Shown: positions 1 to 64,000 of the stretch, one piece after another
How the letters are laid out: the number at the start of each line of letters is the position of its first letter
Numbering within the stretch: the first letter of the stretch is position 1
From: an uncultured Planctomycetales bacterium
Lineage (GTDB): Bacteria > Omnitrophota > Gorgyraeia > Zapsychrales > Fredricksoniimonadaceae
Assembly: GCA_964520655.1 (NCBI GenBank)
Contig: CAZFNI010000012.1
Location: 1,917 to 65,916 of the forward strand
DNA length: 64,000 bases
Direction of reading: 5' to 3'
Notes under the pieces: model-generated
What the model was told of the DNA's origin: nothing
Seen by the model: only the letters and a program-made list of their open reading frames with translations
Database searches by the model: none
Made by a program: the position numbers and the translations under genes

Positions 1-1397
1 GTCCCTATGCCTACATTATTGGGAACAACCATACCCCCAGGTGGGGCAGACAATGTTGCGTATTGCCCAACACTTATCCCTCCTAAAACCCCTAAAGCAC
101 TACCTGGAGAGATCGTCCCCACCCCTAAGTTTGAATTCTTTAGCATTGCACCTAACGGATGAAGGGTTGAAGTCTCATTAAAAATAATAACGGCATCAGT
201 AAGGCTGCCATTATTATTATTATCTCCCACAAGATTCACTGTGTTTCTTGCCCCCAGCAGCAAGTTTCCTGTTACAGGACTGTTGATATATTCGGCAGGA
301 TCATTAAAATAAATCGAATTCAGATCACGCACATATATATTTCCATTAACATCCATCTGTGCAGCCGGTGCCCAGGTCCCGATCCCCACATTGCCATTGG
401 TGACCACCAACCCGCCTTGCGGCGTCGTTGTCCCAATACCAACCTTATCCGACCCAGTCGTGTTATAAACCGTACCAGTACCCGTCGACCAACCAGAGGC
501 CGCCGATGACGATATTGTCCCTGGGGCCATCCATGTCCCGATACCAGTTGAGCCAGAAACCAACACATACCCCGCTGATGGATTTGAGGATAACTGCAAG
601 CCTGTCGTGCGCGTCGTCCCCTGCACATCCAAAGCCGTACCAGGTGCCATCGACCCGATCCCCACATTACCCTCTACGATCAGCCCGCCAGCAGGCGAGG
701 TGCTTTGTATAAACGATGAATTATAATTAGTCCCAATTCCAACGCCACCCCCGGCAACAACAAACATACTTAATGGATTTAATGTGCCGATGCCTACATT
801 CCCGCTGGTTATAATACCTCCCGTCGGAGATGTGCTTGTAGCGAAGGCACCAAAACTCCCTCCGCCCAATACTGATAAAACACTATTTGGATTTGATGTT
901 CCAACACCAACATTACCGTTAAGATCAATTCTCATTTTCTCAGTGGGGACAACATCAGAATTACTTGTACGCGTTGAAAATATTAAAAGCCCCTGATAGC
1001 CTCCGCCTGTAGCCTCACCACCCCCTATCCATGAATGAGGATACGAATAAGTACCCGTTGTTCCATTAAACCCCATATAAACAAATCCCTGTGTCCCACC
1101 CGGATTACCTGCGGCAGTATTTAAACGAATAACTTCTGAACTATTTGCGCCAATAGCAATATTTAATGGTCTATTGGCAACCCAAGTACCTATCCCAACG
1201 TTCCCAGTAAGAACAACCAACCCACCCTGCGGAGTCGTTGTCCCAATACCGATATTACCCGTAGCCCCTTCCACATGGAAATAGTTCCGGGCATTGTTCT
1301 TGATATTAAAATCTTTCGCGGCAAAAGCAGACATAGGGAAAACCCCTGTCAGGCTTAAGAGCATCAAGATCCTTATGTAACAAAAGAATTTTGTCAT
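1..1397 (-). CDS. Giant secreted glycine-rich repeat protein, second paralog, N-terminal ~465 aa (gene runs off the window's left edge)
   Basis: The reverse complement of 1395-1397 is ATG. The translation is MTKFFCYIRILMLLSLTGVFPMSAFA|AKDFNIKNN...GNIGIGTTTPQGGLVV.TGNVGIGT... This has the same signal-peptidase site and the same GNVGIGT repeat modules as the 3066-12659 protein. The frame stays open to position 1. It is absent from the ORF track, presumably because no stop codon falls inside the window. Confidence 0.6.
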   Translation of the reverse strand, partial: MTKFFCYIRILMLLSLTGVFPMSAFAAKDFNIKNNARNYFHVEGATGNIGIGTTTPQGGLVVLTGNVGIGTWVANRPLNIAIGANSSEVIRLNTAAGNPGGTQGFVYMGFNGTTGTYSYPHSWIGGGEATGGGYQGLLIFSTRTSNSDVVPTEKMRIDLNGNVGVGTSNPNSVLSVLGGGSFGAFATSTSPTGGIITSGNVGIGTLNPLSMFVVAGGGVGIGTNYNSSFIQSTSPAGGLIVEGNVGIGSMAPGTALDVQGTTRTTGLQLSSNPSAGYVLVSGSTGIGTWMAPGTISSSAASGWSTGTGTVYNTTGSDKVGIGTTTPQGGLVVTNGNVGIGTWAPAAQMDVNGNIYVRDLNSIYFNDPAEYINSPVTGNLLLGARNTVNLVGDNNNNGSLTDAVIIFNETSTLHPLGAMLKNSNLGVGTISPGSALGVLGGISVGQYATLSAPPGGMVVPNNVGIG

Positions 1398-1425
1398 TTC
1401 AGTTATCATTTACTAGAACTAACCA

Positions 1426-3081
1426 TCAATTCGCCCTTAAAATGATCAAGGGCTTGCTTGCCTCGTGACTGCGATTGGCTTTCAGTTTTAAAAAATACTG
1501 CAAATTATATTGGGCGGTCGTGTCGAAAGGATCGGCGCTGACCGACCGTTTAAAATATTCTTCTGCAGCAGACCAGTCATTTAATTTCAAACAAACAGCC
1601 GCCAGAGTATTTAATGCGTTTTTGGATCTAGGCTCAATGCGGACCGCTTTGGATAAATAAAGCCTGGCCAGCGTCAAATGCCCCTGGAATAACGCGATCG
1701 AGCCCAAATTGGTGTAAATGACATGGTCCCCATATTGGCCAGTGAGCGCAAGTCCGTACTGCTGCGAAGCATCATCAAACTGTCCTTTAACAAAATAGCC
1801 CCGGGCCAAATACTTATGAACTGTCTTGAGCAACGGGCTCTGTTCCTGCCAGTACGAGGCATATTTCATTTCATCATGCCACAGCTCGTTATAGCGCCAC
1901 GAGATCACTACCCATCCGGAGATCAAGACCACGACCATCACCAGTGACACATTGGCAAAAACACGACGAGCAGGCATGACGATCACATCCGCGAGGATCA
2001 TAAAAAATCCGATCGATGTCCACATCAGCCACTGGGGTGCAAACAGCAGCGCCTGACCGTTGAACAATCCGCCAATAGCCATCAATATCATCCCCAGAAA
2101 AAACCAGGAAAATCCTGCCAATATCCAGACTCTATGGCGAAAAAATCTCCAAAGCACCCAGAACATCACACCCCAGACAGCACAGCCTCCCAAAACCCAG
2201 ACCGCTGTCAGATCCCTAACAACAGGTTTCAGTGTCACCGCGACGATACCATCAGGGACAAAGAATCGGGACACATACCAGACCTGCATCGAAAAACAGG
2301 ACGCGGCATATTCCCACAAGCTCATATGGTAGCCATCGAACTTGGCAAAAATATTTCCGTACAGGCTGGCCCATTTCAATCTCAGCAGGAAATACGCAAA
2401 CGCCGTGATCCACAGAATTCTCTGCTCACGCCAGATCTGAGCAGCTTCTTTTTGCTGAACGAACAGCGACAACAAGGCCAGGGCCGGTGGGAATATAAAC
2501 GCATTCTCATGACAGAATAAAGCTCCCAGATAACACAAAAACACAAAGAATCTTTCCCTAAACGATGTCTTTCTAAAACACAGCACATGGGCACAAAACA
2601 GCAGCAATAGTAATTGCAGCGCGAATATCCCGGCAGATTTGTAATTGACGATAATACCGTTTAACGGATGAACCAGAACGAAAACAGGAACAAGTGTTGA
2701 GAACACAACATTTTTGGATAAGTGCAAAAGCAATGACCGTAGCGCCAGACACGCCGCGATGAACATCAACAGATAAAAAACATGGATGATGACAACATTG
2801 CCATTGCTGATGATATTGATCAACCGGGGAACGATCAAGGCCAGCGGCCGGTAATGATCATCTGTTTGCGGCCCTTCCAAATGCAAAACTTTTGCCTTAT
2901 CAGGAACAAGGTTCAACCATAAATTCCTGGGGTCGCGTGACGCGGCATCAGAGAATGTGTGGTCATCGAGCATGACAGGATGATTGAGCGCGTTAAAGAA
3001 TGTCAGCAGCCCCAACAGCAAGAACAAAATAAAAGCATTTCGTTGAAGTGACAGAAATTTGGCCATCATATCACCCACCAT
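1426..3081 (-). CDS. Polytopic membrane glycosyltransferase (PMT/ArnT-like GT-C fold, GT39/GT83-type) with C-terminal TPR repeats
   Basis: 551 aa. The N-terminus has a 'HPVMLDDHTF' acidic loop motif after TM1 and about 11 hydrophobic helices. The last ~150 aa are TPR-like (ARLYLSKAVRIEP..., AEEYFKRSVSADP...). The start overlaps the stop of the giant gene by 16 nt. Confidence 0.5.
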   Translation of the reverse strand: MVGDMMAKFLSLQRNAFILFLLLGLLTFFNALNHPVMLDDHTFSDAASRDPRNLWLNLVPDKAKVLHLEGPQTDDHYRPLALIVPRLINIISNGNVVIIHVFYLLMFIAACLALRSLLLHLSKNVVFSTLVPVFVLVHPLNGIIVNYKSAGIFALQLLLLLFCAHVLCFRKTSFRERFFVFLCYLGALFCHENAFIFPPALALLSLFVQQKEAAQIWREQRILWITAFAYFLLRLKWASLYGNIFAKFDGYHMSLWEYAASCFSMQVWYVSRFFVPDGIVAVTLKPVVRDLTAVWVLGGCAVWGVMFWVLWRFFRHRVWILAGFSWFFLGMILMAIGGLFNGQALLFAPQWLMWTSIGFFMILADVIVMPARRVFANVSLVMVVVLISGWVVISWRYNELWHDEMKYASYWQEQSPLLKTVHKYLARGYFVKGQFDDASQQYGLALTGQYGDHVIYTNLGSIALFQGHLTLARLYLSKAVRIEPRSKNALNTLAAVCLKLNDWSAAEEYFKRSVSADPFDTTAQYNLQYFLKLKANRSHEASKPLIILRAN

Positions 3082-6000
3082 TGTGTACCGTCGCAGACAA
3101 CGGTAAAAGACTGGTACTGAGTTGTTGTTGAGATCGTTGCGCTTCCATCAACCGTTTCCGCGGCGTTGCCGTCTAAGATCACCGCGTTGGCCGATGAGTC
3201 CGTTTTCTTGATATTATAAAGACGACCAGAAACCGTGCTTGCGGCCGGCAAAGTGATCGTGACCGCACCGCCCGAGGCGTCCACCAATATCACATAATCA
3301 TTGACAGTGGCGGTGTAATTCGCGGTCTTGCTGACAACCGCGACCCCCATTGAACCTTTGAGCTGTAACGAGGATTGGGCCGTCCACGTGCCGATACCGA
3401 CATTTCCTCCATAAAGGATGAACTTGTCCTGCGGCGTTGTCGTTCCAATACCGACATTGCCTTCCACCATCATGCCCCCTGTCGGAGCAGCCGAGATAAC
3501 GTAGGCGGAATTCTTCCCTGTGCCGATACCAACCCCTCCTGATACAGAGAGCCTGCTAGACGCCGTGACTGTTCCTATACCCACATTGCCCCCAATTGGA
3601 TTGATCAGAATATTACCTTTTGAAGCATCACTGGTTGAATCGAGCGTCAAATTGCCAGCCGCGTTATATGTTCCATACAACGTATTAAACATAGCCCGGC
3701 CAAGATAATCAACACTGCCTAAAAAGGAACCTGATGCCGTCCAGATACTCAGCACATTCTGCGTGCTTCCCGACGCCGCAACGATACTCACCGCCGATTT
3801 GGCAGTTGTCGTCGGTTTGATCGTAAAATACGATGGCATGGAACCAAATGCAGAAAGAATTGATGGTGAGCTCCCAAAAACCGTTTCCCCAACAACACTA
3901 AAGGGAACTTCATTCGTTAACCACGTTCCGATCCCTACATTTTCTCCCATGACAACCAGCCTGCCCTGCGGTATCGTCGTGCCAATACCGACATTACCTG
4001 CTGCAGTTACATTAACTAAAACATTCCCTGAAGAATCTTGTGCTTGTATCAAGTCCGCAGTTTGTGCCGCTGCTCCCCGAGATATCAACCCCACAACATT
4101 TGATGCTGTCGGGATCAAAGCAACTTGAGCAATATCCGTATAAAAATTACGGGCAAAATTCAAATGCCCTGTAGAGAGCTGGACCCAGTCATATCTACTG
4201 TCTGTTGAATTAAAGACAGCAAAGGCACCAGCTCCTGGAGCGGCAGATGAACCAGTTGATATAAAACTATACGTCTTGCCTGAGGATGCGGCTGCATTCA
4301 ACGAAACTCCTGCGCCTACAGTTGTTGATAGCCCATTTGCTTTCACATACAGAGGGCCAAGAGCGGCGTTTGTCGTATCCCCAACAACCACCATAGGAAA
4401 TTCTGGCGCGTAGCTTCCAACCCCCACGTTACCCTGAATGATCATGCCATTCCCTGGAGTGGTGTAATAGCCGGCATATAAAGTCCCGACCCCGACTCCA
4501 CCTTGAACATCTAGTTTATTCTTGGATAGCGTAGTCCCCAGACCAACATTACCCGAAGCTGTCACATTACTATTAACAATCCCATCAAAAGAACCGCCGT
4601 TATTGTATTGCAATTGCGATGATGAACCTCCCGGTGTTCCTCCCCCTGATGTTGACAACGTGCTTGCCGCCATCCAGGTACCGATACCCGTTGAACCCGA
4701 CACCAGCACATAACCCGATCCAGGATTACTGCGCACACGTAGTGTATTTGTATCAACGCCCGCCGCAGCCGTCCATGTCCCGACACCAAGATTACCCTTG
4801 CTGACAACTAAAGCGTCCTGCGGGGTTGTTGTACCAATGCCCACATTGCCGTTATCAAAAATGGATGAATTCCCAACCGTTGTCGATGATGCAGCCTTTT
4901 GCAAATAATTTGTTGTCATAGAAGTGTAAGACGGATATGTACTCGTATCGACGGAGAGAGTCCCATCGCCAGACCCAGTCTTGACAAAACCGTTGGACGT
5001 CAAATTTGTTATCTTAGGTGCATTGATCCCTGTCGTAAACTTACCGGTACCCACCACATCCAGACTCTGTGCCGGGTTTACGCTTCCAATACCGACATTC
5101 GTTGTAAAATAGGTATCGCTTGTTCCATACACATCAAGTAAAGCCTGCGGTGCCCAGGTGCCGATCCCCACATTCCCATTCGTGACAACAAATCCCCCCT
5201 GCGGCGTCGTTGTACCGATACCGACCTTGTCTGAACCCGTCGTGTTATAAACCGTTCCCGTCCCCGTCGACCAGCCGGAGGCCGCCCCACCCGTCGCCAG
5301 CGTTGACGCCGCCATCCATGTCCCGATACCTGTCGAGGACGAAACCAAGACACTCCCCGCCGCTGCATTGTTGCCGATCAACCGCAAGCCGGTTGTTTCC
5401 AAAGACGCGTTCGCCGCTGTCCAGGTGCCGATGCCGACATTTCCTCCAACAACGATAAACTTATCCTGAGGCGTGTGTGTTCCAATGCCCACATTACCTT
5501 CAATGATCATCCCCCCGGCAGGTGGTGATGTTGTTAGGAATCTATCGCCATTCTTTACTGTACCAACACCAACATTGCCCACGATCGACAATACAGCCTG
5601 CGGGGATGATGTTCCCAAAGCTACATTGCCGCCACCCACATACAATGCCGATTCTGACGACATCGTAAAAGTATTGATGCCAATATTACCTGTCAGCAGA
5701 AAATTGGTTTTATTGGCAGTGCTCCAGGCAAACGTTGGGGGGACTGATCCTGTAGTCGCACCGATCTGAAGCGTTGAATCCGAATTAGATGTTGCCGGAC
5801 CAATACCCCATGCGGCAGTCGATACCCAATTACCGATCATCTGTGGAAATCCCCCACTGCCTGGTCCGCCATAAGTACCGAAATACAGTTGATCAGGGGC
5901 GCCTGATACTGATCGGTTTGCCCGACCAACCTGTAAAGCAACCCCTGGTTTCCAGGTACCGATCCCAACAAATCCATTCATGACCGTCAGTCCAGCGTTG

Positions 6001-9000
6001 CTCGTCAGCACTGTACCGATCCCCACCCCTCCATTGGCGTCAACGATAAATGGCGCGCTGGTCGGACTCCCTACTTGGAAAACCCCTGCCGGAGCCCATG
6101 TCCCTATCCCCACATTCCCATTAGTCACAACCAACCCACCTTGAGGCGTTATTGTTCCAATACCCACATTATCGGATCCCGTCGTGTTATAAACCGTCCC
6201 AGTACCCGTCGACCAGCCTGAAGCCGCAGCCCCAGTTGCCAGGGTGGACGCCGCCATCCATGTACCGATACCTGTCGAGGACGAAACCAGAACACTCCCC
6301 GCCGATGCATTGTTGCCAATCAAACGTAATCCGGTTGTTTCAAGTGAAGCACTATCTGCCGTCCATGTCCCTATACCGACATTCCCGCCGGTCACGGACA
6401 ATCTAGCCTGCGGTGTTATCGTCCCAACACCCAAATTACCGCTGCCGTCAATAACAACATCAGAATTAGAAGTGGAGTTTGACCGTGAGAAATACAATTT
6501 CCCAGCCCCCACCGAGTTTGACGCGGTTGATGCCCCCATGTACCAGGTGTTAGACCCTGTTGCTCCCAGCTGAATGCTGATCATACTGCTTGGATTTAGG
6601 ATATTTAACCCTGTGCCGTCTCCACCCGAAGCTATGATGCGCTGGGTGCCGTTAACATCCAATGTTGTTCCCGGAGCATAGGAACCGATCCCCACATTAC
6701 CTTGAACGATCATCCCACCGCTTGGCGCGGCAGTCGTCAAATAAGGTGAATTGATCCCCGTCCCAACACCGACATTCCCCACAATAGCCATCTTATTTTT
6801 CGGCACAACCGTACCTACCCCCACATTACCATTAGCATCAAAAACAACTTTGTCTGTCAACGAGCCACTGGATGCTGTTGAAAAAACAAGATTGGTGGAG
6901 TTGGCCGCTGTGTATGTGGTTCTTAATGTCGTTAATGGGCTATAATTTTGCCCTAACGCGCCAGCAAAAACGAAACTAATCCCCTGCGAATCACCAACGG
7001 TTGATCTGGACGTGATCATGGATATCGCTGTGCCGTTGGCCGCATCATTCTGGATCTCAACAGTTCTAGCTGATGGCGATGTTCCCGTTGATGTTGTCCA
7101 AAATGCCGCTGCTACGGGTTCACCGCCCACAGCATTAGCCGTAGTAGTATTCTTGAACAACGCCATAGTGTAGGGAACTGCCGACGTCCCAACGCCCACA
7201 TTACCCCCAGAAGTAATAAGCAGTGGCGATGAATCGTTAGGACCACTGTCATTGATGCGCAGCAATTCTTGCGCGCCGTCACCAACAACCTCCAGTTTTG
7301 AATGCGTCGTCCCAGTACCAATACCAACATTCCCCAAACGAACACTCAACGCATTATCCGGCGCCCACGTGCCGATACCCACATTCCCGTTAGTGACGAC
7401 CAATCCGCCTTGCGGCGTTATTGTTCCAATACCAATATTATCTGACCCTGTCGTGTTATAGACTGTCCCGGTTCCTGTCGACCATCCGCTGGCCGCCCCA
7501 GAAGTTGCCAACGTCGATGCCGCCATCCATGTCCCGATACCCGTCGATGACGACACAAGAACACTCCCCGCCGCTGCCCCGTTACCGATCAATCGCAGGC
7601 CGGTTGTTTCCAAAGAGGCATTCGCCGCCGTCCATGTGCCGATCCCGACATTGCCCCCCAAAACAGCGAGCTGTGCCTGCGGTGTCGTTGTCCCTAAGCC
7701 CACATTGCCCTGGACGATCATCCCTCCGCTTGGGGCTGCACTGGTTACAAATGAAGAATTTATTCCAGTGCCAATGCCAACGCCTCCAACAGTAGACAAT
7801 TTATTAAATGGTGTGAATGTCCCAACACCCAAATTACCTGATTCATCGATCGTGATTTTTGCTGCATCCGAAACACCGATCATCACACCAAATACCCGAT
7901 TCACGATACCCCGGCCAAAAACAAAACCATAATGACCATTACTTGCAGCTGGAACACTGTTGCCTATACCGATCGCAACACCATTATCATTGTTTATTGT
8001 ATTGCTAGAACCAATAGCGATCGCTCCGGAAGAAGCATTTGTGTTATTGCTATAACCAAAAACCATGGACTGCCAACCGTTAGTATTTGAATACCCAAGA
8101 CTGATCCCATTGGAACCAGAACCGATGTTTACCCCGCCGGTTGATTGCTCCCCTGTGATTGCGATCGTACTGCTTTTAACTTCCAATGTCGCAATGGGAG
8201 CCCACGTTCCAATCCCCACATTCCCATTCATCACCACAAGCCCGCCCTCTGGAGTAGTTGTTCCAACACCCACCTTATCACTACCCGTTGTGTTATAGAC
8301 TATCCCTGTACCCGTCGACCAACCGGACGCCGCACCGGATGTCGCCAGCGTAGATGCTGCCATCCATGTCCCAATACCAGTCGATGATGACACAAGCACG
8401 CTTCCTGCCGCGGCACCGTTGCCGATCAGCCGCAAGCCGGTTGTTTCCAAAGAAGTATTAGCTGCGGTCCACGTACCAATACCCACATTACCCCCGACAA
8501 CGATCAACTTATCTTGCGGCGTATGTGTTCCAATTCCCACATTACCTTCAATGATCATTCCACCTGCTGGAGGTGATGTTGTCAGGAATCGATCCCCATT
8601 CTTAACAGTGCCTACACCAACATTGCCAACGATCGACAATACAGCCTGCGGCGATGTCGTTCCGATCGCTAGATTCCCTGAGGCTATATACAATGCCGAT
8701 TCTTTTGACATCGCAAAAGTATTGATCCCAATATTACCCGTCAACATTAAATTCGTAGGATAAGTATTAGACCATGTAAATGGAGCAGAAACGGGTGTGG
8801 ACGTACCTCCAATTCTTAACGTAAAATCAGTATTAATCGCTGATGCAGGCCCGATCCCCCATGCTCCAGAACTCATCCAATTCCCAACCATCTGAGGATA
8901 ACCGGCTGTGTTACTATATGAAGCAAACCATAACTGGTCCGGAGATCCGCTAACAATTTGATTATATTTACCAAACTGCATCGCTACATCAGGCTTCCAT

Positions 9001-12000
9001 GTCCCGATACCGACTCTCCCATTTAATATAGTGATCGCAGCGCTCTGCGTATTGACCGTACCAATCCCAATATTACCTTGATTATCTACAACAAAACCCA
9101 GGCCATTACCAACGGAATTAACTTGAAATGCCGCCTGCGGCGCCCATGTTCCGATACCCACATTCCCGTTAGTGACAACCAATCCACCTTGAGGCGTTGT
9201 TGTCCCGATGCCGACATTATCAGAACCCGTAGTGTTGTAAACCGTTCCCGTTCCCGTCGACCAGCCCGAGGCTGCTCCGGATGTCGCCAACGTAGATGCT
9301 GCCATCCATGTCCCGATACCCGTCGATGATGACACTAGCACACTCCCCGCCGCCGCTCCGTTGCCGATCAAACGCAGACCAGTTGTTTCAAGAGACGCAT
9401 TATCTGCTGTCCATGTACCGATCCCTACATTCCCTCCGATCACAGAGAATTTTGCTTGAGGCGTTACTGTGCCAATACCAATATTGCTGCGGTAACTCCC
9501 TGAAGAATTAACCCCCAGGATAACATCACCATCCTGACCACTCCCATTTTTTGCCCCGCCAGTAATATAGACATTCCCCCCGCTGTAATTCGCATTATCG
9601 CCAGGACCACCTGATAAATTCAAATAACCGCCGGGAAGACCTGAAGCACCATAAACACTTCCTGGAACGATATTAATAAAATTACCACCGCTGTATTCTC
9701 CTGCGATCGTTATCGTGGGCCTGGGTTCCGCTCCCCCTGTGGTCCCCCCTTTAAGATTGATCGACCCGCCAGAAGATCCTCCAGTCGTCATATCAATGGT
9801 GGCACCATTATTCGACCCTGACCCGGAATTGCCCGTTGTGATCGCAACCCCTCCCCCAAAGCCTGTTGTCCCATTCTGACCATTCAACGTGATGGAACCG
9901 CCGCTGGCCTGGCTGTTCGCAACACTTCCTCCAGCGGTTAATGTTACCGAACCACCAACACCTGTTCCCGTTGAGGTGCCTCCAGTAAACGAAAGAGAAC
10001 CGCCATTGGTGTTGTTGGCTGTCGGTGTCCCACCTTTCATTTGAATTGATGTACTGTTACTGGATGGTGGAGCATTTACAGCAAAATAAGCCGCAGGGAA
10101 TATACTTCCTATCCCAACATTACCGATCGGCGCCACCACAAAAGCTCCATTAGGCGCCCAGGTGCCTATCCCAACATTCCCATTGGTCACAACTAATCCG
10201 CCTTGCGGTGTCGTTGTCCCGATCCCAATATTATCCGATCCCGTCGTGTTATATACCGTGCCCGTGCCCGTCGACCAACCTGACGCCGCTCCTGATGTCG
10301 CCAGCGTTGACGCAGCCATCCAGGTCCCAATACCCGTTGAACCAGAGACCAAAACACTCCCTGCCGCAGCCCCGTTGCCGATCAACCGCAGACCAGTTGT
10401 TTCAAGAGACGCATTATCTGCTGTCCATGTGCCGATCCCGACATTGCCACCAATAACCGACAGCTTAGATTGAGGCGTCATTGTGCCGATACCCAAATTG
10501 CCCATGCCATCAATCCTCATAAGTTGAGTTGTTACACCGCCTGACTTCTTAGAAAAAGTTGTATTATTCCCTGAAAATATAATCATTTCACCAGAATCAA
10601 TACCAAAACCATACCTATCGCCCCCAACGCCGCCATCGTAAAGATATATTTTATCTAACCCTCCAATTTGAGCAAAGGTAAGCGGTGCTGTTGGTGATGC
10701 ATTTCCAATACCTACATATCCAGTTGTTGTGTCCACTACTAAAGAGTTGATGCCTACTTGTAAAGTTTTATTTGGTGCCCACGTCCCGATCCCAACATTT
10801 CCATTGGTCACAACCAACCCGCCCTGCGAAGTTGACGTCCCAATACCAACATTATCCGTCCCCGTCGTTGTATATACTGTCCCCGTCCCCGAAGTCCACG
10901 GCCCTGACGCCGCCGGCAATGTCCCCGCCGCCATCCAGGTCCCAATACCCGTTGACGACGAAACCAAAACACTCCCTGCCGCAGCCCCGTTGCCGATCAA
11001 CCGCAGGCCAGTCGTTTCCAATGAAGCGTTATCCGCCGTCCATGTACCAATACCGACGTTCCCGCTAGTAACCATAAACGCTCCTTGCGGTGTCGTTGTC
11101 CCAATCCCCACATTACTTCCTCTGCTGGCTGGAATACCCACAATCGCGACATCATATTGCCCGCTCCACATATTTTGAAAATATGTTGATGCTGCCAGAA
11201 TATCAAGTCCATTATTCGAACTTTGAGCGCCATTAGTTGACCAAATAAATCCTCTTGATGCATTAGCACCTAAAGTTAATCTCCCATCCCAGGATCCCGC
11301 CGTGTTCGTGATCGATAAATTCCCCTCAGCTATATCAACTTTAGCAACGGGCTTCCATGTACCAATACCCACATTGCCATTCATCACAACCAACCCGCCC
11401 ACAGGCGTTGTTGTGCCGACACCAACGTTACCATTGCCATTTATCATAAATAGTGTCTTGTAACTGCTAGGGTTTCCTGCTGTGGTTGGTCCCCTGATCA
11501 AACTATATGCATCGTTTTGAACGTCAATTCTCGATGCCCATTCTGGATAACCAGCTTCATCAACCCATCCAGATTCATTGCCGTTAACTCGTATATCAAG
11601 ATAGCGAGCGCCAGCTCCAGCACTCGTGATAAAACGCGAAGAAGGCCCAGACGATGAATAAAATTTCAACGGACTAACTTGACCGCCATTGCCGATGTTA
11701 ACGCCAACAGCATATGAAGCAACACCCAGATCTAATGTGTATGCTGGCACTGTCGTTCCAATGCCGATCAAACCACTGGTAAGCACGTTAAACTTTCGAT
11801 TAACGTCAAATAAACTTACAGGCGCCCACGTCCCAATCCCCACATTCCCATTAGTCACTACTAACCCACCCTGTGGCGTCGTTGTCCCGATACCGATATT
11901 ATCCGACCCCGTCGCCGTATACACCGTCCCCGTACCAGAAGACCATGGTCCAGCCGCCGCCGGCAATGTCCCGGCAGCCATCCACGTCCCGATACCAGTC

Positions 12001-12659
12001 GAAGACGAAACAAGCACGTTCCCCGCCGCCGCACCATTGCCGATCAAACGCAGGCCCGTTGTTTCCAATGATGCCGTAGCTGCCGTCAACGTCCCTATCC
12101 CAACATTGCCTCCCATAACTGCTAAACGCGCTTGGGGTGTTTTTGTACCGATACCAACATTCCCGTCCCCTAAAATACGCATTTTAGAAAGCCAATTGTT
12201 CGTCGTAAAATCTATGTAGGCACTTGAGCTGGCCAAAGTAAATGCCAGATTATTAGTCGATAATGCCGCAGCAAAAGAAGTGTTATTTGTAAGATCATTA
12301 AAAGCCCCTCCAACAAAAGAACCGAATTCAAAAGCTCCTGAACCCGTAGCGTTGATCTGCATCTTTGACCCAGCACCGATCGTATCTGGTATAAACTGAA
12401 TATTCCCCGCAGAACTCACAATTGATAATGGATTTGTTGGTGCCCAGGTACCGATCCCCACATTCCCATTAGTCACCACCAACCTGCCCTGAGGCGTCGT
12501 TGTCCCGATCCCGATATTACCGGTCGCCCCGTCGACATGAAAATAGTTCTGGGTATTGTTTTTAATATTAAAATCTTTGGCAGCAAATGCAAAAGAAGGG
12601 AAAAGCGCGGCTAATAGAATTATTGTAAGAGACTTTAAATAATCTTTTATATATCTCAT
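3066..12659 (-). CDS. Giant secreted glycine-rich beta-helix/tail-fiber-like repeat protein (3197 aa)
   Basis: A 9.6-kb uninterrupted ORF. The N-terminal signal peptide is MRYIKDYLKSLTIILLAALFPSFAFA|AK. There are about 60 'GNVGIGT(W/T)xP' heptads and about 9 near-identical ~95-aa modules of the form GNVGIGTWTADNASLETTGLRLIGNGAAAGSVLVSSSTGIGTWMAASTLATSGAASGWSTGTGTVYNTTGSDNIGIGTTTPQGGLVVTNGNVGIGTWAP. The centre is G/S/T/N-rich low-complexity sequence. A distinct C-terminal ~90-aa domain ends ...YTATVNDYVILVDASGGAVTITLPAASTVSGRLYNIKKTDSSANAVILDGNAAETVDGSATISTTTQYQSFTVVCDGTQWWVI. Confidence 0.85.
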   Translation of the reverse strand: MRYIKDYLKSLTIILLAALFPSFAFAAKDFNIKNNTQNYFHVDGATGNIGIGTTTPQGRLVVTNGNVGIGTWAPTNPLSIVSSAGNIQFIPDTIGAGSKMQINATGSGAFEFGSFVGGAFNDLTNNTSFAAALSTNNLAFTLASSSAYIDFTTNNWLSKMRILGDGNVGIGTKTPQARLAVMGGNVGIGTLTAATASLETTGLRLIGNGAAAGNVLVSSSTGIGTWMAAGTLPAAAGPWSSGTGTVYTATGSDNIGIGTTTPQGGLVVTNGNVGIGTWAPVSLFDVNRKFNVLTSGLIGIGTTVPAYTLDLGVASYAVGVNIGNGGQVSPLKFYSSSGPSSRFITSAGAGARYLDIRVNGNESGWVDEAGYPEWASRIDVQNDAYSLIRGPTTAGNPSSYKTLFMINGNGNVGVGTTTPVGGLVVMNGNVGIGTWKPVAKVDIAEGNLSITNTAGSWDGRLTLGANASRGFIWSTNGAQSSNNGLDILAASTYFQNMWSGQYDVAIVGIPASRGSNVGIGTTTPQGAFMVTSGNVGIGTWTADNASLETTGLRLIGNGAAAGSVLVSSSTGIGTWMAAGTLPAASGPWTSGTGTVYTTTGTDNVGIGTSTSQGGLVVTNGNVGIGTWAPNKTLQVGINSLVVDTTTGYVGIGNASPTAPLTFAQIGGLDKIYLYDGGVGGDRYGFGIDSGEMIIFSGNNTTFSKKSGGVTTQLMRIDGMGNLGIGTMTPQSKLSVIGGNVGIGTWTADNASLETTGLRLIGNGAAAGSVLVSGSTGIGTWMAASTLATSGAASGWSTGTGTVYNTTGSDNIGIGTTTPQGGLVVTNGNVGIGTWAPNGAFVVAPIGNVGIGSIFPAAYFAVNAPPSSNSTSIQMKGGTPTANNTNGGSLSFTGGTSTGTGVGGSVTLTAGGSVANSQASGGSITLNGQNGTTGFGGGVAITTGNSGSGSNNGATIDMTTGGSSGGSINLKGGTTGGAEPRPTITIAGEYSGGNFINIVPGSVYGASGLPGGYLNLSGGPGDNANYSGGNVYITGGAKNGSGQDGDVILGVNSSGSYRSNIGIGTVTPQAKFSVIGGNVGIGTWTADNASLETTGLRLIGNGAAAGSVLVSSSTGIGTWMAASTLATSGAASGWSTGTGTVYNTTGSDNVGIGTTTPQGGLVVTNGNVGIGTWAPQAAFQVNSVGNGLGFVVDNQGNIGIGTVNTQSAAITILNGRVGIGTWKPDVAMQFGKYNQIVSGSPDQLWFASYSNTAGYPQMVGNWMSSGAWGIGPASAINTDFTLRIGGTSTPVSAPFTWSNTYPTNLMLTGNIGINTFAMSKESALYIASGNLAIGTTSPQAVLSIVGNVGVGTVKNGDRFLTTSPPAGGMIIEGNVGIGTHTPQDKLIVVGGNVGIGTWTAANTSLETTGLRLIGNGAAAGSVLVSSSTGIGTWMAASTLATSGAASGWSTGTGIVYNTTGSDKVGVGTTTPEGGLVVMNGNVGIGTWAPIATLEVKSSTIAITGEQSTGGVNIGSGSNGISLGYSNTNGWQSMVFGYSNNTNASSGAIAIGSSNTINNDNGVAIGIGNSVPAASNGHYGFVFGRGIVNRVFGVMIGVSDAAKITIDESGNLGVGTFTPFNKLSTVGGVGIGTGINSSFVTSAAPSGGMIVQGNVGLGTTTPQAQLAVLGGNVGIGTWTAANASLETTGLRLIGNGAAAGSVLVSSSTGIGTWMAASTLATSGAASGWSTGTGTVYNTTGSDNIGIGTITPQGGLVVTNGNVGIGTWAPDNALSVRLGNVGIGTGTTHSKLEVVGDGAQELLRINDSGPNDSSPLLITSGGNVGVGTSAVPYTMALFKNTTTANAVGGEPVAAAFWTTSTGTSPSARTVEIQNDAANGTAISMITSRSTVGDSQGISFVFAGALGQNYSPLTTLRTTYTAANSTNLVFSTASSGSLTDKVVFDANGNVGVGTVVPKNKMAIVGNVGVGTGINSPYLTTAAPSGGMIVQGNVGIGSYAPGTTLDVNGTQRIIASGGDGTGLNILNPSSMISIQLGATGSNTWYMGASTASNSVGAGKLYFSRSNSTSNSDVVIDGSGNLGVGTITPQARLSVTGGNVGIGTWTADSASLETTGLRLIGNNASAGSVLVSSSTGIGTWMAASTLATGAAASGWSTGTGTVYNTTGSDNVGIGTITPQGGLVVTNGNVGIGTWAPAGVFQVGSPTSAPFIVDANGGVGIGTVLTSNAGLTVMNGFVGIGTWKPGVALQVGRANRSVSGAPDQLYFGTYGGPGSGGFPQMIGNWVSTAAWGIGPATSNSDSTLQIGATTGSVPPTFAWSTANKTNFLLTGNIGINTFTMSSESALYVGGGNVALGTSSPQAVLSIVGNVGVGTVKNGDRFLTTSPPAGGMIIEGNVGIGTHTPQDKFIVVGGNVGIGTWTAANASLETTGLRLIGNNAAAGSVLVSSSTGIGTWMAASTLATGGAASGWSTGTGTVYNTTGSDKVGIGTTTPQGGFVVTNGNVGIGTWAPQALLDVYGTSDTYFTTNVGIGSVNPAQSLDVVGTGKFTTGINAPKITNLTSNGFVKTGSGDGTLSVDTSTYPSYTSMTTNYLQKAASSTTVGNSSIFDNGNVGIGTTTPQDALVVSKGNLGVGTWTAAAGVDTNTLRVRSNPGSGYVLVSGSTGIGTWMAASTLSTSGGGTPGGSSSQLQYNNGGSFDGIVNSNVTASGNVGLGTTLSKNKLDVQGGVGVGTLYAGYYTTPGNGMIIQGNVGVGSYAPEFPMVVVGDTTNAALGPLYVKANGLSTTVGAGVSLNAAASSGKTYSFISTGSSAAPGAGAFAVFNSTDSRYDWVQLSTGHLNFARNFYTDIAQVALIPTASNVVGLISRGAAAQTADLIQAQDSSGNVLVNVTAAGNVGIGTTIPQGRLVVMGENVGIGTWLTNEVPFSVVGETVFGSSPSILSAFGSMPSYFTIKPTTTAKSAVSIVAASGSTQNVLSIWTASGSFLGSVDYLGRAMFNTLYGTYNAAGNLTLDSTSDASKGNILINPIGGNVGIGTVTASSRLSVSGGVGIGTGKNSAYVISAAPTGGMMVEGNVGIGTTTPQDKFILYGGNVGIGTWTAQSSLQLKGSMGVAVVSKTANYTATVNDYVILVDASGGAVTITLPAASTVSGRLYNIKKTDSSANAVILDGNAAETVDGSATISTTTQYQSFTVVCDGTQWWVI

Positions 12660-12757
12660 TAGATTATATAGAGATGCGCGTAGTTATAGCTTCTAAATAC
12701 AAAATTATTTTATATTATTAAGATATAGCAACAAGAAAAGAATGGAATATTTTTCGG
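12660..12757 (-). promoter_or_regulatory. AT-rich spacer, probable promoter/5' UTR of the giant repeat-protein gene
   Basis: This is the only intergenic gap (98 nt, strongly AT-rich) between yraN and the giant ORF. No specific -10/-35 elements could be assigned with confidence. Confidence 0.3.
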
Positions 12758-13144
12758 TTATATCCAATTGCAGATAAAAGCGTTCTTCAAATGTCTAATG
12801 TCAGGTCCGGAGCCTGAATGAAGAATAGAAACCACATCAAAAAGGCAAGCAATGCAGGTTGTTTGAAAACATCGTTTAAGGTAAAATTCAGCTAATTTGA
12901 TCAATTTCCGTTGTTTAAAATAATGCACGGCTTCAAACGGCTGGCCACAGGCAATTGAGGCGCGGGTTTTAACTTCGACAAACACAAGCGTCTGATCATC
13001 ACGAGCAATAATGTCGATCTCCCCCATACGGCAGCGGAAATTCCGCTCAACGATCTGGTAACCCAGCTTCGTCAAATATTGACAGGCCGCATCTTCACCG
13101 GATCTTCCAAGATTTTTTCGCGTCATAAGCCCAAAGTTGACCAA
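12758..13144 (-). CDS. yraN: YraN-family (UPF0102) predicted endonuclease
   Basis: 128 aa. GEDAACQYLTKLGYQIVERNFRCRMGEIDIIARDDQTLVFVEVKTR is the characteristic YraN/UPF0102 core. Confidence 0.75.
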   Translation of the reverse strand: MVNFGLMTRKNLGRSGEDAACQYLTKLGYQIVERNFRCRMGEIDIIARDDQTLVFVEVKTRASIACGQPFEAVHYFKQRKLIKLAEFYLKRCFQTTCIACLFDVVSILHSGSGPDIRHLKNAFICNWI

Positions 13145-14253
13145 AGCCCCGCTTGCTCACGGTTTTGCTCAACCATTTTCCTTTGTTCAGCATGCGCGCT
13201 ATCAGTAATATCACCCAACGTTTTCCCATATTCAGCTGTTGCACCAGCCTTTTCAAAGAAAGATTTCCTCTCACCTTCCAAAAAATTAATCCCTTTTGTA
13301 ATGATATTTTTGTAGCTGTTAGCAATATTCGGATGATCACGGTAGCGACCAAGCCAATCGATCGCCTCATTATACTGATCCATCGTCCAATACACTGAAA
13401 GACCCGACACAATATCTTCAATATGGTTCCTTAATTTTTTCTCATCAAAAGACAACAACAACAAAACTTCCGCCTCAGTAAATGGCTTTGCGGGTAACGA
13501 CAATGCATTAAGCAACTCACCATCTACCATATGCTTGGTCTTAAGCTCATCAATGGCTTGTTCAAGCATCGTCCTAGCCTCCTGCCGATGATCTTTCAAC
13601 ACTCGCCCGATCCTTTTAGCTGGGCCGCTCATCATCAATCCCGTTTTGGTGATCTTCCAGACCGGCAGGATCGCCAAGATCCTCTCTTTACGTTCCCCCC
13701 TGAGATTAAACGCGTCAAATAAATTCCCGAACAGATTATCCCCGTCGGAATATTGAAGATACTGGAACGCGCTGCCGCCCTGGCAGCTATCAAGAAGACC
13801 CGCCAGATCATTGCGGAATTCATGCCGGACAAAATATTTATCTCGCAAACAATCGAAAACTGACTGTTTACGCAATGCATTCAGATCCTGACGGTCATTT
13901 GATTCCAGATCCCCTAACCGCTTTTGGTCCATTGCGTACCTTAAATAGGCGATCGTCTGAAAATACTTATACACATCTGCCTCTGCCGGCGCAGCATACG
14001 ACCACAATAGTAACGGTGCATCGCCAATGCGCCTGCGTACGCTCCTGCGGCTTAATTGTTCGATCGACATCTCTATCTGCGCATCTCTATTCAACGTTGC
14101 TGAAAGCATCGGATGGATACCTTTTTCAGAATAGCGGTAAGGAGTTTTATAGGCTGTCATGAAACCCCCGTCGTCCTTATCCACTGCAAAAATATCCGTC
14201 CAGCCATTGATCGGCGCGATCAACATCAATATCCAGACTAAAATCCTCATCAA
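13123..14253 (-). CDS. Secreted hypothetical protein, last gene of the T4SS/T4P operon (possible Tra accessory protein)
   Basis: 376 aa. The N-terminal signal peptide is MMRILVWILMLIAPINGWT. No motif was recognised. It overlaps the upstream gene by 4 nt (ATGA). Confidence 0.5.
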   Translation of the reverse strand: MMRILVWILMLIAPINGWTDIFAVDKDDGGFMTAYKTPYRYSEKGIHPMLSATLNRDAQIEMSIEQLSRRSVRRRIGDAPLLLWSYAAPAEADVYKYFQTIAYLRYAMDQKRLGDLESNDRQDLNALRKQSVFDCLRDKYFVRHEFRNDLAGLLDSCQGGSAFQYLQYSDGDNLFGNLFDAFNLRGERKERILAILPVWKITKTGLMMSGPAKRIGRVLKDHRQEARTMLEQAIDELKTKHMVDGELLNALSLPAKPFTEAEVLLLLSFDEKKLRNHIEDIVSGLSVYWTMDQYNEAIDWLGRYRDHPNIANSYKNIITKGINFLEGERKSFFEKAGATAEYGKTLGDITDSAHAEQRKMVEQNREQAGLWSTLGL

Positions 14254-14696
14254 TTCCTCATTAATTGTCCCATGAGCACTTCCTGGGCCTTGATGATCTG
14301 CTCAGTTTTTTTCTCTTGCCATCTTAAATATTCCCTGGCGTTTTCCTGATTTGGCACATTCAAAAGATTCAGCACAGGCTGCGGCGGCTGATAATAAGTT
14401 ATCTTCCCGTTAGCATCAACCATCGGCTCCCGCCAATCGATCAAAGCTTTATCAGCCAAAAGATCAGACTTTTCTTTTTTCTCAAAATACTCCAAATGTT
14501 GTAAATGATAATAATCATTAGCGGAGGCTTTGTAAGGATGAACGATCAATATTACTATAAAGATGAGGGAACAGCAGTTTTGCAACATTGTATGAACCTC
14601 CAGAAGATCCAGGAGAATTCTTCCTCCTTGTTGCTCCGCTCGCCAACGGCATTCTTTGCCACCCAAAACCGGGGATCCTGACCCAACGGCATGCAT
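14250..14696 (-). CDS. Small secreted hypothetical protein (likely true start near 14588)
   Basis: An internal Met begins a signal-peptide-like segment, MLQNCCSLIFIVILIVHPYKASA. The upstream 5' extension overlaps the TraU-like gene out of frame. The mature part is about 90 aa with no recognised motif. Confidence 0.35.
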   Translation of the reverse strand: MHAVGSGSPVLGGKECRWRAEQQGGRILLDLLEVHTMLQNCCSLIFIVILIVHPYKASANDYYHLQHLEYFEKKEKSDLLADKALIDWREPMVDANGKITYYQPPQPVLNLLNVPNQENAREYLRWQEKKTEQIIKAQEVLMGQLMRN

Positions 14697-15310
14697 TTCT
14701 GTTGATCAGGCTCAACCATCTGGATCTTATCCTGCCAGCGGTTAATGGAAAAAAGGATCGGAGCTTGTGAAATATGCCCGCTCATAAGACCTCCGGCGCT
14801 GATACCTCTTAACGCGATCAATGCTGACGATGCCGCAGGACTGTAATGGCTGACAAATCCTGTTCGAGGATACACAGGCCCCCAATTGCCCACAAATTCA
14901 CGAGCAGTTGTCGTCTCTTGACGCCATTGACGGCTGTCCATCTCAGACCTATATCTCAGCCCCACAGCTGTATTCGTCAATGAGCCACATAAGACCATTT
15001 GTTCAATTTGTTTTAATGGAAAATCATACACATGTGCATCATGAAACCGCAGATTACTGCCGCTTAAAGCATTCAAGCTTGCCTTACGAGCGATCGTATG
15101 GATCACCAATGATGGTTCATAATACGAGATCCAAACTCCCGGAATATCCCCCACCATACAGGCCCCATGACTTTTAAGCTGCCAGCAACTTTGGTCAACA
15201 CGCTCAACCGCGTGCACCAGATTGATCCCGTCCCCCTTTATCTCATCCGCAGAATATGCAAGCACATGTGCGGCTAATATAAACCCTATCAGGATAATTA
15301 TCTTTTTCAT
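14555..15310 (-). CDS. traU: TraU-like F-type T4SS periplasmic protein (shortened relative to F-plasmid TraU)
   Basis: 251 aa with a signal peptide. Remembered F-plasmid TraU motifs are present in order: SCWQL (F: ICWSC), GVWISYYEPSLV (F: GLAIGYWEPMAL), HDAHVYDFPL (F: HVHWYKYPL), MVLCGSL (F: TSLGCLEGG) and YRSEMDSRQW (F: YLSEIDPTW). About 70 aa of the F protein are missing. Confidence 0.5.
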   Translation of the reverse strand: MKKIIILIGFILAAHVLAYSADEIKGDGINLVHAVERVDQSCWQLKSHGACMVGDIPGVWISYYEPSLVIHTIARKASLNALSGSNLRFHDAHVYDFPLKQIEQMVLCGSLTNTAVGLRYRSEMDSRQWRQETTTAREFVGNWGPVYPRTGFVSHYSPAASSALIALRGISAGGLMSGHISQAPILFSINRWQDKIQMVEPDQQKCMPLGQDPRFWVAKNAVGERSNKEEEFSWIFWRFIQCCKTAVPSSL

Positions 15311-16170
15311 AACTTCATAATGAAAGCTAATGCGTAAAACGGAGGCACATGACTATCAGGAATGATCGGATGCGTATGCGACTGATTGCCCCCCGTATCT
15401 GAAGTCAATGAACTGATCTGACCTGTCATGACTGGAGAACTGTGACCATCATATCGGCTCCCCAGCCAGGGCGTTTCATTATACGCATGATGGTGGGCTG
15501 GCATCTCCGCGATAGTCAACGCATGTGGCCCTGTTTCACTGCCATGATCGTGAGAAATACTACCGCCGCTTTTTTCTAATTTCCCCTGAAGATTGGTTTT
15601 ACTGACCCCACCCTCATCTTGCCGCGAGCCAACGATAAATTTATCGCGAAGATCCGGTGTACCATTCTGCCCATCACACAAAACCCAACCTAAAGGAATG
15701 CTGGCGATCGACCCAGACCACGCCACGATCACACCGGAAGCAATTTCATCTTGATCATTAGCCCCGGTAACACTACTCACAACATCTCCCGCGAATGACG
15801 CTTGCAGCAAACGCGAATTAATCATTGGCACTAAATTTAACGGCACTTGAACACTGACACTCATTTTTTTCTCATCAAACATCACTTGGTAGGGATGCCC
15901 CCAGGGGTTAAGTAAAGACCACAGCGGACTTAAGTAACCATCTATTTGCATCTGTTTTAAATCCGTTGGCCATTCATGATGATCCCTGTGATACTTTCTG
16001 CCAGCTGCCTGGATAACCCCCACCTCGGCAATTGTTTTCTCACCGGCACGGATCTCGACAGCGCGGACCATCACCGGCAATACCGCCGTTGTCAACAAAG
16101 CAACAATGCCCATGACGATCGCCAACTCAACTAACGAAAAACCATTTTTTCCTAGAATGTCGCGGTCCAT
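15307..16170 (-). CDS. Type IV prepilin-like protein, large (minor pilin or PilV-like tip-adhesin candidate)
   Basis: 287 aa. The N-terminus MDRDILGKNG|FSLVELAIVMGIVALLTTAVLPV is a class III signal peptide with Gly-1, Phe+1 and Glu+5. A large C-terminal globular region follows. Confidence 0.6.
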   Translation of the reverse strand: MDRDILGKNGFSLVELAIVMGIVALLTTAVLPVMVRAVEIRAGEKTIAEVGVIQAAGRKYHRDHHEWPTDLKQMQIDGYLSPLWSLLNPWGHPYQVMFDEKKMSVSVQVPLNLVPMINSRLLQASFAGDVVSSVTGANDQDEIASGVIVAWSGSIASIPLGWVLCDGQNGTPDLRDKFIVGSRQDEGGVSKTNLQGKLEKSGGSISHDHGSETGPHALTIAEMPAHHHAYNETPWLGSRYDGHSSPVMTGQISSLTSDTGGNQSHTHPIIPDSHVPPFYALAFIMKL

Positions 16171-16601
16171 GTCGTGCTCGCTTCATCATAGTTAACTTTT
16201 GACGCGCTATTATTGAAATAGTTACTTAGCTTATCCGCTTCCGTTTTGACCAAACTATTCAAACTAATGTCAAAACGTGTATTATCCACCGGATTGCTGG
16301 AAACATCAAATTTCCCGCCCCAAGGGTTTGATGCGGCTGCATCAAAAGTATCCGGTAATAATTTAGCTGTTTTTAAAGCCTCAACACTGACGCCCGAGAA
16401 ACTTACTTTACCCAATGCCAGGTAACTTTCTGCAGCGCTACGCAATGTCTGCACACTATTTGCCGCGGATTGAACCCTGGCATTATCCCTCAACCCCGCA
16501 GACATAGAGACCGCCAGGATCAATACAGTTAATACCGCAAGACCTATTGCGAGCTCCACCAAAGAAAACGCCCCTGTTGAATTAATATTGATCCGTTTCA
16601 T
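16152..16601 (-). CDS. Type IV prepilin-like protein (probable major pilin)
   Basis: 149 aa. The N-terminus is MKRININSTG(A)FSLVELAIGLAVLTVLILAV, a prepilin-type hydrophobic N-terminal helix. The cleavage site is either G|A (Glu at +6) or A|F (Glu at +5). Confidence 0.6.
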   Translation of the reverse strand: MKRININSTGAFSLVELAIGLAVLTVLILAVSMSAGLRDNARVQSAANSVQTLRSAAESYLALGKVSFSGVSVEALKTAKLLPDTFDAAASNPWGGKFDVSSNPVDNTRFDISLNSLVKTEADKLSNYFNNSASKVNYDEASTTWTATF

Positions 16602-16618
16602 ACTATCCTCCTTGTGTT

Positions 16619-17815
16619 TTAACCTCCAGCGATCTGATTCAAACTGCCGTAAACAGGGATCAGAAACGCAAAGGCAATGGTAACTAAAAATACGGCACCA
16701 ATGATCAATAGTGCCGGTTGAAGCAAAATCACCGCACGGTCTATCTGTTCGTTCACTCGCTTATTTAGATATTCTGACAAATTCAGGCAATACTGAGGAA
16801 GTCTCGCCATTTCCTCTCCGCGACGTATCGTCATCACGATCAGCGGAGAGAAAAATCGATCAGCTCCCAACGACTCCCACAATGTCCCGCCTCCAAAGAT
16901 ATAGTCCCTGCAACCATAAAAATGTCCGCTGACCGCATTGTTGTTATTAGCATGCAGATCGTCGATACCCTTAATGATCGATGTCCCATTACGCATCAGG
17001 ATCGACAGGTTCAAAAAATAGTACGCCAGATCCGCTTCTTTATTTATGCGCCCCCATATGGGTAAACGATAAACAACAAATTCTCGAATTCGTTTATTAT
17101 TGAATATGAACCCAGCAACCGAGACCAACACTGCTCCTATGATCAAAACTAATAATGCACCATATTGCCTCAGCCACAAGGTCGCAGCAATGATCACACC
17201 CGTTGTTCCATGAACGCGCGTTGATTCAGGCAATAACTGAGCTAATCGCGGTACCACATAAACCCCCACAAACAACATGACGGCACATAATAAGCAAAAT
17301 ACGATCGATGGATATACCAACGCCTCTCTTAATCGTCCCGACACTTCCTCCTGACGTTTAAAGTAATGTGCCAGCATCCTCAACGATCCCTTAAGTTCCC
17401 CACTTTGTTCTCCGCTTTTAATAGTCACCGTCACGATCCAGGGAAATGATTTTGTCGATGCAAAAGCGTCTGCCAAACCTTTCCCTTTGCTGACCTCACT
17501 TTTTATCCCTTCTATTGCGCCCATCAAAACTGCTGATAATTGCACGCTGGATACGGATGCCAGTATCTGGTTGATACTCATCCCTGTCTCATGCATATTC
17601 GCCATATCTTCAAAGAATCCCGACATGATCTTGATAGAGATCCGCTTCGCCCTCTTCAACTGAAGAAATGATCGTACCCAATCCATATAAACAATGATCA
17701 CGTCGATCTTATTGTTTTTTAAATAGCCCAAAACGCTTTCCTTATTCCCCTTAATCACTCCAGAGATTTCTTGACCTTGAGGGGTTATGCCTGAATATTT
17801 CCAATATCCCATCAT
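16619..17815 (-). CDS. GspF/PilC-family inner-membrane platform protein
   Basis: 398 aa. It has two repeated cytoplasmic domains and three TM segments, which is the T2SSF architecture. It immediately follows the GspE-like ATPase, with a 4-nt overlap. Confidence 0.8.
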   Translation of the reverse strand: MMGYWKYSGITPQGQEISGVIKGNKESVLGYLKNNKIDVIIVYMDWVRSFLQLKRAKRISIKIMSGFFEDMANMHETGMSINQILASVSSVQLSAVLMGAIEGIKSEVSKGKGLADAFASTKSFPWIVTVTIKSGEQSGELKGSLRMLAHYFKRQEEVSGRLREALVYPSIVFCLLCAVMLFVGVYVVPRLAQLLPESTRVHGTTGVIIAATLWLRQYGALLVLIIGAVLVSVAGFIFNNKRIREFVVYRLPIWGRINKEADLAYYFLNLSILMRNGTSIIKGIDDLHANNNNAVSGHFYGCRDYIFGGGTLWESLGADRFFSPLIVMTIRRGEEMARLPQYCLNLSEYLNKRVNEQIDRAVILLQPALLIIGAVFLVTIAFAFLIPVYGSLNQIAGG

Positions 17816-19419
17816 CCCAGCACCCTCACCGCTTCTTGCGGTGATATTGCCCCTTGTTTGACCATCATTTTTAATTGCTCAAACATCGCCCCCTCTATAC
17901 CATTTTCCCTGACATGTATTTTTATACCGCGAATATCACCCTCCAATAACATGGAATCAACTGGATCACCGCATTCCAAAACGCTAGCCACTACTGTCCG
18001 CCCCTTATAACCGTCATTACATCCAGAACAACCACCAGCAACTGAAACATCCTCTAACTCTTCCACAAATTTAAACTCACTGCTTGTCCACACAACATCC
18101 TGGCAATGCAGTCTCTGCTTACACAAAGGGCAAAGCAGTCTAACCAAGCGCTGAGAAATAATCATGGATAACGTCGAGGCCATATAGGCATACGGAATAC
18201 CGAGATCATGTAATCGCAATACAGCGTCGAACACCTGATTGGCATGCAGCGTTGCAAAAACCTTATGACCTGTCATCGCCGCCCGGATGGCCTCTTGCGC
18301 GGTAAGATCATCCCTGATCTCCCCGATCAGCATGATATTAGGATCATGTCTTAAGAAAGCTCGAACAGCATTACTGAACGTGATCAGCCGTTTGTCATTA
18401 GTCTGTACCTGAGTCATCAGCGTGTGATGCATTTCAACGGGATCCTCAATAGTCACGATCTTGCGCTCAATGGATTTAATATAATTGAGCATGGCATAAA
18501 GCGTCGTTGTCTTGCCGCAACCAGTTGGCCCAACGATCAGCGCCATCCCTTCCGGTTTAGAAAGCATTGACTTGATCCTTTTCCATAAATAATTGGGGTA
18601 TCCAAGAGAGATCAAGTCGATCGAAGATTTATTTCTATCTAACAAACGCAGCACCAGGGAACTGCCATTGACACAGGGTATGTGCGACACCCTGACATCG
18701 ATATTTTCCCCCCTGTTTTGATATGTAAATCTCGCGTCATGTAGACTGCTAAAATCACTAATGGTCACATCAGCCCTGTGAAAAACAATATTAACCAGCC
18801 TCCGCTGGAGATCCGAACGTAATACCCCATACGCATGCAGAATCCCGTCGATGCGTAGTCTTACTTCTAACGCTTTTGCCGAAGCCTCAATATGAATATC
18901 CGTAGCACCTCGTTTAAGCGCATCCTGCATGCAATGCTCAAACCAGGACAAAACATTGTCTTCATTGACACCCCCCCTGCAAGATACCGAATTTTCGTCA
19001 GCTGAGACCTTATCAATAGCCCTGCACAATGGCTCTTCAGCAGCCAGCATAAAACACGCTTTCGTGTTTAACTTATCCTGAATGACATCAATTGCTCCTA
19101 AATTATCACTATACGCCATAACAAAAACTATCCCATCATCGGTCTTTGCCGGAAACACTTTATGCTTAACGATAAAATCTTTTCCTAACGATGTGACCAT
19201 TCCCTTATGCGCTTCAAAATTACCCTTATAAACACCCCAGCCTGCTTGCCTAGCTAATGCAGAGATCATCTGTTCCTCATTTATAAAATCATAATCGGTG
19301 AGCAGCTTTCCCAAACGTTGACGAACTCCATGGTTTTGCAGAGACAGACAAAAATCTAATGTTTTTTCATCTATGAGACCTTCCCTTAGCAAAATATTCC
19401 CTAACCGCTGCCCTTCCAT
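17812..19419 (-). CDS. GspE/PilB-family type II/IV secretion ATPase
   Basis: 535 aa. The N-terminus is a T2SSE_N-like domain (LGNILLREGLIDEKTLDFCLSLQ...). The Walker A is GPTGCGKTT, with Asp and His boxes present. The C-terminus carries a tetracysteine motif, CPLC...C...CSGC. Confidence 0.9.
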   Translation of the reverse strand: MEGQRLGNILLREGLIDEKTLDFCLSLQNHGVRQRLGKLLTDYDFINEEQMISALARQAGWGVYKGNFEAHKGMVTSLGKDFIVKHKVFPAKTDDGIVFVMAYSDNLGAIDVIQDKLNTKACFMLAAEEPLCRAIDKVSADENSVSCRGGVNEDNVLSWFEHCMQDALKRGATDIHIEASAKALEVRLRIDGILHAYGVLRSDLQRRLVNIVFHRADVTISDFSSLHDARFTYQNRGENIDVRVSHIPCVNGSSLVLRLLDRNKSSIDLISLGYPNYLWKRIKSMLSKPEGMALIVGPTGCGKTTTLYAMLNYIKSIERKIVTIEDPVEMHHTLMTQVQTNDKRLITFSNAVRAFLRHDPNIMLIGEIRDDLTAQEAIRAAMTGHKVFATLHANQVFDAVLRLHDLGIPYAYMASTLSMIISQRLVRLLCPLCKQRLHCQDVVWTSSEFKFVEELEDVSVAGGCSGCNDGYKGRTVVASVLECGDPVDSMLLEGDIRGIKIHVRENGIEGAMFEQLKMMVKQGAISPQEAVRVLG

Positions 19420-19420
19420 C

Positions 19421-19951
19421 TTAACCCCCGATCAAAATAACCTTCTCTTTGCCATCTTTTGTTCTGAGCACCGCCTTATCATCATCGATCCTCACTACGG
19501 TCACGTCACCACGAAGCATCTGGCCCGCTTTTGCTGACACTCTTACACTGTGATCCAACAGCAATCCTAGACGTTCATTCCCAATACGAACAATACCTTG
19601 CAGCTTGATAGGAAAATTTTCCGTATCCTGCTCTTTTTTCTCATTCAACATGGACGTAAAATTATCCTCCTGATCTAATTTTTTGATCCTGGAACGCAGA
19701 TCAGCGCGCTGTAGATCAAGATTTAAGAGTTTTATTTCCCGCATCCGCTTGTTTTCCTGATCAATAAAATCGTCTACATCCTGACGATCTGAGCGCACCG
19801 ATCCTTTTGAGACCATCTGGTCCACCATAGACACTTCCTGTGCATACACATTGCTAAACTCAAGAACAAATACCAGCAAACAAACTAATATACTAAGCCC
19901 CATACACACCCCCATTGATCTGCAGCATGTTATCTTTGAACGCCACGTCAT
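19421..19951 (-). CDS. PilP/GspC-like periplasmic pilus-assembly protein (N-terminal TM, coiled coil, C-terminal beta domain)
   Basis: 176 aa. There is one N-terminal TM segment. The C-terminal segment LQGIVRIGNERLGLLLDHSVRVSAKAGQMLRGDVTVVRIDDDKAVLR resembles the PilP/HR domain. The assignment is by architecture only. Confidence 0.35.
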   Translation of the reverse strand: MTWRSKITCCRSMGVCMGLSILVCLLVFVLEFSNVYAQEVSMVDQMVSKGSVRSDRQDVDDFIDQENKRMREIKLLNLDLQRADLRSRIKKLDQEDNFTSMLNEKKEQDTENFPIKLQGIVRIGNERLGLLLDHSVRVSAKAGQMLRGDVTVVRIDDDKAVLRTKDGKEKVILIGG

Positions 19952-20396
19952 TCTCTATGATCGGGAACTGCTGCTGCCATATTTTATAGTGCCTCAAGAT
20001 ACGAAATATCTCCTCAGGATCCTGAATTTTGAAGAATGAGATCCTGAAAGCAAACCGCTTGATCCCTTCAAAGACCATTGAAGTGTTTTTTATATCAAAA
20101 TCACTATTGGAGATTATCTCGACCTTCATGTTATACCCATAGGTATCCGCATCATGGGTAATTCGAGCAAGGAACCTTGAATAATATTGATCGACTCTTG
20201 ATAAAATTATATCTTCCCTGGATTGAAGAATATCCAATGTTCGTTGTGCATGCAAAATTCTCTCCTTACTCCCCATAATTAGATTTTGTAAATGAAAGCA
20301 TTCTTTTAATATTGGGTAACATGCAAACACAACAATTAGTCCAATCAATAAGCTGCTGATCAAAGTCTTTTTCATCACATCACCTATTCTTTCCAA
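19893..20396 (-). CDS. PilO-like bitopic pilus-assembly protein
   Basis: 167 aa. It has a single N-terminal TM segment (LISSLLIGLIVVFACYPI) followed by a periplasmic domain. The assignment rests on position and architecture only. Confidence 0.3.
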   Translation of the reverse strand: MERIGDVMKKTLISSLLIGLIVVFACYPILKECFHLQNLIMGSKERILHAQRTLDILQSREDIILSRVDQYYSRFLARITHDADTYGYNMKVEIISNSDFDIKNTSMVFEGIKRFAFRISFFKIQDPEEIFRILRHYKIWQQQFPIIENDVAFKDNMLQINGGVYGA

Positions 20397-21538
20397 GATA
20401 ATTCGATCTTTGTCCCCATCTGTTCATTGAAACGTTCTGACGAAATGTTGGCTTTAGACCATTTCCCCTCTCTTATAAATTCCTCCCCTAGGTTCACACT
20501 GCCTGGAACTATTACTGCGTTCATCCAAAAATTACCTCGTTCCTTCTGAGCCACCATAAATTCTTTGATCAAATATCCCTTGGGGACATGAAGATAAAAA
20601 TCCCAGAAAATATCGTCCCACTGAGAATTCTTTAATGAATCCAAATAATCTACAAACTTATTCTTGTATGTGTTCTCCAGCTCACGATTCAATACGCTGA
20701 CTTGCTCCTGGGCATGAACATATTCCTCCTTTAAACGTTTTTCTTTTATCCAGAAAAGACCAACTATTATCCCGCCCAAAATAACACTACCCATGAACAT
20801 GCATCCCTGGAATATCCAATTAAGGCGCATTTGTTTTCTTTTTCTTTGTGCAAGTTCATTTGGAAGAACATAATTATTCGTAAACTTAGCAACCTTTAAT
20901 CCGTCCAATGCAGGATTAACTTCACCAATATCTAGCACTTCTTCGTGTCTTGCCAGTTTTAAATCCACACATGCAGAAAGCCAATCCCTATTATTGCTAA
21001 CAATCACATATGATGATCTCTCCTCTTGATCTTGAGAAAAGATCAACCATGAACGTTTAATCTCCTCGATCATATATTCCCTATCCCGCACAATGATCTG
21101 CCGTGATTCCGAGAAAATCGCACTCCTAAAGATCGTAACCACCATTTTTGATCCCAATGCATCAATAACGATCACAGCTCTATTGTCATTAAGGAATCCT
21201 TTATGTCTTAAATATGCCCGAACGGCCACTGGATATGGAACCAGAACGACAACAGCAGCAGGACTAAAAAATTTGTAAATCTCCTCAATAGCCGCCTGTG
21301 GAACACTCAGCCTTAACGCCTCACGCGCCGTGATCTGTTCCTCAATGAACATTACTTGTGCGTCAACAACCTGCCTTTCTTCATTCTCCTTTTGGACGCG
21401 TTGTACAGAAACACCTAAACATGCCACAAATACTTCTTTTATATGGTTCTTATATTTCCGTGTAAATTCATCTTTGGGAAGTGTTTCAACTCCCTGACCT
21501 GTCCCTACTAACAATAATTCATCAAATATAATTCTCAT
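20384..21538 (-). CDS. PilM/PilN-like fusion (cytoplasmic domain + TM + periplasmic coiled coil). It resembles R64 PilO in size and position.
   Basis: 384 aa. About 240 aa are cytoplasmic. One TM segment (WIFQGCMFMGSVILGGIIVGLFWI) follows, then a coiled-coil periplasmic tail. It sits between the secretin and the PilO/PilP-like genes. Confidence 0.35.
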   Translation of the reverse strand: MRIIFDELLLVGTGQGVETLPKDEFTRKYKNHIKEVFVACLGVSVQRVQKENEERQVVDAQVMFIEEQITAREALRLSVPQAAIEEIYKFFSPAAVVVLVPYPVAVRAYLRHKGFLNDNRAVIVIDALGSKMVVTIFRSAIFSESRQIIVRDREYMIEEIKRSWLIFSQDQEERSSYVIVSNNRDWLSACVDLKLARHEEVLDIGEVNPALDGLKVAKFTNNYVLPNELAQRKRKQMRLNWIFQGCMFMGSVILGGIIVGLFWIKEKRLKEEYVHAQEQVSVLNRELENTYKNKFVDYLDSLKNSQWDDIFWDFYLHVPKGYLIKEFMVAQKERGNFWMNAVIVPGSVNLGEEFIREGKWSKANISSERFNEQMGTKIELSWKE

Positions 21539-21539
21539 T

Positions 21540-23060
21540 TCATCCTTTTCGCGGCGTTATAAAAATGATCAGCTCTGTTTTATTGTCCCGACGCACTTCA
21601 TATTCAAATAACCTTCCCAAGAACGGAACTTTAGAGAGCAGTGGCACATTCTGTTTGGAATGCTCTTTAGCTGATGTGATAAGCCCACCGATCGCTACAG
21701 TTTGCCCCTCTTTTAACTTAACCATGGTATTAAGTGATTTTGTTGTTGTTTGGGGAGCTTCTATCAGACTATTACCCGAGACAATGGTTCGAATATTATC
21801 AATGCTTGTCACAACAGGGGTCACTGACAGAAAAATATCATCACCTGCGATATTTGCCAGTAGTCGCATTGTTACCCCTTCCTGAACTTGGGAGGTTGAT
21901 ACGGAAGTGACAGAACCTGTCTGAGTTGTTTCTATCGTTGACCGATCCACATAACTTTGGGTTGAACCAACCTGAATAACTGCAACCTGATTATTTAAGA
22001 TCTTCACCCTTGGCTGAGACACCACTTCCACTTCCCCCTGCTTAGATAACGCATCGATTGCCATTTTAAAACCATTTGACGATAGACCTGATCCCTCTTT
22101 GCCCCCATCCATATTAAATCTGAGGAAATTTCCACTGCTAAAATTGTTTGAGGCAAAATTGCTGACGAGAGCAATACTATTTAATGTTTTCAGATCACCT
22201 GCCAGTACATTCCAATCAATACCAAAACGATTGTCATCATTTAATCTCACTTCCACAACCTTCACATCCACCTCAATCTGGATAGAGACACGGGCATTTA
22301 GATCCTCAAAATACCTCCTTAATCTCTCTAATTTCACGGGCGTATCCGTTACAACAACCATCCCCGCTGGTTTATTAAGTGATATTTTGGCTGAATCAGA
22401 AGTGAGACCTTTCACATTGGCCAGAACATCATCCCAAAACGAAAGCCCAGCGTTCTGGCTGCTGACAACGATCTTTGTCCCTAGCTTCACCTGCTGATTC
22501 TGACTAGAACCATTCTGATTCTCCCCTGACCGCACAAAAGACTCGTTGCTGGTTGTATCATCAAAACTCTGAACGATCGGCGGTATTAACACCCTAAAAA
22601 TCTGTGTCTGTTCCGCTAAAACAGTCATTTGCCTATCTTCAATCTTGTATCCATATCCCAAAGAATAAAGAATTGTATTAAATACACTGGCGATCGTCAT
22701 ATTTTGCGCATCAATATTGGTCTTTTTGTCCTCAACACCTGGCCCCAACAACACATTAATACCAATAGATTGTGCTAGAGGTTTTAATACACTTGTTAAA
22801 GTCACATCATGGGCATTTATAGATACAACCTTCATCCATTCGTTATTTTCTGTATCAGATATAATTGAAACATCTTTTGAAAAACCATCATCGATCAATA
22901 GCGCAGGTTTCTGCGTGTGGGCCGTTTGCTTGCGCCATTCCTCATTGATTATTTCTACCCTTGCCTTGGTACTCAACGGTTCCGGAAGCCCCCAGATGAT
23001 TCGGCACACTGGTAATGTCAGCAACAGTGTTAAAATCATGATCTTCTGAATTTGGTACAT
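21540..23060 (-). CDS. Secretin (PilQ/GspD/PilN-R64 family outer-membrane channel)
   Basis: 506 aa with a signal peptide. The C-terminus has the canonical secretin domain: SQPRVKILNNQVAVIQVG...GVTMRLLANI...VTPVV...TMVKLKEGQTVAIGGLI...NVPLLSKVPFLGRLFEYEVRRDNKTELIIFITPR. Confidence 0.8.
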   Translation of the reverse strand: MYQIQKIMILTLLLTLPVCRIIWGLPEPLSTKARVEIINEEWRKQTAHTQKPALLIDDGFSKDVSIISDTENNEWMKVVSINAHDVTLTSVLKPLAQSIGINVLLGPGVEDKKTNIDAQNMTIASVFNTILYSLGYGYKIEDRQMTVLAEQTQIFRVLIPPIVQSFDDTTSNESFVRSGENQNGSSQNQQVKLGTKIVVSSQNAGLSFWDDVLANVKGLTSDSAKISLNKPAGMVVVTDTPVKLERLRRYFEDLNARVSIQIEVDVKVVEVRLNDDNRFGIDWNVLAGDLKTLNSIALVSNFASNNFSSGNFLRFNMDGGKEGSGLSSNGFKMAIDALSKQGEVEVVSQPRVKILNNQVAVIQVGSTQSYVDRSTIETTQTGSVTSVSTSQVQEGVTMRLLANIAGDDIFLSVTPVVTSIDNIRTIVSGNSLIEAPQTTTKSLNTMVKLKEGQTVAIGGLITSAKEHSKQNVPLLSKVPFLGRLFEYEVRRDNKTELIIFITPRKG

Positions 23061-23400
23061 ATTTCTCCTTTTGTTGGATTACAAAATCCTCAGATTCTTT
23101 GATCCATTCTCCTGGCTTGATCATGACCAGTTCTTTATGTTCTGGAATAAATGCCCCCTGATCAATATGCCCAGGAATACTGATCTCTTGAACGAGAGGA
23201 GCACTCCAATGATAATCTGGCATAACCTTATAATGACCTTCCTCAAGTATCTGTGATACTTGCTGTTTTACAGCATGTTGATAACTCTTAACATTCATAC
23301 TCTGTTCTGAGAATCTTGCTGTAGCACATCCCGCAAACATCAAAATGAATATCCCCCAGAAATTATTGCAGCCCATATGGATACTCCTTGGCACATACAT
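22942..23400 (-). CDS. Small lipoprotein (PilL-like position, immediately upstream of the secretin)
   Basis: 152 aa. It has a probable lipobox, ILMFAGC. Its 3' end overlaps the secretin start by ~100 nt, so either boundary may be different. Confidence 0.4.
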   Translation of the reverse strand: MYVPRSIHMGCNNFWGIFILMFAGCATARFSEQSMNVKSYQHAVKQQVSQILEEGHYKVMPDYHWSAPLVQEISIPGHIDQGAFIPEHKELVMIKPGEWIKESEDFVIQQKEKYVPNSEDHDFNTVADITSVPNHLGASGTVEYQGKGRNNQ

Positions 23401-25819
23401 TTATGGCCTCAATAAGATCACCGTTCAAAGATTCCACCTTCTGCCACAAATAATCATTATTCCTTGGTTCTGAATTAGCTACCCAATACAAGAATGGATC
23501 AGGAACAAGACGAATGACGCCAGTAGAATTCTCCGACATCACTAAACACTCAGAATATTGGCCTTTAATTGTTTTAATGGATTTAAGTAATTGGATTTTT
23601 TCATCATCGAACGACAATGTCTCTTTAAGCAAATCAATAACTGCTGGATCTTGTTTGAGAAAGATCTTATTGGCCGCATTCGCAATGATCGCCATCCCGC
23701 TTTCTACTCGTGTTAGATCAGCAATCTCCTGTGTTATCGCTATGGTTGAGCAGCGGTATTTTCGGAATGTTTTAAAAGCATTGGTGATAAAATCCGACGT
23801 GTTCTTGACTTTTAATAATGACCACGCCTCATCTATCAATAAATATTTTCGTTTGATCCTCATTGAATCACTGGACACAAAATTTGTCATAAAGAACATT
23901 AGATTCAATAAAACGGCTAACTGCAAATCAGGATATGAACTCAAATTGGCCAATTCAAATACCACAAAACGGGTATTTATCGTGAATTGATTTGGACCGT
24001 CAAAAAATCGGCCATACGGCCCCTTGTTTGTAAACGGGGTCAATCGCAATGCCAGTGTCGGCCCCATCAATGAATTTATACCGCAGCGTTCATTAAAATA
24101 ACTGTCATTAAGAACATTCGTTACATCACTTAAGAACACCTCTGATTTCTCCTTATTATTCTTATAGGCCGTCATAATTGCTTGCTGCAATAACCCTTCC
24201 TCTTCCCGGCTCAAACGGTATCGGTCATCACCACCGCTGGCCATTTGCGATAGCAACGATAAAAGGAAAGATATATTATCTGGCGTGGGTTCATGAGCAA
24301 ATGGGTTGATTGTGACAGGATCGTTCAAATAAAGACTAATGTATTGGCCATTTAAAACCTGGCAAAGCTTCTTATAAGAATCACCCTTATCCAAAACAAA
24401 AAAATGACTGCCTAAACGATCTGCCTGAAGTATAAAATCATTGATAAAAAAACTTTTTCCGGATCCAGATGCTCCAACAACAATTCCGTGCGGGTTAATA
24501 TTCGAATCAAACATATCAAAGAAAACAACTTCATCCCTGCGGTTAGAATACATTTGTGCCGGAGTTGATGTTCCTTGAAATGCACCGAAGATCGGAAGCA
24601 TATCTGCGACATTAATTGACAACAATCTCCTGGATCTTCTAATAAAATTCTCATAATAGGGATCAAAATTAAGCGGCAAACACGTCAGGAATAATGATGC
24701 CCCTATCAGGTCCTCCTTTATCCCGCCGCATTGATATCGGTTTAGACCATTAATGATCTGATCACCAAGATTTTCAACCTCCTCTGCACTTTCCCCAAAT
24801 ACAACCCAATGGAACCTGGCGTTAATTATCTTTTGTCCTCCCTGATACATAGCCCTAACAACTTCATCCAGTTCCTCCTTTTTCGCAACCTCCTCAACCG
24901 ACTTGTCTCCCAACCAATTCTCCTTATGCATGAATGCAAAGTCCTTCTGGATCTTGATCCGCCTTAAAGCATCTTGAGGATCGGCTGACGTCATATTCAC
25001 CACAAAAAGCATAGACTTGGCCTGGTCAAGCAAACTGAATGGTTGAGCCCCTTGAAATTCCTTAGTAAACATGCCGATCGTTGTATGGGCAGGCATTTCT
25101 TTTAAGCTCACAACCCTCATGTATTGGCCCTCGAAATTAAAACCCTTACCACTTGCTTGCGGTGAATTAAAAAGAACCTGGTCTCTTATATTCAGATTAT
25201 TTTCCAGCCTGACATCTGGCACGCTCATGGAACGTTTGGGATTCATTAATTGATATAATAATTGTGTTAGCTCCTGCTCTAAGACAGGCTTAACAGATAC
25301 GCCGGAAGTCTTGAGTAGCCCTCCCAAAAGAGAAGTATGTTGCTCAAATACCTTTTTATGCTCACACAACTCATTTTCAATCCCTTGTGAATGCTTTTTC
25401 CACACAGGGAAGAATCTGATCGTGATATACACATCAATTGCTCTCGTAAAACAGCGCTTCCCATTGTTTTTCTGACGTTTGGTTGCATAAAAAGATGTTG
25501 TCGTTACACCTTGAGCATTCTCTTGGAATTGATCATATTGATCATTCTTGTCCTTACTATTAACATTGACATTCATGATCATTTGACAGGCTAAACGGTC
25601 ATGCGGGAGCCTGGTCAAAACAGTCTGCCAATGCTGCACCAGAATATTCATATCCCTTTGTGTTCTTCCTTCTGAATCAACAAGATTTATCTTCCAAACT
25701 TTTCCCATACTCCCATCAGATAATAAACAAACGTCATCGCAAAACTCAACATACGGCAAAAGATCGACAAAACTCATGCCTTCAGAGAACAATGCCTCTA
25801 TATTCTTGTAACGCAACAC
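23363..25819 (-). CDS. traC: TraC/VirB4-family T4SS ATPase
   Basis: 818 aa. The Walker A is GIVVGASGSGKSFFIND. The Walker B / 'DEAW' motif is RKYLLIDEAWSLL. The size and domain order are VirB4-like. Confidence 0.8.
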   Translation of the reverse strand: MLRYKNIEALFSEGMSFVDLLPYVEFCDDVCLLSDGSMGKVWKINLVDSEGRTQRDMNILVQHWQTVLTRLPHDRLACQMIMNVNVNSKDKNDQYDQFQENAQGVTTTSFYATKRQKNNGKRCFTRAIDVYITIRFFPVWKKHSQGIENELCEHKKVFEQHTSLLGGLLKTSGVSVKPVLEQELTQLLYQLMNPKRSMSVPDVRLENNLNIRDQVLFNSPQASGKGFNFEGQYMRVVSLKEMPAHTTIGMFTKEFQGAQPFSLLDQAKSMLFVVNMTSADPQDALRRIKIQKDFAFMHKENWLGDKSVEEVAKKEELDEVVRAMYQGGQKIINARFHWVVFGESAEEVENLGDQIINGLNRYQCGGIKEDLIGASLFLTCLPLNFDPYYENFIRRSRRLLSINVADMLPIFGAFQGTSTPAQMYSNRRDEVVFFDMFDSNINPHGIVVGASGSGKSFFINDFILQADRLGSHFFVLDKGDSYKKLCQVLNGQYISLYLNDPVTINPFAHEPTPDNISFLLSLLSQMASGGDDRYRLSREEEGLLQQAIMTAYKNNKEKSEVFLSDVTNVLNDSYFNERCGINSLMGPTLALRLTPFTNKGPYGRFFDGPNQFTINTRFVVFELANLSSYPDLQLAVLLNLMFFMTNFVSSDSMRIKRKYLLIDEAWSLLKVKNTSDFITNAFKTFRKYRCSTIAITQEIADLTRVESGMAIIANAANKIFLKQDPAVIDLLKETLSFDDEKIQLLKSIKTIKGQYSECLVMSENSTGVIRLVPDPFLYWVANSEPRNNDYLWQKVESLNGDLIEAINVCAKEYPYGLQ

Positions 25820-26226
25820 TATTTAATCTCCTCTTCTACTTCTTCTTTTTTGGGGATAACGACCGAAGAGCTTGACCTTTGCACTTCTTGATCATCGAAC
25901 CACCTTGGCCCCTGGACCATCACATAGACCCAATGTCCAGATACTAAAACGCCTGTATCATCAACAGAACGGTGATTGGGAACCCAAACTTTCTTTACTA
26001 CAGGGGGTTTGATAACAGGAACATAAGGTTTCACATACCCAAACACTTTTTGCTCCCTAAAACGCTCTGCCACAAATTTTTCTACATCTTCCTTAGCTTC
26101 TCGCATGCTATGATGATACATATCTTCCATAGGCACTCTGCTGTTAGAACTCTGCCTGATCTGCCGATGCCCGCAGCCATTAATTAAGAACATCAATGTG
26201 ATTAACATCACGACGTAATAGACCAT
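25819..26226 (-). CDS. TraV-like (VirB7-like) outer-membrane lipoprotein
   Basis: 135 aa. It has a lipobox, LINGC. It is small and Pro/Val-rich, and lies between the TraB and TraC homologues as in F-like tra operons. Confidence 0.35.
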   Translation of the reverse strand: MVYYVVMLITLMFLINGCGHRQIRQSSNSRVPMEDMYHHSMREAKEDVEKFVAERFREQKVFGYVKPYVPVIKPPVVKKVWVPNHRSVDDTGVLVSGHWVYVMVQGPRWFDDQEVQRSSSSVVIPKKEEVEEEIK

Positions 26227-27337
26227 CGATCATCACTCCTTTTTGAACGACGAAATTAATACTAGTGCCACTGGGCACATGCACAGCAGGTATGATATTT
26301 TGCGTTTGTTTATCGTAATACTGCGACAACTCAGCGGCGCTTTTGGAAAGTCCGGAAAACATGGCGTATTTACCAGCATCCCCCGTGACATTACGTTCAA
26401 CATTACCAAATCGTCCAGATACAGATGTCTGCTCGCTATCAGCCAACGCAGATGACCCTCCAGCCATAAATCCGCCCATAAAAGCCAGTGCCAAAGCTTT
26501 TCCTGTACTGTGCACCAACTGTCCATGTATCCCTAACTCTCCATGACGGTCCGTTACATAACCAATCTCCTGTTCTTTCTCAAAAACCTTACCGTCAGGT
26601 TGAACATAAGAAATCGCAATGATCTGGATTAAGGCACGTTGAGAATTGATGTCCCCTATAGCCTTCCCCAAAGCAAATGCACCCTTTAACGGTATACGCG
26701 CATTGTTGGGCCCGTAAAATGCCTCATCAAGCGTGATCAATACTGGTAATGGACTATTGACATCAACTGACGCATATACTCCTGTTAACAATGTACCTTT
26801 ACAGAAAGAACCGATCGGTAAATACACATCATACTTTTTATTAATAACCCCTCTTACCGGAGCAATCTTCAATTCATAAGATGATTCTTTTGAAATATCA
26901 GAAGAAATTGAAAGCTTACCCAGATCTTCTTTAATTGTTGACAATGTGCCACTGATGTTGAGCTGTTCTTTTTTGTATTGCTCATCTGCCTGTTTTATAC
27001 CTTTGATCTGTTCCTCCATCTCTTTTATCCTGTCTTCAAAATCATAATAATTCTTTTGGAGGCCTTTCATAACTTCCAAACGTTCTGTGTCTCCAACTTT
27101 GACACCTTCATCATCAATGCGCAGTTGCGTACCCTGCTGTTTCGACTTTTCTAAAGAATGTTCATCGCTAGACCATATATAAGATCCAACAACCACTATC
27201 AACAAGACCACACCATAAATGATTAGCGGATTCTTATGCTGAATCGACTTGAGTATTTCAAATAGTTCGTTCATTTGCCTGTATGATAAATATTGTTGTG
27301 TGATCTCTTGCTTGACCCTCTGGCGCAAGGACATCAT
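26180..27337 (-). CDS. traB: TraB/VirB10-family T4SS protein
   Basis: 385 aa. The order is N-terminal TM, coiled coil, then a C-terminal beta-barrel domain. VirB10-like motifs are present: GTLLTGVYASVDVNSPLPV, IPLKGAFALGKA and IPAVHVPSGTSINFVV. Confidence 0.65.
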   Translation of the reverse strand: MMSLRQRVKQEITQQYLSYRQMNELFEILKSIQHKNPLIIYGVVLLIVVVGSYIWSSDEHSLEKSKQQGTQLRIDDEGVKVGDTERLEVMKGLQKNYYDFEDRIKEMEEQIKGIKQADEQYKKEQLNISGTLSTIKEDLGKLSISSDISKESSYELKIAPVRGVINKKYDVYLPIGSFCKGTLLTGVYASVDVNSPLPVLITLDEAFYGPNNARIPLKGAFALGKAIGDINSQRALIQIIAISYVQPDGKVFEKEQEIGYVTDRHGELGIHGQLVHSTGKALALAFMGGFMAGGSSALADSEQTSVSGRFGNVERNVTGDAGKYAMFSGLSKSAAELSQYYDKQTQNIIPAVHVPSGTSINFVVQKGVMIDGLLRRDVNHIDVLN

Positions 27338-27914
27338 CCAAGGATGCAGCGGCTATGATATTCTCAAGACTTAATTGATCTAGAGGGACATTGACCCTAC
27401 GATCAGATTTATTCCTTGCCGTTATGCCATACACCCTAAATTGAGGAAAATCATACGCCAACTCAAAATCTAAAGTAATGTGTGAGTTTTCAAGTACTAT
27501 TTGGCGCTGAACCTTGATCTTTACTGCCCCGGCTGGCTCATTTCCCTGCAGCAAAATTTTCATGATATCGATTGCACTAATCCCGCTCTGATATTTACTA
27601 GAGTTCACACTATTGCCATTGACAACCACATTAAGATCATGCTGTGTAGAAACCTTTAAATTGATCGGATAAGATTTTCCTGATACTCCTTTAACAAAGA
27701 CGTCTGAGGGCGCTTCCGTTTTAGGCAAAATAAAAAGGGAATTATCCATGGCCTCAACTAGTAGGGAATCACTCGCCCCTCCCTTGATTACTTGGGCAAT
27801 ATTCTCTGGAAATGAGACCTCCGAAACTTTACCAACTTCTACATGAACACTTGTTACTTCTTCAGCAAATACTGTAGTAGCCAACATTAAAATAGCGATA
27901 AGGAGTGCATTCAT
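27258..27914 (-). CDS. TraK-like (VirB9-like) periplasmic/OM core protein
   Basis: 218 aa with a signal peptide and a predicted beta-rich fold. It is positioned between the TraE and TraB homologues. Confidence 0.4.
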   Translation of the reverse strand: MNALLIAILMLATTVFAEEVTSVHVEVGKVSEVSFPENIAQVIKGGASDSLLVEAMDNSLFILPKTEAPSDVFVKGVSGKSYPINLKVSTQHDLNVVVNGNSVNSSKYQSGISAIDIMKILLQGNEPAGAVKIKVQRQIVLENSHITLDFELAYDFPQFRVYGITARNKSDRRVNVPLDQLSLENIIAAASLDDVLAPEGQARDHTTIFIIQANERTI

Positions 27915-28567
27915 ATACTTAGCTCCTGATCAATTGACGCCACGATCAAACCCAAAGGATTCTGTTCCGTTGGAGCCACTACATTGATAAGAATCTTAAA
28001 GGTTATATCCTGCTCTTTTACCATTTGCTTCCCCATGAATAACGTCTTTTTAGTCTTGATGGTCACTTTATAATCACCTCTTTCTTTCTTCACCGAAGGC
28101 TCATCAATGACAGTCAATAATGAAGATATTTCACTTTGTTTTATCTCCTCTAGATCTTTACTTAAGCGCGTGCGCGTTTTTGACAATACATATGGCGACA
28201 TAAATCGCTGCGCGCGTGCATAAGCATTTGACGCCGTCACCGGATTGAAATTATTCCAATCCATGATCCATTTGGACACAAAGGTCGATACAACCATAGA
28301 CATATCCGATATTGGCAAAGCCACCCCTGCTTGATATACATTAGGAACATAATAAATAGATTTAGGCTTAACCACTGTCCACATAATGATCCCCGCAAAA
28401 GCCAAACTGACAATCCCAAGCAATAGACAAACGTAAAGCATCCGCTGATACATCAATTCTGATCTTGTCCATCGTTCCACAAACTGAGTACTTTTAGAAT
28501 GTTGTGCTTGCATATGATCCATAATGAGAAACTCCCCTAGGTGACGGAGGCAAACCTGGAAGTCCAA
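27911..28567 (-). CDS. TraE-like (VirB8-like) bitopic T4SS protein (probable true start at an internal Met, ~180 aa)
   Basis: It has a single N-terminal TM segment (LYVCLLLGIVSLAFAGIIMW) followed by a periplasmic domain. It is F-TraE-sized when started at the internal Met. The upstream extension overlaps traL. Confidence 0.45.
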   Translation of the reverse strand: MDFQVCLRHLGEFLIMDHMQAQHSKSTQFVERWTRSELMYQRMLYVCLLLGIVSLAFAGIIMWTVVKPKSIYYVPNVYQAGVALPISDMSMVVSTFVSKWIMDWNNFNPVTASNAYARAQRFMSPYVLSKTRTRLSKDLEEIKQSEISSLLTVIDEPSVKKERGDYKVTIKTKKTLFMGKQMVKEQDITFKILINVVAPTEQNPLGLIVASIDQELSI

Positions 28568-28784
28568 GGCCCTGAGAATATAACCAATGCATCAAATAGC
28601 CAGGCGGTTTTCCACTTTTCAATCTGGATATAAGTATCCAACATATGATCCCTATCGCTCCGGGAACATAAGGTTCAAACAACAAACCGCCAATACCAAT
28701 GACCAATACCACCGCCGCAAGGTCCTCTTGTTCTAGTCCAAAGAATGTTTGTGGCTTATCTATTGTTCGATAGCATGTGTGCAT
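28494..28784 (-). CDS. traL: TraL-like (VirB3-like) T4SS protein
   Basis: 96 aa. YRTIDKPQTFFGLEQEDLAAVVLVIGIGGLL parallels the F TraL YRFPKTLD..IIGLPLDEAIPAAVLLL. KSGKPPGYLMHWLY parallels KKGRSPYWLYNYCY. Confidence 0.55.
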   Translation of the reverse strand: MHTCYRTIDKPQTFFGLEQEDLAAVVLVIGIGGLLFEPYVPGAIGIICWILISRLKSGKPPGYLMHWLYSQGLGLPGLPPSPRGVSHYGSYASTTF

Positions 28785-28787
28785 GTA

Positions 28788-29069
28788 TTAGCCAGTCGCT
28801 ACCCTTTCTAATAAGAGCGGCAAAAATAACAACATTACAAAAGCTACAGCACTAGCAATTGCCAGCTTATATCTTCCTCTTAGCAAAGACGCTACACCTG
28901 ACAGCAGTATCACCACGCCTAACAATTTTGCGATAGGCCCCTTAAGCATCAATACAGACTTCTCTGAAAATTCTTGTACTGTTTTCTCTGGATCATCTGC
29001 CCACACAAATGAAACAAAATCAATTAGATATAAATGCATCAGTACCACCATCTTCATCAAAGATCGCAT
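28788..29069 (-). CDS. TraA/VirB2-like conjugative-type pilin precursor
   Basis: 93 aa. It has a leader peptide, then two hydrophobic helices separated by a basic loop (LRGRYK). This is the F-pilin/TrbC architecture. It is the first small gene after the polytopic membrane protein. Confidence 0.45.
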   Translation of the reverse strand: MRSLMKMVVLMHLYLIDFVSFVWADDPEKTVQEFSEKSVLMLKGPIAKLLGVVILLSGVASLLRGRYKLAIASAVAFVMLLFLPLLLERVATG

Positions 29070-29070
29070 C

Positions 29071-30261
29071 TTAACCTCCTTTAAATATAAGCATTCTGGT
29101 TAATAATACCTGGAACAACAACGATATTAAAAATGCGCCCACAAAGAATGGTTGCTCCCATGCCCACGAAACTTCTTGTTTAAGGACTACTTGTGTTTGA
29201 GCTTGGGCGACCAAGATTGCAGTATAATGACTTATCGCCGCACTCAGTACCCATGATTTGATCCAGATAAGATTTCTGCAGTATTCTCGGAACATCCCGG
29301 GTTGAACGTCTATAAATAATGACAGGACTACAAAAGGGAAGAGAATAGATAAGGTCATCTGTGCAACGCCATGAATATAGGGCAATGCTCGCATTGACCA
29401 GTAAAGCAATTTTGAACAAATCTTTTCTATTCCCTGAGAACTCTTAAGAATATTGTGTTGGGCAAATGACGCCATAATACATTGTTTGACGTCGTTGTCA
29501 TTGTGAGAATCAAGGAATGGTAAGAATACAGCCCTTGCGTCGCGTCTTAAATATTGATTGGACTCCAAATACTTATCACATAATGCACTTAAACTTTTTG
29601 AACCAACCCACTGTTTTTCGGCATACGCAGGATAAAGTTCAAGAATATTTTTATGTCCTGGCCCAATAATCCCAAGAGTTTGATTGGAATTCTCAATCTT
29701 ATAGCGCGATAACACAGGAGCGTATTGCTCATCAATAAAAGACTTAAATCGGTAAGAAAGACCCGAATCCAAAAATCCCACTCTGCTCGCTTCTCTTATA
29801 TAGGCGCTTTGGGTTTCAATGAAATATCCCTTGGGTAGAAACTTCGCTTCTACTGACATGGACTTATCCATCAGGCTAATAATGGCAAAGAATACTTGAT
29901 CTACAGCTCGGCTAATAAACGTAAAAAACACAGGCACTCGATCAATACTTGTTATTGTGTTCTTTAAAGACTTGCTACTACGAAAAGATTTATCGTTAAG
30001 CTCCTGATAGCTACTGATGTCTTTCTGTTCAAAGGATGGCAAAAGCATTAGAACAAGCACAATGATTATAGAGAAGAAAGAAATAAGTAAGTTGAAATGA
30101 CCCGTTCGAATATACCGCCACAGGCTCAGCAAAAAAACTGAACCACCTACCACTAAACCTATCCCGCTCCTCCTGAAAATGTAGTCCATCAGGATATGGG
30201 TAAAGTTAAGGCCAGCTAAATTTAACGCAGCATCTACTGAAGTTAAACCAAACAAATTCAC
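29071..30261 (-). CDS. Polytopic inner-membrane protein, TraG-N/VirB6-like candidate. It is the first gene of the operon.
   Basis: 396 aa with about 7 hydrophobic helices and a central periplasmic loop. No ATPase motifs are present. The assignment is by topology and context only. Confidence 0.3.
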   Translation of the reverse strand: MNLFGLTSVDAALNLAGLNFTHILMDYIFRRSGIGLVVGGSVFLLSLWRYIRTGHFNLLISFFSIIIVLVLMLLPSFEQKDISSYQELNDKSFRSSKSLKNTITSIDRVPVFFTFISRAVDQVFFAIISLMDKSMSVEAKFLPKGYFIETQSAYIREASRVGFLDSGLSYRFKSFIDEQYAPVLSRYKIENSNQTLGIIGPGHKNILELYPAYAEKQWVGSKSLSALCDKYLESNQYLRRDARAVFLPFLDSHNDNDVKQCIMASFAQHNILKSSQGIEKICSKLLYWSMRALPYIHGVAQMTLSILFPFVVLSLFIDVQPGMFREYCRNLIWIKSWVLSAAISHYTAILVAQAQTQVVLKQEVSWAWEQPFFVGAFLISLLFQVLLTRMLIFKGG

Positions 30262-30413
30262 AAACGAGGAAAAACTATTGGGGGAGGTTATTACACTATC
30301 TGACTTAGATTCGTTGGGAGAAACGAAATATTAACTAATAAGCAAATTATATTGATTATTACACAAATGTCAAGAAATTTAATATCATTTGCGCAAAATA
30401 AAAAGAAGCCTTT
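30262..30413 (-). promoter_or_regulatory. AT-rich 152-nt intergenic region, probable promoter of the T4SS/T4P super-operon
   Basis: This is the only sizeable gap upstream of the 21-gene block. It is AT-rich (…aaatttaatatcatttgcgcaaaataaaaag…). Confidence 0.3.
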
Positions 30414-31046
30414 TCATCTATTTGAAGCACCCATCAAATCATTTATAAAATCTAGATTCACATTCACACCTAATTCTTCTGCCTTTCTAACATCTGCCCA
30501 AGCCTTGTCGTATTCCTTTAAATGATAATAAGCTACCGCTCTTAGATTATATGCTTTCCCATATTCAGGTTTTAAGACGATGGCGCGGGAAAGATCATTC
30601 ACCGCTTCATGCAGCTTTTCCTCTTTAGCCAGTGTTTGCCCTCGATTAAAAAAAGCCTGAGGGTCATTGGGATTTAAATCAACTGCTCGGGAGAAATCTT
30701 GGAGAGCCTCTTCACTCCTGCCCTGTTGAGCAAGAACTACACCGCGATTGTTATATGCTTGCGCGAACAACGGATCGATCTCAATGACTTTGTTATATTC
30801 CTCTAAAGCAAGCTCTGGTGAATTTTGTTTATAATATAGGTCGCCCTGCTTTTTGTGTTCCAAGGAGGTATCCGCCAACACAGCAGAAATATTAAATAGG
30901 AATGAAAACAGCAGCATTAAAGATATGCGATCATTCATCATCTGCCTATTGTTGGGGATGGTGGAATTGGGTTTCGTAAAGACGACGGTACAGAGGGCAG
31001 GAAAACAGCAGGTCATCATGAGGTCCGCAGCCAACGATCTTTCCAC
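30414..31046 (-). CDS. Secreted TPR-repeat protein (probable start at MMNDRISLMLLF..., near 30941)
   Basis: It has a signal peptide, then 4 TPR units (AQAYNNRGVVLAQQGRSEEALQDFSRAVDLNPNDPQAFFNRGQTL...). Confidence 0.6.
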   Translation of the reverse strand: MERSLAADLMMTCCFPALCTVVFTKPNSTIPNNRQMMNDRISLMLLFSFLFNISAVLADTSLEHKKQGDLYYKQNSPELALEEYNKVIEIDPLFAQAYNNRGVVLAQQGRSEEALQDFSRAVDLNPNDPQAFFNRGQTLAKEEKLHEAVNDLSRAIVLKPEYGKAYNLRAVAYYHLKEYDKAWADVRKAEELGVNVNLDFINDLMGASNR

Positions 31047-32835
31047 CCTCGATCACAACGATCTTGTCCGCTTTCATGATCGTCGACAAACGATGAGCAA
31101 TGGCGATGACCGTCCTGCCTTGCATGAGCTCATCAAGCGCCTGCTGGACATATTTCTCTGATTCAGAATCCAAAGCACTTGTCGCTTCATCCAATATCAG
31201 GATCGGCGGGTTTTTCAAGATAGCCCTTGCAATCGTTAAACGCTGTTTCTCCCCACCGGATAATCGAAATCCGCGGTCACCCACCATTGTCTCGTAACCC
31301 TTGGGCATTTTCTCAACAAAATGACTGGCGTATGCATGCTGGGCAGCAATTTTGATCTGATCATCCGTCGCATCAAATGTGCCGTATGCGATATTGTTAC
31401 GAACCGTATCATTAAAAAGAACAGCCTCCTGAGTCACAATGCCGATCTGGCCCCGCAGCGATCTAAAGGACAATTCTTTCACATTTACTCCGTCAAACAG
31501 CACATTACCGTTTGAAGCGTCATAGAAACGAGGGATCAGATTGACCAGCGTTGACTTCCCGCTGCCTGTCGGGCCGACAATGGCAATGAGCTCGCCCTTT
31601 TTGATCTCAAGATTGATATCCGCCAGAACAGGGTCCCCTGACTTGTCATAGCTAAAGGTCACGTGGTCAAACACAACTTTCTGCTTAAGGGCATCCGCCT
31701 CTTTGGCATTTTCTTTTTCGACAACGGTCGGCTTAGCATCAAGCACCTCATAGATGCGCTCATTCGCGGCCAGCGCTTGCTGGACAATCGCTTGAACGTT
31801 AGCTAACTTCTTAATGGGCCGTATGACCTGAAGGATCGACACAAAAAAGAATAAAAATACCCCAAAAGATAACTTACCTAAAAGAACATCTTTACCCAAA
31901 ATCATCAAGATGACCATGCCGCAGATCGCACCAGCAATCTCTGTGATCGGTCCGACCATCATCATACTGATCAATGATTTCATCTTGACCTTGTAAAAAC
32001 CTTGATTTTGCTGACGGAAACGTTCGATCTCATATTTCTCCGTGCAAAAGGCTTTTAGAATACGCACTCCGGAGATAGTCTCCAATAAGTGTGAACTAAT
32101 GTCAGCGATCTTCTCCTGGATATTCTTCGATAATTTTCTCAAGCGTTTAGAAACAACGGCCATCGGCCAGCCTATTAGCGGGAACATGATAAAAACGATC
32201 ATTGTCCCCTTGAAATTGACTGTTAATGAAAATGATATGAACACCAGGATCAGAAAAGGCTGACGGAATAAGTCTGTGATCGCATAAGACACGGCATTCT
32301 CGATCGCGGCGACATCGTTCGTGATGCGGGAGACCAATTCCCCTGTACGCTTTTTAGAGAAATAATCCAGTGACAGCGTCTGAATGCGTTCGAATAATCG
32401 TGAACGCACATCCCTCATGACACTTTGGGCAATATCATTCATTAAATAATCACTTAAGAACAACACAGCCTGTTTGACTAAGAACATCGCCAAAAATGTG
32501 ACAGGAATAAGCTTGAACAAGGTCATGGCATCGGCTGTATTAAGCCAATTGACGATCTCATTAAAAAACGCAGGCACTTTATTGGGCAAAATGATCTTTT
32601 TATTGGTAAAAATACGGTCAATGACCGGCAGCATGAAGGACAGCTGTACGCCTTCAAAAAGGGAAGACAAAAGGATAAAGAACAACGCAAGACTAAAACG
32701 CTTTTTGTACCCGCTGACAAAGGAGAGAAGTTTGAGATAATTCTTCATAGGAGATTTGAATTTAGCATGGGGTTTGACATTTGTCGAGGGCTTTGTTAGT
32801 ATCCTTTTCATGCAAAAAATCAACATAGCCCTCAT
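30946..32835 (-). CDS. msbA: MsbA-like lipid A/lipid export ABC transporter (permease + ATPase)
   Basis: It has 6 TM helices. Walker A is GPTGSGKST, the ABC signature is LSGGEKQR and Walker B is ILILDEATSALD. Confidence 0.8.
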   Translation of the reverse strand: MRAMLIFCMKRILTKPSTNVKPHAKFKSPMKNYLKLLSFVSGYKKRFSLALFFILLSSLFEGVQLSFMLPVIDRIFTNKKIILPNKVPAFFNEIVNWLNTADAMTLFKLIPVTFLAMFLVKQAVLFLSDYLMNDIAQSVMRDVRSRLFERIQTLSLDYFSKKRTGELVSRITNDVAAIENAVSYAITDLFRQPFLILVFISFSLTVNFKGTMIVFIMFPLIGWPMAVVSKRLRKLSKNIQEKIADISSHLLETISGVRILKAFCTEKYEIERFRQQNQGFYKVKMKSLISMMMVGPITEIAGAICGMVILMILGKDVLLGKLSFGVFLFFFVSILQVIRPIKKLANVQAIVQQALAANERIYEVLDAKPTVVEKENAKEADALKQKVVFDHVTFSYDKSGDPVLADINLEIKKGELIAIVGPTGSGKSTLVNLIPRFYDASNGNVLFDGVNVKELSFRSLRGQIGIVTQEAVLFNDTVRNNIAYGTFDATDDQIKIAAQHAYASHFVEKMPKGYETMVGDRGFRLSGGEKQRLTIARAILKNPPILILDEATSALDSESEKYVQQALDELMQGRTVIAIAHRLSTIMKADKIVVIEGGKIVGCGPHDDLLFSCPLYRRLYETQFHHPQQ

Positions 32836-33745
32836 TGGCTGCGGCTTCCTGGGCAGCCGTCATCTAAAGACACTTCACAATCTAAGGAACAAGATCAACA
32901 TCACTGCGATATGCGACCATAACGCAGAAAACGCTAAAAGTTTAGCCAAACAATACCATGTTCCTTTTGTCACAGACTATAAGGAGCTTTCCGGAAAAGT
33001 AGATGCCGTTAGCATCTGCACCCCCACGATCTCCCACAAAGAGATCGCTGAATATTTCCTATCTAACAATGTGCACACTTTTGTTGAGAAACCCATTACC
33101 ACAACCATTGACGAGGCCAATGTGCTGGTGGATCTTGCTGCCGCAAAAAACCTAAAACTCCAGGTGGGTCATGTAGAACGTTTTAACGCGGCCTTCACTG
33201 CGATCGCGCCTCTTGTGAAAGATCCCTTATTCATCGAATGCCATCGTCTGAACTTGTTCCCCAACAGGTCGCTTGATATAGGGGTTGTTCTGGATCTGAT
33301 GATCCATGATATCGACATCATTTTAGGTTTGGTCAATTCCCCTATCAAAGACGTTCAGGCTGTTGGCGTTAATGTCTTAACGGACAAAGAAGATATTGCC
33401 AATGCCCGTTTAACTTTTGCGAACGGCTGCGTTTGCAACGTGACCGCCAGCCGCATATCACCGGAAGTGACGCGCAAGATCCGCATGTTCACCAAAAACG
33501 CATATATATCGCTCGACTATGCCAAACAGGAAGCAAAAATGTATACCAAGGATGAACGCGGCATCCACTTGAAAAATTTACCCATTGAAAAAGACGAGCC
33601 GCTCAAACGCGAACTGGAACATTTTATCGATTGCATCCGTGAAGGCAATAAGCCTTTGGTCTCTGGAGCTGAGGGACGTGAAGCGCTGCGCCTCGCACTA
33701 ACCATCAATCAAAAGATATGGGAACACCGACAAAACGCCTCTTGA
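32756..33745 (+). CDS. Gfo/Idh/MocA-family NAD(P)-dependent oxidoreductase
   Basis: INIALIGCGFLGSRH is a Rossmann motif. The rest has the typical Gfo/Idh/MocA layout. Confidence 0.75.
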   Translation: MNLAWGLTFVEGFVSILFMQKINIALIGCGFLGSRHLKTLHNLRNKINITAICDHNAENAKSLAKQYHVPFVTDYKELSGKVDAVSICTPTISHKEIAEYFLSNNVHTFVEKPITTTIDEANVLVDLAAAKNLKLQVGHVERFNAAFTAIAPLVKDPLFIECHRLNLFPNRSLDIGVVLDLMIHDIDIILGLVNSPIKDVQAVGVNVLTDKEDIANARLTFANGCVCNVTASRISPEVTRKIRMFTKNAYISLDYAKQEAKMYTKDERGIHLKNLPIEKDEPLKRELEHFIDCIREGNKPLVSGAEGREALRLALTINQKIWEHRQNAS

Positions 33746-34866
33746 TCGTTGCGGGAGAAGCCTCCGGGGATATGCGTGCCGCCGGGGTTGTCCGCGCCAT
33801 TCTTAAAGATCATCCCGAATATCATTTTATCGGCGTTGGCGGCGAACACATGAAGGCCGCTGGGGTTGAGATCCTGGAGAACATCGACCAGCTAGGTGTT
33901 GTGGGATTTCTCGAAGTGATCAAACACCTCCCCGTGATCACCCGGATCTTCAACAGCATACTTGCCTCGATCAAAGAGCATCAGGTTGACGCTGCTATTT
34001 TAGTCGACTATCCGGGTTTCAACATGAAATTGGCTCAAAGCTTGAAAAAGTCAGGTGTCACTGTCTTTTATTATGTCAGCCCCCAAGTCTGGGCGTGGAA
34101 AGAAAAACGCATCAACGTACTAAAAAAGATCGTCGATAAAATGCTGGTACTTTTTCCCTTTGAAAAAGAGATCTACGCCAAGTACGGCATGGATGTGGAT
34201 TATGTCGGCCACCCCCTCTTAGATGAAGTTAAGATCACGGAACCGCCATCGAGCATCAAAGCCCGTCTAGGTATTAAACCTCAAATGCAGACAATAGGCC
34301 TTCTTCCCGGATCAAGAGAAAAAGAGATCACCCGTCATCTCCCAGAAATGCTTGCCGCGGCAAAGATCCTTCTCTCTAAAAAGCAAGACAGAAAATTCAT
34401 CGTCCTGAGAGCACCGACCATCCCCAAGGAGACGATCAAAAGCATTATCGATGCCAGCGGCGTGGAGGCCATCATTTACGAAGGACCCGTGTACAATGGG
34501 ATCGGAGCAATGGACGCGGTGATGGTCGCATCCGGCACCGCGACACTGGAATGCGGTCTACTGCTTCGTCCCATGGTCATTATGTACAAAACCGCCTGGC
34601 CCACCTATTGGCTGGCGAAAAGTTTCGTTAAAATCCCCTATATCGGATTAGTCAATGTGGTTGCCGGAAAAAAGATCATCCCTGAACTTATCCAGCAGGA
34701 CGCAACAGGCGAGAAACTGGCACAAGCGATTGAGAACATATTCTCTAATCCTAACACCTACGGACAAATGACCAATGATCTGGCCATGGTCAAAGCAAAA
34801 CTTGGCGCCTCCGGTGCTAACAGCCGCGCTGCCGCGATCATAACTTCTTTTCTAGATCAACAATGA
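33718..34866 (+). CDS. lpxB: Lipid-A-disaccharide synthase
   Basis: LLIVAGEASGDMRAAGVV, the length of 382 aa and the overall motif order are those of LpxB. Confidence 0.8.
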   Translation: MGTPTKRLLIVAGEASGDMRAAGVVRAILKDHPEYHFIGVGGEHMKAAGVEILENIDQLGVVGFLEVIKHLPVITRIFNSILASIKEHQVDAAILVDYPGFNMKLAQSLKKSGVTVFYYVSPQVWAWKEKRINVLKKIVDKMLVLFPFEKEIYAKYGMDVDYVGHPLLDEVKITEPPSSIKARLGIKPQMQTIGLLPGSREKEITRHLPEMLAAAKILLSKKQDRKFIVLRAPTIPKETIKSIIDASGVEAIIYEGPVYNGIGAMDAVMVASGTATLECGLLLRPMVIMYKTAWPTYWLAKSFVKIPYIGLVNVVAGKKIIPELIQQDATGEKLAQAIENIFSNPNTYGQMTNDLAMVKAKLGASGANSRAAAIITSFLDQQ

Positions 34867-36640
34867 TGGATTGGACTTTCAAAAGGTCTTCCTGCATGCG
34901 TGACTGGTCGACGTGAACGCTTGCAAACTGCACCATATCCGCGTTCTCATAAACAGCTTTCATGCTGTCGATCACGATAACTGACACACCTTTATCCTTT
35001 AATAACACAAGGATGTCGGACACTGTCAAGCTCGCGGCTGGCCGATGTAATTTGTCTGCCAAATAGTTATTCATTGTTCTGACCAGCACATGATAGAAAT
35101 CTTTGGGTAAGCCGGCATTCAAATGTCCAGAAGCCGTCTTGATCCCCATCCTGGCAGTCTTAAATGCACGATGCCGTCTAGCGAATGCGGTATCCGTCTG
35201 CATCTTGTCATTAAAACGGGTCAACAGCCATAACACCACTGCGAATACACCCATAATAAGAACTCCTGCACGAAACTGCCATTTCCTGGAGAGCTTAATC
35301 AGGGATCTGACCGGATCAATGATATATTTCTTCACATAATCAATCTGGACCACACCTTTAGTTACTGATCCTTTGGAAAGATCCGCAAATCCCACCGCTT
35401 TGAATTCCTGATCTTTCGCGACGGGTGACACTTTAAGTCCAAACGGCCCCTGGGTAATCGTTTTATATTGTCCTGCGATCGGGTCAAAATAATTGAACAC
35501 GATAGCCGGCACCTGCTTGATCTCCTCGCTGGAAGGGATAATGACCTGCTCCACGATCCGGCTATTATCCACATCTTTGATCACAGGATCATAGGTTTTG
35601 AAATTCTTGTCAACAAACTCCGGCATATGCAGCGATCTAAAATTCGCATCACCGGATAATTTCATCCGCAGCGTAATGGGATCCCCCACATGAACCTCAT
35701 AAGGATTAATGGTCACAAAGAAATTCATTTGACCAACGGCTCCTGTAAAATCAGCCGGCTTCCCTTCAGTTGGCAGCTGGTGGACATTGATCTTCATGGC
35801 GCTGGCATTGACCATAATAGGGCGCTCCTGATAACTGTCGAACATGCCATTAAAAAAATCATCATTGAAGAACCCCTTTCCACCTAACGGGTTCGCTCCT
35901 TTTGTCCTGTAAAGTAAACTCCCAGAGATCTGGATGGGACCGATATTCAATTCACCGGGACGTGTGGGATAAATGAATGTTTGATAATCAACAACCGTAT
36001 GCTGCACCCCGTTGACCACCTCATTATACTGAGGGGGTTGGGCAAAATTATCCATCGTAAAACCATTCTGTTCAAACTTTGGGAATTGCAGGTTACGGAT
36101 AGGAAGCTGGTTGATATAGAGCTTAATGCGGATAGGGACCTTTTGCCCTAAATACACGTTGGCTTGGGGCGTTGACACGACCATGAATATCTTATCTTTC
36201 AAAGAAACTGAAGTATCACCGGCAATAGGATTTGCCGCTGTCGGTGAAGACGGTGCCGCATCCGAGATCACCAGGTCAATGGGACCTGTCACATATGATT
36301 TACCGTCGATCACAACCGTTAGCGGTGGGATCTGCACCTGTCCAGTTTTAGTCGGGAAAATGCTGTAATTATACGCGTGTATGCTGGAATATTGGCCATT
36401 GATGATCGAAATGCTTGTGGATGGCCCCAAGTAGTTAGTATCAATCCCATCGATCTTTGGCAATGGGGGTGGTTCAATACCGCCCTTGATACCATGAATG
36501 GTCAATGTCAATTGCCCGGCATCGCCAATGGTCAATTGATTGGATTGGACAGTAGCCTCAACACTAACATCTTCTGCCAGAACCCATCCGCTAAATAATA
36601 CCAGCATCATTACCGATAGCAATACCCGTCTCATCACCAA
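34838..36640 (-). CDS. batD: BatD-like protein (aerotolerance operon member)
   Basis: 600 aa. It has a signal peptide, a large extracytoplasmic region and a late TM segment (VLIMGVFAVVLWLL). It is the last gene of the Bat cluster. Confidence 0.5.
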   Translation of the reverse strand: MVMRRVLLSVMMLVLFSGWVLAEDVSVEATVQSNQLTIGDAGQLTLTIHGIKGGIEPPPLPKIDGIDTNYLGPSTSISIINGQYSSIHAYNYSIFPTKTGQVQIPPLTVVIDGKSYVTGPIDLVISDAAPSSPTAANPIAGDTSVSLKDKIFMVVSTPQANVYLGQKVPIRIKLYINQLPIRNLQFPKFEQNGFTMDNFAQPPQYNEVVNGVQHTVVDYQTFIYPTRPGELNIGPIQISGSLLYRTKGANPLGGKGFFNDDFFNGMFDSYQERPIMVNASAMKINVHQLPTEGKPADFTGAVGQMNFFVTINPYEVHVGDPITLRMKLSGDANFRSLHMPEFVDKNFKTYDPVIKDVDNSRIVEQVIIPSSEEIKQVPAIVFNYFDPIAGQYKTITQGPFGLKVSPVAKDQEFKAVGFADLSKGSVTKGVVQIDYVKKYIIDPVRSLIKLSRKWQFRAGVLIMGVFAVVLWLLTRFNDKMQTDTAFARRHRAFKTARMGIKTASGHLNAGLPKDFYHVLVRTMNNYLADKLHRPAASLTVSDILVLLKDKGVSVIVIDSMKAVYENADMVQFASVHVDQSRMQEDLLKVQSIIVDLEKKL

Positions 36641-37455
36641 TCCTTGGCTACAGGCTTTTCTTCGCCCTTAGTTCTCTCGATAAAATTCAAAAGCCCCTGA
36701 GGCTCCTCATTGCGTTGGTAATCTTCTAAAATATCTTTAGCTTCTTGGGGATCCAGCGCACCATCTCCTTTATTTTCTGTCCCACTGTTCTTATTGTCTA
36801 GGGATTTCTTAGTCTGTTGATCTTTCGGCTCAGATGAAGCGTCATGTTTTTCCTGCTGTTTGTCTTTATCTCCGTTCTTTTGCTCCTCACCTGACTTATT
36901 GGGCTGCTCCTGCTGCCCTTGACCCTGGTCATTCTTTTGTCCCTGATCACGCTGATCCTCTTTACCCGACTTGTCTTTATCCTTTTGATCCTTATTATGA
37001 TCTTTGTTCTGATCTTTTTGCTGATCTTGCTCTTTATCCTTTTTCTGTTGTTGCTTTTGCTGTTGATCCTGCTGCTGTTTCTTCTTTTTCTTTAGTTTCT
37101 CTAATTCTCTAGAAACAATATCACGATTAAAGACAGCATCGGCATCCTTACCGTTCTTGTTAATCACGTCGATATAACTTGAAAGAGACTTCTCCAGATC
37201 ATCGATCGCCCCATCTAAATTCGTTTGAGCTCGAGCCTTACCCTGACGAAAATAGGTGTTTCCTAAATTATACCGCGCGACATCGTCCTGCCCACCTTCC
37301 TTTAAGGCATTCTGGTAGAACTTGACAGCTTCCTCATACTGTCCTTGACGGTAGCTGGCATTACCATTCTTAACGATATCGGCAGAATTGCCCGCCCAAA
37401 GGTTGGAAGCAGCGGTCAGAATAATAAAGCAATTAAGCACACACTTAAGAACCAT
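36634..37455 (-). CDS. batC: BatC-like TPR protein with a long K/Q/D-rich low-complexity tail
   Basis: There are N-terminal TPRs (YRQGQYEEAVKFYQNALK...). A ~110-aa KKKKQQQDQQQKQQQKKDKEQDQQKD... segment follows. Confidence 0.55.
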   Translation of the reverse strand: MVLKCVLNCFIILTAASNLWAGNSADIVKNGNASYRQGQYEEAVKFYQNALKEGGQDDVARYNLGNTYFRQGKARAQTNLDGAIDDLEKSLSSYIDVINKNGKDADAVFNRDIVSRELEKLKKKKKQQQDQQQKQQQKKDKEQDQQKDQNKDHNKDQKDKDKSGKEDQRDQGQKNDQGQGQQEQPNKSGEEQKNGDKDKQQEKHDASSEPKDQQTKKSLDNKNSGTENKGDGALDPQEAKDILEDYQRNEEPQGLLNFIERTKGEEKPVAKDW

Positions 37456-38387
37456 TGGAACCTTTCGTAATACTTCTTCTCTTTTCTCTGTTCAACATCT
37501 GTTTTATCCAGTTTTGATATCTGTTCCTGGTACAAATAATCCAAACCGAATTGCGCCCCGGACGAACGGACATACGCACCACTGGTTAAATACGCGATCT
37601 GCTGCAGAACATTCTCATTCAATCGGGATTTCACATAATTACCCTGAGCATCTTTCAAATATTGAACGCCTCCGTTCTCATCCGGGATCTGGATCAAATC
37701 CCCCGCTGCTGTTCCCATCCCAACTGTATAGATCTTCATGTTAAGCTCTTTGGCCTTCTTGGCCGAACTTAACAGTTCCCCCTCAAGATCTTCACCATCA
37801 GTGATGATGACCAAGGATTTATAATGCCCTTTGGACCCTTTATAGGCTTTCTCTGCCTCAGTGATCGCGCTGGAAATATCTGTTCCGCCGCGGGGAATGG
37901 TGTCGGTACTTAGGTCATTGAGACTTAAAAAAAAACCATTGTAATCATTGGTCAAGGGACAGACCAAAAAAGCTGTTCCCGCGAATGCGATCAACCCTAC
38001 TCTGTCGCCTTTTAATTTCTTTAACAGATCTTTTATCTCTAATTTGGTCCGCTCAAGCCGGGAAGGCTTGACATCCTGAGTTAACATGCTTTTTGAAACA
38101 TCGACCGCGATCAAAATATCAACGCCCTGACGTTTAACATCTTCGATTTTGTATCCCCATTGTGGACGCGCTAAGGCAATACAGGCAAATGCCAAAAGAA
38201 CCACCAGCGCTATTGCTTTACGCTGCCAGAAACGCCGGCTGTCAGCTTTCAACTTAGGCGATAACAATTCATTCTGCACAAAACGGTCTGTCAACACTGA
38301 CCGGCGCTGGTATAAAAAGTACAATCCAAACGCCACTAGCGGCAGAAACCACAAACCATGCAAATATATCGGCGCTCCGAAATCCAT
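37416..38387 (-). CDS. batB: BatB-like von Willebrand factor A-domain membrane protein
   Basis: There are two N-terminal TM segments. The VWA MIDAS motif is DVSKSM. Confidence 0.7.
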   Translation of the reverse strand: MDFGAPIYLHGLWFLPLVAFGLYFLYQRRSVLTDRFVQNELLSPKLKADSRRFWQRKAIALVVLLAFACIALARPQWGYKIEDVKRQGVDILIAVDVSKSMLTQDVKPSRLERTKLEIKDLLKKLKGDRVGLIAFAGTAFLVCPLTNDYNGFFLSLNDLSTDTIPRGGTDISSAITEAEKAYKGSKGHYKSLVIITDGEDLEGELLSSAKKAKELNMKIYTVGMGTAAGDLIQIPDENGGVQYLKDAQGNYVKSRLNENVLQQIAYLTSGAYVRSSGAQFGLDYLYQEQISKLDKTDVEQRKEKKYYERFQWFLSVCLIALLF

Positions 38388-38388
38388 C

Positions 38389-39384
38389 TTACGGTATCCT
38401 AAAGAACAATGTGTTGATCAATAGTGTCTCTAGTGCCAAAAACAATATTCCAGCAATGACGAATACACCGAACAGTTCCTGATACTGCTTATACCCCACC
38501 TGTTCGATCTTTGTTTTTTCCAACTGATCGATCGCTTTATACACATTGCGCAGCGATTCCGTGTCGGTAGCCCGGTAATATTGCGCATGAGTCATATCCG
38601 CGATCTTTTTAAGACCTTCTTCATCAATGTCTGTTGGAATATTCTGGTAGAATGTGCGGCCGAACATATCCTTGACGGGATAAGGCGCATACCCTTTGGC
38701 GCCGGCACCGATGGTGTAGACCTTGATCCCCAGCGCGGCTGCTGTTTTGGCCGCGGTCATCGGTTCAATAGAACCCGTATTATTGACCCCGTCCGTCAAA
38801 AGGATAATGATCTTGGATTTGGCTTTACTGTTCTTAAAGCGTGAGATCCCCGATGCAATGCCCGAACCGATCGCTGTCCCATCCTCGATCAGTCCTAAAC
38901 GCATCCTGGATAAATTAGCCTGAAGCCAATTGCGGTCGGTCGTCAACGGACAAATGGTGTAGGCTTTAGCAGCAAACCCGATCAAACCGATCTGGTCGTT
39001 GGGACGGGCATCAATGAACTCCCCGACAACTTTCTTAATGATATCAAATCGATTCAAGCGTTTCCCGTCGATCTTAAAGTCCTCCGCCATCATACTACCG
39101 GAACAGTCCAGTGCCAGAACAATATCGATCCCCTCAGACAAAACGCGACTCTCCTCCAACACTTTCCTGGGACCGGCGATCGCGATACACAACAGCACCG
39201 CGGCCAGAACACGGCAGGCCAATGGAAGCCAGGAAAACTGCAGCCTCCAGGTCGATGGCAAACCACCCACAATATCCGTGGATGAGAAGATGACATCTTC
39301 CTGTTTGTGTCTGCGCCAAAAAAAGAACATCACAAAAAGGATCACAGGGATCAGCACAAGCAATATGGGCGTTTTAAATTCCAT
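38389..39384 (-). CDS. batA: BatA-like von Willebrand factor A-domain membrane protein
   Basis: There is an N-terminal TM segment. The VWA motif is LDCSGSM, followed by a C-terminal TM segment. Confidence 0.7.
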   Translation of the reverse strand: MEFKTPILLVLIPVILFVMFFFWRRHKQEDVIFSSTDIVGGLPSTWRLQFSWLPLACRVLAAVLLCIAIAGPRKVLEESRVLSEGIDIVLALDCSGSMMAEDFKIDGKRLNRFDIIKKVVGEFIDARPNDQIGLIGFAAKAYTICPLTTDRNWLQANLSRMRLGLIEDGTAIGSGIASGISRFKNSKAKSKIIILLTDGVNNTGSIEPMTAAKTAAALGIKVYTIGAGAKGYAPYPVKDMFGRTFYQNIPTDIDEEGLKKIADMTHAQYYRATDTESLRNVYKAIDQLEKTKIEQVGYKQYQELFGVFVIAGILFLALETLLINTLFFRIP

Positions 39385-39877
39385 GGTGTGTGTCCATAAT
39401 CAATTGCTTAGCCAGATCGAAATTCTGCTGAGCTTCATTCACGGTCGGCAAATGTTTGGCAAATTTAACCATATCGCACCCATTCAAGAAATCTCTTAGT
39501 GATCTTTTATGATCATCAGTTAACAGCGTGCTGGTTTGCGCGAATACCAGGAATTCTTCCGTGGTCATCTCGGGAGCCTTGAATCCAAATTGCCCCTCCA
39601 GATAATGACGGACAATGTCGGATAAACAAATATAAAATTCTTTAAACTGACCTAACTGCGGATATCCTTTCTGATAAAGCTCCTCTAATGCTTTTAGCGC
39701 GAGCTCAGCGGGCGGCCGTGAAGATATGGCCGGCAATGGCTCTGCCGGAGCCTTTTTCCTTCTTTTTAACCAGATATACGATCCCGCGATGATCAAAACA
39801 AGCAGTACACCTAACATGATCCATCCCCAAAGTGGGAATTCTACTGGAACCCGGATGTCTTTGATATCCTCTGTCAT
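39374..39877 (-). CDS. DUF4381-like small membrane protein of the Bat/MoxR operon
   Basis: 167 aa. It has one TM segment (LWGWIMLGVLLVLIIAGSYIWL). It sits between the DUF58 and batA genes, as in Bat operons. Confidence 0.4.
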   Translation of the reverse strand: MTEDIKDIRVPVEFPLWGWIMLGVLLVLIIAGSYIWLKRRKKAPAEPLPAISSRPPAELALKALEELYQKGYPQLGQFKEFYICLSDIVRHYLEGQFGFKAPEMTTEEFLVFAQTSTLLTDDHKRSLRDFLNGCDMVKFAKHLPTVNEAQQNFDLAKQLIMDTHHGI

Positions 39878-40752
39878 CGCCGGCCTTTTCTTCTGGCAAA
39901 AAAACTGATCAATGCTTTCGCATATGGTTCGTGGGTATGCACATCAATATGATCGACCCCTGTTTGAGCGAACAATCGCTCTCTGGCGTCAAGCCTCTGT
40001 CTGGCCTGGGCGGCATAGGCATCACGGACTTTTCTGTTGCTGGTATCCACAACCCTTTGCGCTCCCGTCTCGGCATCTTTTAAACTCACCAGCCCGCAAT
40101 CCGGCAATACGGCTTCACGCAGGTCATTGAGTGTTATCGCTATGATATCGTGATATTTATTCGTGATCTGAAGGGATTTTCTGTAGTTCTCTGACGTAAA
40201 AAAGTCTGAAATAACAAACGCAACGCTTTTACGTTTGGTCACTTTGCTTAAATAATCCAGGGCCATTTTCAGATCCGTACCTGTCCCCTTAGGCTTAAAA
40301 TACAACACCTCTCGGATGACCCGAAGCACATGGCTTTTGCCTTTACGCGGCGGGATGAACAGCTCGATCTCATCAGTGAACATGAGCAGTCCGACTTTAT
40401 CATTATTGCGGATCGCGGAAAATGCCAGGACAGCGGCGATCTCGGCGGCCAGTGTATTCTTTAATTCTTTGGTGGATCCAAAATAGGTGGAAGCGGACGC
40501 GTCAACTAAGATCATCACTGTCAGCTCGCGTTCTTCGACATATTTTTTGATATGAGCCAGTCCAGTACGGGCCGTCACATTCCAGTCAATGGTACGGACA
40601 TCATCACCGGGCTGGTATTCCCTCACCTCGTCAAATTCCATCCCCCGGCCTTTAAACACGCTGTGATACGCACCGGCGAAAATATCGCTGACTAAGTGAG
40701 TGGTCGTGATCTCAATGCGACGGACTTTTTCTAGGACAGCTTTGGGGATCAT
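39874..40752 (-). CDS. DUF58-family protein (VWA-like, MoxR partner)
   Basis: 292 aa. REYQPGDDVRTIDWNVTAR is the DUF58 hallmark. Confidence 0.7.
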   Translation of the reverse strand: MIPKAVLEKVRRIEITTTHLVSDIFAGAYHSVFKGRGMEFDEVREYQPGDDVRTIDWNVTARTGLAHIKKYVEERELTVMILVDASASTYFGSTKELKNTLAAEIAAVLAFSAIRNNDKVGLLMFTDEIELFIPPRKGKSHVLRVIREVLYFKPKGTGTDLKMALDYLSKVTKRKSVAFVISDFFTSENYRKSLQITNKYHDIIAITLNDLREAVLPDCGLVSLKDAETGAQRVVDTSNRKVRDAYAAQARQRLDARERLFAQTGVDHIDVHTHEPYAKALISFFARRKGRR

Positions 40753-41744
40753 GGGACTTCGATGGTATCAAAAATGATCTTGATCAGGTCTTCCGCAGTT
40801 TTTTCTTCCGCTTCGGCCTCGTAGCTGACCGCTATGCGATGGCGCAGAACATCTAGACCTATCGATTTAACATCCTGCGGCGTCACAAATCCTCGCCCAA
40901 CGATAAATGCGTACGCTTTAGCCGCGATGGCTAAATTGATCGTGGCCCTGGGACTTGCCCCGTATTGAATAAGACCCTTGAGATCCTTTAATTTATATTG
41001 CTCGGGATAGCGCGTGGCTTCCACGAGGTCGACAATATAATGCTCGATCTTCTCATCCATATAGACCTCATCAACGATCGATCGCAGACGGATGATGTCC
41101 TGGGGATGAAGGATCGGACGAACCTCATGATGGCTTTTGGTCGTGGCCATTCGCCTGAGGATCTTTAACTCTTCAACCTTTGTGGGATAGGTGATCTTGA
41201 CCTTGAGCATAAAACGGTCAACCTGGGCTTCAGGCAAAGGATATGTCCCTTCCTGCTCGATCGGATTCTGGGTAGCCAGAACTAGGAATGGTTCCGGTAG
41301 TTTTAAGGTCTCTTCCCCGATCGTCACCTGTCGTTCCTGCATGGCTTCCAGCAATGCGCTCTGGACTTTAGCCGGCGCGCGATTGATCTCATCGGCCAGG
41401 ATAATATTGGCGAATATGGGCCCTTTTTTAACATTGAATTGCCCGCTGCGCTGATCGTAGATCAATGTGCCTGTCAGATCCGCCGGCAGCATATCTGGAG
41501 TAAACTGCAGCCGGGCGAACTTTGCCTGAATAGTTTGGGATAATGTTTTAACCGCTGTGGTCTTGGCTAAGCCGGGAACCCCCTCGATCAAAATATGGCC
41601 ATTGGCAAGGATCCCAACCAGAAGCCTGTCTAATAAAGCTGTCTGGCCGACTAGAACTTTAGAGGCTTCCATGCGGATCGCTTCAATGACCGCAGATTCT
41701 TTTTTAATTTTCTCATTAATTTCTGCAATGTTGACCGAAGACAT
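40749..41744 (-). CDS. moxR: MoxR-family AAA+ ATPase
   Basis: The Walker A is GVPGLAKT. The length is ~330 aa and the layout is typical of MoxR. Confidence 0.85.
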   Translation of the reverse strand: MSSVNIAEINEKIKKESAVIEAIRMEASKVLVGQTALLDRLLVGILANGHILIEGVPGLAKTTAVKTLSQTIQAKFARLQFTPDMLPADLTGTLIYDQRSGQFNVKKGPIFANIILADEINRAPAKVQSALLEAMQERQVTIGEETLKLPEPFLVLATQNPIEQEGTYPLPEAQVDRFMLKVKITYPTKVEELKILRRMATTKSHHEVRPILHPQDIIRLRSIVDEVYMDEKIEHYIVDLVEATRYPEQYKLKDLKGLIQYGASPRATINLAIAAKAYAFIVGRGFVTPQDVKSIGLDVLRHRIAVSYEAEAEEKTAEDLIKIIFDTIEVP

Positions 41745-41938
41745 ATGATCCTCCCTTACACATCTTGAATTGGAATAGCCTTATTATAGTTTGTTTATGG
41801 TTAATTTCAATATACACCTTTAATAGGCACAGCACTCAATCTTGCAGCCATTGGGTCACAATAAACGAGGGCTACCTCCTCTATTTGTCCCCTATTTTTA
41901 ATTGACTTTTCCCCCTCTTTCCCCTATCTTGATGCGAT

Positions 41939-44900
41939 ATGAATCCGTCTATTCAACAACACCCCATCGCCAGGCTACTTAAAGATCGCATCCTTATTTT
42001 AGACGGTGCAATGGGCACCATGATCCAAAAGCACAAACCCGATGAAAAAACCTATCGCGGCGAGAGGTTCAAGGACTTTGCCCATGATGTTAAAGGCAAC
42101 AATGAGTTATTATCCCTCACCCAGCCTCAGATCATCCGTTCAATCCACGAGGCGTATTTAGCCGCAGGTGCGGACATCATTGAGACCAACACCTTCAATG
42201 CAAACCGCGTTTCCATGGCAGATTATCACATGGAATCATTAGTCTATGAATTAAACTTGACCTCTGCTAGGATCGCCCGCGAGGCTTGCGATAAATTCAC
42301 GCGGCAGAACCCTCAAAAACCGCGTTTTGTCGCCGGATCTGTCGGACCGACCAATAAAACAGCGTCTATATCTCCGGATGTTAATGACCCGGCTTTTCGC
42401 GGAATAAATTTTGACCAGCTCGTTGAGGCTTATTTGGAACAGCTTAAAGGGTTGGTCGACGGCGGTGTTGACCTGTTCTTGGTTGAGACCATTTTTGATA
42501 CATTGAACGCCAAAGCCGCCTTGTTCGCGATAGATACCTTTTGCGCTTCATTAGGCAGAAAGATCCCGATCATGATCTCCGGGACGATCACGGATGCCAG
42601 CGGACGCACCCTGTCAGGACAAACGACAGAAGCTTTCTGGATATCCATTAAACACAGCAACCCTTTAAGTTTTGGGCTCAACTGCGCGCTGGGCGCCAAA
42701 GACATGCGCCCTTATATCGAAGAATGTTCACGCATCGCGGATTGCTTTATCAGCTGCTATCCAAACGCCGGTCTACCCAACACCTTTGGCGAATATGACC
42801 AGGGATCACAGGAAATGGCAGGTTTGATACAAGATTTTGCCCAGAGCGGTTTTCTAAATATTGTCGGCGGATGCTGTGGAACAACGCCTGAGCATATCCA
42901 GGCGATCGCTGCCATCGTCAAGGACCTTAAGCCGCGCGCCATTCCAGTAATTCAACCACACACCTCATTTAGCGGCTTAGAACCATTGATCAAACGCAAA
43001 GAGACCAATTTCATCAATGTCGGGGAACGCACCAATGTCACCGGCTCCAAACAATTTGCCCGTCTAATCATGGCCGGACAATTCGACCAAGCCCTGGCTG
43101 TTGCCCGGCAGCAGGTCGAGAACGGCGCACAGATAATAGATGTGAACATGGATGAAGCCATGCTTAATTCCGTTGAGTCCATGACAAAGTTCCTGAACTT
43201 AGTCGCGGCAGAACCGGACATTAGTAAAGTCCCCATCATGATCGACTCTTCCCGCTGGAACGTGATCGAGGCTGGACTTAAATGCGTCCAGGGTAAAGCC
43301 ATTGTCAATTCGATCAGCATGAAAGAAGGTGAACAAGAATTCATCCGTCAGGCGACACTTGTTAAACGCTACGGCGCAGCCGCAGTTGTCATGGCTTTTG
43401 ATGAGAAAGGTCAAGCGGATACGGTTGAACGCCGTGTCAGCATCTGTCAGCGGGCCTATCACCTCTTAACTAAATCAGTCGGATTTGATCCTTCTGACAT
43501 TATCTTTGATCCAAACATTTTCGCGGTCGCAACCGGTATCGAAGAGCACAATAATTACGCGGTGGACTTCTTTAAAGCCACCCGTATCATCAAAGAAACC
43601 TGCCCCGGATGCCTTATTTCCGGCGGGGTCAGCAATGTTTCTTTTTCTTTCCGAGGTAATGATCCTGTCAGGGAAGCCATGCATTCTGCATTCCTTTACC
43701 ATGCTATTAAAGCCGGCATGGACATGGGGATCGTTAATGCCGGGATGATCGCGGTATACGACCAGATCCCCCAGGACCTATTGATCCTTGTTGAAGATGT
43801 GCTGCAAAACCGCCGCCCGGATGCAACGGAACGTCTGGTTTCCTTTGCTGAGAACTTTAAAACTCAAGGCAAAAAGACGGAAGAAGACCAAAGCTGGCGC
43901 AAAGAACCTGTTGAAAAACGGCTTTCCTATGCCTTGATCAAAGGCATTGTAGATTTCATTGATGTGGATGTCGAAGAAGCCCGTCTTAGATCCAGCAGAC
44001 CTCTGGATGTGATCGAAGGCCCATTGATGGATGGGATGAATATTGTCGGAGATCTTTTTGGAAGCGGAAAGATGTTCCTGCCCCAGGTCGTCAAAAGCGC
44101 CCGGGTCATGAAAAAAGCTGTAGCCTATCTTCTGCCCTACATGGAACAGAACAAAGATGATCAGGCAAAGAATGCCGGCGTTATCCTGATGGCGACCGTC
44201 AAAGGAGACGTGCATGATATCGGTAAAAACATCGTCGGAGTTGTTTTATCCTGCAACAATTTCAAAGTCATTGATCTTGGCGTCATGGTGTCATGTGAAA
44301 GAATACTCAAAGCGGCGAAAGAAGAAAAAGTTGATATGATCGGCCTTTCCGGGCTTATCACCCCCTCATTAGACGAAATGGTCCATGTGGCCCGCGAAAT
44401 GCAGCGCCTTGATTTTACTATTCCCTTAATGATCGGAGGAGCTACCACCTCCCCTAATCATACGGCCGTCAAGATCACACCCGGTTACCCCAAAGGATTC
44501 ACTGTACACGTCAAAGACGCGTCGCGTGCTGTCGGTGTCTGCCGGGCACTCATGGATAAAAACGCCAGAAAAGAATTTATCTTATCGGCCAACGCGCAAT
44601 ATGAAAACCTGCGTCTTGAGCACCAAAAACTTTACCAGCAGCGGACTCTCGTCAGTTTACCCGAAGCGAGAAAAAAGAAGCTGGATATTGATTGGACCAC
44701 CTACCGTCCTGTCAAACCTTCCTTCCTTGGGATCAAAACGCTGGATCACATAGATCTGACAACCATCCGAAGCTATATTGATTGGTCGCCGTTCTTCATC
44801 GCCTGGGAACTCAAGGGTAAATTTCCCAACATCCTTAAAGACACCACTTATGGGGCCGAAGCCACACGCGTCTATAATGATGCCAATAATATCCTAGATG

Positions 44901-45622
44901 AGATCATCCGCAAGAGATCTTTGACAGCGAAAGCCTGTGTAGGTTTTTTTGCGGCAAACAGCATTGGGGATGACATTGAACTTTACACCGACGATACCCG
45001 TTCAAAGGTCTTAGGGGTTGTTCATAGCCTGCGCCAGCAATCCCCCGTTCGTCAGGATGATGCTTTCTTAGCGCAAGCGGATTATATTGCACCTAAGGAC
45101 AGCGGCGTACGTGATTATCTGGGGGCTTTTGCCTTAACAACCGGCATCGGACTAGATCAAATGGTCGCTGCCTATGAGGCTGATCACGACGATTATAAAA
45201 GCATTCTGGCCAAGGCCGTAGCTGATCGTTTAGCCGAAGCATTCGCCGAATACCTGCATGAACTGGTCCGGAAAGAATTATGGGGATATGCCCCGGACGA
45301 GAATCTCACCCGGGAACAGCTCACTCATGTGGATTATACCGGCATCCGTCCGGCTCCGGGTTATCCGGCATGTCCTGACCACACGGAAAAAGAATTTTTA
45401 TTCAAGATGCTTGATGCACACCGGATCACCGGCATCAGTTTAACAGAAAATTTTGCCATGACACCTACCGCTGCTGTCTGCGGACATTATTTCTCACTGC
45501 CGCAATCAAAATATTTTTCTTTAGGGAAGATCGGTAAGGACCAGGTGGAAGACTACGCCATACGCAAAAATATGCCTGTCCAAACAGTTGAACGCTGGCT
45601 TGGCCCTAATTTGGGTTATTAA
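41939..45622 (+). CDS. metH: Cobalamin-dependent methionine synthase
   Basis: 1227 aa. The order of the homocysteine-binding, pterin-binding, B12-binding ([10 protein letters not shown]) and AdoMet-activation domains is that of MetH. Confidence 0.9.
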
Positions 45623-46124
45623 GACCCCGGGCAAAACTTTCCAAACGTTTCTGCGCCATTTGACTCCAAAATATCTCTTCAGTAGATGCCTGAGCGATCA
45701 CTTTTTGATAAAGAGCTGCCGATTTCTGATCATCGTGAAGCTGCTGATGGCAATACGCCAAATAATACATCGAGGGGATAAATAAGGAGTTGTGGTCGGA
45801 AAGACTTAAGAAATCCTGAAAGGCATCTTTTGCCGCCCTCCAGTTTCGTTGTTCATAATAATGCTGGGCCTTAAAATAGATCTTATTGATCTTGGCTAAA
45901 GGCTGTACCGAATCCTGGGCAAAACAATCAAGGTCACTTTTTAACAGCACCAGCAGGCTCATCAGCAAGATCCTCATCGCCTGCACCTTGATCAGCTTCA
46001 TCAGCGGCTGCTTCATCATTGACAGCCTCATCATCGCTGGTATTAGGGCCTTCTTCCATGACCGGCTCAGTATCTTTTTCACTGCTGTAATATTCTGTAT
46101 CATCCTTGCCATAACCCTCATCAT
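45606..46124 (-). CDS. Hypothetical secreted protein (start uncertain; possibly the 3' part of a frameshifted gene with 45934-46290)
   Basis: The internal segment [21 protein letters not shown] resembles a signal peptide. The remainder is TPR-like ([24 protein letters not shown]). It overlaps the next ORF in a different frame. Confidence 0.3.
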
Positions 46125-46290
46125 TCTCGATCAATTGGGTTTCTTCTTCAGGCTCGTTGACAGAAACTGCTTGAGCATAGGACGCTGCCGGAATTACTGA
46201 CAAGAACATCAATCCCATCAGGGATGATAATAATATATTTGACATATTCTCCCCTTTTTTTATTAATATACCACAATTCACTCTACCCAA
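45934..46290 (-). CDS. Secreted, highly acidic low-complexity protein
   Basis: The signal peptide is MSNILLSSLMGLMFLSVIPAASYAQA. A D/E-rich tail follows. Confidence 0.35.
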   Translation of the reverse strand: MGRVNCGILIKKGENMSNILLSSLMGLMFLSVIPAASYAQAVSVNEPEEETQLIENDEGYGKDDTEYYSSEKDTEPVMEEGPNTSDDEAVNDEAAADEADQGAGDEDLADEPAGAVKK

Positions 46291-46313
46291 CAGGTGAATT
46301 TTTATTTTTAAGT

Positions 46314-46952
46314 CTAAACCAACCCCTGATCCAACGCATATTTCACCAGGGCCGCTGTATTCCTGACCCCAAGCTTATGATTAAGCCTGTTGCGGTGCGC
46401 TTCAACCGTTCGAACACTGATCTTTAACTGAGCCGCGATATTTTTGTTGGCCAATCCTCCCGCTACGCAATGCACAATTTGTTTCTCCCTGCTTGTGAGA
46501 ATATCTATACTTCTCGCAGAATGTGCATTTAAAGAACGGGCGAATTGCAGCGCTATCTGATCAGAGATCGACGGTGAAACATAGCGCTTGCCCCCCATCA
46601 CGACTTTCAAGGCTGTGATCAATTCATCAAATGCACAATCCTTAAGAACATAACCGTGAGCACCCATCGCTAACGCACGTTTATAATGCTCTGTATCTTT
46701 GTGCATGGTCAAGATCAGGCATTTTAACTTGGGGTATAAAACCCTGATCTTTTCAAGGGCCTGCAAACCGTCTAAGTTCGGCATGGACAGATCCAGAACA
46801 AGACAATCCAGCGCTTTCATATTGATCTTATCGAGCAATTCTTCACCATCGCCGGCCTGGCCGACAATCTTGAACTCACGGCTGGACTCCAGGAGGTTTT
46901 TTAAACCATTGCGGAAAATCTCATGATCATCGACAAGGAATATGCGGATCAT
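46314..46952 (-). CDS. NarL/LuxR-family two-component response regulator
   Basis: The receiver domain is MIRIFLVDDHEIFRNGL...LDLSMPNLDG. The C-terminal LuxR HTH is ILTSREKQIVHCVAGGLANKNIAAQLKISVRTVEAHR. Confidence 0.8.
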   Translation of the reverse strand: MIRIFLVDDHEIFRNGLKNLLESSREFKIVGQAGDGEELLDKINMKALDCLVLDLSMPNLDGLQALEKIRVLYPKLKCLILTMHKDTEHYKRALAMGAHGYVLKDCAFDELITALKVVMGGKRYVSPSISDQIALQFARSLNAHSARSIDILTSREKQIVHCVAGGLANKNIAAQLKISVRTVEAHRNRLNHKLGVRNTAALVKYALDQGLV

Positions 46953-46959
46953 TCAACGA

Positions 46960-47772
46960 TTAATACCCGTAACGAGTTTTGCGATAATTGCCGTGTCTTT
47001 TAACTGTGGACTGTTCATCTATCGGTTGATAGGATTCTGTCGGTGCGTCCCAGGGACTGACAACCGGCATGTCGCCGAAAAATTTCTTAGCCCACTCGAT
47101 CTCGACACGCTCCAGAGCCCGGACTGCGCAGGGCCTCAGGGCGGTATTCAACTGTACCTCATCCGGATTAAGCCGTCGCGCCACATCGGCAAGATCGGCA
47201 ACGCTGTCAATATTTTCATCAATGAGCATCACCTGCAAAGCCAGCTTGCCTTTGAATTTTTCCCGGAATTCACCGATCGCCGCAACAATGGCATTGAAAT
47301 CCAGGCCGCATTGCCCATCAACATTGACAAAAGACTCCTGATCATTCGCATCCAGTTTAGCTAAGACAAAATCCGCTTCCAATAGATCTGATTGAACCCC
47401 AGGATCGGTCATTAAAGAAGAATTGGTGATCACGGCGATCTTCTCTCGGCGGACTTGCCGTATCGCCCGGATCATTTCACCCAAATTACTGGCAAGCGTC
47501 GGCTCACCTCTGCCGGAAAATGTCAGATAATCAATGAAATACTTAGGAAGGCGCTGCAGCTCTTCAATGATGTCCTGTGTGCGTACATATTCCTGACGTT
47601 TATGGACCAGTTCCTTGGTTGTTCCCAACTGGCAATACACACAATTCATATTGCAGACTTTATCCTCACAGGACAATGGGTCGATCCCCAGCGACCGTCC
47701 AAGTCTCCAGGAATACACCGGCCCATACAGATATTTAAACGGCTGCGACATAAATGTCCCTCCATTAAACAC
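46960..47772 (-). CDS. Radical SAM enzyme
   Basis: It has the CNMNCVYCQ (CxxxCxxC) cluster motif and is 270 aa. The subfamily was not assigned. Confidence 0.65.
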   Translation of the reverse strand: MFNGGTFMSQPFKYLYGPVYSWRLGRSLGIDPLSCEDKVCNMNCVYCQLGTTKELVHKRQEYVRTQDIIEELQRLPKYFIDYLTFSGRGEPTLASNLGEMIRAIRQVRREKIAVITNSSLMTDPGVQSDLLEADFVLAKLDANDQESFVNVDGQCGLDFNAIVAAIGEFREKFKGKLALQVMLIDENIDSVADLADVARRLNPDEVQLNTALRPCAVRALERVEIEWAKKFFGDMPVVSPWDAPTESYQPIDEQSTVKRHGNYRKTRYGY

Positions 47773-47835
47773 ACGTTTCAGATAGGGTTATTGATTTACT
47801 ATAGATCACTTGGCGCAGCAGCCATATGCGTATTT

Positions 47836-49920
47836 CTACGGATGTATCAAGAGGGACCCCAGTTTAAATACAGCCAGGGCAAAACCATAAGCGAGGATGA
47901 ACATATAGACGAATTGGAACAGCGGCCACTTCCAGGAATTTGTCTCCCTGAACACAACGGCCATCGTACTAACGCACTGCATGGCAAATACATAAAAGAC
48001 CATGATACTTAAACATACCAGAGGTGTGAATAACGGCTTTCCGTCAGGCCAGGATGCTTTCTCAAACGCGTCTTTTAATGAGTCTTCCCTGGCATCTTTG
48101 CCGATATTAAAAACGATGTTCATCGTTGAGACAAACACTTCCCGGGCGGCAAATGAGGCGATCAAGCCGATGCCGATGCGCCAATCATATCCCAGCGGCT
48201 TGATGACCGGCTCGATCAAAGTCCCCGCCTGCCCCGCATAGCTATGCTTTAATGCCAGAGCCTCATCCATTCCTTCATGTTTTGGGTACGTCATTAACGC
48301 CCAAAGAATGATCGACAATGCCAGAATGATCGTCCCCGCACGCTGAAGGAACATGCCGCTGCGTTCCCACATATGCATCGCAATTGTTTTCCACGACGGG
48401 AAACGATACGGAGGCAATTCCATTAAGAATACTGGCTTTACAGATCTTAGTAAGGTCCTTTTAAAGATGAGGGCCATGATGCAGGCACCTGCGATGCCAA
48501 GTAAATACAACACAAGCATAACCCCGGCTTTCTGCATAGGGCCAGCTTTGGGCATCAACGCAGCGATCATGATCGCATAGACCGGCAAACGCGCTGAACA
48601 GCTCATCAGTGGCGCCACCAAGATCGTCACCAAACGGTCTTTAGGACTTTCAATGGTCCTCGCCGACATGATCCCCGGGATCGCACAGGCAAAGGAGCTT
48701 AACAGAGGAATGAACGATTTCCCATGCAAACCAACTTTGCTCATCACCCGATCCATGATAAATGCCGCACGCGCCATGTAACCGGTATCCTGCAACAAGC
48801 CGATAAAGAAAAACAGGATCAAGATCTGGGGCAAAAAGACCATCACCCCTCCGACTCCAGGAATGATCCCATTGACCATCAGATCTTTAAGATCCCCTAC
48901 GGCCATATGCGCACCGACCCAATCACCGAACACAGTGAACATATTATTGATAAAATCCATCGGAATGCTGGCTAGGGTAAAGATACAAAAGAACATGAAC
49001 CCCATCAGCAGGATAAAGAACATCCAGCCGAATATCTTGTGGGTCAGAAAACGGTCCAGCTTCTCGGTCAGATCCATGCCGATCTTTTCCTGCTGGATCA
49101 CGATCTCTTTGATGATGAATTTTATCCAGTCATATCTTGCCTCGATCACCGCTGTTCTGGAAGAAACGCCCAATGCCGCAACTTTCTTCAAAACCTCGGC
49201 AACTGCGGGATATGTCTGGGGATCGGTAAATCGTTTTGGGTCAACTTTTGATTGGGACAATAAATTCAAGCCCTCGGCAAAAGCCGCGTAGGCAGGAAGT
49301 TTTTCATGTTTTTGCAGCACTGCGGCCATTTCTTTGGCCAGATCTTCCATGACCGGGGCCATGCGCCAGGAACGCTTATAACGTGCCTTGACCCCTTCCT
49401 TGATCAATGATCTGATCTGATCAATACCGATATTTTGACTGGCCACCGCTTCAACAACAGGAACGCCGAAGATGGTAGAAAGCTTCTCGGTATCGATGCG
49501 CTTACCCTGTCGTTTGACCTCATCCATCATATTGAGGACCAGCATCATGGGCAATCCCAGGTCCTGAACCTGCGTGACCAAATACAAATTACGCTCTAAA
49601 TTTCCAGCATCTACAACGCACACCACCAGGTCAGGGACAGCACACCCTTCTTCCTTACCGAAAAGCACATCACGGGCGACCTGTTCGTCTAAAGAACGGA
49701 CGGAAAGACTATACGTCCCAGGAAGATCAATGACCTCTACCGTCTGAGAATCTCCCAGGTCCAGCACGCCCGTTTTTTTCTCAACTGTAACGCCCGGATA
49801 ATTACCCACCTTCTGACGCAAATGGGTCAAGGCATTAAACAGCGTGGTTTTGCCGGAATTGGGATTCCCTACTAGAGCAATGCTGTGATGGTGAGTTTTA
49901 TCTGATACAGTGGTTGGCAC
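47836..49920 (-). CDS. feoB: Ferrous iron transporter B
   Basis: The N-terminal G-domain is IALVGNPNSGKTTLFNALT. A polytopic membrane domain follows. Confidence 0.9.
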   Translation of the reverse strand: MPTTVSDKTHHHSIALVGNPNSGKTTLFNALTHLRQKVGNYPGVTVEKKTGVLDLGDSQTVEVIDLPGTYSLSVRSLDEQVARDVLFGKEEGCAVPDLVVCVVDAGNLERNLYLVTQVQDLGLPMMLVLNMMDEVKRQGKRIDTEKLSTIFGVPVVEAVASQNIGIDQIRSLIKEGVKARYKRSWRMAPVMEDLAKEMAAVLQKHEKLPAYAAFAEGLNLLSQSKVDPKRFTDPQTYPAVAEVLKKVAALGVSSRTAVIEARYDWIKFIIKEIVIQQEKIGMDLTEKLDRFLTHKIFGWMFFILLMGFMFFCIFTLASIPMDFINNMFTVFGDWVGAHMAVGDLKDLMVNGIIPGVGGVMVFLPQILILFFFIGLLQDTGYMARAAFIMDRVMSKVGLHGKSFIPLLSSFACAIPGIMSARTIESPKDRLVTILVAPLMSCSARLPVYAIMIAALMPKAGPMQKAGVMLVLYLLGIAGACIMALIFKRTLLRSVKPVFLMELPPYRFPSWKTIAMHMWERSGMFLQRAGTIILALSIILWALMTYPKHEGMDEALALKHSYAGQAGTLIEPVIKPLGYDWRIGIGLIASFAAREVFVSTMNIVFNIGKDAREDSLKDAFEKASWPDGKPLFTPLVCLSIMVFYVFAMQCVSTMAVVFRETNSWKWPLFQFVYMFILAYGFALAVFKLGSLLIHP

Positions 49921-50469
49921 TTAAAGTAAATTGACCATGATCTGGTCAGCTTCCTGTTTACGCAAAGATAATAAATAACCGCGGACCTTGATCTCGATGG
50001 GGTCGCCCAAAGGGGCATACCGGACGATCTCAATGGTCTCACCCGGGGTCAAGCCCATCTCTTCTAAGCGTTCGCTTTCCTCGAACATAAATTGCTGTAG
50101 AACGCCGCGCTGACCGACCGCCATGGTGCTTAATGCCGCCTGGCCTTTGGCACGCGTAACTGAGTGGCCTTGACATGGACAAATGTCCTTCACCATGATC
50201 TTTTGGGCGAGTTCCTTGCTTAAGATCACCTTTGTATCGCAGACTTTACAGATCAATGAACCGCTGTCGCTGACTTTTTCGATAATAGACGACTCGCAAA
50301 AGCCCATTTCCCTCAGGCGATCGCAGATCCCTTCGTCTCCGCAAAGACACTCCACCTTTAAACTTGTCCGCGTACCCGCTTTAGACAATGTTTTAGAATC
50401 AGCGTGACAGACACAGGTATCTTTCTTAATAAATTTATCCCAAAAACTCATGACTCTCCGCAGGAACAA
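49921..50469 (-). CDS. feoA: Tandem FeoA-FeoA protein with a Cys-rich N-terminus
   Basis: There are two SH3-like FeoA modules. It lies directly upstream of feoB and abuts it. Confidence 0.6.
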   Translation of the reverse strand: MFLRRVMSFWDKFIKKDTCVCHADSKTLSKAGTRTSLKVECLCGDEGICDRLREMGFCESSIIEKVSDSGSLICKVCDTKVILSKELAQKIMVKDICPCQGHSVTRAKGQAALSTMAVGQRGVLQQFMFEESERLEEMGLTPGETIEIVRYAPLGDPIEIKVRGYLLSLRKQEADQIMVNLL

Positions 50470-50731
50470 TCACCGCAAGGGCTCTTCCCTAATGTTTTAA
50501 ATTTTCTCAATAACCTCAGGACAAGATAGATCAGGCTCAGCAAAACCAATACAGGAACGATCAATGGACGATCCTTTTTGAATTAAATACGTCAATATTT
50601 AACTTATTTATAGCAGATTGCGCCTTAAAGTCAATAGGTATTGATACGGACAGGATGTGTCGTATTTCTAAAATCTTTTGATTTGTTCCCTGGAATGATC
50701 TATACTTCAACACAAGAATTTCTATTCTTAT

Positions 50732-50807
50732 GCGCCTGTAGCTCAATTTTGGATAGAGCGAGACACTCCTAACGTCTAGGCTGACCGTTCGATTCGGTCC
50801 AGGCGCA
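50732..50807 (+). tRNA. tRNA-Arg (anticodon CCT)
   Basis: A hand-folded cloverleaf fits. The acceptor stem is GCGCCTG/CAGGCGC. The D-arm is GCTC-AATTTTGGATA-GAGC. The anticodon stem is AGACA/CGTCT with one A-C mismatch. The anticodon loop is CT-CCT-AA. The T-arm is GACCG-TTCGATT-CGGTC. The discriminator is A. There is no encoded CCA. Confidence 0.75.
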
Positions 50808-50808
50808 C

Positions 50809-52290
50809 TTATCTTGACTGATAAGGTTCAAGCGCTTTAACATAGCCTTCAGGAGCGTTATACCCCAAGATCCTGGCTTCTTCCAAATAGCGGATCGCCC
50901 CTTTAAAATCCTTGGATTTGTAGGACAGAATGGACAAATTAACAAATGCATTGACGTGCTTGGGATCAATGCTCGTGGTTTTCAAATAAGAAGCGATCGC
51001 CTCAGCTGTCTGACCCAAAGTCGCGTAGACATTCCCCATATTATAATAGGCTTCGCTGTGTTTGGGATTGATCTCCACCGCTCTCTCATAATCATTGAGC
51101 GATTCCCGAAGTTCGCCGGCTGTTTCATTGAGATATCCCAAATTAAAGAATGCCTGGTCATTATTGGGATCGATCTTGATGACCTTCTCATACAAGCTCC
51201 TGGCACGGCTGACATCGCCTAAAGCGTTATAGATTATCCCTAAATTCAAATACGCTTTCGTCGTACGCGGGTACAGTTTCACAATGCGGGAATAGAGGAT
51301 GATGGCATTCTTGTAATCCCCCGCTTCTTTTAAACGATACGCCACATTCTGCAGGGTTTTTTCATGCTTGGGGTCCAGTTCCAAAGCTTTGCGGTAATAA
51401 CGCATCGCCTGTTCATATCCTCCGACCTGCTCATATAAAAATCCCAGATTAAAATAATCGTTGGCTGAATAATTCTTGCGTTTGCTGACCTGTTCATACT
51501 CAGCAAGCATTTCTTCCCGCTTTTCCTTATATATCCTTTCCTGAGGATATTTCATGACCGCTTTACCGTAGGCTTCCATGACCCTCAAATACACATCTTC
51601 TTCGTCGGGAACAGTGCTCAACAATTGGTTGAACAAACGCACCAATTCTTCGCTGTTACCCTCGTTAATATAGATATCCCCCAATCCGAAATACCCTTCC
51701 GCGTTCTTGGGGTACTGAACGATCGCACGTCGGTAGAGCTCTTTTGCCTCTGCCGTTTTCCCCTGCTCGAGGATTAATATGCGCGCCCAATGCTGCATGG
51801 CATCAGACGTATTGCCATGAGTAACGCGATAACCCCATAACGTTTGCTGATCCTTCCACACGCTGTTGATCTGAAGTGTCAGCATCATCAGTCCCAGGAT
51901 AAGGACATAGACCCCGATCAAAAATAAATGCCTGACCACTGCTTCCTGGGTCTTGAGGAACTTATAAAATCGTTCATAGCCTATACCTGCATATGCCCCA
52001 GCACCCCAGACGATCACGTATGCGACGGCATTAAATGCGCTAAAGACACCGGATGCCCACACATAGGCATGACCTGGGAATAAGGCAAATAACAATGCCC
52101 CGATCAAAGAGGCCCTTACGCCGACTTTCAGCTGCAGGTAAACATACAACGCAAAAACCATGAAAATATGTAACACTAAAACCAGCGGCTCTACCCATGA
52201 CTGGAATGAATTAATGATGATCGAATAATTAGCAGCAATAACTATAAGGATAAGGACGAAGATCGCCGGAAGGAACTTTTTTGGCTGCAT
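50809..52290 (-). CDS. Membrane-anchored TPR-repeat protein
   Basis: The N-terminus has about 5 TM helices. At least 8 TPR units follow (YNNAIILYSRIVKLYP..., AYYNMGNVYATLGQ...). Confidence 0.55.
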   Translation of the reverse strand: MQPKKFLPAIFVLILIVIAANYSIIINSFQSWVEPLVLVLHIFMVFALYVYLQLKVGVRASLIGALLFALFPGHAYVWASGVFSAFNAVAYVIVWGAGAYAGIGYERFYKFLKTQEAVVRHLFLIGVYVLILGLMMLTLQINSVWKDQQTLWGYRVTHGNTSDAMQHWARILILEQGKTAEAKELYRRAIVQYPKNAEGYFGLGDIYINEGNSEELVRLFNQLLSTVPDEEDVYLRVMEAYGKAVMKYPQERIYKEKREEMLAEYEQVSKRKNYSANDYFNLGFLYEQVGGYEQAMRYYRKALELDPKHEKTLQNVAYRLKEAGDYKNAIILYSRIVKLYPRTTKAYLNLGIIYNALGDVSRARSLYEKVIKIDPNNDQAFFNLGYLNETAGELRESLNDYERAVEINPKHSEAYYNMGNVYATLGQTAEAIASYLKTTSIDPKHVNAFVNLSILSYKSKDFKGAIRYLEEARILGYNAPEGYVKALEPYQSR

Positions 52291-52889
52291 CAGTACTGAA
52301 TAAGCGAATGGACCGGGAACCCTTTAAGCTTAGATTTCCCTTTTAAGAATTTCAATTCAATGATAAAAGCAACACCTATCAATTTTGCACTTTGGCTTTT
52401 AAGCAGATCAAGAACAGCCCTGACCGTACCGCCAGTCGCCAAAAGATCATCAACGACCAAAACCCTGGCCCCTTTGACGATGGCATCTTCATGCATCTCT
52501 AATGTGTCGGTGCCATATTCCAACTGATAAGTAATGCTTGTCGTTTTATAAGGAAGCTTGCCTTTTTTGCGGACCGGAATAAAACCAGCCCCCAATTTAT
52601 ATGCCAATGCAGCCCCAAAGATAAAACCACGGGCCTCAACACCGACGACATATTCTACTTTCTTTCCCTTATATTTTAACGCCAGCGCATCAATCGTCTT
52701 TTTGAAAGCTGCTGGATGTTTCAATAAAGTGGAAATATCCTTAAAAATGATCCCTTTTTTAGGGAAGTCTGGAATATCACGGATATGTTTTTTAAGGTCA
52801 TTGACGGTCATACTAAAGATCTCCCATCGACTTAGCCCGAACAAAACGCGCTGGCAACACTTCTTTGACAGGAAGCTTGGCTTTGCCAT
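52290..52889 (-). CDS. apt: Adenine phosphoribosyltransferase (likely true start at MTVNDLKK, ~52811)
   Basis: DIPDFPKKGIIFKDIS...VVGVEARGFIFG...VLVVDDLLATGGT is the Apt PRPP-binding motif. Confidence 0.8.
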   Translation of the reverse strand: MAKPSFLSKKCCQRVLFGLSRWEIFSMTVNDLKKHIRDIPDFPKKGIIFKDISTLLKHPAAFKKTIDALALKYKGKKVEYVVGVEARGFIFGAALAYKLGAGFIPVRKKGKLPYKTTSITYQLEYGTDTLEMHEDAIVKGARVLVVDDLLATGGTVRAVLDLLKSQSAKLIGVAFIIELKFLKGKSKLKGFPVHSLIQY

Positions 52890-53667
52890 GGCTGATCTGA
52901 TACAACATCTCCAAACCTAAACGTCCCATTTCAACCAACGGTTGGGCGACAGTGGCCAGCTTGATCGGCGAGTGCGTATTAAGCGGATTATCATCAAAAC
53001 CGCAAACAGCCAATTCTTGAGGGACAGCGATCTTTTTTGTTTTAGCCACGTCCAATACTTCCAGCGCCATGACGTCAGACGCTGCAAAGATAGCCGTTGG
53101 ACGGTCTTTTATTTTCAGCAGGTCCTGTGTTGCCTGGCGTGCTGGAGTCCTTAAGAAACCACCTATCTTGACATACCTCTTATCTGGAGTGATATTATGC
53201 TTCTTTAACGCATCATTATACCCCTCCAACCTGGAACTGCCCGCCTGTGTCGAGAGATCCCCGGCAATCGTCGCGATCTTGGTATGACCAAGCTTGATGA
53301 ATTCTTCAACAACATTGTAAGCCGCTTTGTAATTATTCACGGCAATATAATTGATCGGCTCGGAAATAATATTATTCAAAACCAAACACGGCATGCCGCG
53401 CATGATGGCCTTCTTGACGATCTCCAGGTCATTATCGATATCCGCGAATAAAACACCGTCCACATGCTTACGGTCAAGCAGCGTCGCATCAAGCCAGGAG
53501 GAATGATCCTGACGGTCAGTGATATGCACGAGGAAATCCACATTCAAACGGGAGGCCGCCAGATTGACGCCTTTGGTGATCTCGCCTGTATAGTATGCGT
53601 GAAAGATATCTTCAAACCGGGGCAAGATCAGGACATAGATTGGTTTTCTTTTTAAAGCCGCCGCCAT
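52813..53667 (-). CDS. LacI-family periplasmic-binding-fold domain protein (no N-terminal HTH seen)
   Basis: It has a sugar-binding-domain-like fold (…AIFAASDVMALEVLD…VPQELAVCGFDDNPL…). It has no helix-turn-helix at the N-terminus. Confidence 0.55.
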   Translation of the reverse strand: MAAALKRKPIYVLILPRFEDIFHAYYTGEITKGVNLAASRLNVDFLVHITDRQDHSSWLDATLLDRKHVDGVLFADIDNDLEIVKKAIMRGMPCLVLNNIISEPINYIAVNNYKAAYNVVEEFIKLGHTKIATIAGDLSTQAGSSRLEGYNDALKKHNITPDKRYVKIGGFLRTPARQATQDLLKIKDRPTAIFAASDVMALEVLDVAKTKKIAVPQELAVCGFDDNPLNTHSPIKLATVAQPLVEMGRLGLEMLYQISHGKAKLPVKEVLPARFVRAKSMGDL

Positions 53668-54491
53668 TACTTTTCCTCCCCCTGCGATTCTTTTTCGTTT
53701 AAGAACTTCTTTAGCTTCTTGATGGTCAGTTCCTGGATCTGACGGACGCGTTCACGGGAAATACTAAGCTTCTTGGCGATCTCCGACAGGGTATGCTCCA
53801 CCCCATCCTCGCCCAAGCCATAGCGCATTTCTATGATGGTGCGTTCGCGCTCATCTAACCAATTCAGCAAAGACTGGGCGCGCTCCTTATTCAAGAACAT
53901 TTCCACCGACGCGTCAGGAGCTGCCATCGATTCATCTTCGATGATGTCCTTGATCTGACCTTCACCATCCTCGCCTAATGGGGCATCAAGGCTTGACATT
54001 TTAGTGATCGCCCCTTCAAGCTCACGAACCTTATCAACGGAGACCTTTAATTTCTTGGCGATCTCGGCAACGCTTGGACGGCGCCGCAGCGCGTGGGTCA
54101 ATTTCTCGACCATCTTGCGGTATTTCATGATCTCTTCGTTAAGATAGACGGGAACACGGATCATTTTCCCCTGATCGATGATCGCGCGGGAGATCCCCTG
54201 CTTGATCCACCAGGCCGCGTATGTCGAGAAACGAAAACCTTTATCAGGGTCGAATTTATCCACCCCGCGCATCAGTCCAATATTACCTTCCTCGATCAAA
54301 TCACTTAAAGAGATCCCTAGATTGGTATAACGCTTGGCAATGCTGATAACAAGCCTCAAATTCGACTTGATCATCGCGTCGCGCGCCGTCTTATCCCCTT
54401 TTTGGATACGCTTGGCCAGCTCAACTTCTTGCGCGGCCGTCAACAGCGGGATATTCTTGATCTCTTTTAAGTAGACTTTAATCGGGTCCAT
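53667..54491 (-). CDS. Sigma-70 family RNA polymerase sigma factor (group 1/2 type, no region 1.1)
   Basis: Region 2 is [37 protein letters not shown]. Region 4 is [26 protein letters not shown]. Confidence 0.85.
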
Positions 54492-54519
54492 TATTTCCCT
54501 TTGTTTGAAGGGTTATTGA

Positions 54520-57285
54520 TTACTTTGCCTTCTTTTTCGATTCGATCGCCGCCTGCGCCGCCGCTAAACGGGCGATAGGCACGCGGTACGGTGAACAAGA
54601 TACGTAATTCATCCCGGCCTTGTGGCAGAATTTCACGCTTTGGGCTTCACCGCCGTGTTCCCCGCAAATACCAACTTTTAAATTCTTGCGGGTGGAACGA
54701 CCGCGCTCAATACCCCACTTGACGAGCATCCCGACGCCGCTTTGATCCAGACTTTGGAATGGATCATCACGCAGAATGCCTTTACCCCCATCTTTCTCCG
54801 TTGCGACATATACCGGAAGGAAGCGGCCGGCATCGTCGCGGGAAAGACCTAAGGTCATCTGTGTCAAATCATTGGTACCGAAGCTGAAGAACTCCGCAAC
54901 TTCTGCTAATTGATCCGCCAGCAGGGCCGCACGCGGGATCTCGATCATGGTCCCAACCAAATAAGGTAGTTTCACCTTAGCAGTTTTGATCAAACGATCA
55001 GCCACAAGCCTTGTCTGCTGTTCTAGAATACTAAGCTCTTTTTTATCAATGGTCAAGGGGTGCATGATCTCAGGATAAACCTTGATGCCTTCCTTAACGC
55101 ATTGGATCGCTGCTTCAATGATCGCGGTGGTCTGCATTTCCAGAATTTCCGGATAGGTGATCGACAAACGGCAGCCGCGGTGACCAAGCATGGGGTTTGA
55201 TTCATGCAGTTGTTCGCAGCGGTGACGGATCTTATCCGGGGAAATGCCCGTGACCTTGCTTAATTTCTCAACACCCGCGTTGTCCTTCGGAGTGAACTCA
55301 TGCAGCGGCGGATCGATCAAACGGATCGTGACCGGCTTGCCGTTCATGGCCTTGAATATGCCATAGAAATCATTGCGTTGGAACGGCAGCAATTTCGCTA
55401 AAGCGCCTTTTCTGGATTCCACTGTATCCGCAACGATCATTTCCTGGATGGCCAGACGGCGTTCCTCTGTATCGAAGAACATGTGTTCTGTGCGGCACAA
55501 CCCGATCCCTTCAGCCCCCATCTTGATGGCATTCTCGGCATCATAAGGTGTGTCAGCATTGGTACGCACATTGATCGTACGGAACGTGTCCGCCCACTTT
55601 AAGACAGTGTAGTAGCTTTGAGGTAATTCCGGTTCCTTCAACGGAAGATCGCCGACAAAGATATCACCTGCAGAACCATCGAGAGTGATGTACTCACCAT
55701 GCTTGACCGTCTTGCCATGGATAGTAAACTGTTTTGCTTCATAATTGATATTCAACGCTTCGCATCCAACGATACAGCATTTCCCCCAACCGCGGGCAAC
55801 GACAGCCGCGTGTGATGTTTTCCCGCCGGTGGCCGTCAAGATACCTTTGGCTGCGTGCATACCGCCGACATCTTCAGGGCTTGTCTCTTTACGGACCAAA
55901 ATGACCTTCTCGCCTTTATGCGCTAATTTCTCGGCCTCTTCAGCGGTGAACACAACCTTACCGGAAGCAGCGCCTGGAACAGCATTGATACCGGAACCGA
56001 TCTTGGCATTTTTTAATTGCTCAGCCGTGGTCCTCTTGGTGTCAATGACCGGATAGAATAAACGTTCAATATCATCGGAATTGATACGACCTACCGCTTG
56101 TTCCTTTGTCAGAACAGGTTTAACCGCCATAGCGGCATATTTCTTGGGCAAATACCCCTTCTTGACCAAGTCATTGGCTTGAGCCTTGCTTAACAAAGGC
56201 TTGGTGGCGTGATCCAAGGCGATCTGGAATGCTGCCGACGGAGAACGTTTTCCCGTGCGGCACTGAAGCATGTATAATTTTTCATCTTCGATCGTGAATT
56301 CCAGGTCCTGCATTTCCTTATAATAGGATTCCAAGATCGCGCGTACGGCGCATAATTGATCATACGCCTTCGGCATGGTCTGCTGCAAGGTTTCCAATTT
56401 CAGCGGCGTACGGATACCGGCAACGACGTCTTCGCCTTGAGCGTTGATCAAGTAATCGCCGTAGAAAATATTCTCGCCGGTATTCGGGTCTCTGGTAAAA
56501 CATACGCCTGTACCGCTGTTCTCACCCTTGTTGCCGAACACCATTTGCACGACGTTTACGGCCGTCCCTTTGAGGTCTGTGATCTTCTCAACGCGGCGGT
56601 AGGTCTGGGCCTTTTCCGCTTCCCAGCTATTGAAGACCGCCATGATCGCACCCCACAACTGTTTCCAGGGATCTTGGGGAAAGTCTTCCTTTTTATTCAA
56701 TTTATAGAAAGCCTTGAATTGATCACACAATTCCTTGAGCTTTTCAGCAGGGATCTCAGGATCGTTCTTTACGCCGATCTGATGCTTCATCTCATGCAGC
56801 ATGTCTTCCATCGGCTGCTTGGAGAGCCCCATGGCTGTCGAGGAATACATTTGGATGAAACGGCGGTACGCATCATAAGCGAAACGCGGATTGCCGGTTT
56901 TCTTCGCTAAACCCTCGACGGATTTATCATTTAACCCTAAATTCAAAATAGTTTCCAACATCCCCGGCATGGAACGCGCCGCACCGGAACGGACGGAGAT
57001 CAACAAAGGATCATTAGCGTCGCCTAACTTCTTGCCCGTGACCTTTTCTAATTTCACAACAGCGTCGCGCACTTCTTTTTCCAAGCCTTTAGGCAGCTTG
57101 CGGCCTAACTTATAATATTCTTCGCAGGTTTGGATACTGACCGTAAAACCCGCCGGAACACTGATACCGATCGAGGTCATTTCCATCAACCCTACGCCTT
57201 TACCGCCCAACACATTCTTTGTAAGATCTGAACCCTTCGCTTCCGCTTTTCCAGCGCCGTATGAAAATACATGCTTGTTTGCCAT
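54520..57285 (-). CDS. ppdK: Pyruvate, phosphate dikinase
   Basis: 921 aa. The N-terminus GGKGVGLMEMTSIGISVPAGF, the phospho-His region and the PEP-utilising C-terminal TIM barrel match PpdK. Confidence 0.9.
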   Translation of the reverse strand: MANKHVFSYGAGKAEAKGSDLTKNVLGGKGVGLMEMTSIGISVPAGFTVSIQTCEEYYKLGRKLPKGLEKEVRDAVVKLEKVTGKKLGDANDPLLISVRSGAARSMPGMLETILNLGLNDKSVEGLAKKTGNPRFAYDAYRRFIQMYSSTAMGLSKQPMEDMLHEMKHQIGVKNDPEIPAEKLKELCDQFKAFYKLNKKEDFPQDPWKQLWGAIMAVFNSWEAEKAQTYRRVEKITDLKGTAVNVVQMVFGNKGENSGTGVCFTRDPNTGENIFYGDYLINAQGEDVVAGIRTPLKLETLQQTMPKAYDQLCAVRAILESYYKEMQDLEFTIEDEKLYMLQCRTGKRSPSAAFQIALDHATKPLLSKAQANDLVKKGYLPKKYAAMAVKPVLTKEQAVGRINSDDIERLFYPVIDTKRTTAEQLKNAKIGSGINAVPGAASGKVVFTAEEAEKLAHKGEKVILVRKETSPEDVGGMHAAKGILTATGGKTSHAAVVARGWGKCCIVGCEALNINYEAKQFTIHGKTVKHGEYITLDGSAGDIFVGDLPLKEPELPQSYYTVLKWADTFRTINVRTNADTPYDAENAIKMGAEGIGLCRTEHMFFDTEERRLAIQEMIVADTVESRKGALAKLLPFQRNDFYGIFKAMNGKPVTIRLIDPPLHEFTPKDNAGVEKLSKVTGISPDKIRHRCEQLHESNPMLGHRGCRLSITYPEILEMQTTAIIEAAIQCVKEGIKVYPEIMHPLTIDKKELSILEQQTRLVADRLIKTAKVKLPYLVGTMIEIPRAALLADQLAEVAEFFSFGTNDLTQMTLGLSRDDAGRFLPVYVATEKDGGKGILRDDPFQSLDQSGVGMLVKWGIERGRSTRKNLKVGICGEHGGEAQSVKFCHKAGMNYVSCSPYRVPIARLAAAQAAIESKKKAK

Positions 57286-57312
57286 TGCAACTGCCTTTCT
57301 TTTTACCGTTTG

Positions 57313-58653
57313 CTATAAACGTTCTTTAATATATTTGTACAAATGATCAAGGGAAACGCGCTCCTGTTTCATAGTGTCGCGGTCCCGGACGGTGACCTGT
57401 TTATCTTCTAAGGATTGCACATCGACGGTGACGCAAAATACCGTGCCGACCTCATCCTGACGGCGATACAGCTTCCCGATCGCAGCGGAATCATCATACA
57501 CACAAACAATATCTTTTTGAAGCTCTGATTTGATTTTCTTGGCCAGGCTGACGATCCCTTCGTTCTTCTTTAACAATGGAAGAACAGCAACCTTGATCGG
57601 CGCCAATTTGGGATGGAATTTCATGACCACGCGAGTCTGCTCATTGACCGTTTCTTCATGATAGGCGTCGACTAAGAACGCCAGCGTGCCGCGGTCGCAG
57701 CCGCCGGAAGGTTCGATGACATGAGGATAAAATTTCTCATTGGTGACGGGATCGTGGTACATCAGATCCTGACCGGAGAACTGGGCATGCTGCTTAAGAT
57801 CATAATCGCCGCGATTGGCAATGCCTTCCAATTCCGATAACCCGAATGGAAATTCGTATTCAACGTCCGTGCAGCCGGCGGCATAATGTGCCAGCTCTTC
57901 CTTGCCGTGGACGCGTAATTTTAAATTCTCTTTTTTGATCCCTAGATCCAGATACCATTGATACCGCGCCTTGATCCATTCGTCATACTTGGCAGCCGCA
58001 TCTTCGGGACGGCAGAAATACTCAATTTCCATCTGTTCAAATTCTCTGGTGCGGAAAGTAAAATTTCCCGGCGTTATCTCATTGCGGAATGATTTACCGA
58101 TCTGGGCGATCCCAAACGGCAGTTTGCGGTGGGTCGCGTCGACCACATTGGGAAAATTGACAAAAATACCCTGAGCTGTCTCCGGGCGCAAATAGACGAC
58201 CGACGAAGAATCCTCCATCGCCCCCACGCTGGTCTTAAGCATCAGATTGAACGCGCGCGGTTCGGTGAATTCATTGGCCCCGCAATTAGGGCATTTGCCT
58301 TTCAGGTGGTCCTGACGGAAACGGCGTTTGCACTTTTTACAATCTACTAACACGTCGGTAAAATTATCCGTGTGTCCAGATGCCTTCCAGGTCATCGGAT
58401 GCATTAAAATGCTGGCATCCAGTCCGACGACATCCTCGCGGTGATGCACGACCGCCTGCCACCAGGCTGCTTTGACATTGCGTTTAAGTTCAGCACCCAT
58501 AGGACCATAGTCCCAGGCACCGCTTAAACCGCCATAAATTTCACTTGATTGGAAGATAAAACCGCGGCGTTTACAAACCGCAACGATCTTATCCATAAGA
58601 GTTGTTTCTGCCATAGAAGCCGCTATTGTAGCGAAAAGATTTTTAAATTGCAA
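57313..58653 (-). CDS. glyQS: Glycine--tRNA ligase (dimeric alpha2 type)
   Basis: RRGFIFQSSEIYGGLSGAWDYGPMGAELKRN is the class II motif 1 region of GlyRS. The length is 446 aa. Confidence 0.9.
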   Translation of the reverse strand: MQFKNLFATIAASMAETTLMDKIVAVCKRRGFIFQSSEIYGGLSGAWDYGPMGAELKRNVKAAWWQAVVHHREDVVGLDASILMHPMTWKASGHTDNFTDVLVDCKKCKRRFRQDHLKGKCPNCGANEFTEPRAFNLMLKTSVGAMEDSSSVVYLRPETAQGIFVNFPNVVDATHRKLPFGIAQIGKSFRNEITPGNFTFRTREFEQMEIEYFCRPEDAAAKYDEWIKARYQWYLDLGIKKENLKLRVHGKEELAHYAAGCTDVEYEFPFGLSELEGIANRGDYDLKQHAQFSGQDLMYHDPVTNEKFYPHVIEPSGGCDRGTLAFLVDAYHEETVNEQTRVVMKFHPKLAPIKVAVLPLLKKNEGIVSLAKKIKSELQKDIVCVYDDSAAIGKLYRRQDEVGTVFCVTVDVQSLEDKQVTVRDRDTMKQERVSLDHLYKYIKERL

Positions 58654-58673
58654 GTGCCATATGTCGGCATTTT

Positions 58674-59378
58674 TTAGAACAATTTCGCGGTGATATATGC
58701 CAAAGCGGCATCCACCCGCAGTATCCTGGGCCCGAAACTTGCTTTGATAAACCCCTCGGCTTCAAACAATTCCAGCTCAAATGGGGTGATCCCTCCCTCC
58801 GGACCTATGACAAGGACAATGGGGACCTTGGACGCCCCTGCCAATTCATCTGTACCGCCTGGATGGGCAAGTATTTTCACACACCCCTGCGAGATCTTCG
58901 GCAGCTCATCCTGCACAAATGGTTTAAATTGAGGGTGGAATGTTACCTTAGGCATGCGCGTATCTTTGGCCTGCTCTAACCCCAGCGTCAAATGCTCCCT
59001 GACCGACTCCTCCCGCAATGTCCTGGAATTCCACAAGCTTTTTTCAACACGGCTGAAATTGATCACATGAATGTCTTTGAGGCCCAGCATCGCGGAAAAG
59101 AATAACGCGCGTTTGAACAAATGCGGTCTTGGCAACGCTAGAACCAGCGTCATCGGAAGCGGCGATGGCGGCGGCTGGTCTAACTTCACCGCCAGCTCGA
59201 CCCCTTCAGTGATACTGACCACTTCACCTTTGCCCATTTGGCCATCGCATAATCCGACCGTTAACACATCGCCGTGCTTGGACTTTAAGACTGTGGTGAT
59301 GTGATCGAAACGGTGGCCAAAAAGACGAACCCGGTCGACAGCGATAAAATCTTCAGAGAACAATAAGATCAGGTTCAT
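58674..59378 (-). CDS. rsmE: 16S rRNA (uracil1498-N3)-methyltransferase
   Basis: The C-terminal LVIGPEGGITPFELELFEAEGFIKASFGPRILRVDAALAY is the RsmE signature. Confidence 0.75.
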   Translation of the reverse strand: MNLILLFSEDFIAVDRVRLFGHRFDHITTVLKSKHGDVLTVGLCDGQMGKGEVVSITEGVELAVKLDQPPPSPLPMTLVLALPRPHLFKRALFFSAMLGLKDIHVINFSRVEKSLWNSRTLREESVREHLTLGLEQAKDTRMPKVTFHPQFKPFVQDELPKISQGCVKILAHPGGTDELAGASKVPIVLVIGPEGGITPFELELFEAEGFIKASFGPRILRVDAALAYITAKLF

Positions 59379-60196
59379 ATCAGCTGGTTTGACTCATCCT
59401 GCGGCATGTGGAACGAATGCGCGTCGTCGGGGAAAGACCCGTCAGCAACGTCCTGTTTATATTGCTTAAACGCGTCCTGCATCAGTGGCGCAAGGTCAAT
59501 GAACTTCTTCGAGAATTTCGGACTGCGGCCCGTGGTCAAGCCCAACAGATCATGGCTGACAAGCACCTGGCCGTCGCAGTATTTCCCAGCGCCTATGCCA
59601 AATGTAGGGATTGACAACTGATCCGTGATGATCCGTGCTAATTCTTGAGGAATACATTCCAGCACAATGGCAAAACAGCCAGCCTCCTGCAAACCCTTCG
59701 CTTGGGCAATGATCTTTTTAGCAGAGGCCGCATCCTTACCCTGGACTTTCATGCCGTCTTTAGAAGCAACTGTCTGCGGAGTTAGGCCGATATGACCCAT
59801 GACAGCGATGCCTGACTTGACTATTGAGGCCGCTACGGTTAAACATTCCCCAAACCATTCCAGCTTGACCGCTTTGCAGCCAGCTTCCTGGACAAACAGT
59901 TGCGCATTAGCGACAGATTTCTGGGGATCGACCTGATAGGCTTCAAATGGCATATCTCCGACGACTAGAGCACTCTTGACCGCGCGGGTCACCGCTTTGC
60001 AATGATGCAGCATTTCACTCATCCCCACCTGAGTGGTTGACTCCAATCCCAGGACAACATTAGCCAGCGAATCTCCCACCAGGATCACGTCGATCCCGCT
60101 TTGATCCATCCAGTAAGCGGTGGGATGATCGTAAGCCGTCAGCATTGTCAGCTTCCGCCCCGTTCTCTTGCTGTTTAAAATATCTGATACTGTCAT
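59375..60196 (-). CDS. panB: 3-methyl-2-oxobutanoate hydroxymethyltransferase
   Basis: KLTMLTAYDHPTAYWMDQSGIDVILVGDSLANVVLG is the PanB N-terminus. Confidence 0.85.
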   Translation of the reverse strand: MTVSDILNSKRTGRKLTMLTAYDHPTAYWMDQSGIDVILVGDSLANVVLGLESTTQVGMSEMLHHCKAVTRAVKSALVVGDMPFEAYQVDPQKSVANAQLFVQEAGCKAVKLEWFGECLTVAASIVKSGIAVMGHIGLTPQTVASKDGMKVQGKDAASAKKIIAQAKGLQEAGCFAIVLECIPQELARIITDQLSIPTFGIGAGKYCDGQVLVSHDLLGLTTGRSPKFSKKFIDLAPLMQDAFKQYKQDVADGSFPDDAHSFHMPQDESNQLI

Positions 60197-61545
60197 GACT
60201 TTAAGAACTCCGCGATCTTAAATGCTGCGGCCTTGCCACTGGCTATGGCATCGACAACACTACCTGCACCCGTGACCACATTGCCGGCAGCAAAAACTTT
60301 TTCGATGGATGTCAACCCTGTCTGCGCGTCGACCCAGATGCTGCCGTCCGCGTCCAGCCGCAATTGAGGCAAATGCTGCGCGATGAACGTGTTGGGCTTC
60401 CGGCCCGTTGCCAGAACAACGGTTTGTGCCTCAATGCTCTTGTTCTCTGATCCATCCGCACTAACGACCAGACGATCATTCTCCTCCTTGACCGTCAACG
60501 CTTCCACCTGAACGGACCTTGCAAAACCAAATGCGTTGCCGTCGATGGCCAATGCTTTCATCGGCGCGGCAATAACAACCCCTTCTTCCCGCGCCAATTC
60601 CAGATCTTCCGCCCCCACACCCAGCTGTTCTTCCAATCCATCAAAGATCAAGGTGACTTTCTGGCCGGCCCGAATGGAAAGACGGGCTGCATCCAAAGCC
60701 GCCCAGCCTCCTCCCACAACGACCGTATGTGTCCCTTGCCAAATCCCCCTCTTATCAACATTGAATTGTTTGGACAATTGCTGGGCGAACATCAATAATT
60801 CACCCGCATAATACACACCGCCTAAATTATGCCCTTTAAGATCAATCAAATTGGGAACCCCGGCACCCAGCGCCAATAATACCGCCGCCTGATTGCCAGC
60901 AAAAACATCCTGCATGGACATCGTTGCCCCCACAAAAGCATTTGTCTTAAGAGTCACCCCGAGACTGGTCAACATATCAAATTGTTCATCGATGATCTTT
61001 GTCGGAAGACGGAATTCAGGCAAGGCATAACGCAGCAACCCGCCCGGTTGAGGCAATGCCTCAAGCATGGTCACGGAATATCCGGACTGAGCTAAATAAA
61101 ACGCAGCGCTCATACCGGCAGGGCCTGATCCAACGATCGTTACTTTTCTATTTTTTTGCGGCGGTTTTTTTTCTTTAGGGAATTTCAGCTTGCCGGTATC
61201 CGAGGCATAGCGCTCCAACGCCCGGATCGAAACAGCAGCCCCTTCTTCATGAAAAATACACGCTTTTTCGCAAGGTGCCGGACAAATGCGCCCGCAGATC
61301 GCAGGGAATGGATTCTCCAGACGTATGCGCGTCAACGCGCCCAATGCGTCATCTTCCCGCAACAGCCGGATGAATCCCGGGATATCGACCCCTAAGGGAC
61401 AGCCCGACAAACAAGTGGCCACGGCGCATTGCGGGCAGCGTCGGGCCTCCTCTACGTTTTCTTTTTTGTTAAACCCAAGAATGACTTCACCAACATTGGT
61501 AATCCGCCGTTCTTTAGGTTGGATGGGAGGGTTTGTTTTTCCCAT
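60193..61545 (-). CDS. GltD/SudA-like NAD(P)H-dependent FAD/[Fe-S] oxidoreductase (NfnB-like large subunit)
   Basis: The N-terminal Cys clusters are CPQCAVATCLSGCP...CGRICPAPCEKAC. The FAD/NAD(P) Rossmann motif is VTIVGSGPAGMSAAFYLA. Confidence 0.75.
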   Translation of the reverse strand: MGKTNPPIQPKERRITNVGEVILGFNKKENVEEARRCPQCAVATCLSGCPLGVDIPGFIRLLREDDALGALTRIRLENPFPAICGRICPAPCEKACIFHEEGAAVSIRALERYASDTGKLKFPKEKKPPQKNRKVTIVGSGPAGMSAAFYLAQSGYSVTMLEALPQPGGLLRYALPEFRLPTKIIDEQFDMLTSLGVTLKTNAFVGATMSMQDVFAGNQAAVLLALGAGVPNLIDLKGHNLGGVYYAGELLMFAQQLSKQFNVDKRGIWQGTHTVVVGGGWAALDAARLSIRAGQKVTLIFDGLEEQLGVGAEDLELAREEGVVIAAPMKALAIDGNAFGFARSVQVEALTVKEENDRLVVSADGSENKSIEAQTVVLATGRKPNTFIAQHLPQLRLDADGSIWVDAQTGLTSIEKVFAAGNVVTGAGSVVDAIASGKAAAFKIAEFLKS

Positions 61546-62333
61546 GCCTGCTCCTTATTTGCCTGGTCGCGTTTGGCCAGATCGTCAAAATCTATACGTT
61601 TACCGTCGAATTGCGGACCATTTACGCAAGCTAACATAAATGCTCCGTCCACACGCACCCGGCATGATCCGCACATCCCCATGCCGCTGACCATGTGCGG
61701 GTTGACGGTGACCCAGATCGGGATATTCCTTTCACCCGCCATGCGGCTCGCCCCCTGCATCATCTCAACAGAACCAATGGCATAGACCGCGTTCACTTTG
61801 AATTTTTCAAGCAGATCACTTAATAGACCCGTCGCCAATCCTTTGCGTTCATAGGATCCATCGTTGGTAGTAATGAACAATTCATCGCATACGACACGCA
61901 TCTGCGCTTCTAACATCAATACTTTCTTGGACTTGGCACCGATGATCCCGATGACCCTGTTCCCTTTTTTCTTTAAAGCCCGGCAAATCGGCAGGATCTG
62001 CGCCGCACCTATCCCCGTCGCCGCGCAAATAACAACGCCGTATTTCTCAATGATCGAAGGCCTTCCCAAGGGACCGACCATGGAGTAAACCTTTTGCCCG
62101 ATAGACATTTCCCCCAACGCTTTGGTCGCTTCTCCCGACTCATGCACAATGAGCGTGATCACACCTTTGCGCTCATCAGCGTCGATAATAGACATTGGGA
62201 TTGGATTAATAGAAGGTGACGGTGAGACCATCACGAATTGACCGGGCAAGGCTTTGGAAGCAATATGAACAGCGGCAATATCGATCCGTTTGATATCTAA
62301 GGCAATGACCTGTTTATTAACGACCTTGAACAT
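61452..62333 (-). CDS. PyrK/SudB-like ferredoxin-NADP+ reductase-type subunit (NfnA-like small subunit)
   Basis: 293 aa. It has an FAD/NAD-binding fold and a C-terminal 2Fe-2S Cys cluster (CGSCRVRVDG...C). It is paired with the GltD-like gene. Confidence 0.7.
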   Translation of the reverse strand: MFKVVNKQVIALDIKRIDIAAVHIASKALPGQFVMVSPSPSINPIPMSIIDADERKGVITLIVHESGEATKALGEMSIGQKVYSMVGPLGRPSIIEKYGVVICAATGIGAAQILPICRALKKKGNRVIGIIGAKSKKVLMLEAQMRVVCDELFITTNDGSYERKGLATGLLSDLLEKFKVNAVYAIGSVEMMQGASRMAGERNIPIWVTVNPHMVSGMGMCGSCRVRVDGAFMLACVNGPQFDGKRIDFDDLAKRDQANKEQAWEKQTLPSNLKNGGLPMLVKSFLGLTKKKT

Positions 62334-62521
62334 TAAAAGAATACTCCTGGAGGCGGTTTGGGCATATTGTTCGCCACCTGCAGCACCTGTCCTAACAAAC
62401 CAAAAATACCGCCAATGATCTGACCTGGCAAGGAAAAAATTTCACACCCGCTCAATCCGATACAGCACAATACCAGAAATAAAAACCTGACCCACGGAAA
62501 AAGTAAACGCCTGATCATCAA
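62333..62521 (-). CDS. Small hydrophobic hypothetical protein
   Basis: 62 aa with one hydrophobic segment and a possible lipobox, GLSGC. The coding status is weak. Confidence 0.25.
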   Translation of the reverse strand: MMIRRLLFPWVRFLFLVLCCIGLSGCEIFSLPGQIIGGIFGLLGQVLQVANNMPKPPPGVFF

Positions 62522-63948
62522 TTCACCGTCAATTCCGCCTCTAATGACGAAGGCGTGGAAGAAAAACTTATCCCTTCAGAATTAAAAGCCCCAATCCCCT
62601 TGACCACTGGCACTGCCACATGAGACATATTATACATAAGCAAACGGTACTGCTGCGACAAGAGCATGTTTTTGGCGACCACCCGGTCAATATCCTTTAA
62701 TTGAGCGGCGTCATCCTTGATCGTCTGTTCAGCAAGGGCGATCTGGTCGTCGATATTCTTCACAGCCCCTTCATCATTGCCAGCCTCATCCAAAGATCCA
62801 CCGGAAGATATTTTCTCTTTTAACTCTTTAAGCTTGTCTTTAGCCAGACGGATCTCTTCTTTCTGAGTGATAATATCTTCCGCTAGTTCTTTTTTCTTGG
62901 ACTCCGCGTCTTTCTTATATGCCGAGGCCCTCTCCACTTGAGTGGAGAGATAATGGTCATACCATTCTATCCCGCCCAAAGCGCGCTGTGCGATCTCTTT
63001 GATCTTGAAATAAAAAATACCGTTGGGTTTGCCCTGAGTCAATCCGTGCGCCTTAAACTGTTTATTCTCCATGATCGATGAGGAAGGGTCGATCAAGGTA
63101 TCGATCGACTTTCGTATGAGCTGACGGGAGGACGCCAGCAAGAAATAATTGTCCCGGATCGCAAAACCAGGATCCACATTACCGCCAAAGGGAAGCGCAA
63201 CATAACGGATATCACTGCCCTGATAATTCTCTGTCGCGACAAGACTAAATCCTTGCTTAGAATTCAGAACACCGTCTAACAAAGCTTTGGCCTTCTGAGG
63301 ATCTGAAACCCTCACGAACAACAGAAAACGCGGATATGGGAATGCGCCCTGGATATCCACATCCGTCAAATACCCTCCTGCTTCCTGCTCCAGCAAACCG
63401 AAAAGCCCTCCCACATCATCACTGGATAATTTCTTCTGCAGGGATTTCCGGATCTTTTTCGGCTGACTTTCCAGAACGGATTCAGCTTTGGACTTAAAGG
63501 CCGCGGACATTGACTTAAAATCATAGCACCCTCCCCAATGGGACAGGATCGCCGACGGTGGGATCAACGCCAGCCCGCGGCTATTTGATGCATCGCAGGC
63601 AAAAAATTTCTGGAACGCAGGATCTGTTTTCTGGGCGTCGAACAATAAAACAGTCTTGAATTTATTCATCTCTCCCGGAAGGAACGACAACCCGTATGCG
63701 TTAAAACCGGTTTGTTTGGTCAACGCCGCGCCCCATAATGGATCTCCCAAACGGGCGGCGCCGTTTAAACGGACAAACATCATCCCATGGGAGGCTGGGT
63801 AAGATCGCGCTACCATCTCCTTAAACAGCCCGTCATTCTTTAAAGAAAGACGTTTATGGTTGATCGTCGCGATCACGTCATTGATCAGTGTACTTTTCTC
63901 GTCCGTAAAAACCAACACATTTCGGATATGGGCATATTTAAAGGACAC
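62518..63948 (-). CDS. Hypothetical protein with a C-terminal coiled coil
   Basis: 476 aa long ORF. No recognised motif. Confidence 0.5.
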   Translation of the reverse strand: MSFKYAHIRNVLVFTDEKSTLINDVIATINHKRLSLKNDGLFKEMVARSYPASHGMMFVRLNGAARLGDPLWGAALTKQTGFNAYGLSFLPGEMNKFKTVLLFDAQKTDPAFQKFFACDASNSRGLALIPPSAILSHWGGCYDFKSMSAAFKSKAESVLESQPKKIRKSLQKKLSSDDVGGLFGLLEQEAGGYLTDVDIQGAFPYPRFLLFVRVSDPQKAKALLDGVLNSKQGFSLVATENYQGSDIRYVALPFGGNVDPGFAIRDNYFLLASSRQLIRKSIDTLIDPSSSIMENKQFKAHGLTQGKPNGIFYFKIKEIAQRALGGIEWYDHYLSTQVERASAYKKDAESKKKELAEDIITQKEEIRLAKDKLKELKEKISSGGSLDEAGNDEGAVKNIDDQIALAEQTIKDDAAQLKDIDRVVAKNMLLSQQYRLLMYNMSHVAVPVVKGIGAFNSEGISFSSTPSSLEAELTVN

Positions 63949-64000
63949 CTCTTTTTTCTTAAATGTCAGATGAACGATGGCATGACCATTGAGTTGATCT

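Follow-up and report, generated by a model that had tools for sequence, protein, structure and literature searches.

F-plasmid-type type IV secretion genes interleaved with those of a secretin-dependent type IV pilus in one operon of the Omnitrophota

The window, a 64-kb stretch of DNA from an uncultured bacterium assigned to Omnitrophota by its nearest homologues, carries an F-plasmid-type type IV secretion system (T4SS) and, interleaved with it in one 17.5-kb operon, a type IV pilus machine built around a secretin. The cluster consists of 21 minus-strand ORFs (g01 to g21, 30261 to 12758), with the pilus block located between traC and traU and Tra genes on either side. The original prediction had proposed both the co-directional 21-gene layout and the nesting of the pilus block inside the T4SS set, and the ORF coordinates confirm them. 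Each junction is an overlap or a gap of at most 17 nt, the widest being that between g15 and g16 (16619 to 16601), and the large overlaps arise because ORF starts are over-extended. A predicted sigma-70-type promoter on the minus strand (TTGACA-16 nt-TATAAT, 30346..30373, 12/12 consensus match) sits within the 152-nt gap 5' of the first gene, g01. Terminator-like sites within the cluster are rarer than chance (10 observed vs 14.9 +/- 4.0 in shuffled sequence). Judged from the sequence, a single transcript is plausible.

The T4SS genes ahead of the pilus block start with g01 (29071..30261), a polytopic membrane protein that is TraG_N-like (VirB6-type; Pfam TraG_N E 6e-8, 32.4 bits, below GA 36.1) and whose orthologue in V. 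archaeovorus matches PF07916. The small two-TM pilin g02 (28788..29069) is TraA/VirB2-like (Pfam TrbC/VirB2 E 0.0017, below GA), and jackhmmer leads from it to the ORF preceding traL in proteobacterial F-type loci. TraL itself (VirB3-like; g03, 28494..28784) matches PF07178 at 31.3 bits (GA 24.4) and TIGR02762 at 32.2 bits (cut-off 30.95). The VirB8-like TraE (g04, 27911..28567) is weak in the window copy (TIGR02761 E 5e-4, DUF2895), with orthologues that match PF05309. Between traE and traB, the TraK/VirB9-like periplasmic core protein g05 (27258..27914) has weak TIGR03749, VirB9, and TraK matches and is connected by jackhmmer to pTHEAM01 TraK and pMBL96 VirB9. TraB (VirB10/TrbI; g06, 26180..27337) is identified by PF03743 (E 6e-21, 75.7 bits) and the F-type TraB model NF010289 (E 2e-21), the TraV lipoprotein (g07, 25819..26226) by PF09676 at 24.2 bits (GA 21) and a conserved lipobox, and the F-type VirB4 ATPase TraC (g08, 23363..25819) by TIGR02746 (E 4e-110), PF11130 (TraC_F_IV), and PF19044 (P-loop_TraG). 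HMMs therefore recover the predicted TraL, TraB, TraV, and TraC, and also TraU, the latter in its C-terminal part only. The window copies of TraE, TraK, TraG_N, and the VirB2-like pilin lie under curated HMM cut-offs; the earlier TraE, TraK, and pilin calls fail on that measure and hold through the orthologue matches and the jackhmmer connections to proteobacterial F-type loci.

Beyond the pilus block, a shortened TraU (g18, 14555..15310) matches PF06834 (E 4e-16, 59.8 bits) over only about the C-terminal third to half. The two genes after it had been taken for secreted proteins of unknown function. The first, g19 (14250..14696, likely start near 14591), is the N-terminal segment of a TraF family protein, as PF13728 is matched by 11 of 17 orthologues (best E 1e-15); the CxxC thioredoxin domain of long orthologues is missing from the window copy. 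The second, g20 (13123..14253), is a TraH-like periplasmic protein, with PF06122 matched by one of seven orthologues (E 8e-6), and is preceded by TraU and TraF in every locus. The Tra set thus extends past the pilus block and brackets it on both sides. The last gene, g21 (12758..13144), overlaps the end of traH and encodes a YraN/UPF0102 nuclease-fold protein (PF02021 E 1.5e-30, 106 bits). It occupies the same place in loci L002 and L087, and Velamenicoccus-type loci have no YraN after traH; it belongs to the unit only among the closest relatives of the window. A further ORF, 98 nt downstream of the cluster, encodes a 3197-aa Sec-dependent fibrous protein that is predicted to be secreted.

The pilus block opens with a second TraV-like lipoprotein, g09 (22942..23400). 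The lipoprotein preceding the secretin had been read as a PilL-position gene, but it is a TraV paralogue: aligning the g09 and TraV families with hhalign gives 95.6% at E 1.2e-8, and the un-iterated g09 HMM matches the TraV of the window at 2e-6. The same HMM matches residues ~30-110 of secretin ORFs in eight related loci (L031, L032, L037, L039, L040, L041, L044, and L053), where the TraV-like domain is fused to the secretin N-terminus. The secretin of the window, the outer-membrane channel g10 (21540..23060), matches PF00263 (E 2e-34, 119 bits). Its top NCBIfam model is MshL, at 216.7 bits and thus under the cut-off of 250.2, and against the PDB it scores about 64 bits with each of PilQ, BfpB, and GspD.

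The assembly platform begins with g11 (20384..21538), a GspL-like protein of 384 aa for which sequence-level searches gave no match and whose family has only 83 representatives among 1.84 billion proteins. Its AlphaFold model (pLDDT 92.5) suggests a PilM/GspL actin-like cytoplasmic domain, a TM helix with coiled coil, and a periplasmic domain; Foldseek finds PilM (5eox, 5eou, 2ych) and the EpsL/GspL cytoplasmic domain (1yf5, 4pht) at E 4e-10 to 4e-7, in agreement with the earlier PilM/N-like call. The bitopic g12 (19893..20396) has one N-terminal TM segment, no Pfam match, and no similarity to IncI PilM; with a positional orthologue in all full loci, it is a putative positional analogue of GspM/PilO. 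As anticipated, g13 (19421..19951) is PilP-like, a probable secretin-binding beta domain that aligns with IncI PilP over its full length (hhalign 90.4%, E 1.4e-6). The PilB/GspE-type extension ATPase g14 (17812..19419; PF00437 E 1e-94, 317 bits) has a predicted N-terminal MshEN-type c-di-GMP-binding domain (NF053729 44.6 bits, cut-off 38). The GspF/PilC platform protein g15 (16619..17815) contains two PF00482 repeats (E 7e-37, 127 bits).

Two pilins complete the block. The major type IV pilin g16 (16152..16601) is weakly PilS/bundlin-like (PilS 20.9 bits, GA 22; weak Bundlin and N_methyl matches), and its prepilin N-terminus, FSLVELAIG, is readable in the sequence. The minor pilin g17 (15307..16170) is chimeric, with a type IV pilin N-terminus and a tail-collar/gp12-like phage tail-fibre tip (N_methyl and Collar matches). 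Its family profile finds tail fibre proteins in the PDB (9qgo, E 2e-19; 9nxk, 1.5e-17) and the T4 short tail fibre (1e-5), and residues 3-76 match pilins; g17 is thus a putative tip adhesin. A known analogue is PilV, the recipient-selecting adhesin in IncI2 TP114 and R64 (PMC9045228). The predicted ATPase, platform, secretin, and prepilin are all recovered by HMM, but the description of a complete type IVb pilus is not sustained. Prepilin peptidase, lytic transglycosylase, and retraction ATPase are missing from the cluster, the ATPase is PilB/GspE/MshE-like (250 bits against PilB in the PDB vs 99 against the type IVb BfpD), and the secretin is nearest MshL. Nor does the block match the IncI pil operon as proposed, since similarity to IncI PilO2, PilM, and PilL was not detected.

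The collinear order g01 to g20 recurs in the genomes of about 45 GTDB species, which are labelled Omnitrophota or, wrongly, Planctomycetales. The closed genome CP019384 of Ca. Velamenicoccus archaeovorus is one of these. TraC identity among the collinear loci is 43 to 69%, with the lowest value, 37%, in L005. Dozens of independent assemblies share the order, which is therefore beyond chance and no artefact; the arrangement had been viewed as a one-off chimera but represents a family with members throughout one phylum. The more distant TraC relatives, those with at most 32% identity (Proteobacteria, CPR, and others), are accompanied by neither secretin nor pilus genes, and the apparatus is specific to one Omnitrophota clade.

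Given the recurrence of the layout in dozens of Omnitrophota genomes, the cluster probably encodes one co-inherited device that seizes another cell and passes material to it. The preferred reading, held at about even confidence, is a single, probably co-transcribed contact or transfer apparatus, an F-type T4SS with a permanently acquired secretin-dependent pilus. The T4SS part comprises the VirB4/TraC motor, an inner-membrane part of TraL, TraE, and TraG, an outer-membrane core of TraK, TraB, and TraV, the VirB2-like pilin, and periplasmic TraU, TraF, and TraH. The PilB-type ATPase, c-di-GMP-gated through its MshEN domain, would push the pilus out through the secretin, and the tail-fibre receptor-binding tip of the minor pilin may then attach to a surface glycan of another cell. 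The TraC-powered T4SS would next build the transfer junction, with the TraV-like g09 possibly serving as a link between the secretin and the outer-membrane core of the T4SS.

A rather unlikely but substantial alternative is that the cluster provides mating-pair formation for an ICE or plasmid specific to Omnitrophota, its pilus serving as a mating pilus for ordinary DNA conjugation between Omnitrophota cells, with the coupling protein, relaxase, and integrase encoded elsewhere in the genome or recently lost. In 10 Velamenicoccus-type loci, a coupling protein (T4CP; 754 aa, TraG-D_C) is inserted between g01 and g02, and in L106 and L107 the genes after traH encode ParA, a tyrosine recombinase, and a DNA methylase; at least some members therefore look like parts of mobile elements and may simply conjugate. 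The cluster has a much lower GC3 (0.34-0.50) than the housekeeping genes on its flanks (0.51-0.59), and this points to horizontal acquisition. The flanks differ from one genome to the next, and toxin-antitoxin, NYN, ORF6N, and defence genes occur within and around the cluster; several MAGs hold 2-4 copies. Plasmid precedents also exist, as IncI plasmids, Vibrio pMBL96, and Thermovibrio pTHEAM01 each carry T4SS and type IV pilus genes together; the original premise that T4SS and thin pilus are always separate was too strong. Against this reading, clusters of the window clade contain no T4CP, and no T4CP homologue is present in the 64-kb window. Pfam scans of all window ORFs of at least 100 aa found no relaxase or integrase, and none was seen up to 10 kb on either side of the cluster in six annotated contexts; no tRNA adjoins the cluster. 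Housekeeping genes flank the cluster in the window, L115, and L116, with lipid A genes in the window and L115.

It is improbable that the T4SS and a type IV pilus/T2SS-like machine are independent and uncoupled, sharing only a promoter or neighbourhood. Each module has the parts for stand-alone function. L024 has the Tra genes with the whole pilus block missing, so one lineage can do without it, and L115 has the block with no TraU, TraF, or TraH after it. Yet Tra genes stand on both sides of the block at TraC identities down to 37%, and the TraV paralogue is joined to the secretin as a fusion. The divergence of the pilus genes tracks that of TraC as closely as the divergence of TraB does: pairwise-identity-matrix correlations with TraC are 0.77-0.85 (Spearman) for the secretin, g11, T2SSE, and T2SSF and 0.79 for TraB. 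Independent rearrangements leave the two gene sets together, as L034, L035, L036, and L042 keep secretin-g11-g12 beside TraC and TraH without pilus motor or pilins, and L106 and L107 have the order T2SSE-T2SSF-pilins-TraG_N-TraF-TraH.

There is similarly little probability that the cluster imports or exports non-conjugative cargo, either by DNA uptake, with a competence-like pilus and secretin, a ComB-like T4SS without coupling protein, and the YraN nuclease, or by T2SS-like export of, for example, the 3197-aa protein. T4SSs without a T4CP exist, such as ComB and Ptl, and the window is likewise without one. YraN overlaps traH in the window and holds that place in two other loci, and the giant secreted protein is close by. 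Secretion loci have been reported to adjoin giant genes of Omnitrophota (West-Roberts et al., 10.1101/2023.11.21.568195). However, no related locus contains a homologue of the giant ORF, most subclades are without YraN after traH, and there are two pilins only, with no T2SS pseudopilin set; the tail-fibre-tipped pilin would suggest binding to a cell surface rather than DNA.

An assembly chimera of a T4SS contig and a pilus contig joined at ~21.5-23.4 kb, for which a GC3 step inside the cluster might speak (~0.34-0.44 for g01-g11 vs 0.44-0.50 for g12-g20), is refuted, as synteny across the junction is kept in about 45 genomes, one of them closed, the TraC-g09-secretin and pilin-TraU junctions are seen again in dozens of assemblies made independently in varied studies and with varied assemblers, including the closed, PCR-finished genome and 200-630-kb contigs, and the overlap of the junction genes is frame-consistent.

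A literature search found no published description of such a T4SS/pilus arrangement in one operon, which agrees with the novelty first claimed for it. The single apparatus preferred here may be likened functionally to the pair of thin pilus and T4SS of IncI/IncI2 plasmids, in which the PilV adhesin selects and holds the recipient; in the Omnitrophota cluster, by contrast, both machines are hard-wired in one operon. Omnitrophota are reported to be ultra-small predators or parasites that use pili for attachment (PMC10066038). With housekeeping flanks and no coupling protein, relaxase, or integrase found in the window, its copy of the cluster is less likely to be an active conjugative element than a device with which an ultra-small epibiont makes contact with its host or prey.

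The 21 minus-strand ORFs of the cluster, listed in the window from 30261 to 12758, are packed as tightly as the original prediction held, with every junction overlapping or no more than 17 nt apart. A perfect TTGACA-16-TATAAT promoter lies at 30373..30346, inside the 152-nt gap upstream of the cluster, and terminator-like sites within the cluster are rarer than in shuffled sequence. The promoter and the few internal terminator-like sites are consistent with a single transcript and do not prove one.

Pfam and NCBIfam models recover TraL, TraB/TrbI, TraV, F-type TraC, and TraU above or near their curated cut-offs (TraL, TraB, and TraV pass them), which upholds the assignments made earlier for these five families. 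TraE and TraK, assigned along with them, match their families weakly in the window, as do the TraG_N-like protein and the VirB2-like pilin; orthologue matches back all four, and jackhmmer links them to proteobacterial F-type loci and to pTHEAM01, a plasmid of Thermovibrio ammonificans. TraC matches TIGR02746 at E 4e-110 and 369 bits, yet under the equivalog cut-off of 567, and with 44.3 bits to PF11130 (GA 28.1) and 139.9 bits to PF19044 it is an F-type VirB4. TraL, TraE, TraK, TraB, and TraV precede it in the order of the F-plasmid type of type IV secretion system (T4SS), denoted MPF-F.

At the other end of the cluster, TraU (g18) is a partial match of 59.8 bits. The next two genes, g19 and g20, had been described as encoding secreted proteins of unknown function, a description that no longer applies. 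Pfam TraF is matched by 11 of 17 orthologues of g19, the long ones bearing a CxxC thioredoxin domain, with the window copy being the N-terminal part only, and TraH is matched by one of seven orthologues of g20 (E 8e-6). The MPF-F periplasmic set of TraU, TraF, and TraH is present, and F-type genes therefore bracket the pilus block on both sides. TraN, TraW, and TrbC have no Pfam or NCBIfam match among the 21 cluster proteins.

Within the pilus block, family matches are clear for the secretin, for the T2SSE ATPase and the T2SSF platform, and for both prepilins. Of the parts of a generic type IV filament machine, a secretin, GspE/PilB, GspF/PilC, a GspL/PilM-N-like protein, and pilins with class III signal peptides are found. 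The secretin (g10) scores best among NCBIfam models against MshL (216.7 bits, below the cut-off of 250.2) and lower against the PilN family TIGR02520 (136.6 bits, below the cut-off of 287.65). The ATPase (g14) carries an MshE-related c-di-GMP-binding domain (NF053729, 44.6 bits, cut-off 38) and scores 250 bits as PilB/GspE versus 99 bits as the IVb ATPase BfpD. Against the IncI comparator plasmid, pSH1148_107, g13 aligns with PilP (hhalign 90.4%, E 1.4e-6). Three other IncI candidates were rejected on their hhalign probabilities: PilO2 as a homologue of g11 (0.3%), PilM as a homologue of g12 (0.2%), and PilL as a homologue of g09 (6.7%). No transglycosylase, retraction ATPase, or shufflon is found in the cluster, and no dedicated prepilin peptidase in the cluster or the window; a gene for the peptidase may be located in another part of the genome. 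The affinities of the ATPase and secretin, together with the absent IncI homologues, peptidase, transglycosylase, and retraction ATPase, therefore make “complete type IVb pilus,” the name first given to the module, the wrong label.

The pilus module is instead a compact machine of the type IV filament kind, and its affinities are mixed. It resembles MSHA, type IVa pilus, and T2SS machines in its MshL-best secretin, MshE-type c-di-GMP domain, PilB/GspE-like core, and GspL-like protein. It differs from them in scoring below equivalog cut-offs; in having two pilins only and no pseudopilin set, PilT, or prepilin peptidase; and in being embedded in a tra operon.

The GspL-like protein, g11, has no sequence-level match. 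Pfam scans of 24 orthologues give nothing consistent, a homologue search with g11 alone or with its alignment returns only the query, and in 1.84 billion proteins the family counts just 83 representatives. With 51 library homologues as its input, an AlphaFold model reaches a pLDDT of 92.5, compared with 41 for the single-sequence model. Foldseek matches the N-terminal domain of this model to PilM and to the cytoplasmic domain of GspL/EpsL (E 4e-10 to 4e-7), in agreement with the earlier PilM/N-like call. The predicted architecture is GspL-like, with the N-terminal domain followed by a TM helix with a coiled coil and then a periplasmic domain. The adjacent g12 is a bitopic protein of unproven identity. 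Profile searches of the g07 (TraV), g09, g11, and g20 families against PDB sequences gave nothing meaningful.

The gene ahead of the secretin, g09, encodes a lipoprotein that is a TraV paralogue (hhalign 95.6%, E 1.2e-8), and its un-iterated HMM matches the window TraV at 2e-6. In eight related loci the secretin polypeptide bears the g09 motif W-x-A-P-V-V-Q-E-V-x-x-P-A-...-P-G-A-W as its own N-terminus, so that the TraV-like domain, separate from the secretin in the window, is fused to it in eight relatives. Because the genes are fused there, the sequences argue that the TraV-like domain and the secretin would work together. TraV has a role in the outer-membrane core of the F system, and the secretin may, by inference, be tied to the TraK/TraB/TraV core.

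The minor pilin g17, of 287 aa, is a chimera that has the N-terminus of a type IV pilin and carries the tip domain of a phage tail fibre. Its family profile matches the tail fibre structures 9qgo (E 2e-19) and 9nxk (1.5e-17), as well as the T4 short tail fibre. In IncI plasmids the adhesin is the large minor pilin PilV, which binds structures on the recipient surface, chooses the target cell and keeps hold of it, and determines the specificity of conjugation (PMC9045228). By analogy, g17 appears to mirror PilV.

Homologues of TraC at 45-69% identity come nearly all from Omnitrophota MAGs and Ca. Velamenicoccus archaeovorus, with about 50 such loci in a scan of GTDB species genomes. Wherever the contig reaches far enough, TraC is followed by g09 and then the secretin, and full loci keep the gene order of the window. 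The order pilins-TraU-TraF-TraH is borne out by metagenome loci centred on TraH. In pairwise-identity matrices, the pilus proteins co-diverge with TraC at a Spearman coefficient of 0.77-0.85, and TraB does so at 0.79. This recurrent collinear order and co-divergence rule out the possibility that the locus is an assembly chimera and show that the whole Tra and pilus block has been passed on together. No secretin or pilus genes accompany TraC relatives of 32% identity or less, and CPR loci hold a Tra-only version with TraU and TraF.

The block varies among relatives. A Velamenicoccus-type subclade has a 254-aa protein and a coupling protein (T4CP) inserted between g01 and g02, the TraG_N-like and pilin genes, which the window clade is without. 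In some lineages secretin-g11-g12(-g13) stays beside the Tra genes while the pilus motor and pilins are absent nearby, and one locus (L024) lacks the entire pilus block. A rearranged version, T2SSE-T2SSF-three pilins-TraG_N-TraF-TraH, occurs in L106/107 (JGI Ga0265295_1001275 and Ga0208824_1000385), with three genes downstream that encode ParA, a tyrosine recombinase of 222 aa, and an N6/N4 DNA methylase to which an Mrr-like domain is fused; this version probably sits on a mobile element. Relatives also tolerate insertions within the operon: an Imm_superinfect and NYN pair between traL and traE in V. archaeovorus (L001, 5813-6807), an ORF6N gene between traV and traC in L002 (9427-10014), and ~4.5 kb including a ParE toxin in L114 (2294-6727).

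Several MAGs hold two to four TraC copies (CAYOMI01, with L015, L017, L022, and L030; L034 with L056; L027 with L058), at 40-55% identity to that of the window, which could be paralogous systems, mobile copies, or mixed bins. A complete cluster of bacterial type in a MAG labelled Candidatus Micrarchaeia archaeon (L053, JAVZXS010000008.1) is probably a mis-binned contig. The labels of the many “uncultured Planctomycetales” loci (L008, L011, and others) look unreliable because TraC identity groups them with Omnitrophota. In the Nitrospirae-labelled L057, two 23S-rRNA-IVP genes break up a TraK-TraB-TraV-...-TraC cluster at 3925-13210, after which comes a protein of 324 aa whose C-terminus is GspC/PilP-like. 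Pfam finds only a 23S-IVP domain where jackhmmer gave an apparent secretin in this locus, and the hybrid is therefore not claimed beyond the Omnitrophota clade.

The cluster could be an active mobile element or a resident of the chromosome. Mobility is favoured by its atypical GC3 (0.34-0.50, compared with 0.51-0.59 in flanking housekeeping genes), by flanks that vary among relatives and commonly hold toxin-antitoxin and defence genes, and by the several copies in some MAGs. A GC3 step also lies inside the cluster near 20.4 kb, with g01-g11 below g12-g20, and this step and the deviation from the flanks hint at horizontal acquisition and possibly a composite history. An active element here is disfavoured since the 64-kb window has no T4CP in a jackhmmer search seeded with that of V. 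archaeovorus, no relaxase or integrase/recombinase among all ORFs of at least 100 aa, and housekeeping flanks (MsbA/LpxB, a Bat/MoxR operon, MetH, and FeoAB). Integration linked to a tRNA was rejected, as no tRNA is adjacent. A T4CP is found in 10 Velamenicoccus-type loci, and the cluster of L115 likewise has lipid A genes, WaaA and LpxK, as neighbours. The probable ancestor of the family is the transfer apparatus of a conjugative element; the copy in the window looks resident and intact, and is without a T4CP.

Just 98 nt downstream of the cluster is a 3197-aa ORF (3066-12659, minus strand) with a Sec signal peptide, rich in Gly, Thr, and Ser (G 17.5%), in which ‘GIGT’ occurs as a motif 55 times and Cys once. 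It matches no Pfam domain and gives one weak PDB match only, and its product looks like a fibrous surface protein. It was rejected as a component of the system, as no homologue lies near any related cluster. The end of the giant ORF shares 16 nt with the gene (1426-3081, minus strand) of a 551-aa protein that has ~10 predicted TM segments and C-terminal TPR repeats. This protein may act on the giant one as a membrane-bound modifier or be its partner; in L010 and L011, comparable TPR proteins are encoded upstream of the cluster. The BatA-BatD/MoxR/DUF58 aerotolerance-type operon (34838-41744, minus strand) and a lone tRNA-Arg(CCT) (50732-50808, plus strand) have no apparent link to the cluster.

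Several known systems resemble parts of the cluster. MPF-F systems share traA-L-E-K-B-V-C followed by traU, traF, and traH, the F-type TraC, and a TraG_N-like protein. The window cluster differs from them in its truncated TraU and TraF, its second TraV paralogue, the secretin and full pilus machine inserted after traC, the absence of TraD and TraI within the window, and its chromosomal site in a non-proteobacterial phylum. IncI1/IncI2 plasmids (R64, TP114, and pSH1148_107) likewise pair a T4SS with a secretin-dependent type IV pilus, in the order lipoprotein, secretin, large platform protein, PilP, ATPase, platform, pilin, and minor pilin. Their separate pil operon lies beside an I-type (Dot/Icm-like) T4SS, whereas the pil genes of the window lie within an F-type tra operon. 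The window also differs from IncI in its PilB/GspE-like ATPase and its adhesin domain of phage tail-fibre type, and in being without similarity to PilO2, PilM, or PilL and without prepilin peptidase, lytic transglycosylase, shufflon, relaxase, or T4CP.

The Vibrio alginolyticus plasmid pMBL96 (NZ_CP013488) and related Vibrionaceae plasmids have one co-directional array running from VirB4...VirB11-VirD4 into a pilus block. In pMBL96 this block (11930-18928) lies directly downstream of VirD4 and a topoisomerase and opens with a second VirB9-family protein, after which come TcpQ, a secretin, and a T4P ATPase, an independent instance in which a paralogue from the T4SS core accompanies a secretin. 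It differs in its P-type T4SS, its tandem rather than interleaved order, and its place on a mobilisable plasmid with a MOBP relaxase; its secretin is 24.5% identical to that of the window and shows no fusion. The Thermovibrio plasmid pTHEAM01 (NC_014917, typed MPF_F) encodes F-type TraC, TraE, TraK, TraB, TraV, TraU, and a T4CP, and on the same replicon a secretin operon abutting traK-traB, two T4P-type ATPases, a platform protein, and pseudopilins. Its genes, however, are scattered over several divergent operons on a plasmid and not a chromosome, without homologues of g09, g11, or g12, and its secretin is 22.5% identical to that of the window. Across IncI, pMBL96, and pTHEAM01, secretin identity to the window is at most 26%, and none is interleaved.

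In PAPI-1 and ICEclc-type (MPF-G) islands with a pilL-pilV cluster, T4SS transfer requires the type IVb pilus, whose pil genes form a cluster apart from those of the T4SS. In the window, TraE and TraK weakly match families of these islands (DUF2895, DUF3438, and TIGR03749), but TraC fits the F-type model (369 bits) far above the PFL_4706 model (147 bits).

The IncI, pMBL96, and pTHEAM01 precedents mean that an accessory type IV pilus alongside a T4SS is a known theme. What is new is the interleaved F-type operon, the link of a TraV-like domain to a secretin, the tail-fibre pilin, and the phylum-wide conservation. The Omnitrophota literature describes pili of the type IVa and Tad kinds and, close to giant genes, T2SS-like loci (PMC10066038, 10.1101/2023.11.21.568195). 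As the original prediction supposed, these papers and two 2026 preprints, Kizina et al. 2022 aside, report no Tra genes or such an arrangement in Omnitrophota. The interleaved cluster is real, conserved, and apparently undescribed.

The pilus would capture a target cell, with T4SS-mediated transfer to follow. A bolder and rather unlikely proposal is that the cluster encodes a single hybrid trans-envelope nanomachine and not two cooperating ones, in which the F-type T4SS outer-membrane core would dock through the TraV-like domain on the secretin and the tail-fibre-tipped type IV pilus would be the target-seeking filament. Such a machine would be a new class of secretion system in its architecture, used by Omnitrophota nanobacteria to attach to, inject into, or extract from host or prey.

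Omnitrophota are widespread, uncultured, and ultra-small, and are thought to be predators or parasites. The cluster is a concrete candidate for their contact machine, conserved across the clade. It is present in Ca. Velamenicoccus archaeovorus, the sole enriched representative with a closed genome, where it occupies 602.7-625.2 kb of CP019384, and is therefore testable with existing proteomes and cryo-ET. For secretion-system biology, the cluster is a natural case of a T4SS and a type IV pilus that are genetically welded. The case includes a secretin fused, in relatives, to a core-lipoprotein domain of T4SS origin, and a pilin whose receptor-binding tip is of phage tail-fibre type. The cluster is relevant to the way in which T4SSs work together with mating pili and to the origin of new envelope machines through module capture.

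Follow-up and report, generated by a model that had tools for sequence, protein, structure and literature searches.

A compact TraU-family protein encoded in a predicted operon of F-like type IV secretion and type IV pilus genes from an Omnitrophota-like bacterium

The analysed stretch of DNA (64,000 nucleotides, hereafter the window) contains a predicted operon of 21 genes, located on the minus strand between positions 30261 and 12758 (Table 1). All 21 ORFs are intact, and from TraG_N (30261) to YraN (12758) neighbouring genes overlap or are separated by no more than 17 nt. The genes are arranged in the order TraG_N, VirB2-like pilin, TraL-E-K-B-V-C, PilN-O-P-Q-R-S-V-like, TraU, X, Y and YraN, i.e. 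the gene encoding the TraU-like protein is number 18. Its start codon shares an ATGA with the stop codon of the PilV-like gene that precedes it, and an overlap of the same type joins yraN to Y. The candidate promoter is the sole 12/12 sigma-70 match in the region 12000-31500, in which the total number of promoter-like sites does not exceed that of shuffled sequences. The operon is flanked by housekeeping genes, and the only tRNA gene of the window (at 50732, 20 kb from the operon) leaves no attachment-site tRNA nearby. Judged from its sequence, this is a chromosomal operon of an Omnitrophota-like (PVC) bacterium, in which an F-like type IV secretion system (T4SS) is merged with a type IV pilus, and within which the TraU-like gene is predicted to be co-transcribed. 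Among named relatives, a Candidatus Omnitrophota MAG is the closest.

Table 1. Predicted features of the operon, in order of transcription
Feature	Position	Strand	Evidence and remarks
Candidate operon promoter, perfect sigma-70 consensus (TTGACA-16-TATAAT)	30346..30373	-	~85 nt upstream of the first gene
TraG_N/VirB6-like polytopic membrane protein, 396 aa, gene 1	29071..30261	-	Pfam TraG_N, E 6.4e-8, 32.4 bits (below the cut-off of 36.1)
VirB2/TraA-like pilin candidate, 93 aa	28788..29069	-	Signal peptide and two hydrophobic segments; sequence and hydropathy
TraL (VirB3-like)	28494..28784	-	TIGR02762, 32.2 bits (above the cut-off of 30.95)
TraE/VirB8-like	27911..28567	-	Weak: DUF2895 E 1.4e-3 (Pfam), TIGR02761 TraE E 5e-4; supported by position
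TraK/VirB9-like	27258..27914	-	Weak: DUF3438 E 1.7e-4; TIGR03749, VirB9, TraK_Ftype
TraB/VirB10-like	26180..27337	-	Pfam TrbI E 5.6e-21; best NCBIfam model F-type TraB, E 2e-21
TraV-like lipoprotein	25819..26226	-	Pfam TraV, 24.2 bits (above the cut-off of 21); lipobox LINGC
TraC/VirB4 ATPase	23363..25819	-	Pfam P-loop_TraG E 1.2e-40; TraC_F_IV
Probable lipoprotein, 152 aa, between traC and the secretin gene	22942..23400	-	Lipobox FAGC; without family match
Pilus secretin (PilN/MshL-like)	21540..23060	-	Pfam Secretin E 1.8e-34
Three conserved genes in PilO/PilP positions (384, 167 and 176 aa)	19421..21538	-	One hydrophobic segment each
Pilus assembly ATPase (PilQ position; GspE/PilB family)	17812..19419	-	Pfam T2SSE E 1.2e-94
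Pilus inner-membrane platform protein (PilR position; GspF family)	16619..17815	-	Pfam T2SSF E 7.1e-37
PilS-like major prepilin	16152..16601	-	Weak Pfam PilS, Bundlin and N_methyl; N-terminus MKRININSTGAFSLVELAIG
PilV-like prepilin, C-terminal phage tail-collar-like domain, candidate tip adhesin	15307..16170	-	N_methyl/TIGR02532 at residues 8-31
Compact TraU-family exported protein, 251 aa, signal peptide, 6 cysteines	14555..15310	-	ATG start
X, exported orphan protein, 112 aa	14250..14588	-	Probable start ATG at 14588, preceded by GGAGG; 34-nt overlap with the end of traU
Y, exported orphan protein, 376 aa, always after TraU/X	13123..14253	-	Conserved position
YraN (UPF0102) PD-(D/E)XK nuclease, last gene	12758..13126	-	Pfam UPF0102 E 1.5e-30

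The first part of the operon is, according to its profile matches and gene order, a complete minimal F/G-like channel, comprised of equivalents of VirB2, B3, B4, B6, B7, B8, B9 and B10. The MPF_F core genes (TraL, E, K, B, V, C, G) are all present in F order, which is the same as that in NC_002483. TraL and TraV score above their family cut-offs, while TraC and TraB match F-type models best at scores below the cut-offs; TraC reaches 369 bits (E 4e-110) with the F-type model TIGR02746, whose cut-off is 567, and 147 bits with the MPF_G TraC model. The only contigs recovered in a search for homologues of TraG_N were two short, near-identical ones, and TraG_N homologues hold the same position in two relatives (L011 and L012). 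The pilin candidate, which is without family match, is conserved in the same two relatives, and the 152-aa probable lipoprotein is conserved in all relatives examined.

Searches with Pfam and NCBIfam revealed none of the MPF_F periplasmic proteins TraW, TrbC, TraF, TraH and TraN in the operon. Neither the ORFs of 100 aa or more in the 64-kb window nor the fetched flanks of four relatives (L001, L008, L011 and L012) yielded a relaxase, type IV coupling protein (T4CP) or integrase.

The pilus genes comprise the core of a type IVb-like pilus (secretin, PilQ-type ATPase, PilR platform, PilS and PilV) in pilN-V order. The secretin, T2SSE and T2SSF profiles gave strong matches and PilS/Bundlin weak ones, while N_methyl was detected in both pilins. 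The secretin scores 216.7 bits with MshL and 136.6 bits with the type IVB PilN model (TIGR02520, cut-off 287.65), in both cases under the cut-off. The three genes in PilO/PilP positions have no Pfam family match and are conserved in relatives. The PilS-like prepilin shares 62-79% identity with its counterparts in relatives. For the PilV-like protein, TIGR02532 gave 21.3 bits (cut-off 16.3) and the Collar domain (PF07484) E 1.2e-3; the equivalent gene of relative L019 has a clear Collar match. The prepilin leaders are ~10-11 residues long, which is short for type IVb pilins, and no prepilin peptidase gene was recognised in the cluster with Pfam.

The original prediction, that ORF 14555..15310 encodes a TraU homologue, was confirmed by a Pfam profile search. 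The TraU family (PF06834) matches the protein with E 3.8e-16 and 59.8 bits (gathering cut-off 26.5) in two stretches, the better of which aligns residues 140-244 with profile positions 193-305 of 306. The second family named in the prediction, TIGR03756 (PFL_4710, the TraU of MPF_G), gave a match that is significant (E ~1e-6) at 26.6 bits, which lies below the family membership cut-off of 188.35. The NCBIfam F-TraU model (NF010297) likewise gave E ~1e-6 at 27.6 bits, short of its equivalog cut-off of 298. With scores so far under both cut-offs, the protein belongs to neither of these two families. It can nevertheless be linked to TIGR03756 by comparison with hhalign (probability 97.3%, E 1.7e-11, with the TIGR03756 protein of a Methylophaga plasmid). 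An exhaustive profile search with the TraU-like family yielded a graded series of 235 cluster representatives, and each relative checked (P0001-P0014) carries a Pfam TraU annotation. Among plasmids, tblastn recovered only TIGR03756/TraU proteins sharing 24-31% identity, and megablast with the region 12000-30000 gave no match. A scan of viral contigs found no relative, and sequence searches of the PDB found no TraU. Taken together, these comparisons indicate that the ORF encodes a genuine, compact and very divergent member of the TraU family.

The protein is collinear over its full length with F TraU, whose 330-aa sequence comes from NC_002483. In BLASTP, residues 2-242 align with residues 3-327 of F TraU (22% identity, E 8e-8), and comparison of a 7-member family profile with F TraU by hhalign gave a probability of 94% (E 1.4e-7). 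Five collinear motifs were claimed originally, and at least five can be recognised in these alignments: GxxIxY[YW]EP, FHxxHxYxxPL, YxSExD, GxxGxxYPxxGxVS and CxPxG...W...WRxxxC. The protein had also been described as shortened, which holds for the comparison with F TraU (251 versus 330 aa), but is the normal state in its clade, where relatives have 234-308 aa. Both ends are kept and four internal gaps of roughly 22, 20, 33 and 12 residues were found; thus, the smaller size is due to internal deletions and not to terminal truncation.

The N-terminus contains a hydrophobic signal ending AYS|AD, and 5 of the 6 cysteines occupy columns that are at least 90% conserved in an 88-member alignment; these cysteines and the motifs are nearly invariant in the family. 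The protein is therefore predicted to be Sec-exported and to reside in the periplasm, probably with disulfide bonds. An AF2 model calculated with the 88-member family alignment, which was used in place of an alignment of only 7 sequences (pLDDT 30.6), has a pLDDT of 89.6 and a pTM of 0.86. F conjugation requires TraU, for which, to our knowledge, there is neither a solved structure nor a known mechanism. A natural variant ~80 residues shorter delimits the conserved core of the family, for which the 88-sequence alignment supplies a confident predicted model.

The two genes that follow traU encode orphan proteins. For X, no match was found in Pfam, NCBIfam or the PDB, or with hhalign, in which comparisons with F TrbB and with the MPF_G neighbours were also negative. 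A possible resemblance to the N-terminal region of F TraF received no support from hhalign. Y is likewise without a match in Pfam, NCBIfam, the PDB or hhalign, and comparisons with F TraH, TraN and TraW, and with a 402-aa protein of Thermovibrio, gave nothing significant. With the MPF_G protein in TIGR03755 position the best E value was 0.018, and one member of the Y family gave E 0.34 with TIGR03755, neither of which is significant. The terminal gene encodes YraN, a nuclease linked to natural transformation, whose motifs GEIDII and FVEVK are intact.

The gene order of the operon recurs in at least 5 independent lineages, in which the TraU identity is 48-93% and no frameshifts were found. TraU, X, Y and YraN are linked in about 10 lineages, with varied neighbours. 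Two relatives (L014 and L016) have PilQ-R-S-V followed by this cassette with no T4SS genes upstream, and in another (L022) the cassette stands alone, without T4SS or pilus genes nearby. Relative L011 contains the T4SS and PilN to PilR, and is devoid of pilins and of the TraU cassette; L004 has no PilV, and L019 and L021 have TraU and Y without YraN. Next to TraU, the relative found with P0013 has a gene for thioredoxin. Toxin-antitoxin pairs flank the cluster in relatives. Since the T4SS, the pilus and the cassette are separable, the constant partners of TraU are X, Y and YraN, and not traC or the pilins. The occurrence of the cassette without adjacent T4SS genes, and of a T4SS without the cassette, also means that TraU is not demonstrably a T4SS subunit here.

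As stated in the original prediction, the TraU-like gene lies downstream of the prepilin genes, directly following the PilS-like and then the PilV-like gene. It had been added that the gene is not adjacent to traC/traW. The pil genes do separate traU from traC, occupying the place of trbI and traW in F, but this position is not anomalous, as the F order (A-like, L, E, K, B, V, C ... U) is retained. The conclusion then drawn, that the two modules are functionally integrated, is supported in part: the genes are co-oriented and overlapping and their order is shared by at least 5 lineages, while the modules are separable in L011, L014, L016 and L022. That the T4SS and the pilus of the window work as one functional unit is plausible.

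We consider it somewhat better than an even chance that this TraU-family member, acting in a combined T4SS and pilus operon, forms a periplasmic accessory assembly together with X and Y. By analogy, this assembly would correspond to F TraU with TraH/TraN, or to IceU of ICEclc with the TIGR03755 protein. F TraU and IceU are periplasmic or envelope-located partners of TraH/TraN, and transfer depends on them more than pilus synthesis does (PMC7555446; PMC10018362). The pilus would supply surface contact, after which the assembly may stabilise or gate the envelope-spanning channel and let a substrate pass. The analysis shows the homology, the predicted export, the arrangement of the operon and the conserved linkage, and from these we infer the existence of the complex, the step at which it would act, and the nature and direction of its substrate.

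The same genes can be read as a competence-like machine, in which a T4SS without T4CP and relaxase would import DNA with the aid of the pilus, as in Helicobacter ComB combined with pilus capture. TraU, X and Y would then handle the passage of DNA through the periplasm and the YraN nuclease would resolve a recombination intermediate. YraN, which natural transformation reportedly requires as the nuclease that works with ComM (bioRxiv 10.1101/2024.02.06.579203), raises the standing of this reading: it is last in the operon, coupled to Y by the ATGA overlap and with intact catalytic motifs, and its linkage to TraU, X and Y persists in about 10 lineages though the downstream neighbours differ. The T4SS set equals that of ComB (B2, B3, B4, B6-B10), with neither T4CP nor relaxase in 64 kb, and F TraU has been classed with DNA transfer and not with pilus synthesis (PMC7555446). 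On the other hand, no ComEC, ComEA, DprA or ComM domains were detected in the window or the fetched flanks, and the linkage to yraN may be historical (operon lock-in after an insertion upstream of it), given that L019 and L021 carry TraU and Y without it. Moreover, yraN is a widespread core gene, and we know of no TraU-family protein that acts in DNA uptake. We regard uptake as unlikely. About as unlikely is its boldest form, namely that TraU-X-Y-YraN is a previously unrecognised, vertically inherited cassette of Omnitrophota-like bacteria, through which a type IV pilus and a channel derived from conjugation are coupled to recombination. It would constitute a new contact- or pilus-dependent system of DNA acquisition, in which TraU serves import instead of export, possibly on prey or host cells.

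The cassette could also serve the pilus instead of the T4SS, e.g. by helping, from the periplasm, to assemble or stabilise the PilS/PilV fibre with its tail-collar adhesin. TraU comes immediately after the PilV-like gene both in the window and in L001, L005, L007, L014, L016, L017, L018 and L019, two of which (L014 and L016) combine PilQ-R-S-V and the cassette in the absence of upstream T4SS genes. In addition, the GC3 of PilQ to YraN (0.43-0.50) differs from that of TraG_N to PilO (0.34-0.44). This reading is nonetheless rather improbable: the cassette of L022 has no pilin or pilus genes nearby, L004 lacks PilV, and we know of no type IV pilus that requires a TraU-like factor. All characterised TraU-family proteins belong to T4SSs (PMC4027160). 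Finally, the lack of relaxase, T4CP and integrase genes in the window, a GC3 lower than that of the housekeeping genes, and the toxin-antitoxin pairs in relatives would fit a decaying remnant of an integrated conjugative element, with the TraU-like protein as a functionless relic. This is very improbable in view of the 21 intact and tightly coupled ORFs, an array kept in at least 5 lineages with TraU identity down to 48% and no frameshifts, the near invariance of the TraU cysteines and motifs, and the distance to the only tRNA gene.

The importance of the locus lies more in its genomic setting than in the compact size of TraU: a conserved chromosomal T4SS, with neither relaxase nor coupling protein, has pilus genes in the same predicted operon, and traU is firmly linked to the genes for two exported orphans and for a nuclease that recent work connects with natural transformation. 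Neither this operon nor the TraU-X-Y-YraN cassette was found described in searches of the literature. Omnitrophota are uncultured, ultra-small bacteria thought to be predatory or parasitic, and their cells are abundant in a limonene-degrading methanogenic enrichment culture (Environ Microbiol 2025;27(11):e70192). If the operon does encode a dedicated machine for contact and transfer, it bears on how they interact with other cells, and would provide a concrete link between conjugation-type and transformation-type machinery.

Among known systems, ComB of Helicobacter pylori is a chromosomal T4SS composed of VirB2, B3, B4 and B6-B10 equivalents without a coupling protein or relaxase, which is the composition found here. 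It differs in being of MPF_T type, and is not known to include TraU, a type IV pilus or a linked yraN. Judged by its description, the chromosome of Protochlamydia amoebophila, a member of the PVC superphylum, also has an F-like T4SS with traU, encoded in a tra island (PMC548262). This is, however, a genomic island with flanking direct repeats and potentially functional in conjugative DNA transfer, and its description mentions no embedded type IV pilus or YraN cassette.

F TraU (PF06834; NF010297; MPF_F) and the protein described here share whole-length homology, the same order of motifs, a signal peptide and richness in cysteines (~10 in F TraU versus 6), and in both cases the gene lies downstream of traC in an array of F order. 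The differences concern size (330 versus 251 aa, with internal deletions here), the low identity (22%) and the score of 27.6 bits against a cut-off of 298. Unlike the plasmid-borne F system, the present operon is chromosomal, has a pilus module between traC and traU, and contains no recognisable TraW, TrbC, TraF, TraH, TraN, TraD or TraI.

The IceU/TIGR03756 proteins of MPF_G (ICEclc, ICEHin1056, PAPI-1-type) provide the best profile match (hhalign 97.3%, E 1.7e-11) and share the C-terminal motif W-R-x-x-Q-C-C. Some elements of the MPF_G family, e.g. PAPI-1, carry a type IVb pilus cluster as well. The score of 26.6 bits against a cut-off of 188 and the better fit of TraC, TraL and TraB to F-type models set the system described here apart. 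The pilus genes are located inside the T4SS operon and not in a separate cluster, and integrase, relaxase and TraD are missing. As in the present operon, the genes after traU in MPF_G encode one large exported protein (TIGR03755) and one small protein (~120 aa), of which X and Y are not detectable homologues. ICEclc has a thioredoxin gene beside TraU (PMC10018362), as does the relative found with P0013.

The IncI plasmids R64 and TP114 (MPF_I) differ in their T4SS, which here is F/G-like, and R64 "TraU" is a VirB4 homologue unrelated to the TraU family (PMC4027160). The present cluster also lacks a prepilin peptidase, a PilT-position gene and a shufflon, its pilin leaders are short, and its pilus ATPase is only ~33% identical to the best plasmid match. 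What the two have in common is the pairing of a conjugation-type T4SS with a pilus of pilN-O-P-Q-R-S-V order. In the IncI thin type IVb pilus, selection of the partner cell is ascribed to the minor pilin PilV, which acts as adhesin (PMC4027160; PMC9045228), and the pilin in PilV position here bears a tail-collar-like domain.

The ORF assigned in the original prediction to a shortened TraU homolog is present at the predicted position; it lies on the minus strand, starts with ATG and encodes a protein of 251 aa. This protein matched the Pfam TraU profile (PF06834) with an E value of 3.8e-16 (59.8 bits; gathering score 26.5), in two stretches, the stronger of which pairs residues 140-244 with profile positions 193-305 of 306. 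TIGR03756, the other family named in the prediction, and the NCBIfam model of F-type TraU, NF010297, were both matched at E values of approximately 1e-6, yet with 26.6 and 27.6 bits against curated cut-offs of 188 and 298, respectively. Since the Pfam threshold was passed and both NCBIfam scores fell far under their cut-offs, the protein is, as judged from its sequence, a member of the TraU superfamily and an equivalog of neither NF010297 nor TIGR03756. BLASTP comparison with F TraU (330 aa, taken from NC_002483) paired residues 2-242 with residues 3-327 of the F protein (22% identity, E 8e-8), and at least five collinear motifs, as predicted, are visible in the alignments. In hhalign comparisons, a profile built from the protein and its six closest relatives gave a probability of 94% with F TraU and 97.3% (E 1.7e-11) with a TIGR03756 protein of a Methylophaga plasmid. 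The nearest families are those of F TraU and of TraU of the mating-pair-formation class G (MPF_G; TIGR03756).

The description of this TraU as shortened holds in comparison with F TraU, but not within its own clade. The deficit of 79 residues results from internal gaps of approximately 22, 20, 33 and 12 residues, with both termini aligned. A word-indexed search of 5.8 billion proteins retrieved only six relatives, all of 234-262 aa; an exhaustive profile search retrieved 235 cluster representatives at E ≤1e-3 (16 of them at E ≤1e-30), which make up a graded series and are typically 230-340 aa long. Because a neighbour-joining tree placed the protein within a clade of short forms, apart from F TraU, its length is normal for that clade. 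AlphaFold2 modelling based on seven sequences gave a pLDDT of 30.6, and that based on 88 family members gave a confident single-domain model (pLDDT 89.6, pTM 0.86). A typical Sec signal is present at the N-terminus (MKKIIILIGFILAAHVLAYS/AD), and five of the six cysteines occupy columns that are at least 90% conserved in the 88-member alignment. These features fit a periplasmic protein with disulfide bonds, which is how F TraU has been described (PMC7555446).

All of the genes from 30261 to 12758 are located on the minus strand, and adjacent genes either overlap or are separated by ≤17 nt. This arrangement shows a single, tightly coupled operon predicted to encode a complete minimal type IV secretion system (T4SS) and a type IV pilus. 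The 152-nt gap 5′ of the first gene contains a perfect sigma-70 consensus (TTGACA-16-TATAAT), the sole 12/12 match within the 19.5 kb scanned. The tra genes follow the order found in F (NC_002483), and the pil genes, arranged from pilN to pilV, occupy the site of trbI and traW in F. The start codon of TraU overlaps the stop codon of PilV (ATGA), and the same overlap joins YraN to Y. The most likely start of X is the ATG at 14588, preceded by GGAGG within the 3′ end of traU, with a 34-nt overlap; an overlap of about 40 nt was also called in the related loci L001 and L005. The GC3 values are 0.34-0.44 for TraG_N-PilO, 0.43-0.50 for PilQ-YraN and 0.51-0.58 for the housekeeping genes. The step within the operon (13123-30261) is located near the point at which the array is split in relatives (L014 and L016 begin just 5′ of PilQ).

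Operon genes, in order of transcription, and neighbouring features (gene starts are those of the longest ORFs unless stated otherwise)
Feature	Position (strand)	Remarks
Sigma-70 consensus	30346-30373 (-)	
TraG_N/VirB6-like		First gene
93-aa protein		VirB2-like topology
TraL		Over NCBIfam cut-off
TraE-like		
TraK-like		
TraB		
TraV		Lipoprotein
TraC/VirB4		Best match F-type TIGR02746, 369 bits
152-aa probable lipoprotein	22942-23400 (-)	Conserved; lipobox FAGC
Secretin		
Three small membrane proteins		
GspE-family ATPase		
GspF-family platform protein		
PilS-like prepilin		
PilV-like prepilin	15307-16170 (-)	C-terminal tail-collar-like domain
TraU-like	14555-15310 (-)	
X		112 aa, exported
Y		376 aa, exported
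YraN/UPF0102	12758-13126 (-)	Final gene
3197-aa ORF	3066-12659 (-)	Signal peptide

The 152-aa lipoprotein gave no match in family searches; its slot corresponds to that of trbI in F and pilL/pilM in R64. The phage tail-collar-like domain of PilV suggests that this prepilin is a candidate receptor-binding tip adhesin. In L019, the window PilV aligned (tblastn) across 383-1282, and a 187-aa gene within this stretch (725-1288), directly 5′ of TraU, gave a clear Collar match. Two reports describe the PilV of R64 and TP114 as an adhesin (PMC4027160; PMC9045228).

The remaining genes of the window are housekeeping genes, encoding an MsbA-like ABC transporter, LpxB, BatA-D/MoxR, MetH, FeoAB, PPDK, a sigma-70 factor, a class II aminoacyl-tRNA synthetase and PanB. 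No relaxase, coupling protein, integrase or transposase was found within the 64 kb, and the only tRNA is distant from the operon. A very large ORF, located 98 nt 3′ of the operon, encodes a Gly/Thr/Ser-rich protein (17.5% Gly) without a Pfam domain; L017 and L021 each encode a partial homolog a few genes 3′ of the TraU cassette, matching at 36% over 173 aa and 30% over 297 aa, respectively. Preprints on Omnitrophota reportedly describe giant proteins adjoining pilus or secretion genes.

The TraC-pil-TraU-X-Y-YraN array recurs in independent assemblies (Logan, ENA, JGI and NCBI), all of them metagenomic contigs or MAGs, with TraU identities of 48%-63%. The named records are a Candidatus Omnitrophota MAG (TraU 63%, TraC 82% identity) and a MAG with the label uncultured Planctomycetales; judging by these labels, the window would derive from an Omnitrophota-like PVC bacterium. 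In L012 the array is complete from TraG_N on. The genes located 5′ of the array vary by lineage: the window has those for a TPR protein and an ABC transporter, L011 those for ribonucleotide reductase and ferrochelatase, and L012 toxin-antitoxin pairs. Such pairs (HicAB, nucleotidyltransferase/HEPN-like, RelE/Phd-like, Gp49/HTH and MazE) repeatedly border the cluster (L001, 12520-13106; L005, 12665-13176; L012, 2934-4999; L021, 2644-3637), which suggests that it is located in variable chromosomal regions.

The array is modular, as more distant relatives show. L014/L015 and L016 contain a PilP-like gene, PilQ, PilR, PilS, PilV, TraU, X, Y and YraN with no T4SS genes 5′ of them (in L014, UvrB and ThiC lie there instead), while L022 carries TraU, X, Y and YraN by themselves, 3′ of SpoVG. 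The more divergent L011 (3962-18118; TraC 54% identity) contains TraG_N-TraC and PilN-PilR, followed by a response regulator, without pilins, TraU, X, Y or YraN. L019 and L021 retain TraU and Y without YraN. Both L017 and a contig found with the TraU relative P0013 finish in X, Y and YraN; in the latter, a Thioredoxin_2 gene separates TraU from X, which recalls the thioredoxin-like genes beside IceU, the TraU homolog of ICEclc, and TrbB/TraF of F. Judging by this gene content, the invariant unit is TraU with Y, usually also with X and YraN, and not TraU with traC or the pilins.

At the level of gene order, TraU is thus shown to have a conserved association with X, Y and YraN. YraN stays with TraU-X-Y in about 10 lineages in which the downstream neighbours are all different (the window, L001, L004, L005, L007, L014, L016, L017 and L022). 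YraN was recently reported to be the nuclease partner of ComM and to be needed by diderm bacteria for natural transformation (bioRxiv 10.1101/2024.02.06.579203). X and Y both carry signal peptides and are conserved across the cassette-bearing loci. Neither matched Pfam models, NCBIfam models or PDB sequences, F TraF, TrbB, TraH, TraN and TraW, or the TraU-flanking proteins of an MPF_G plasmid and a Thermovibrio plasmid. The best result for Y (E 0.018) was obtained with an MPF_G protein at the TIGR03755 position, and TIGR03755 itself gave an E value of 0.34 with one Y family member, which is at most a hint of resemblance.

By analogy with IceU, and with F TraU, which has TraH and TraN as partners (PMC7555446), we infer that TraU, X and Y may form a periplasmic accessory assembly, through which the channel would be stabilised or gated after contact. 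Adhesion would be supplied by the PilS/PilV fibre, which carries the tail-collar domain, as by the PilV adhesins of R64 and TP114. The same operon might instead serve DNA import. The presence within it of YraN, a reported transformation nuclease, the lack of a coupling protein or relaxase gene in the window, and a T4SS gene set resembling the composition of ComB make this a serious alternative, which we nevertheless consider rather improbable. It also remains an alternative that the cassette works for the pilus and not for the T4SS; this fits L014 and L016, and is at odds with L022. An old integrative element in decay is an unlikely explanation, because the ORFs are intact and conserved across such far-diverged lineages.

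Searches of the literature, including Omnitrophota surveys, revealed no description of pilus genes interleaved in a tra operon, of such a chromosomal setting without an adjacent relaxase or coupling protein, or of the TraU-X-Y-YraN cassette. In terms of sequence similarity, the T4SS is a mosaic of the MPF_F (F plasmid) and MPF_G classes: TraC, TraL and TraB are more F-like, whereas TraU, together with the weak matches of TraE and TraK, leans towards MPF_G. ICEs of the PAPI-1 type also pair a T4SS with a type IVb pilus. The same pairing is found in IncI plasmids (PMC4027160). In ICEclc, the envelope-located IceU is essential for transfer, and its gene is followed by those of an exported TIGR03755 protein and a small protein (PMC10018362), a cassette which, without detected homology, is reminiscent of TraU-X-Y in its make-up.
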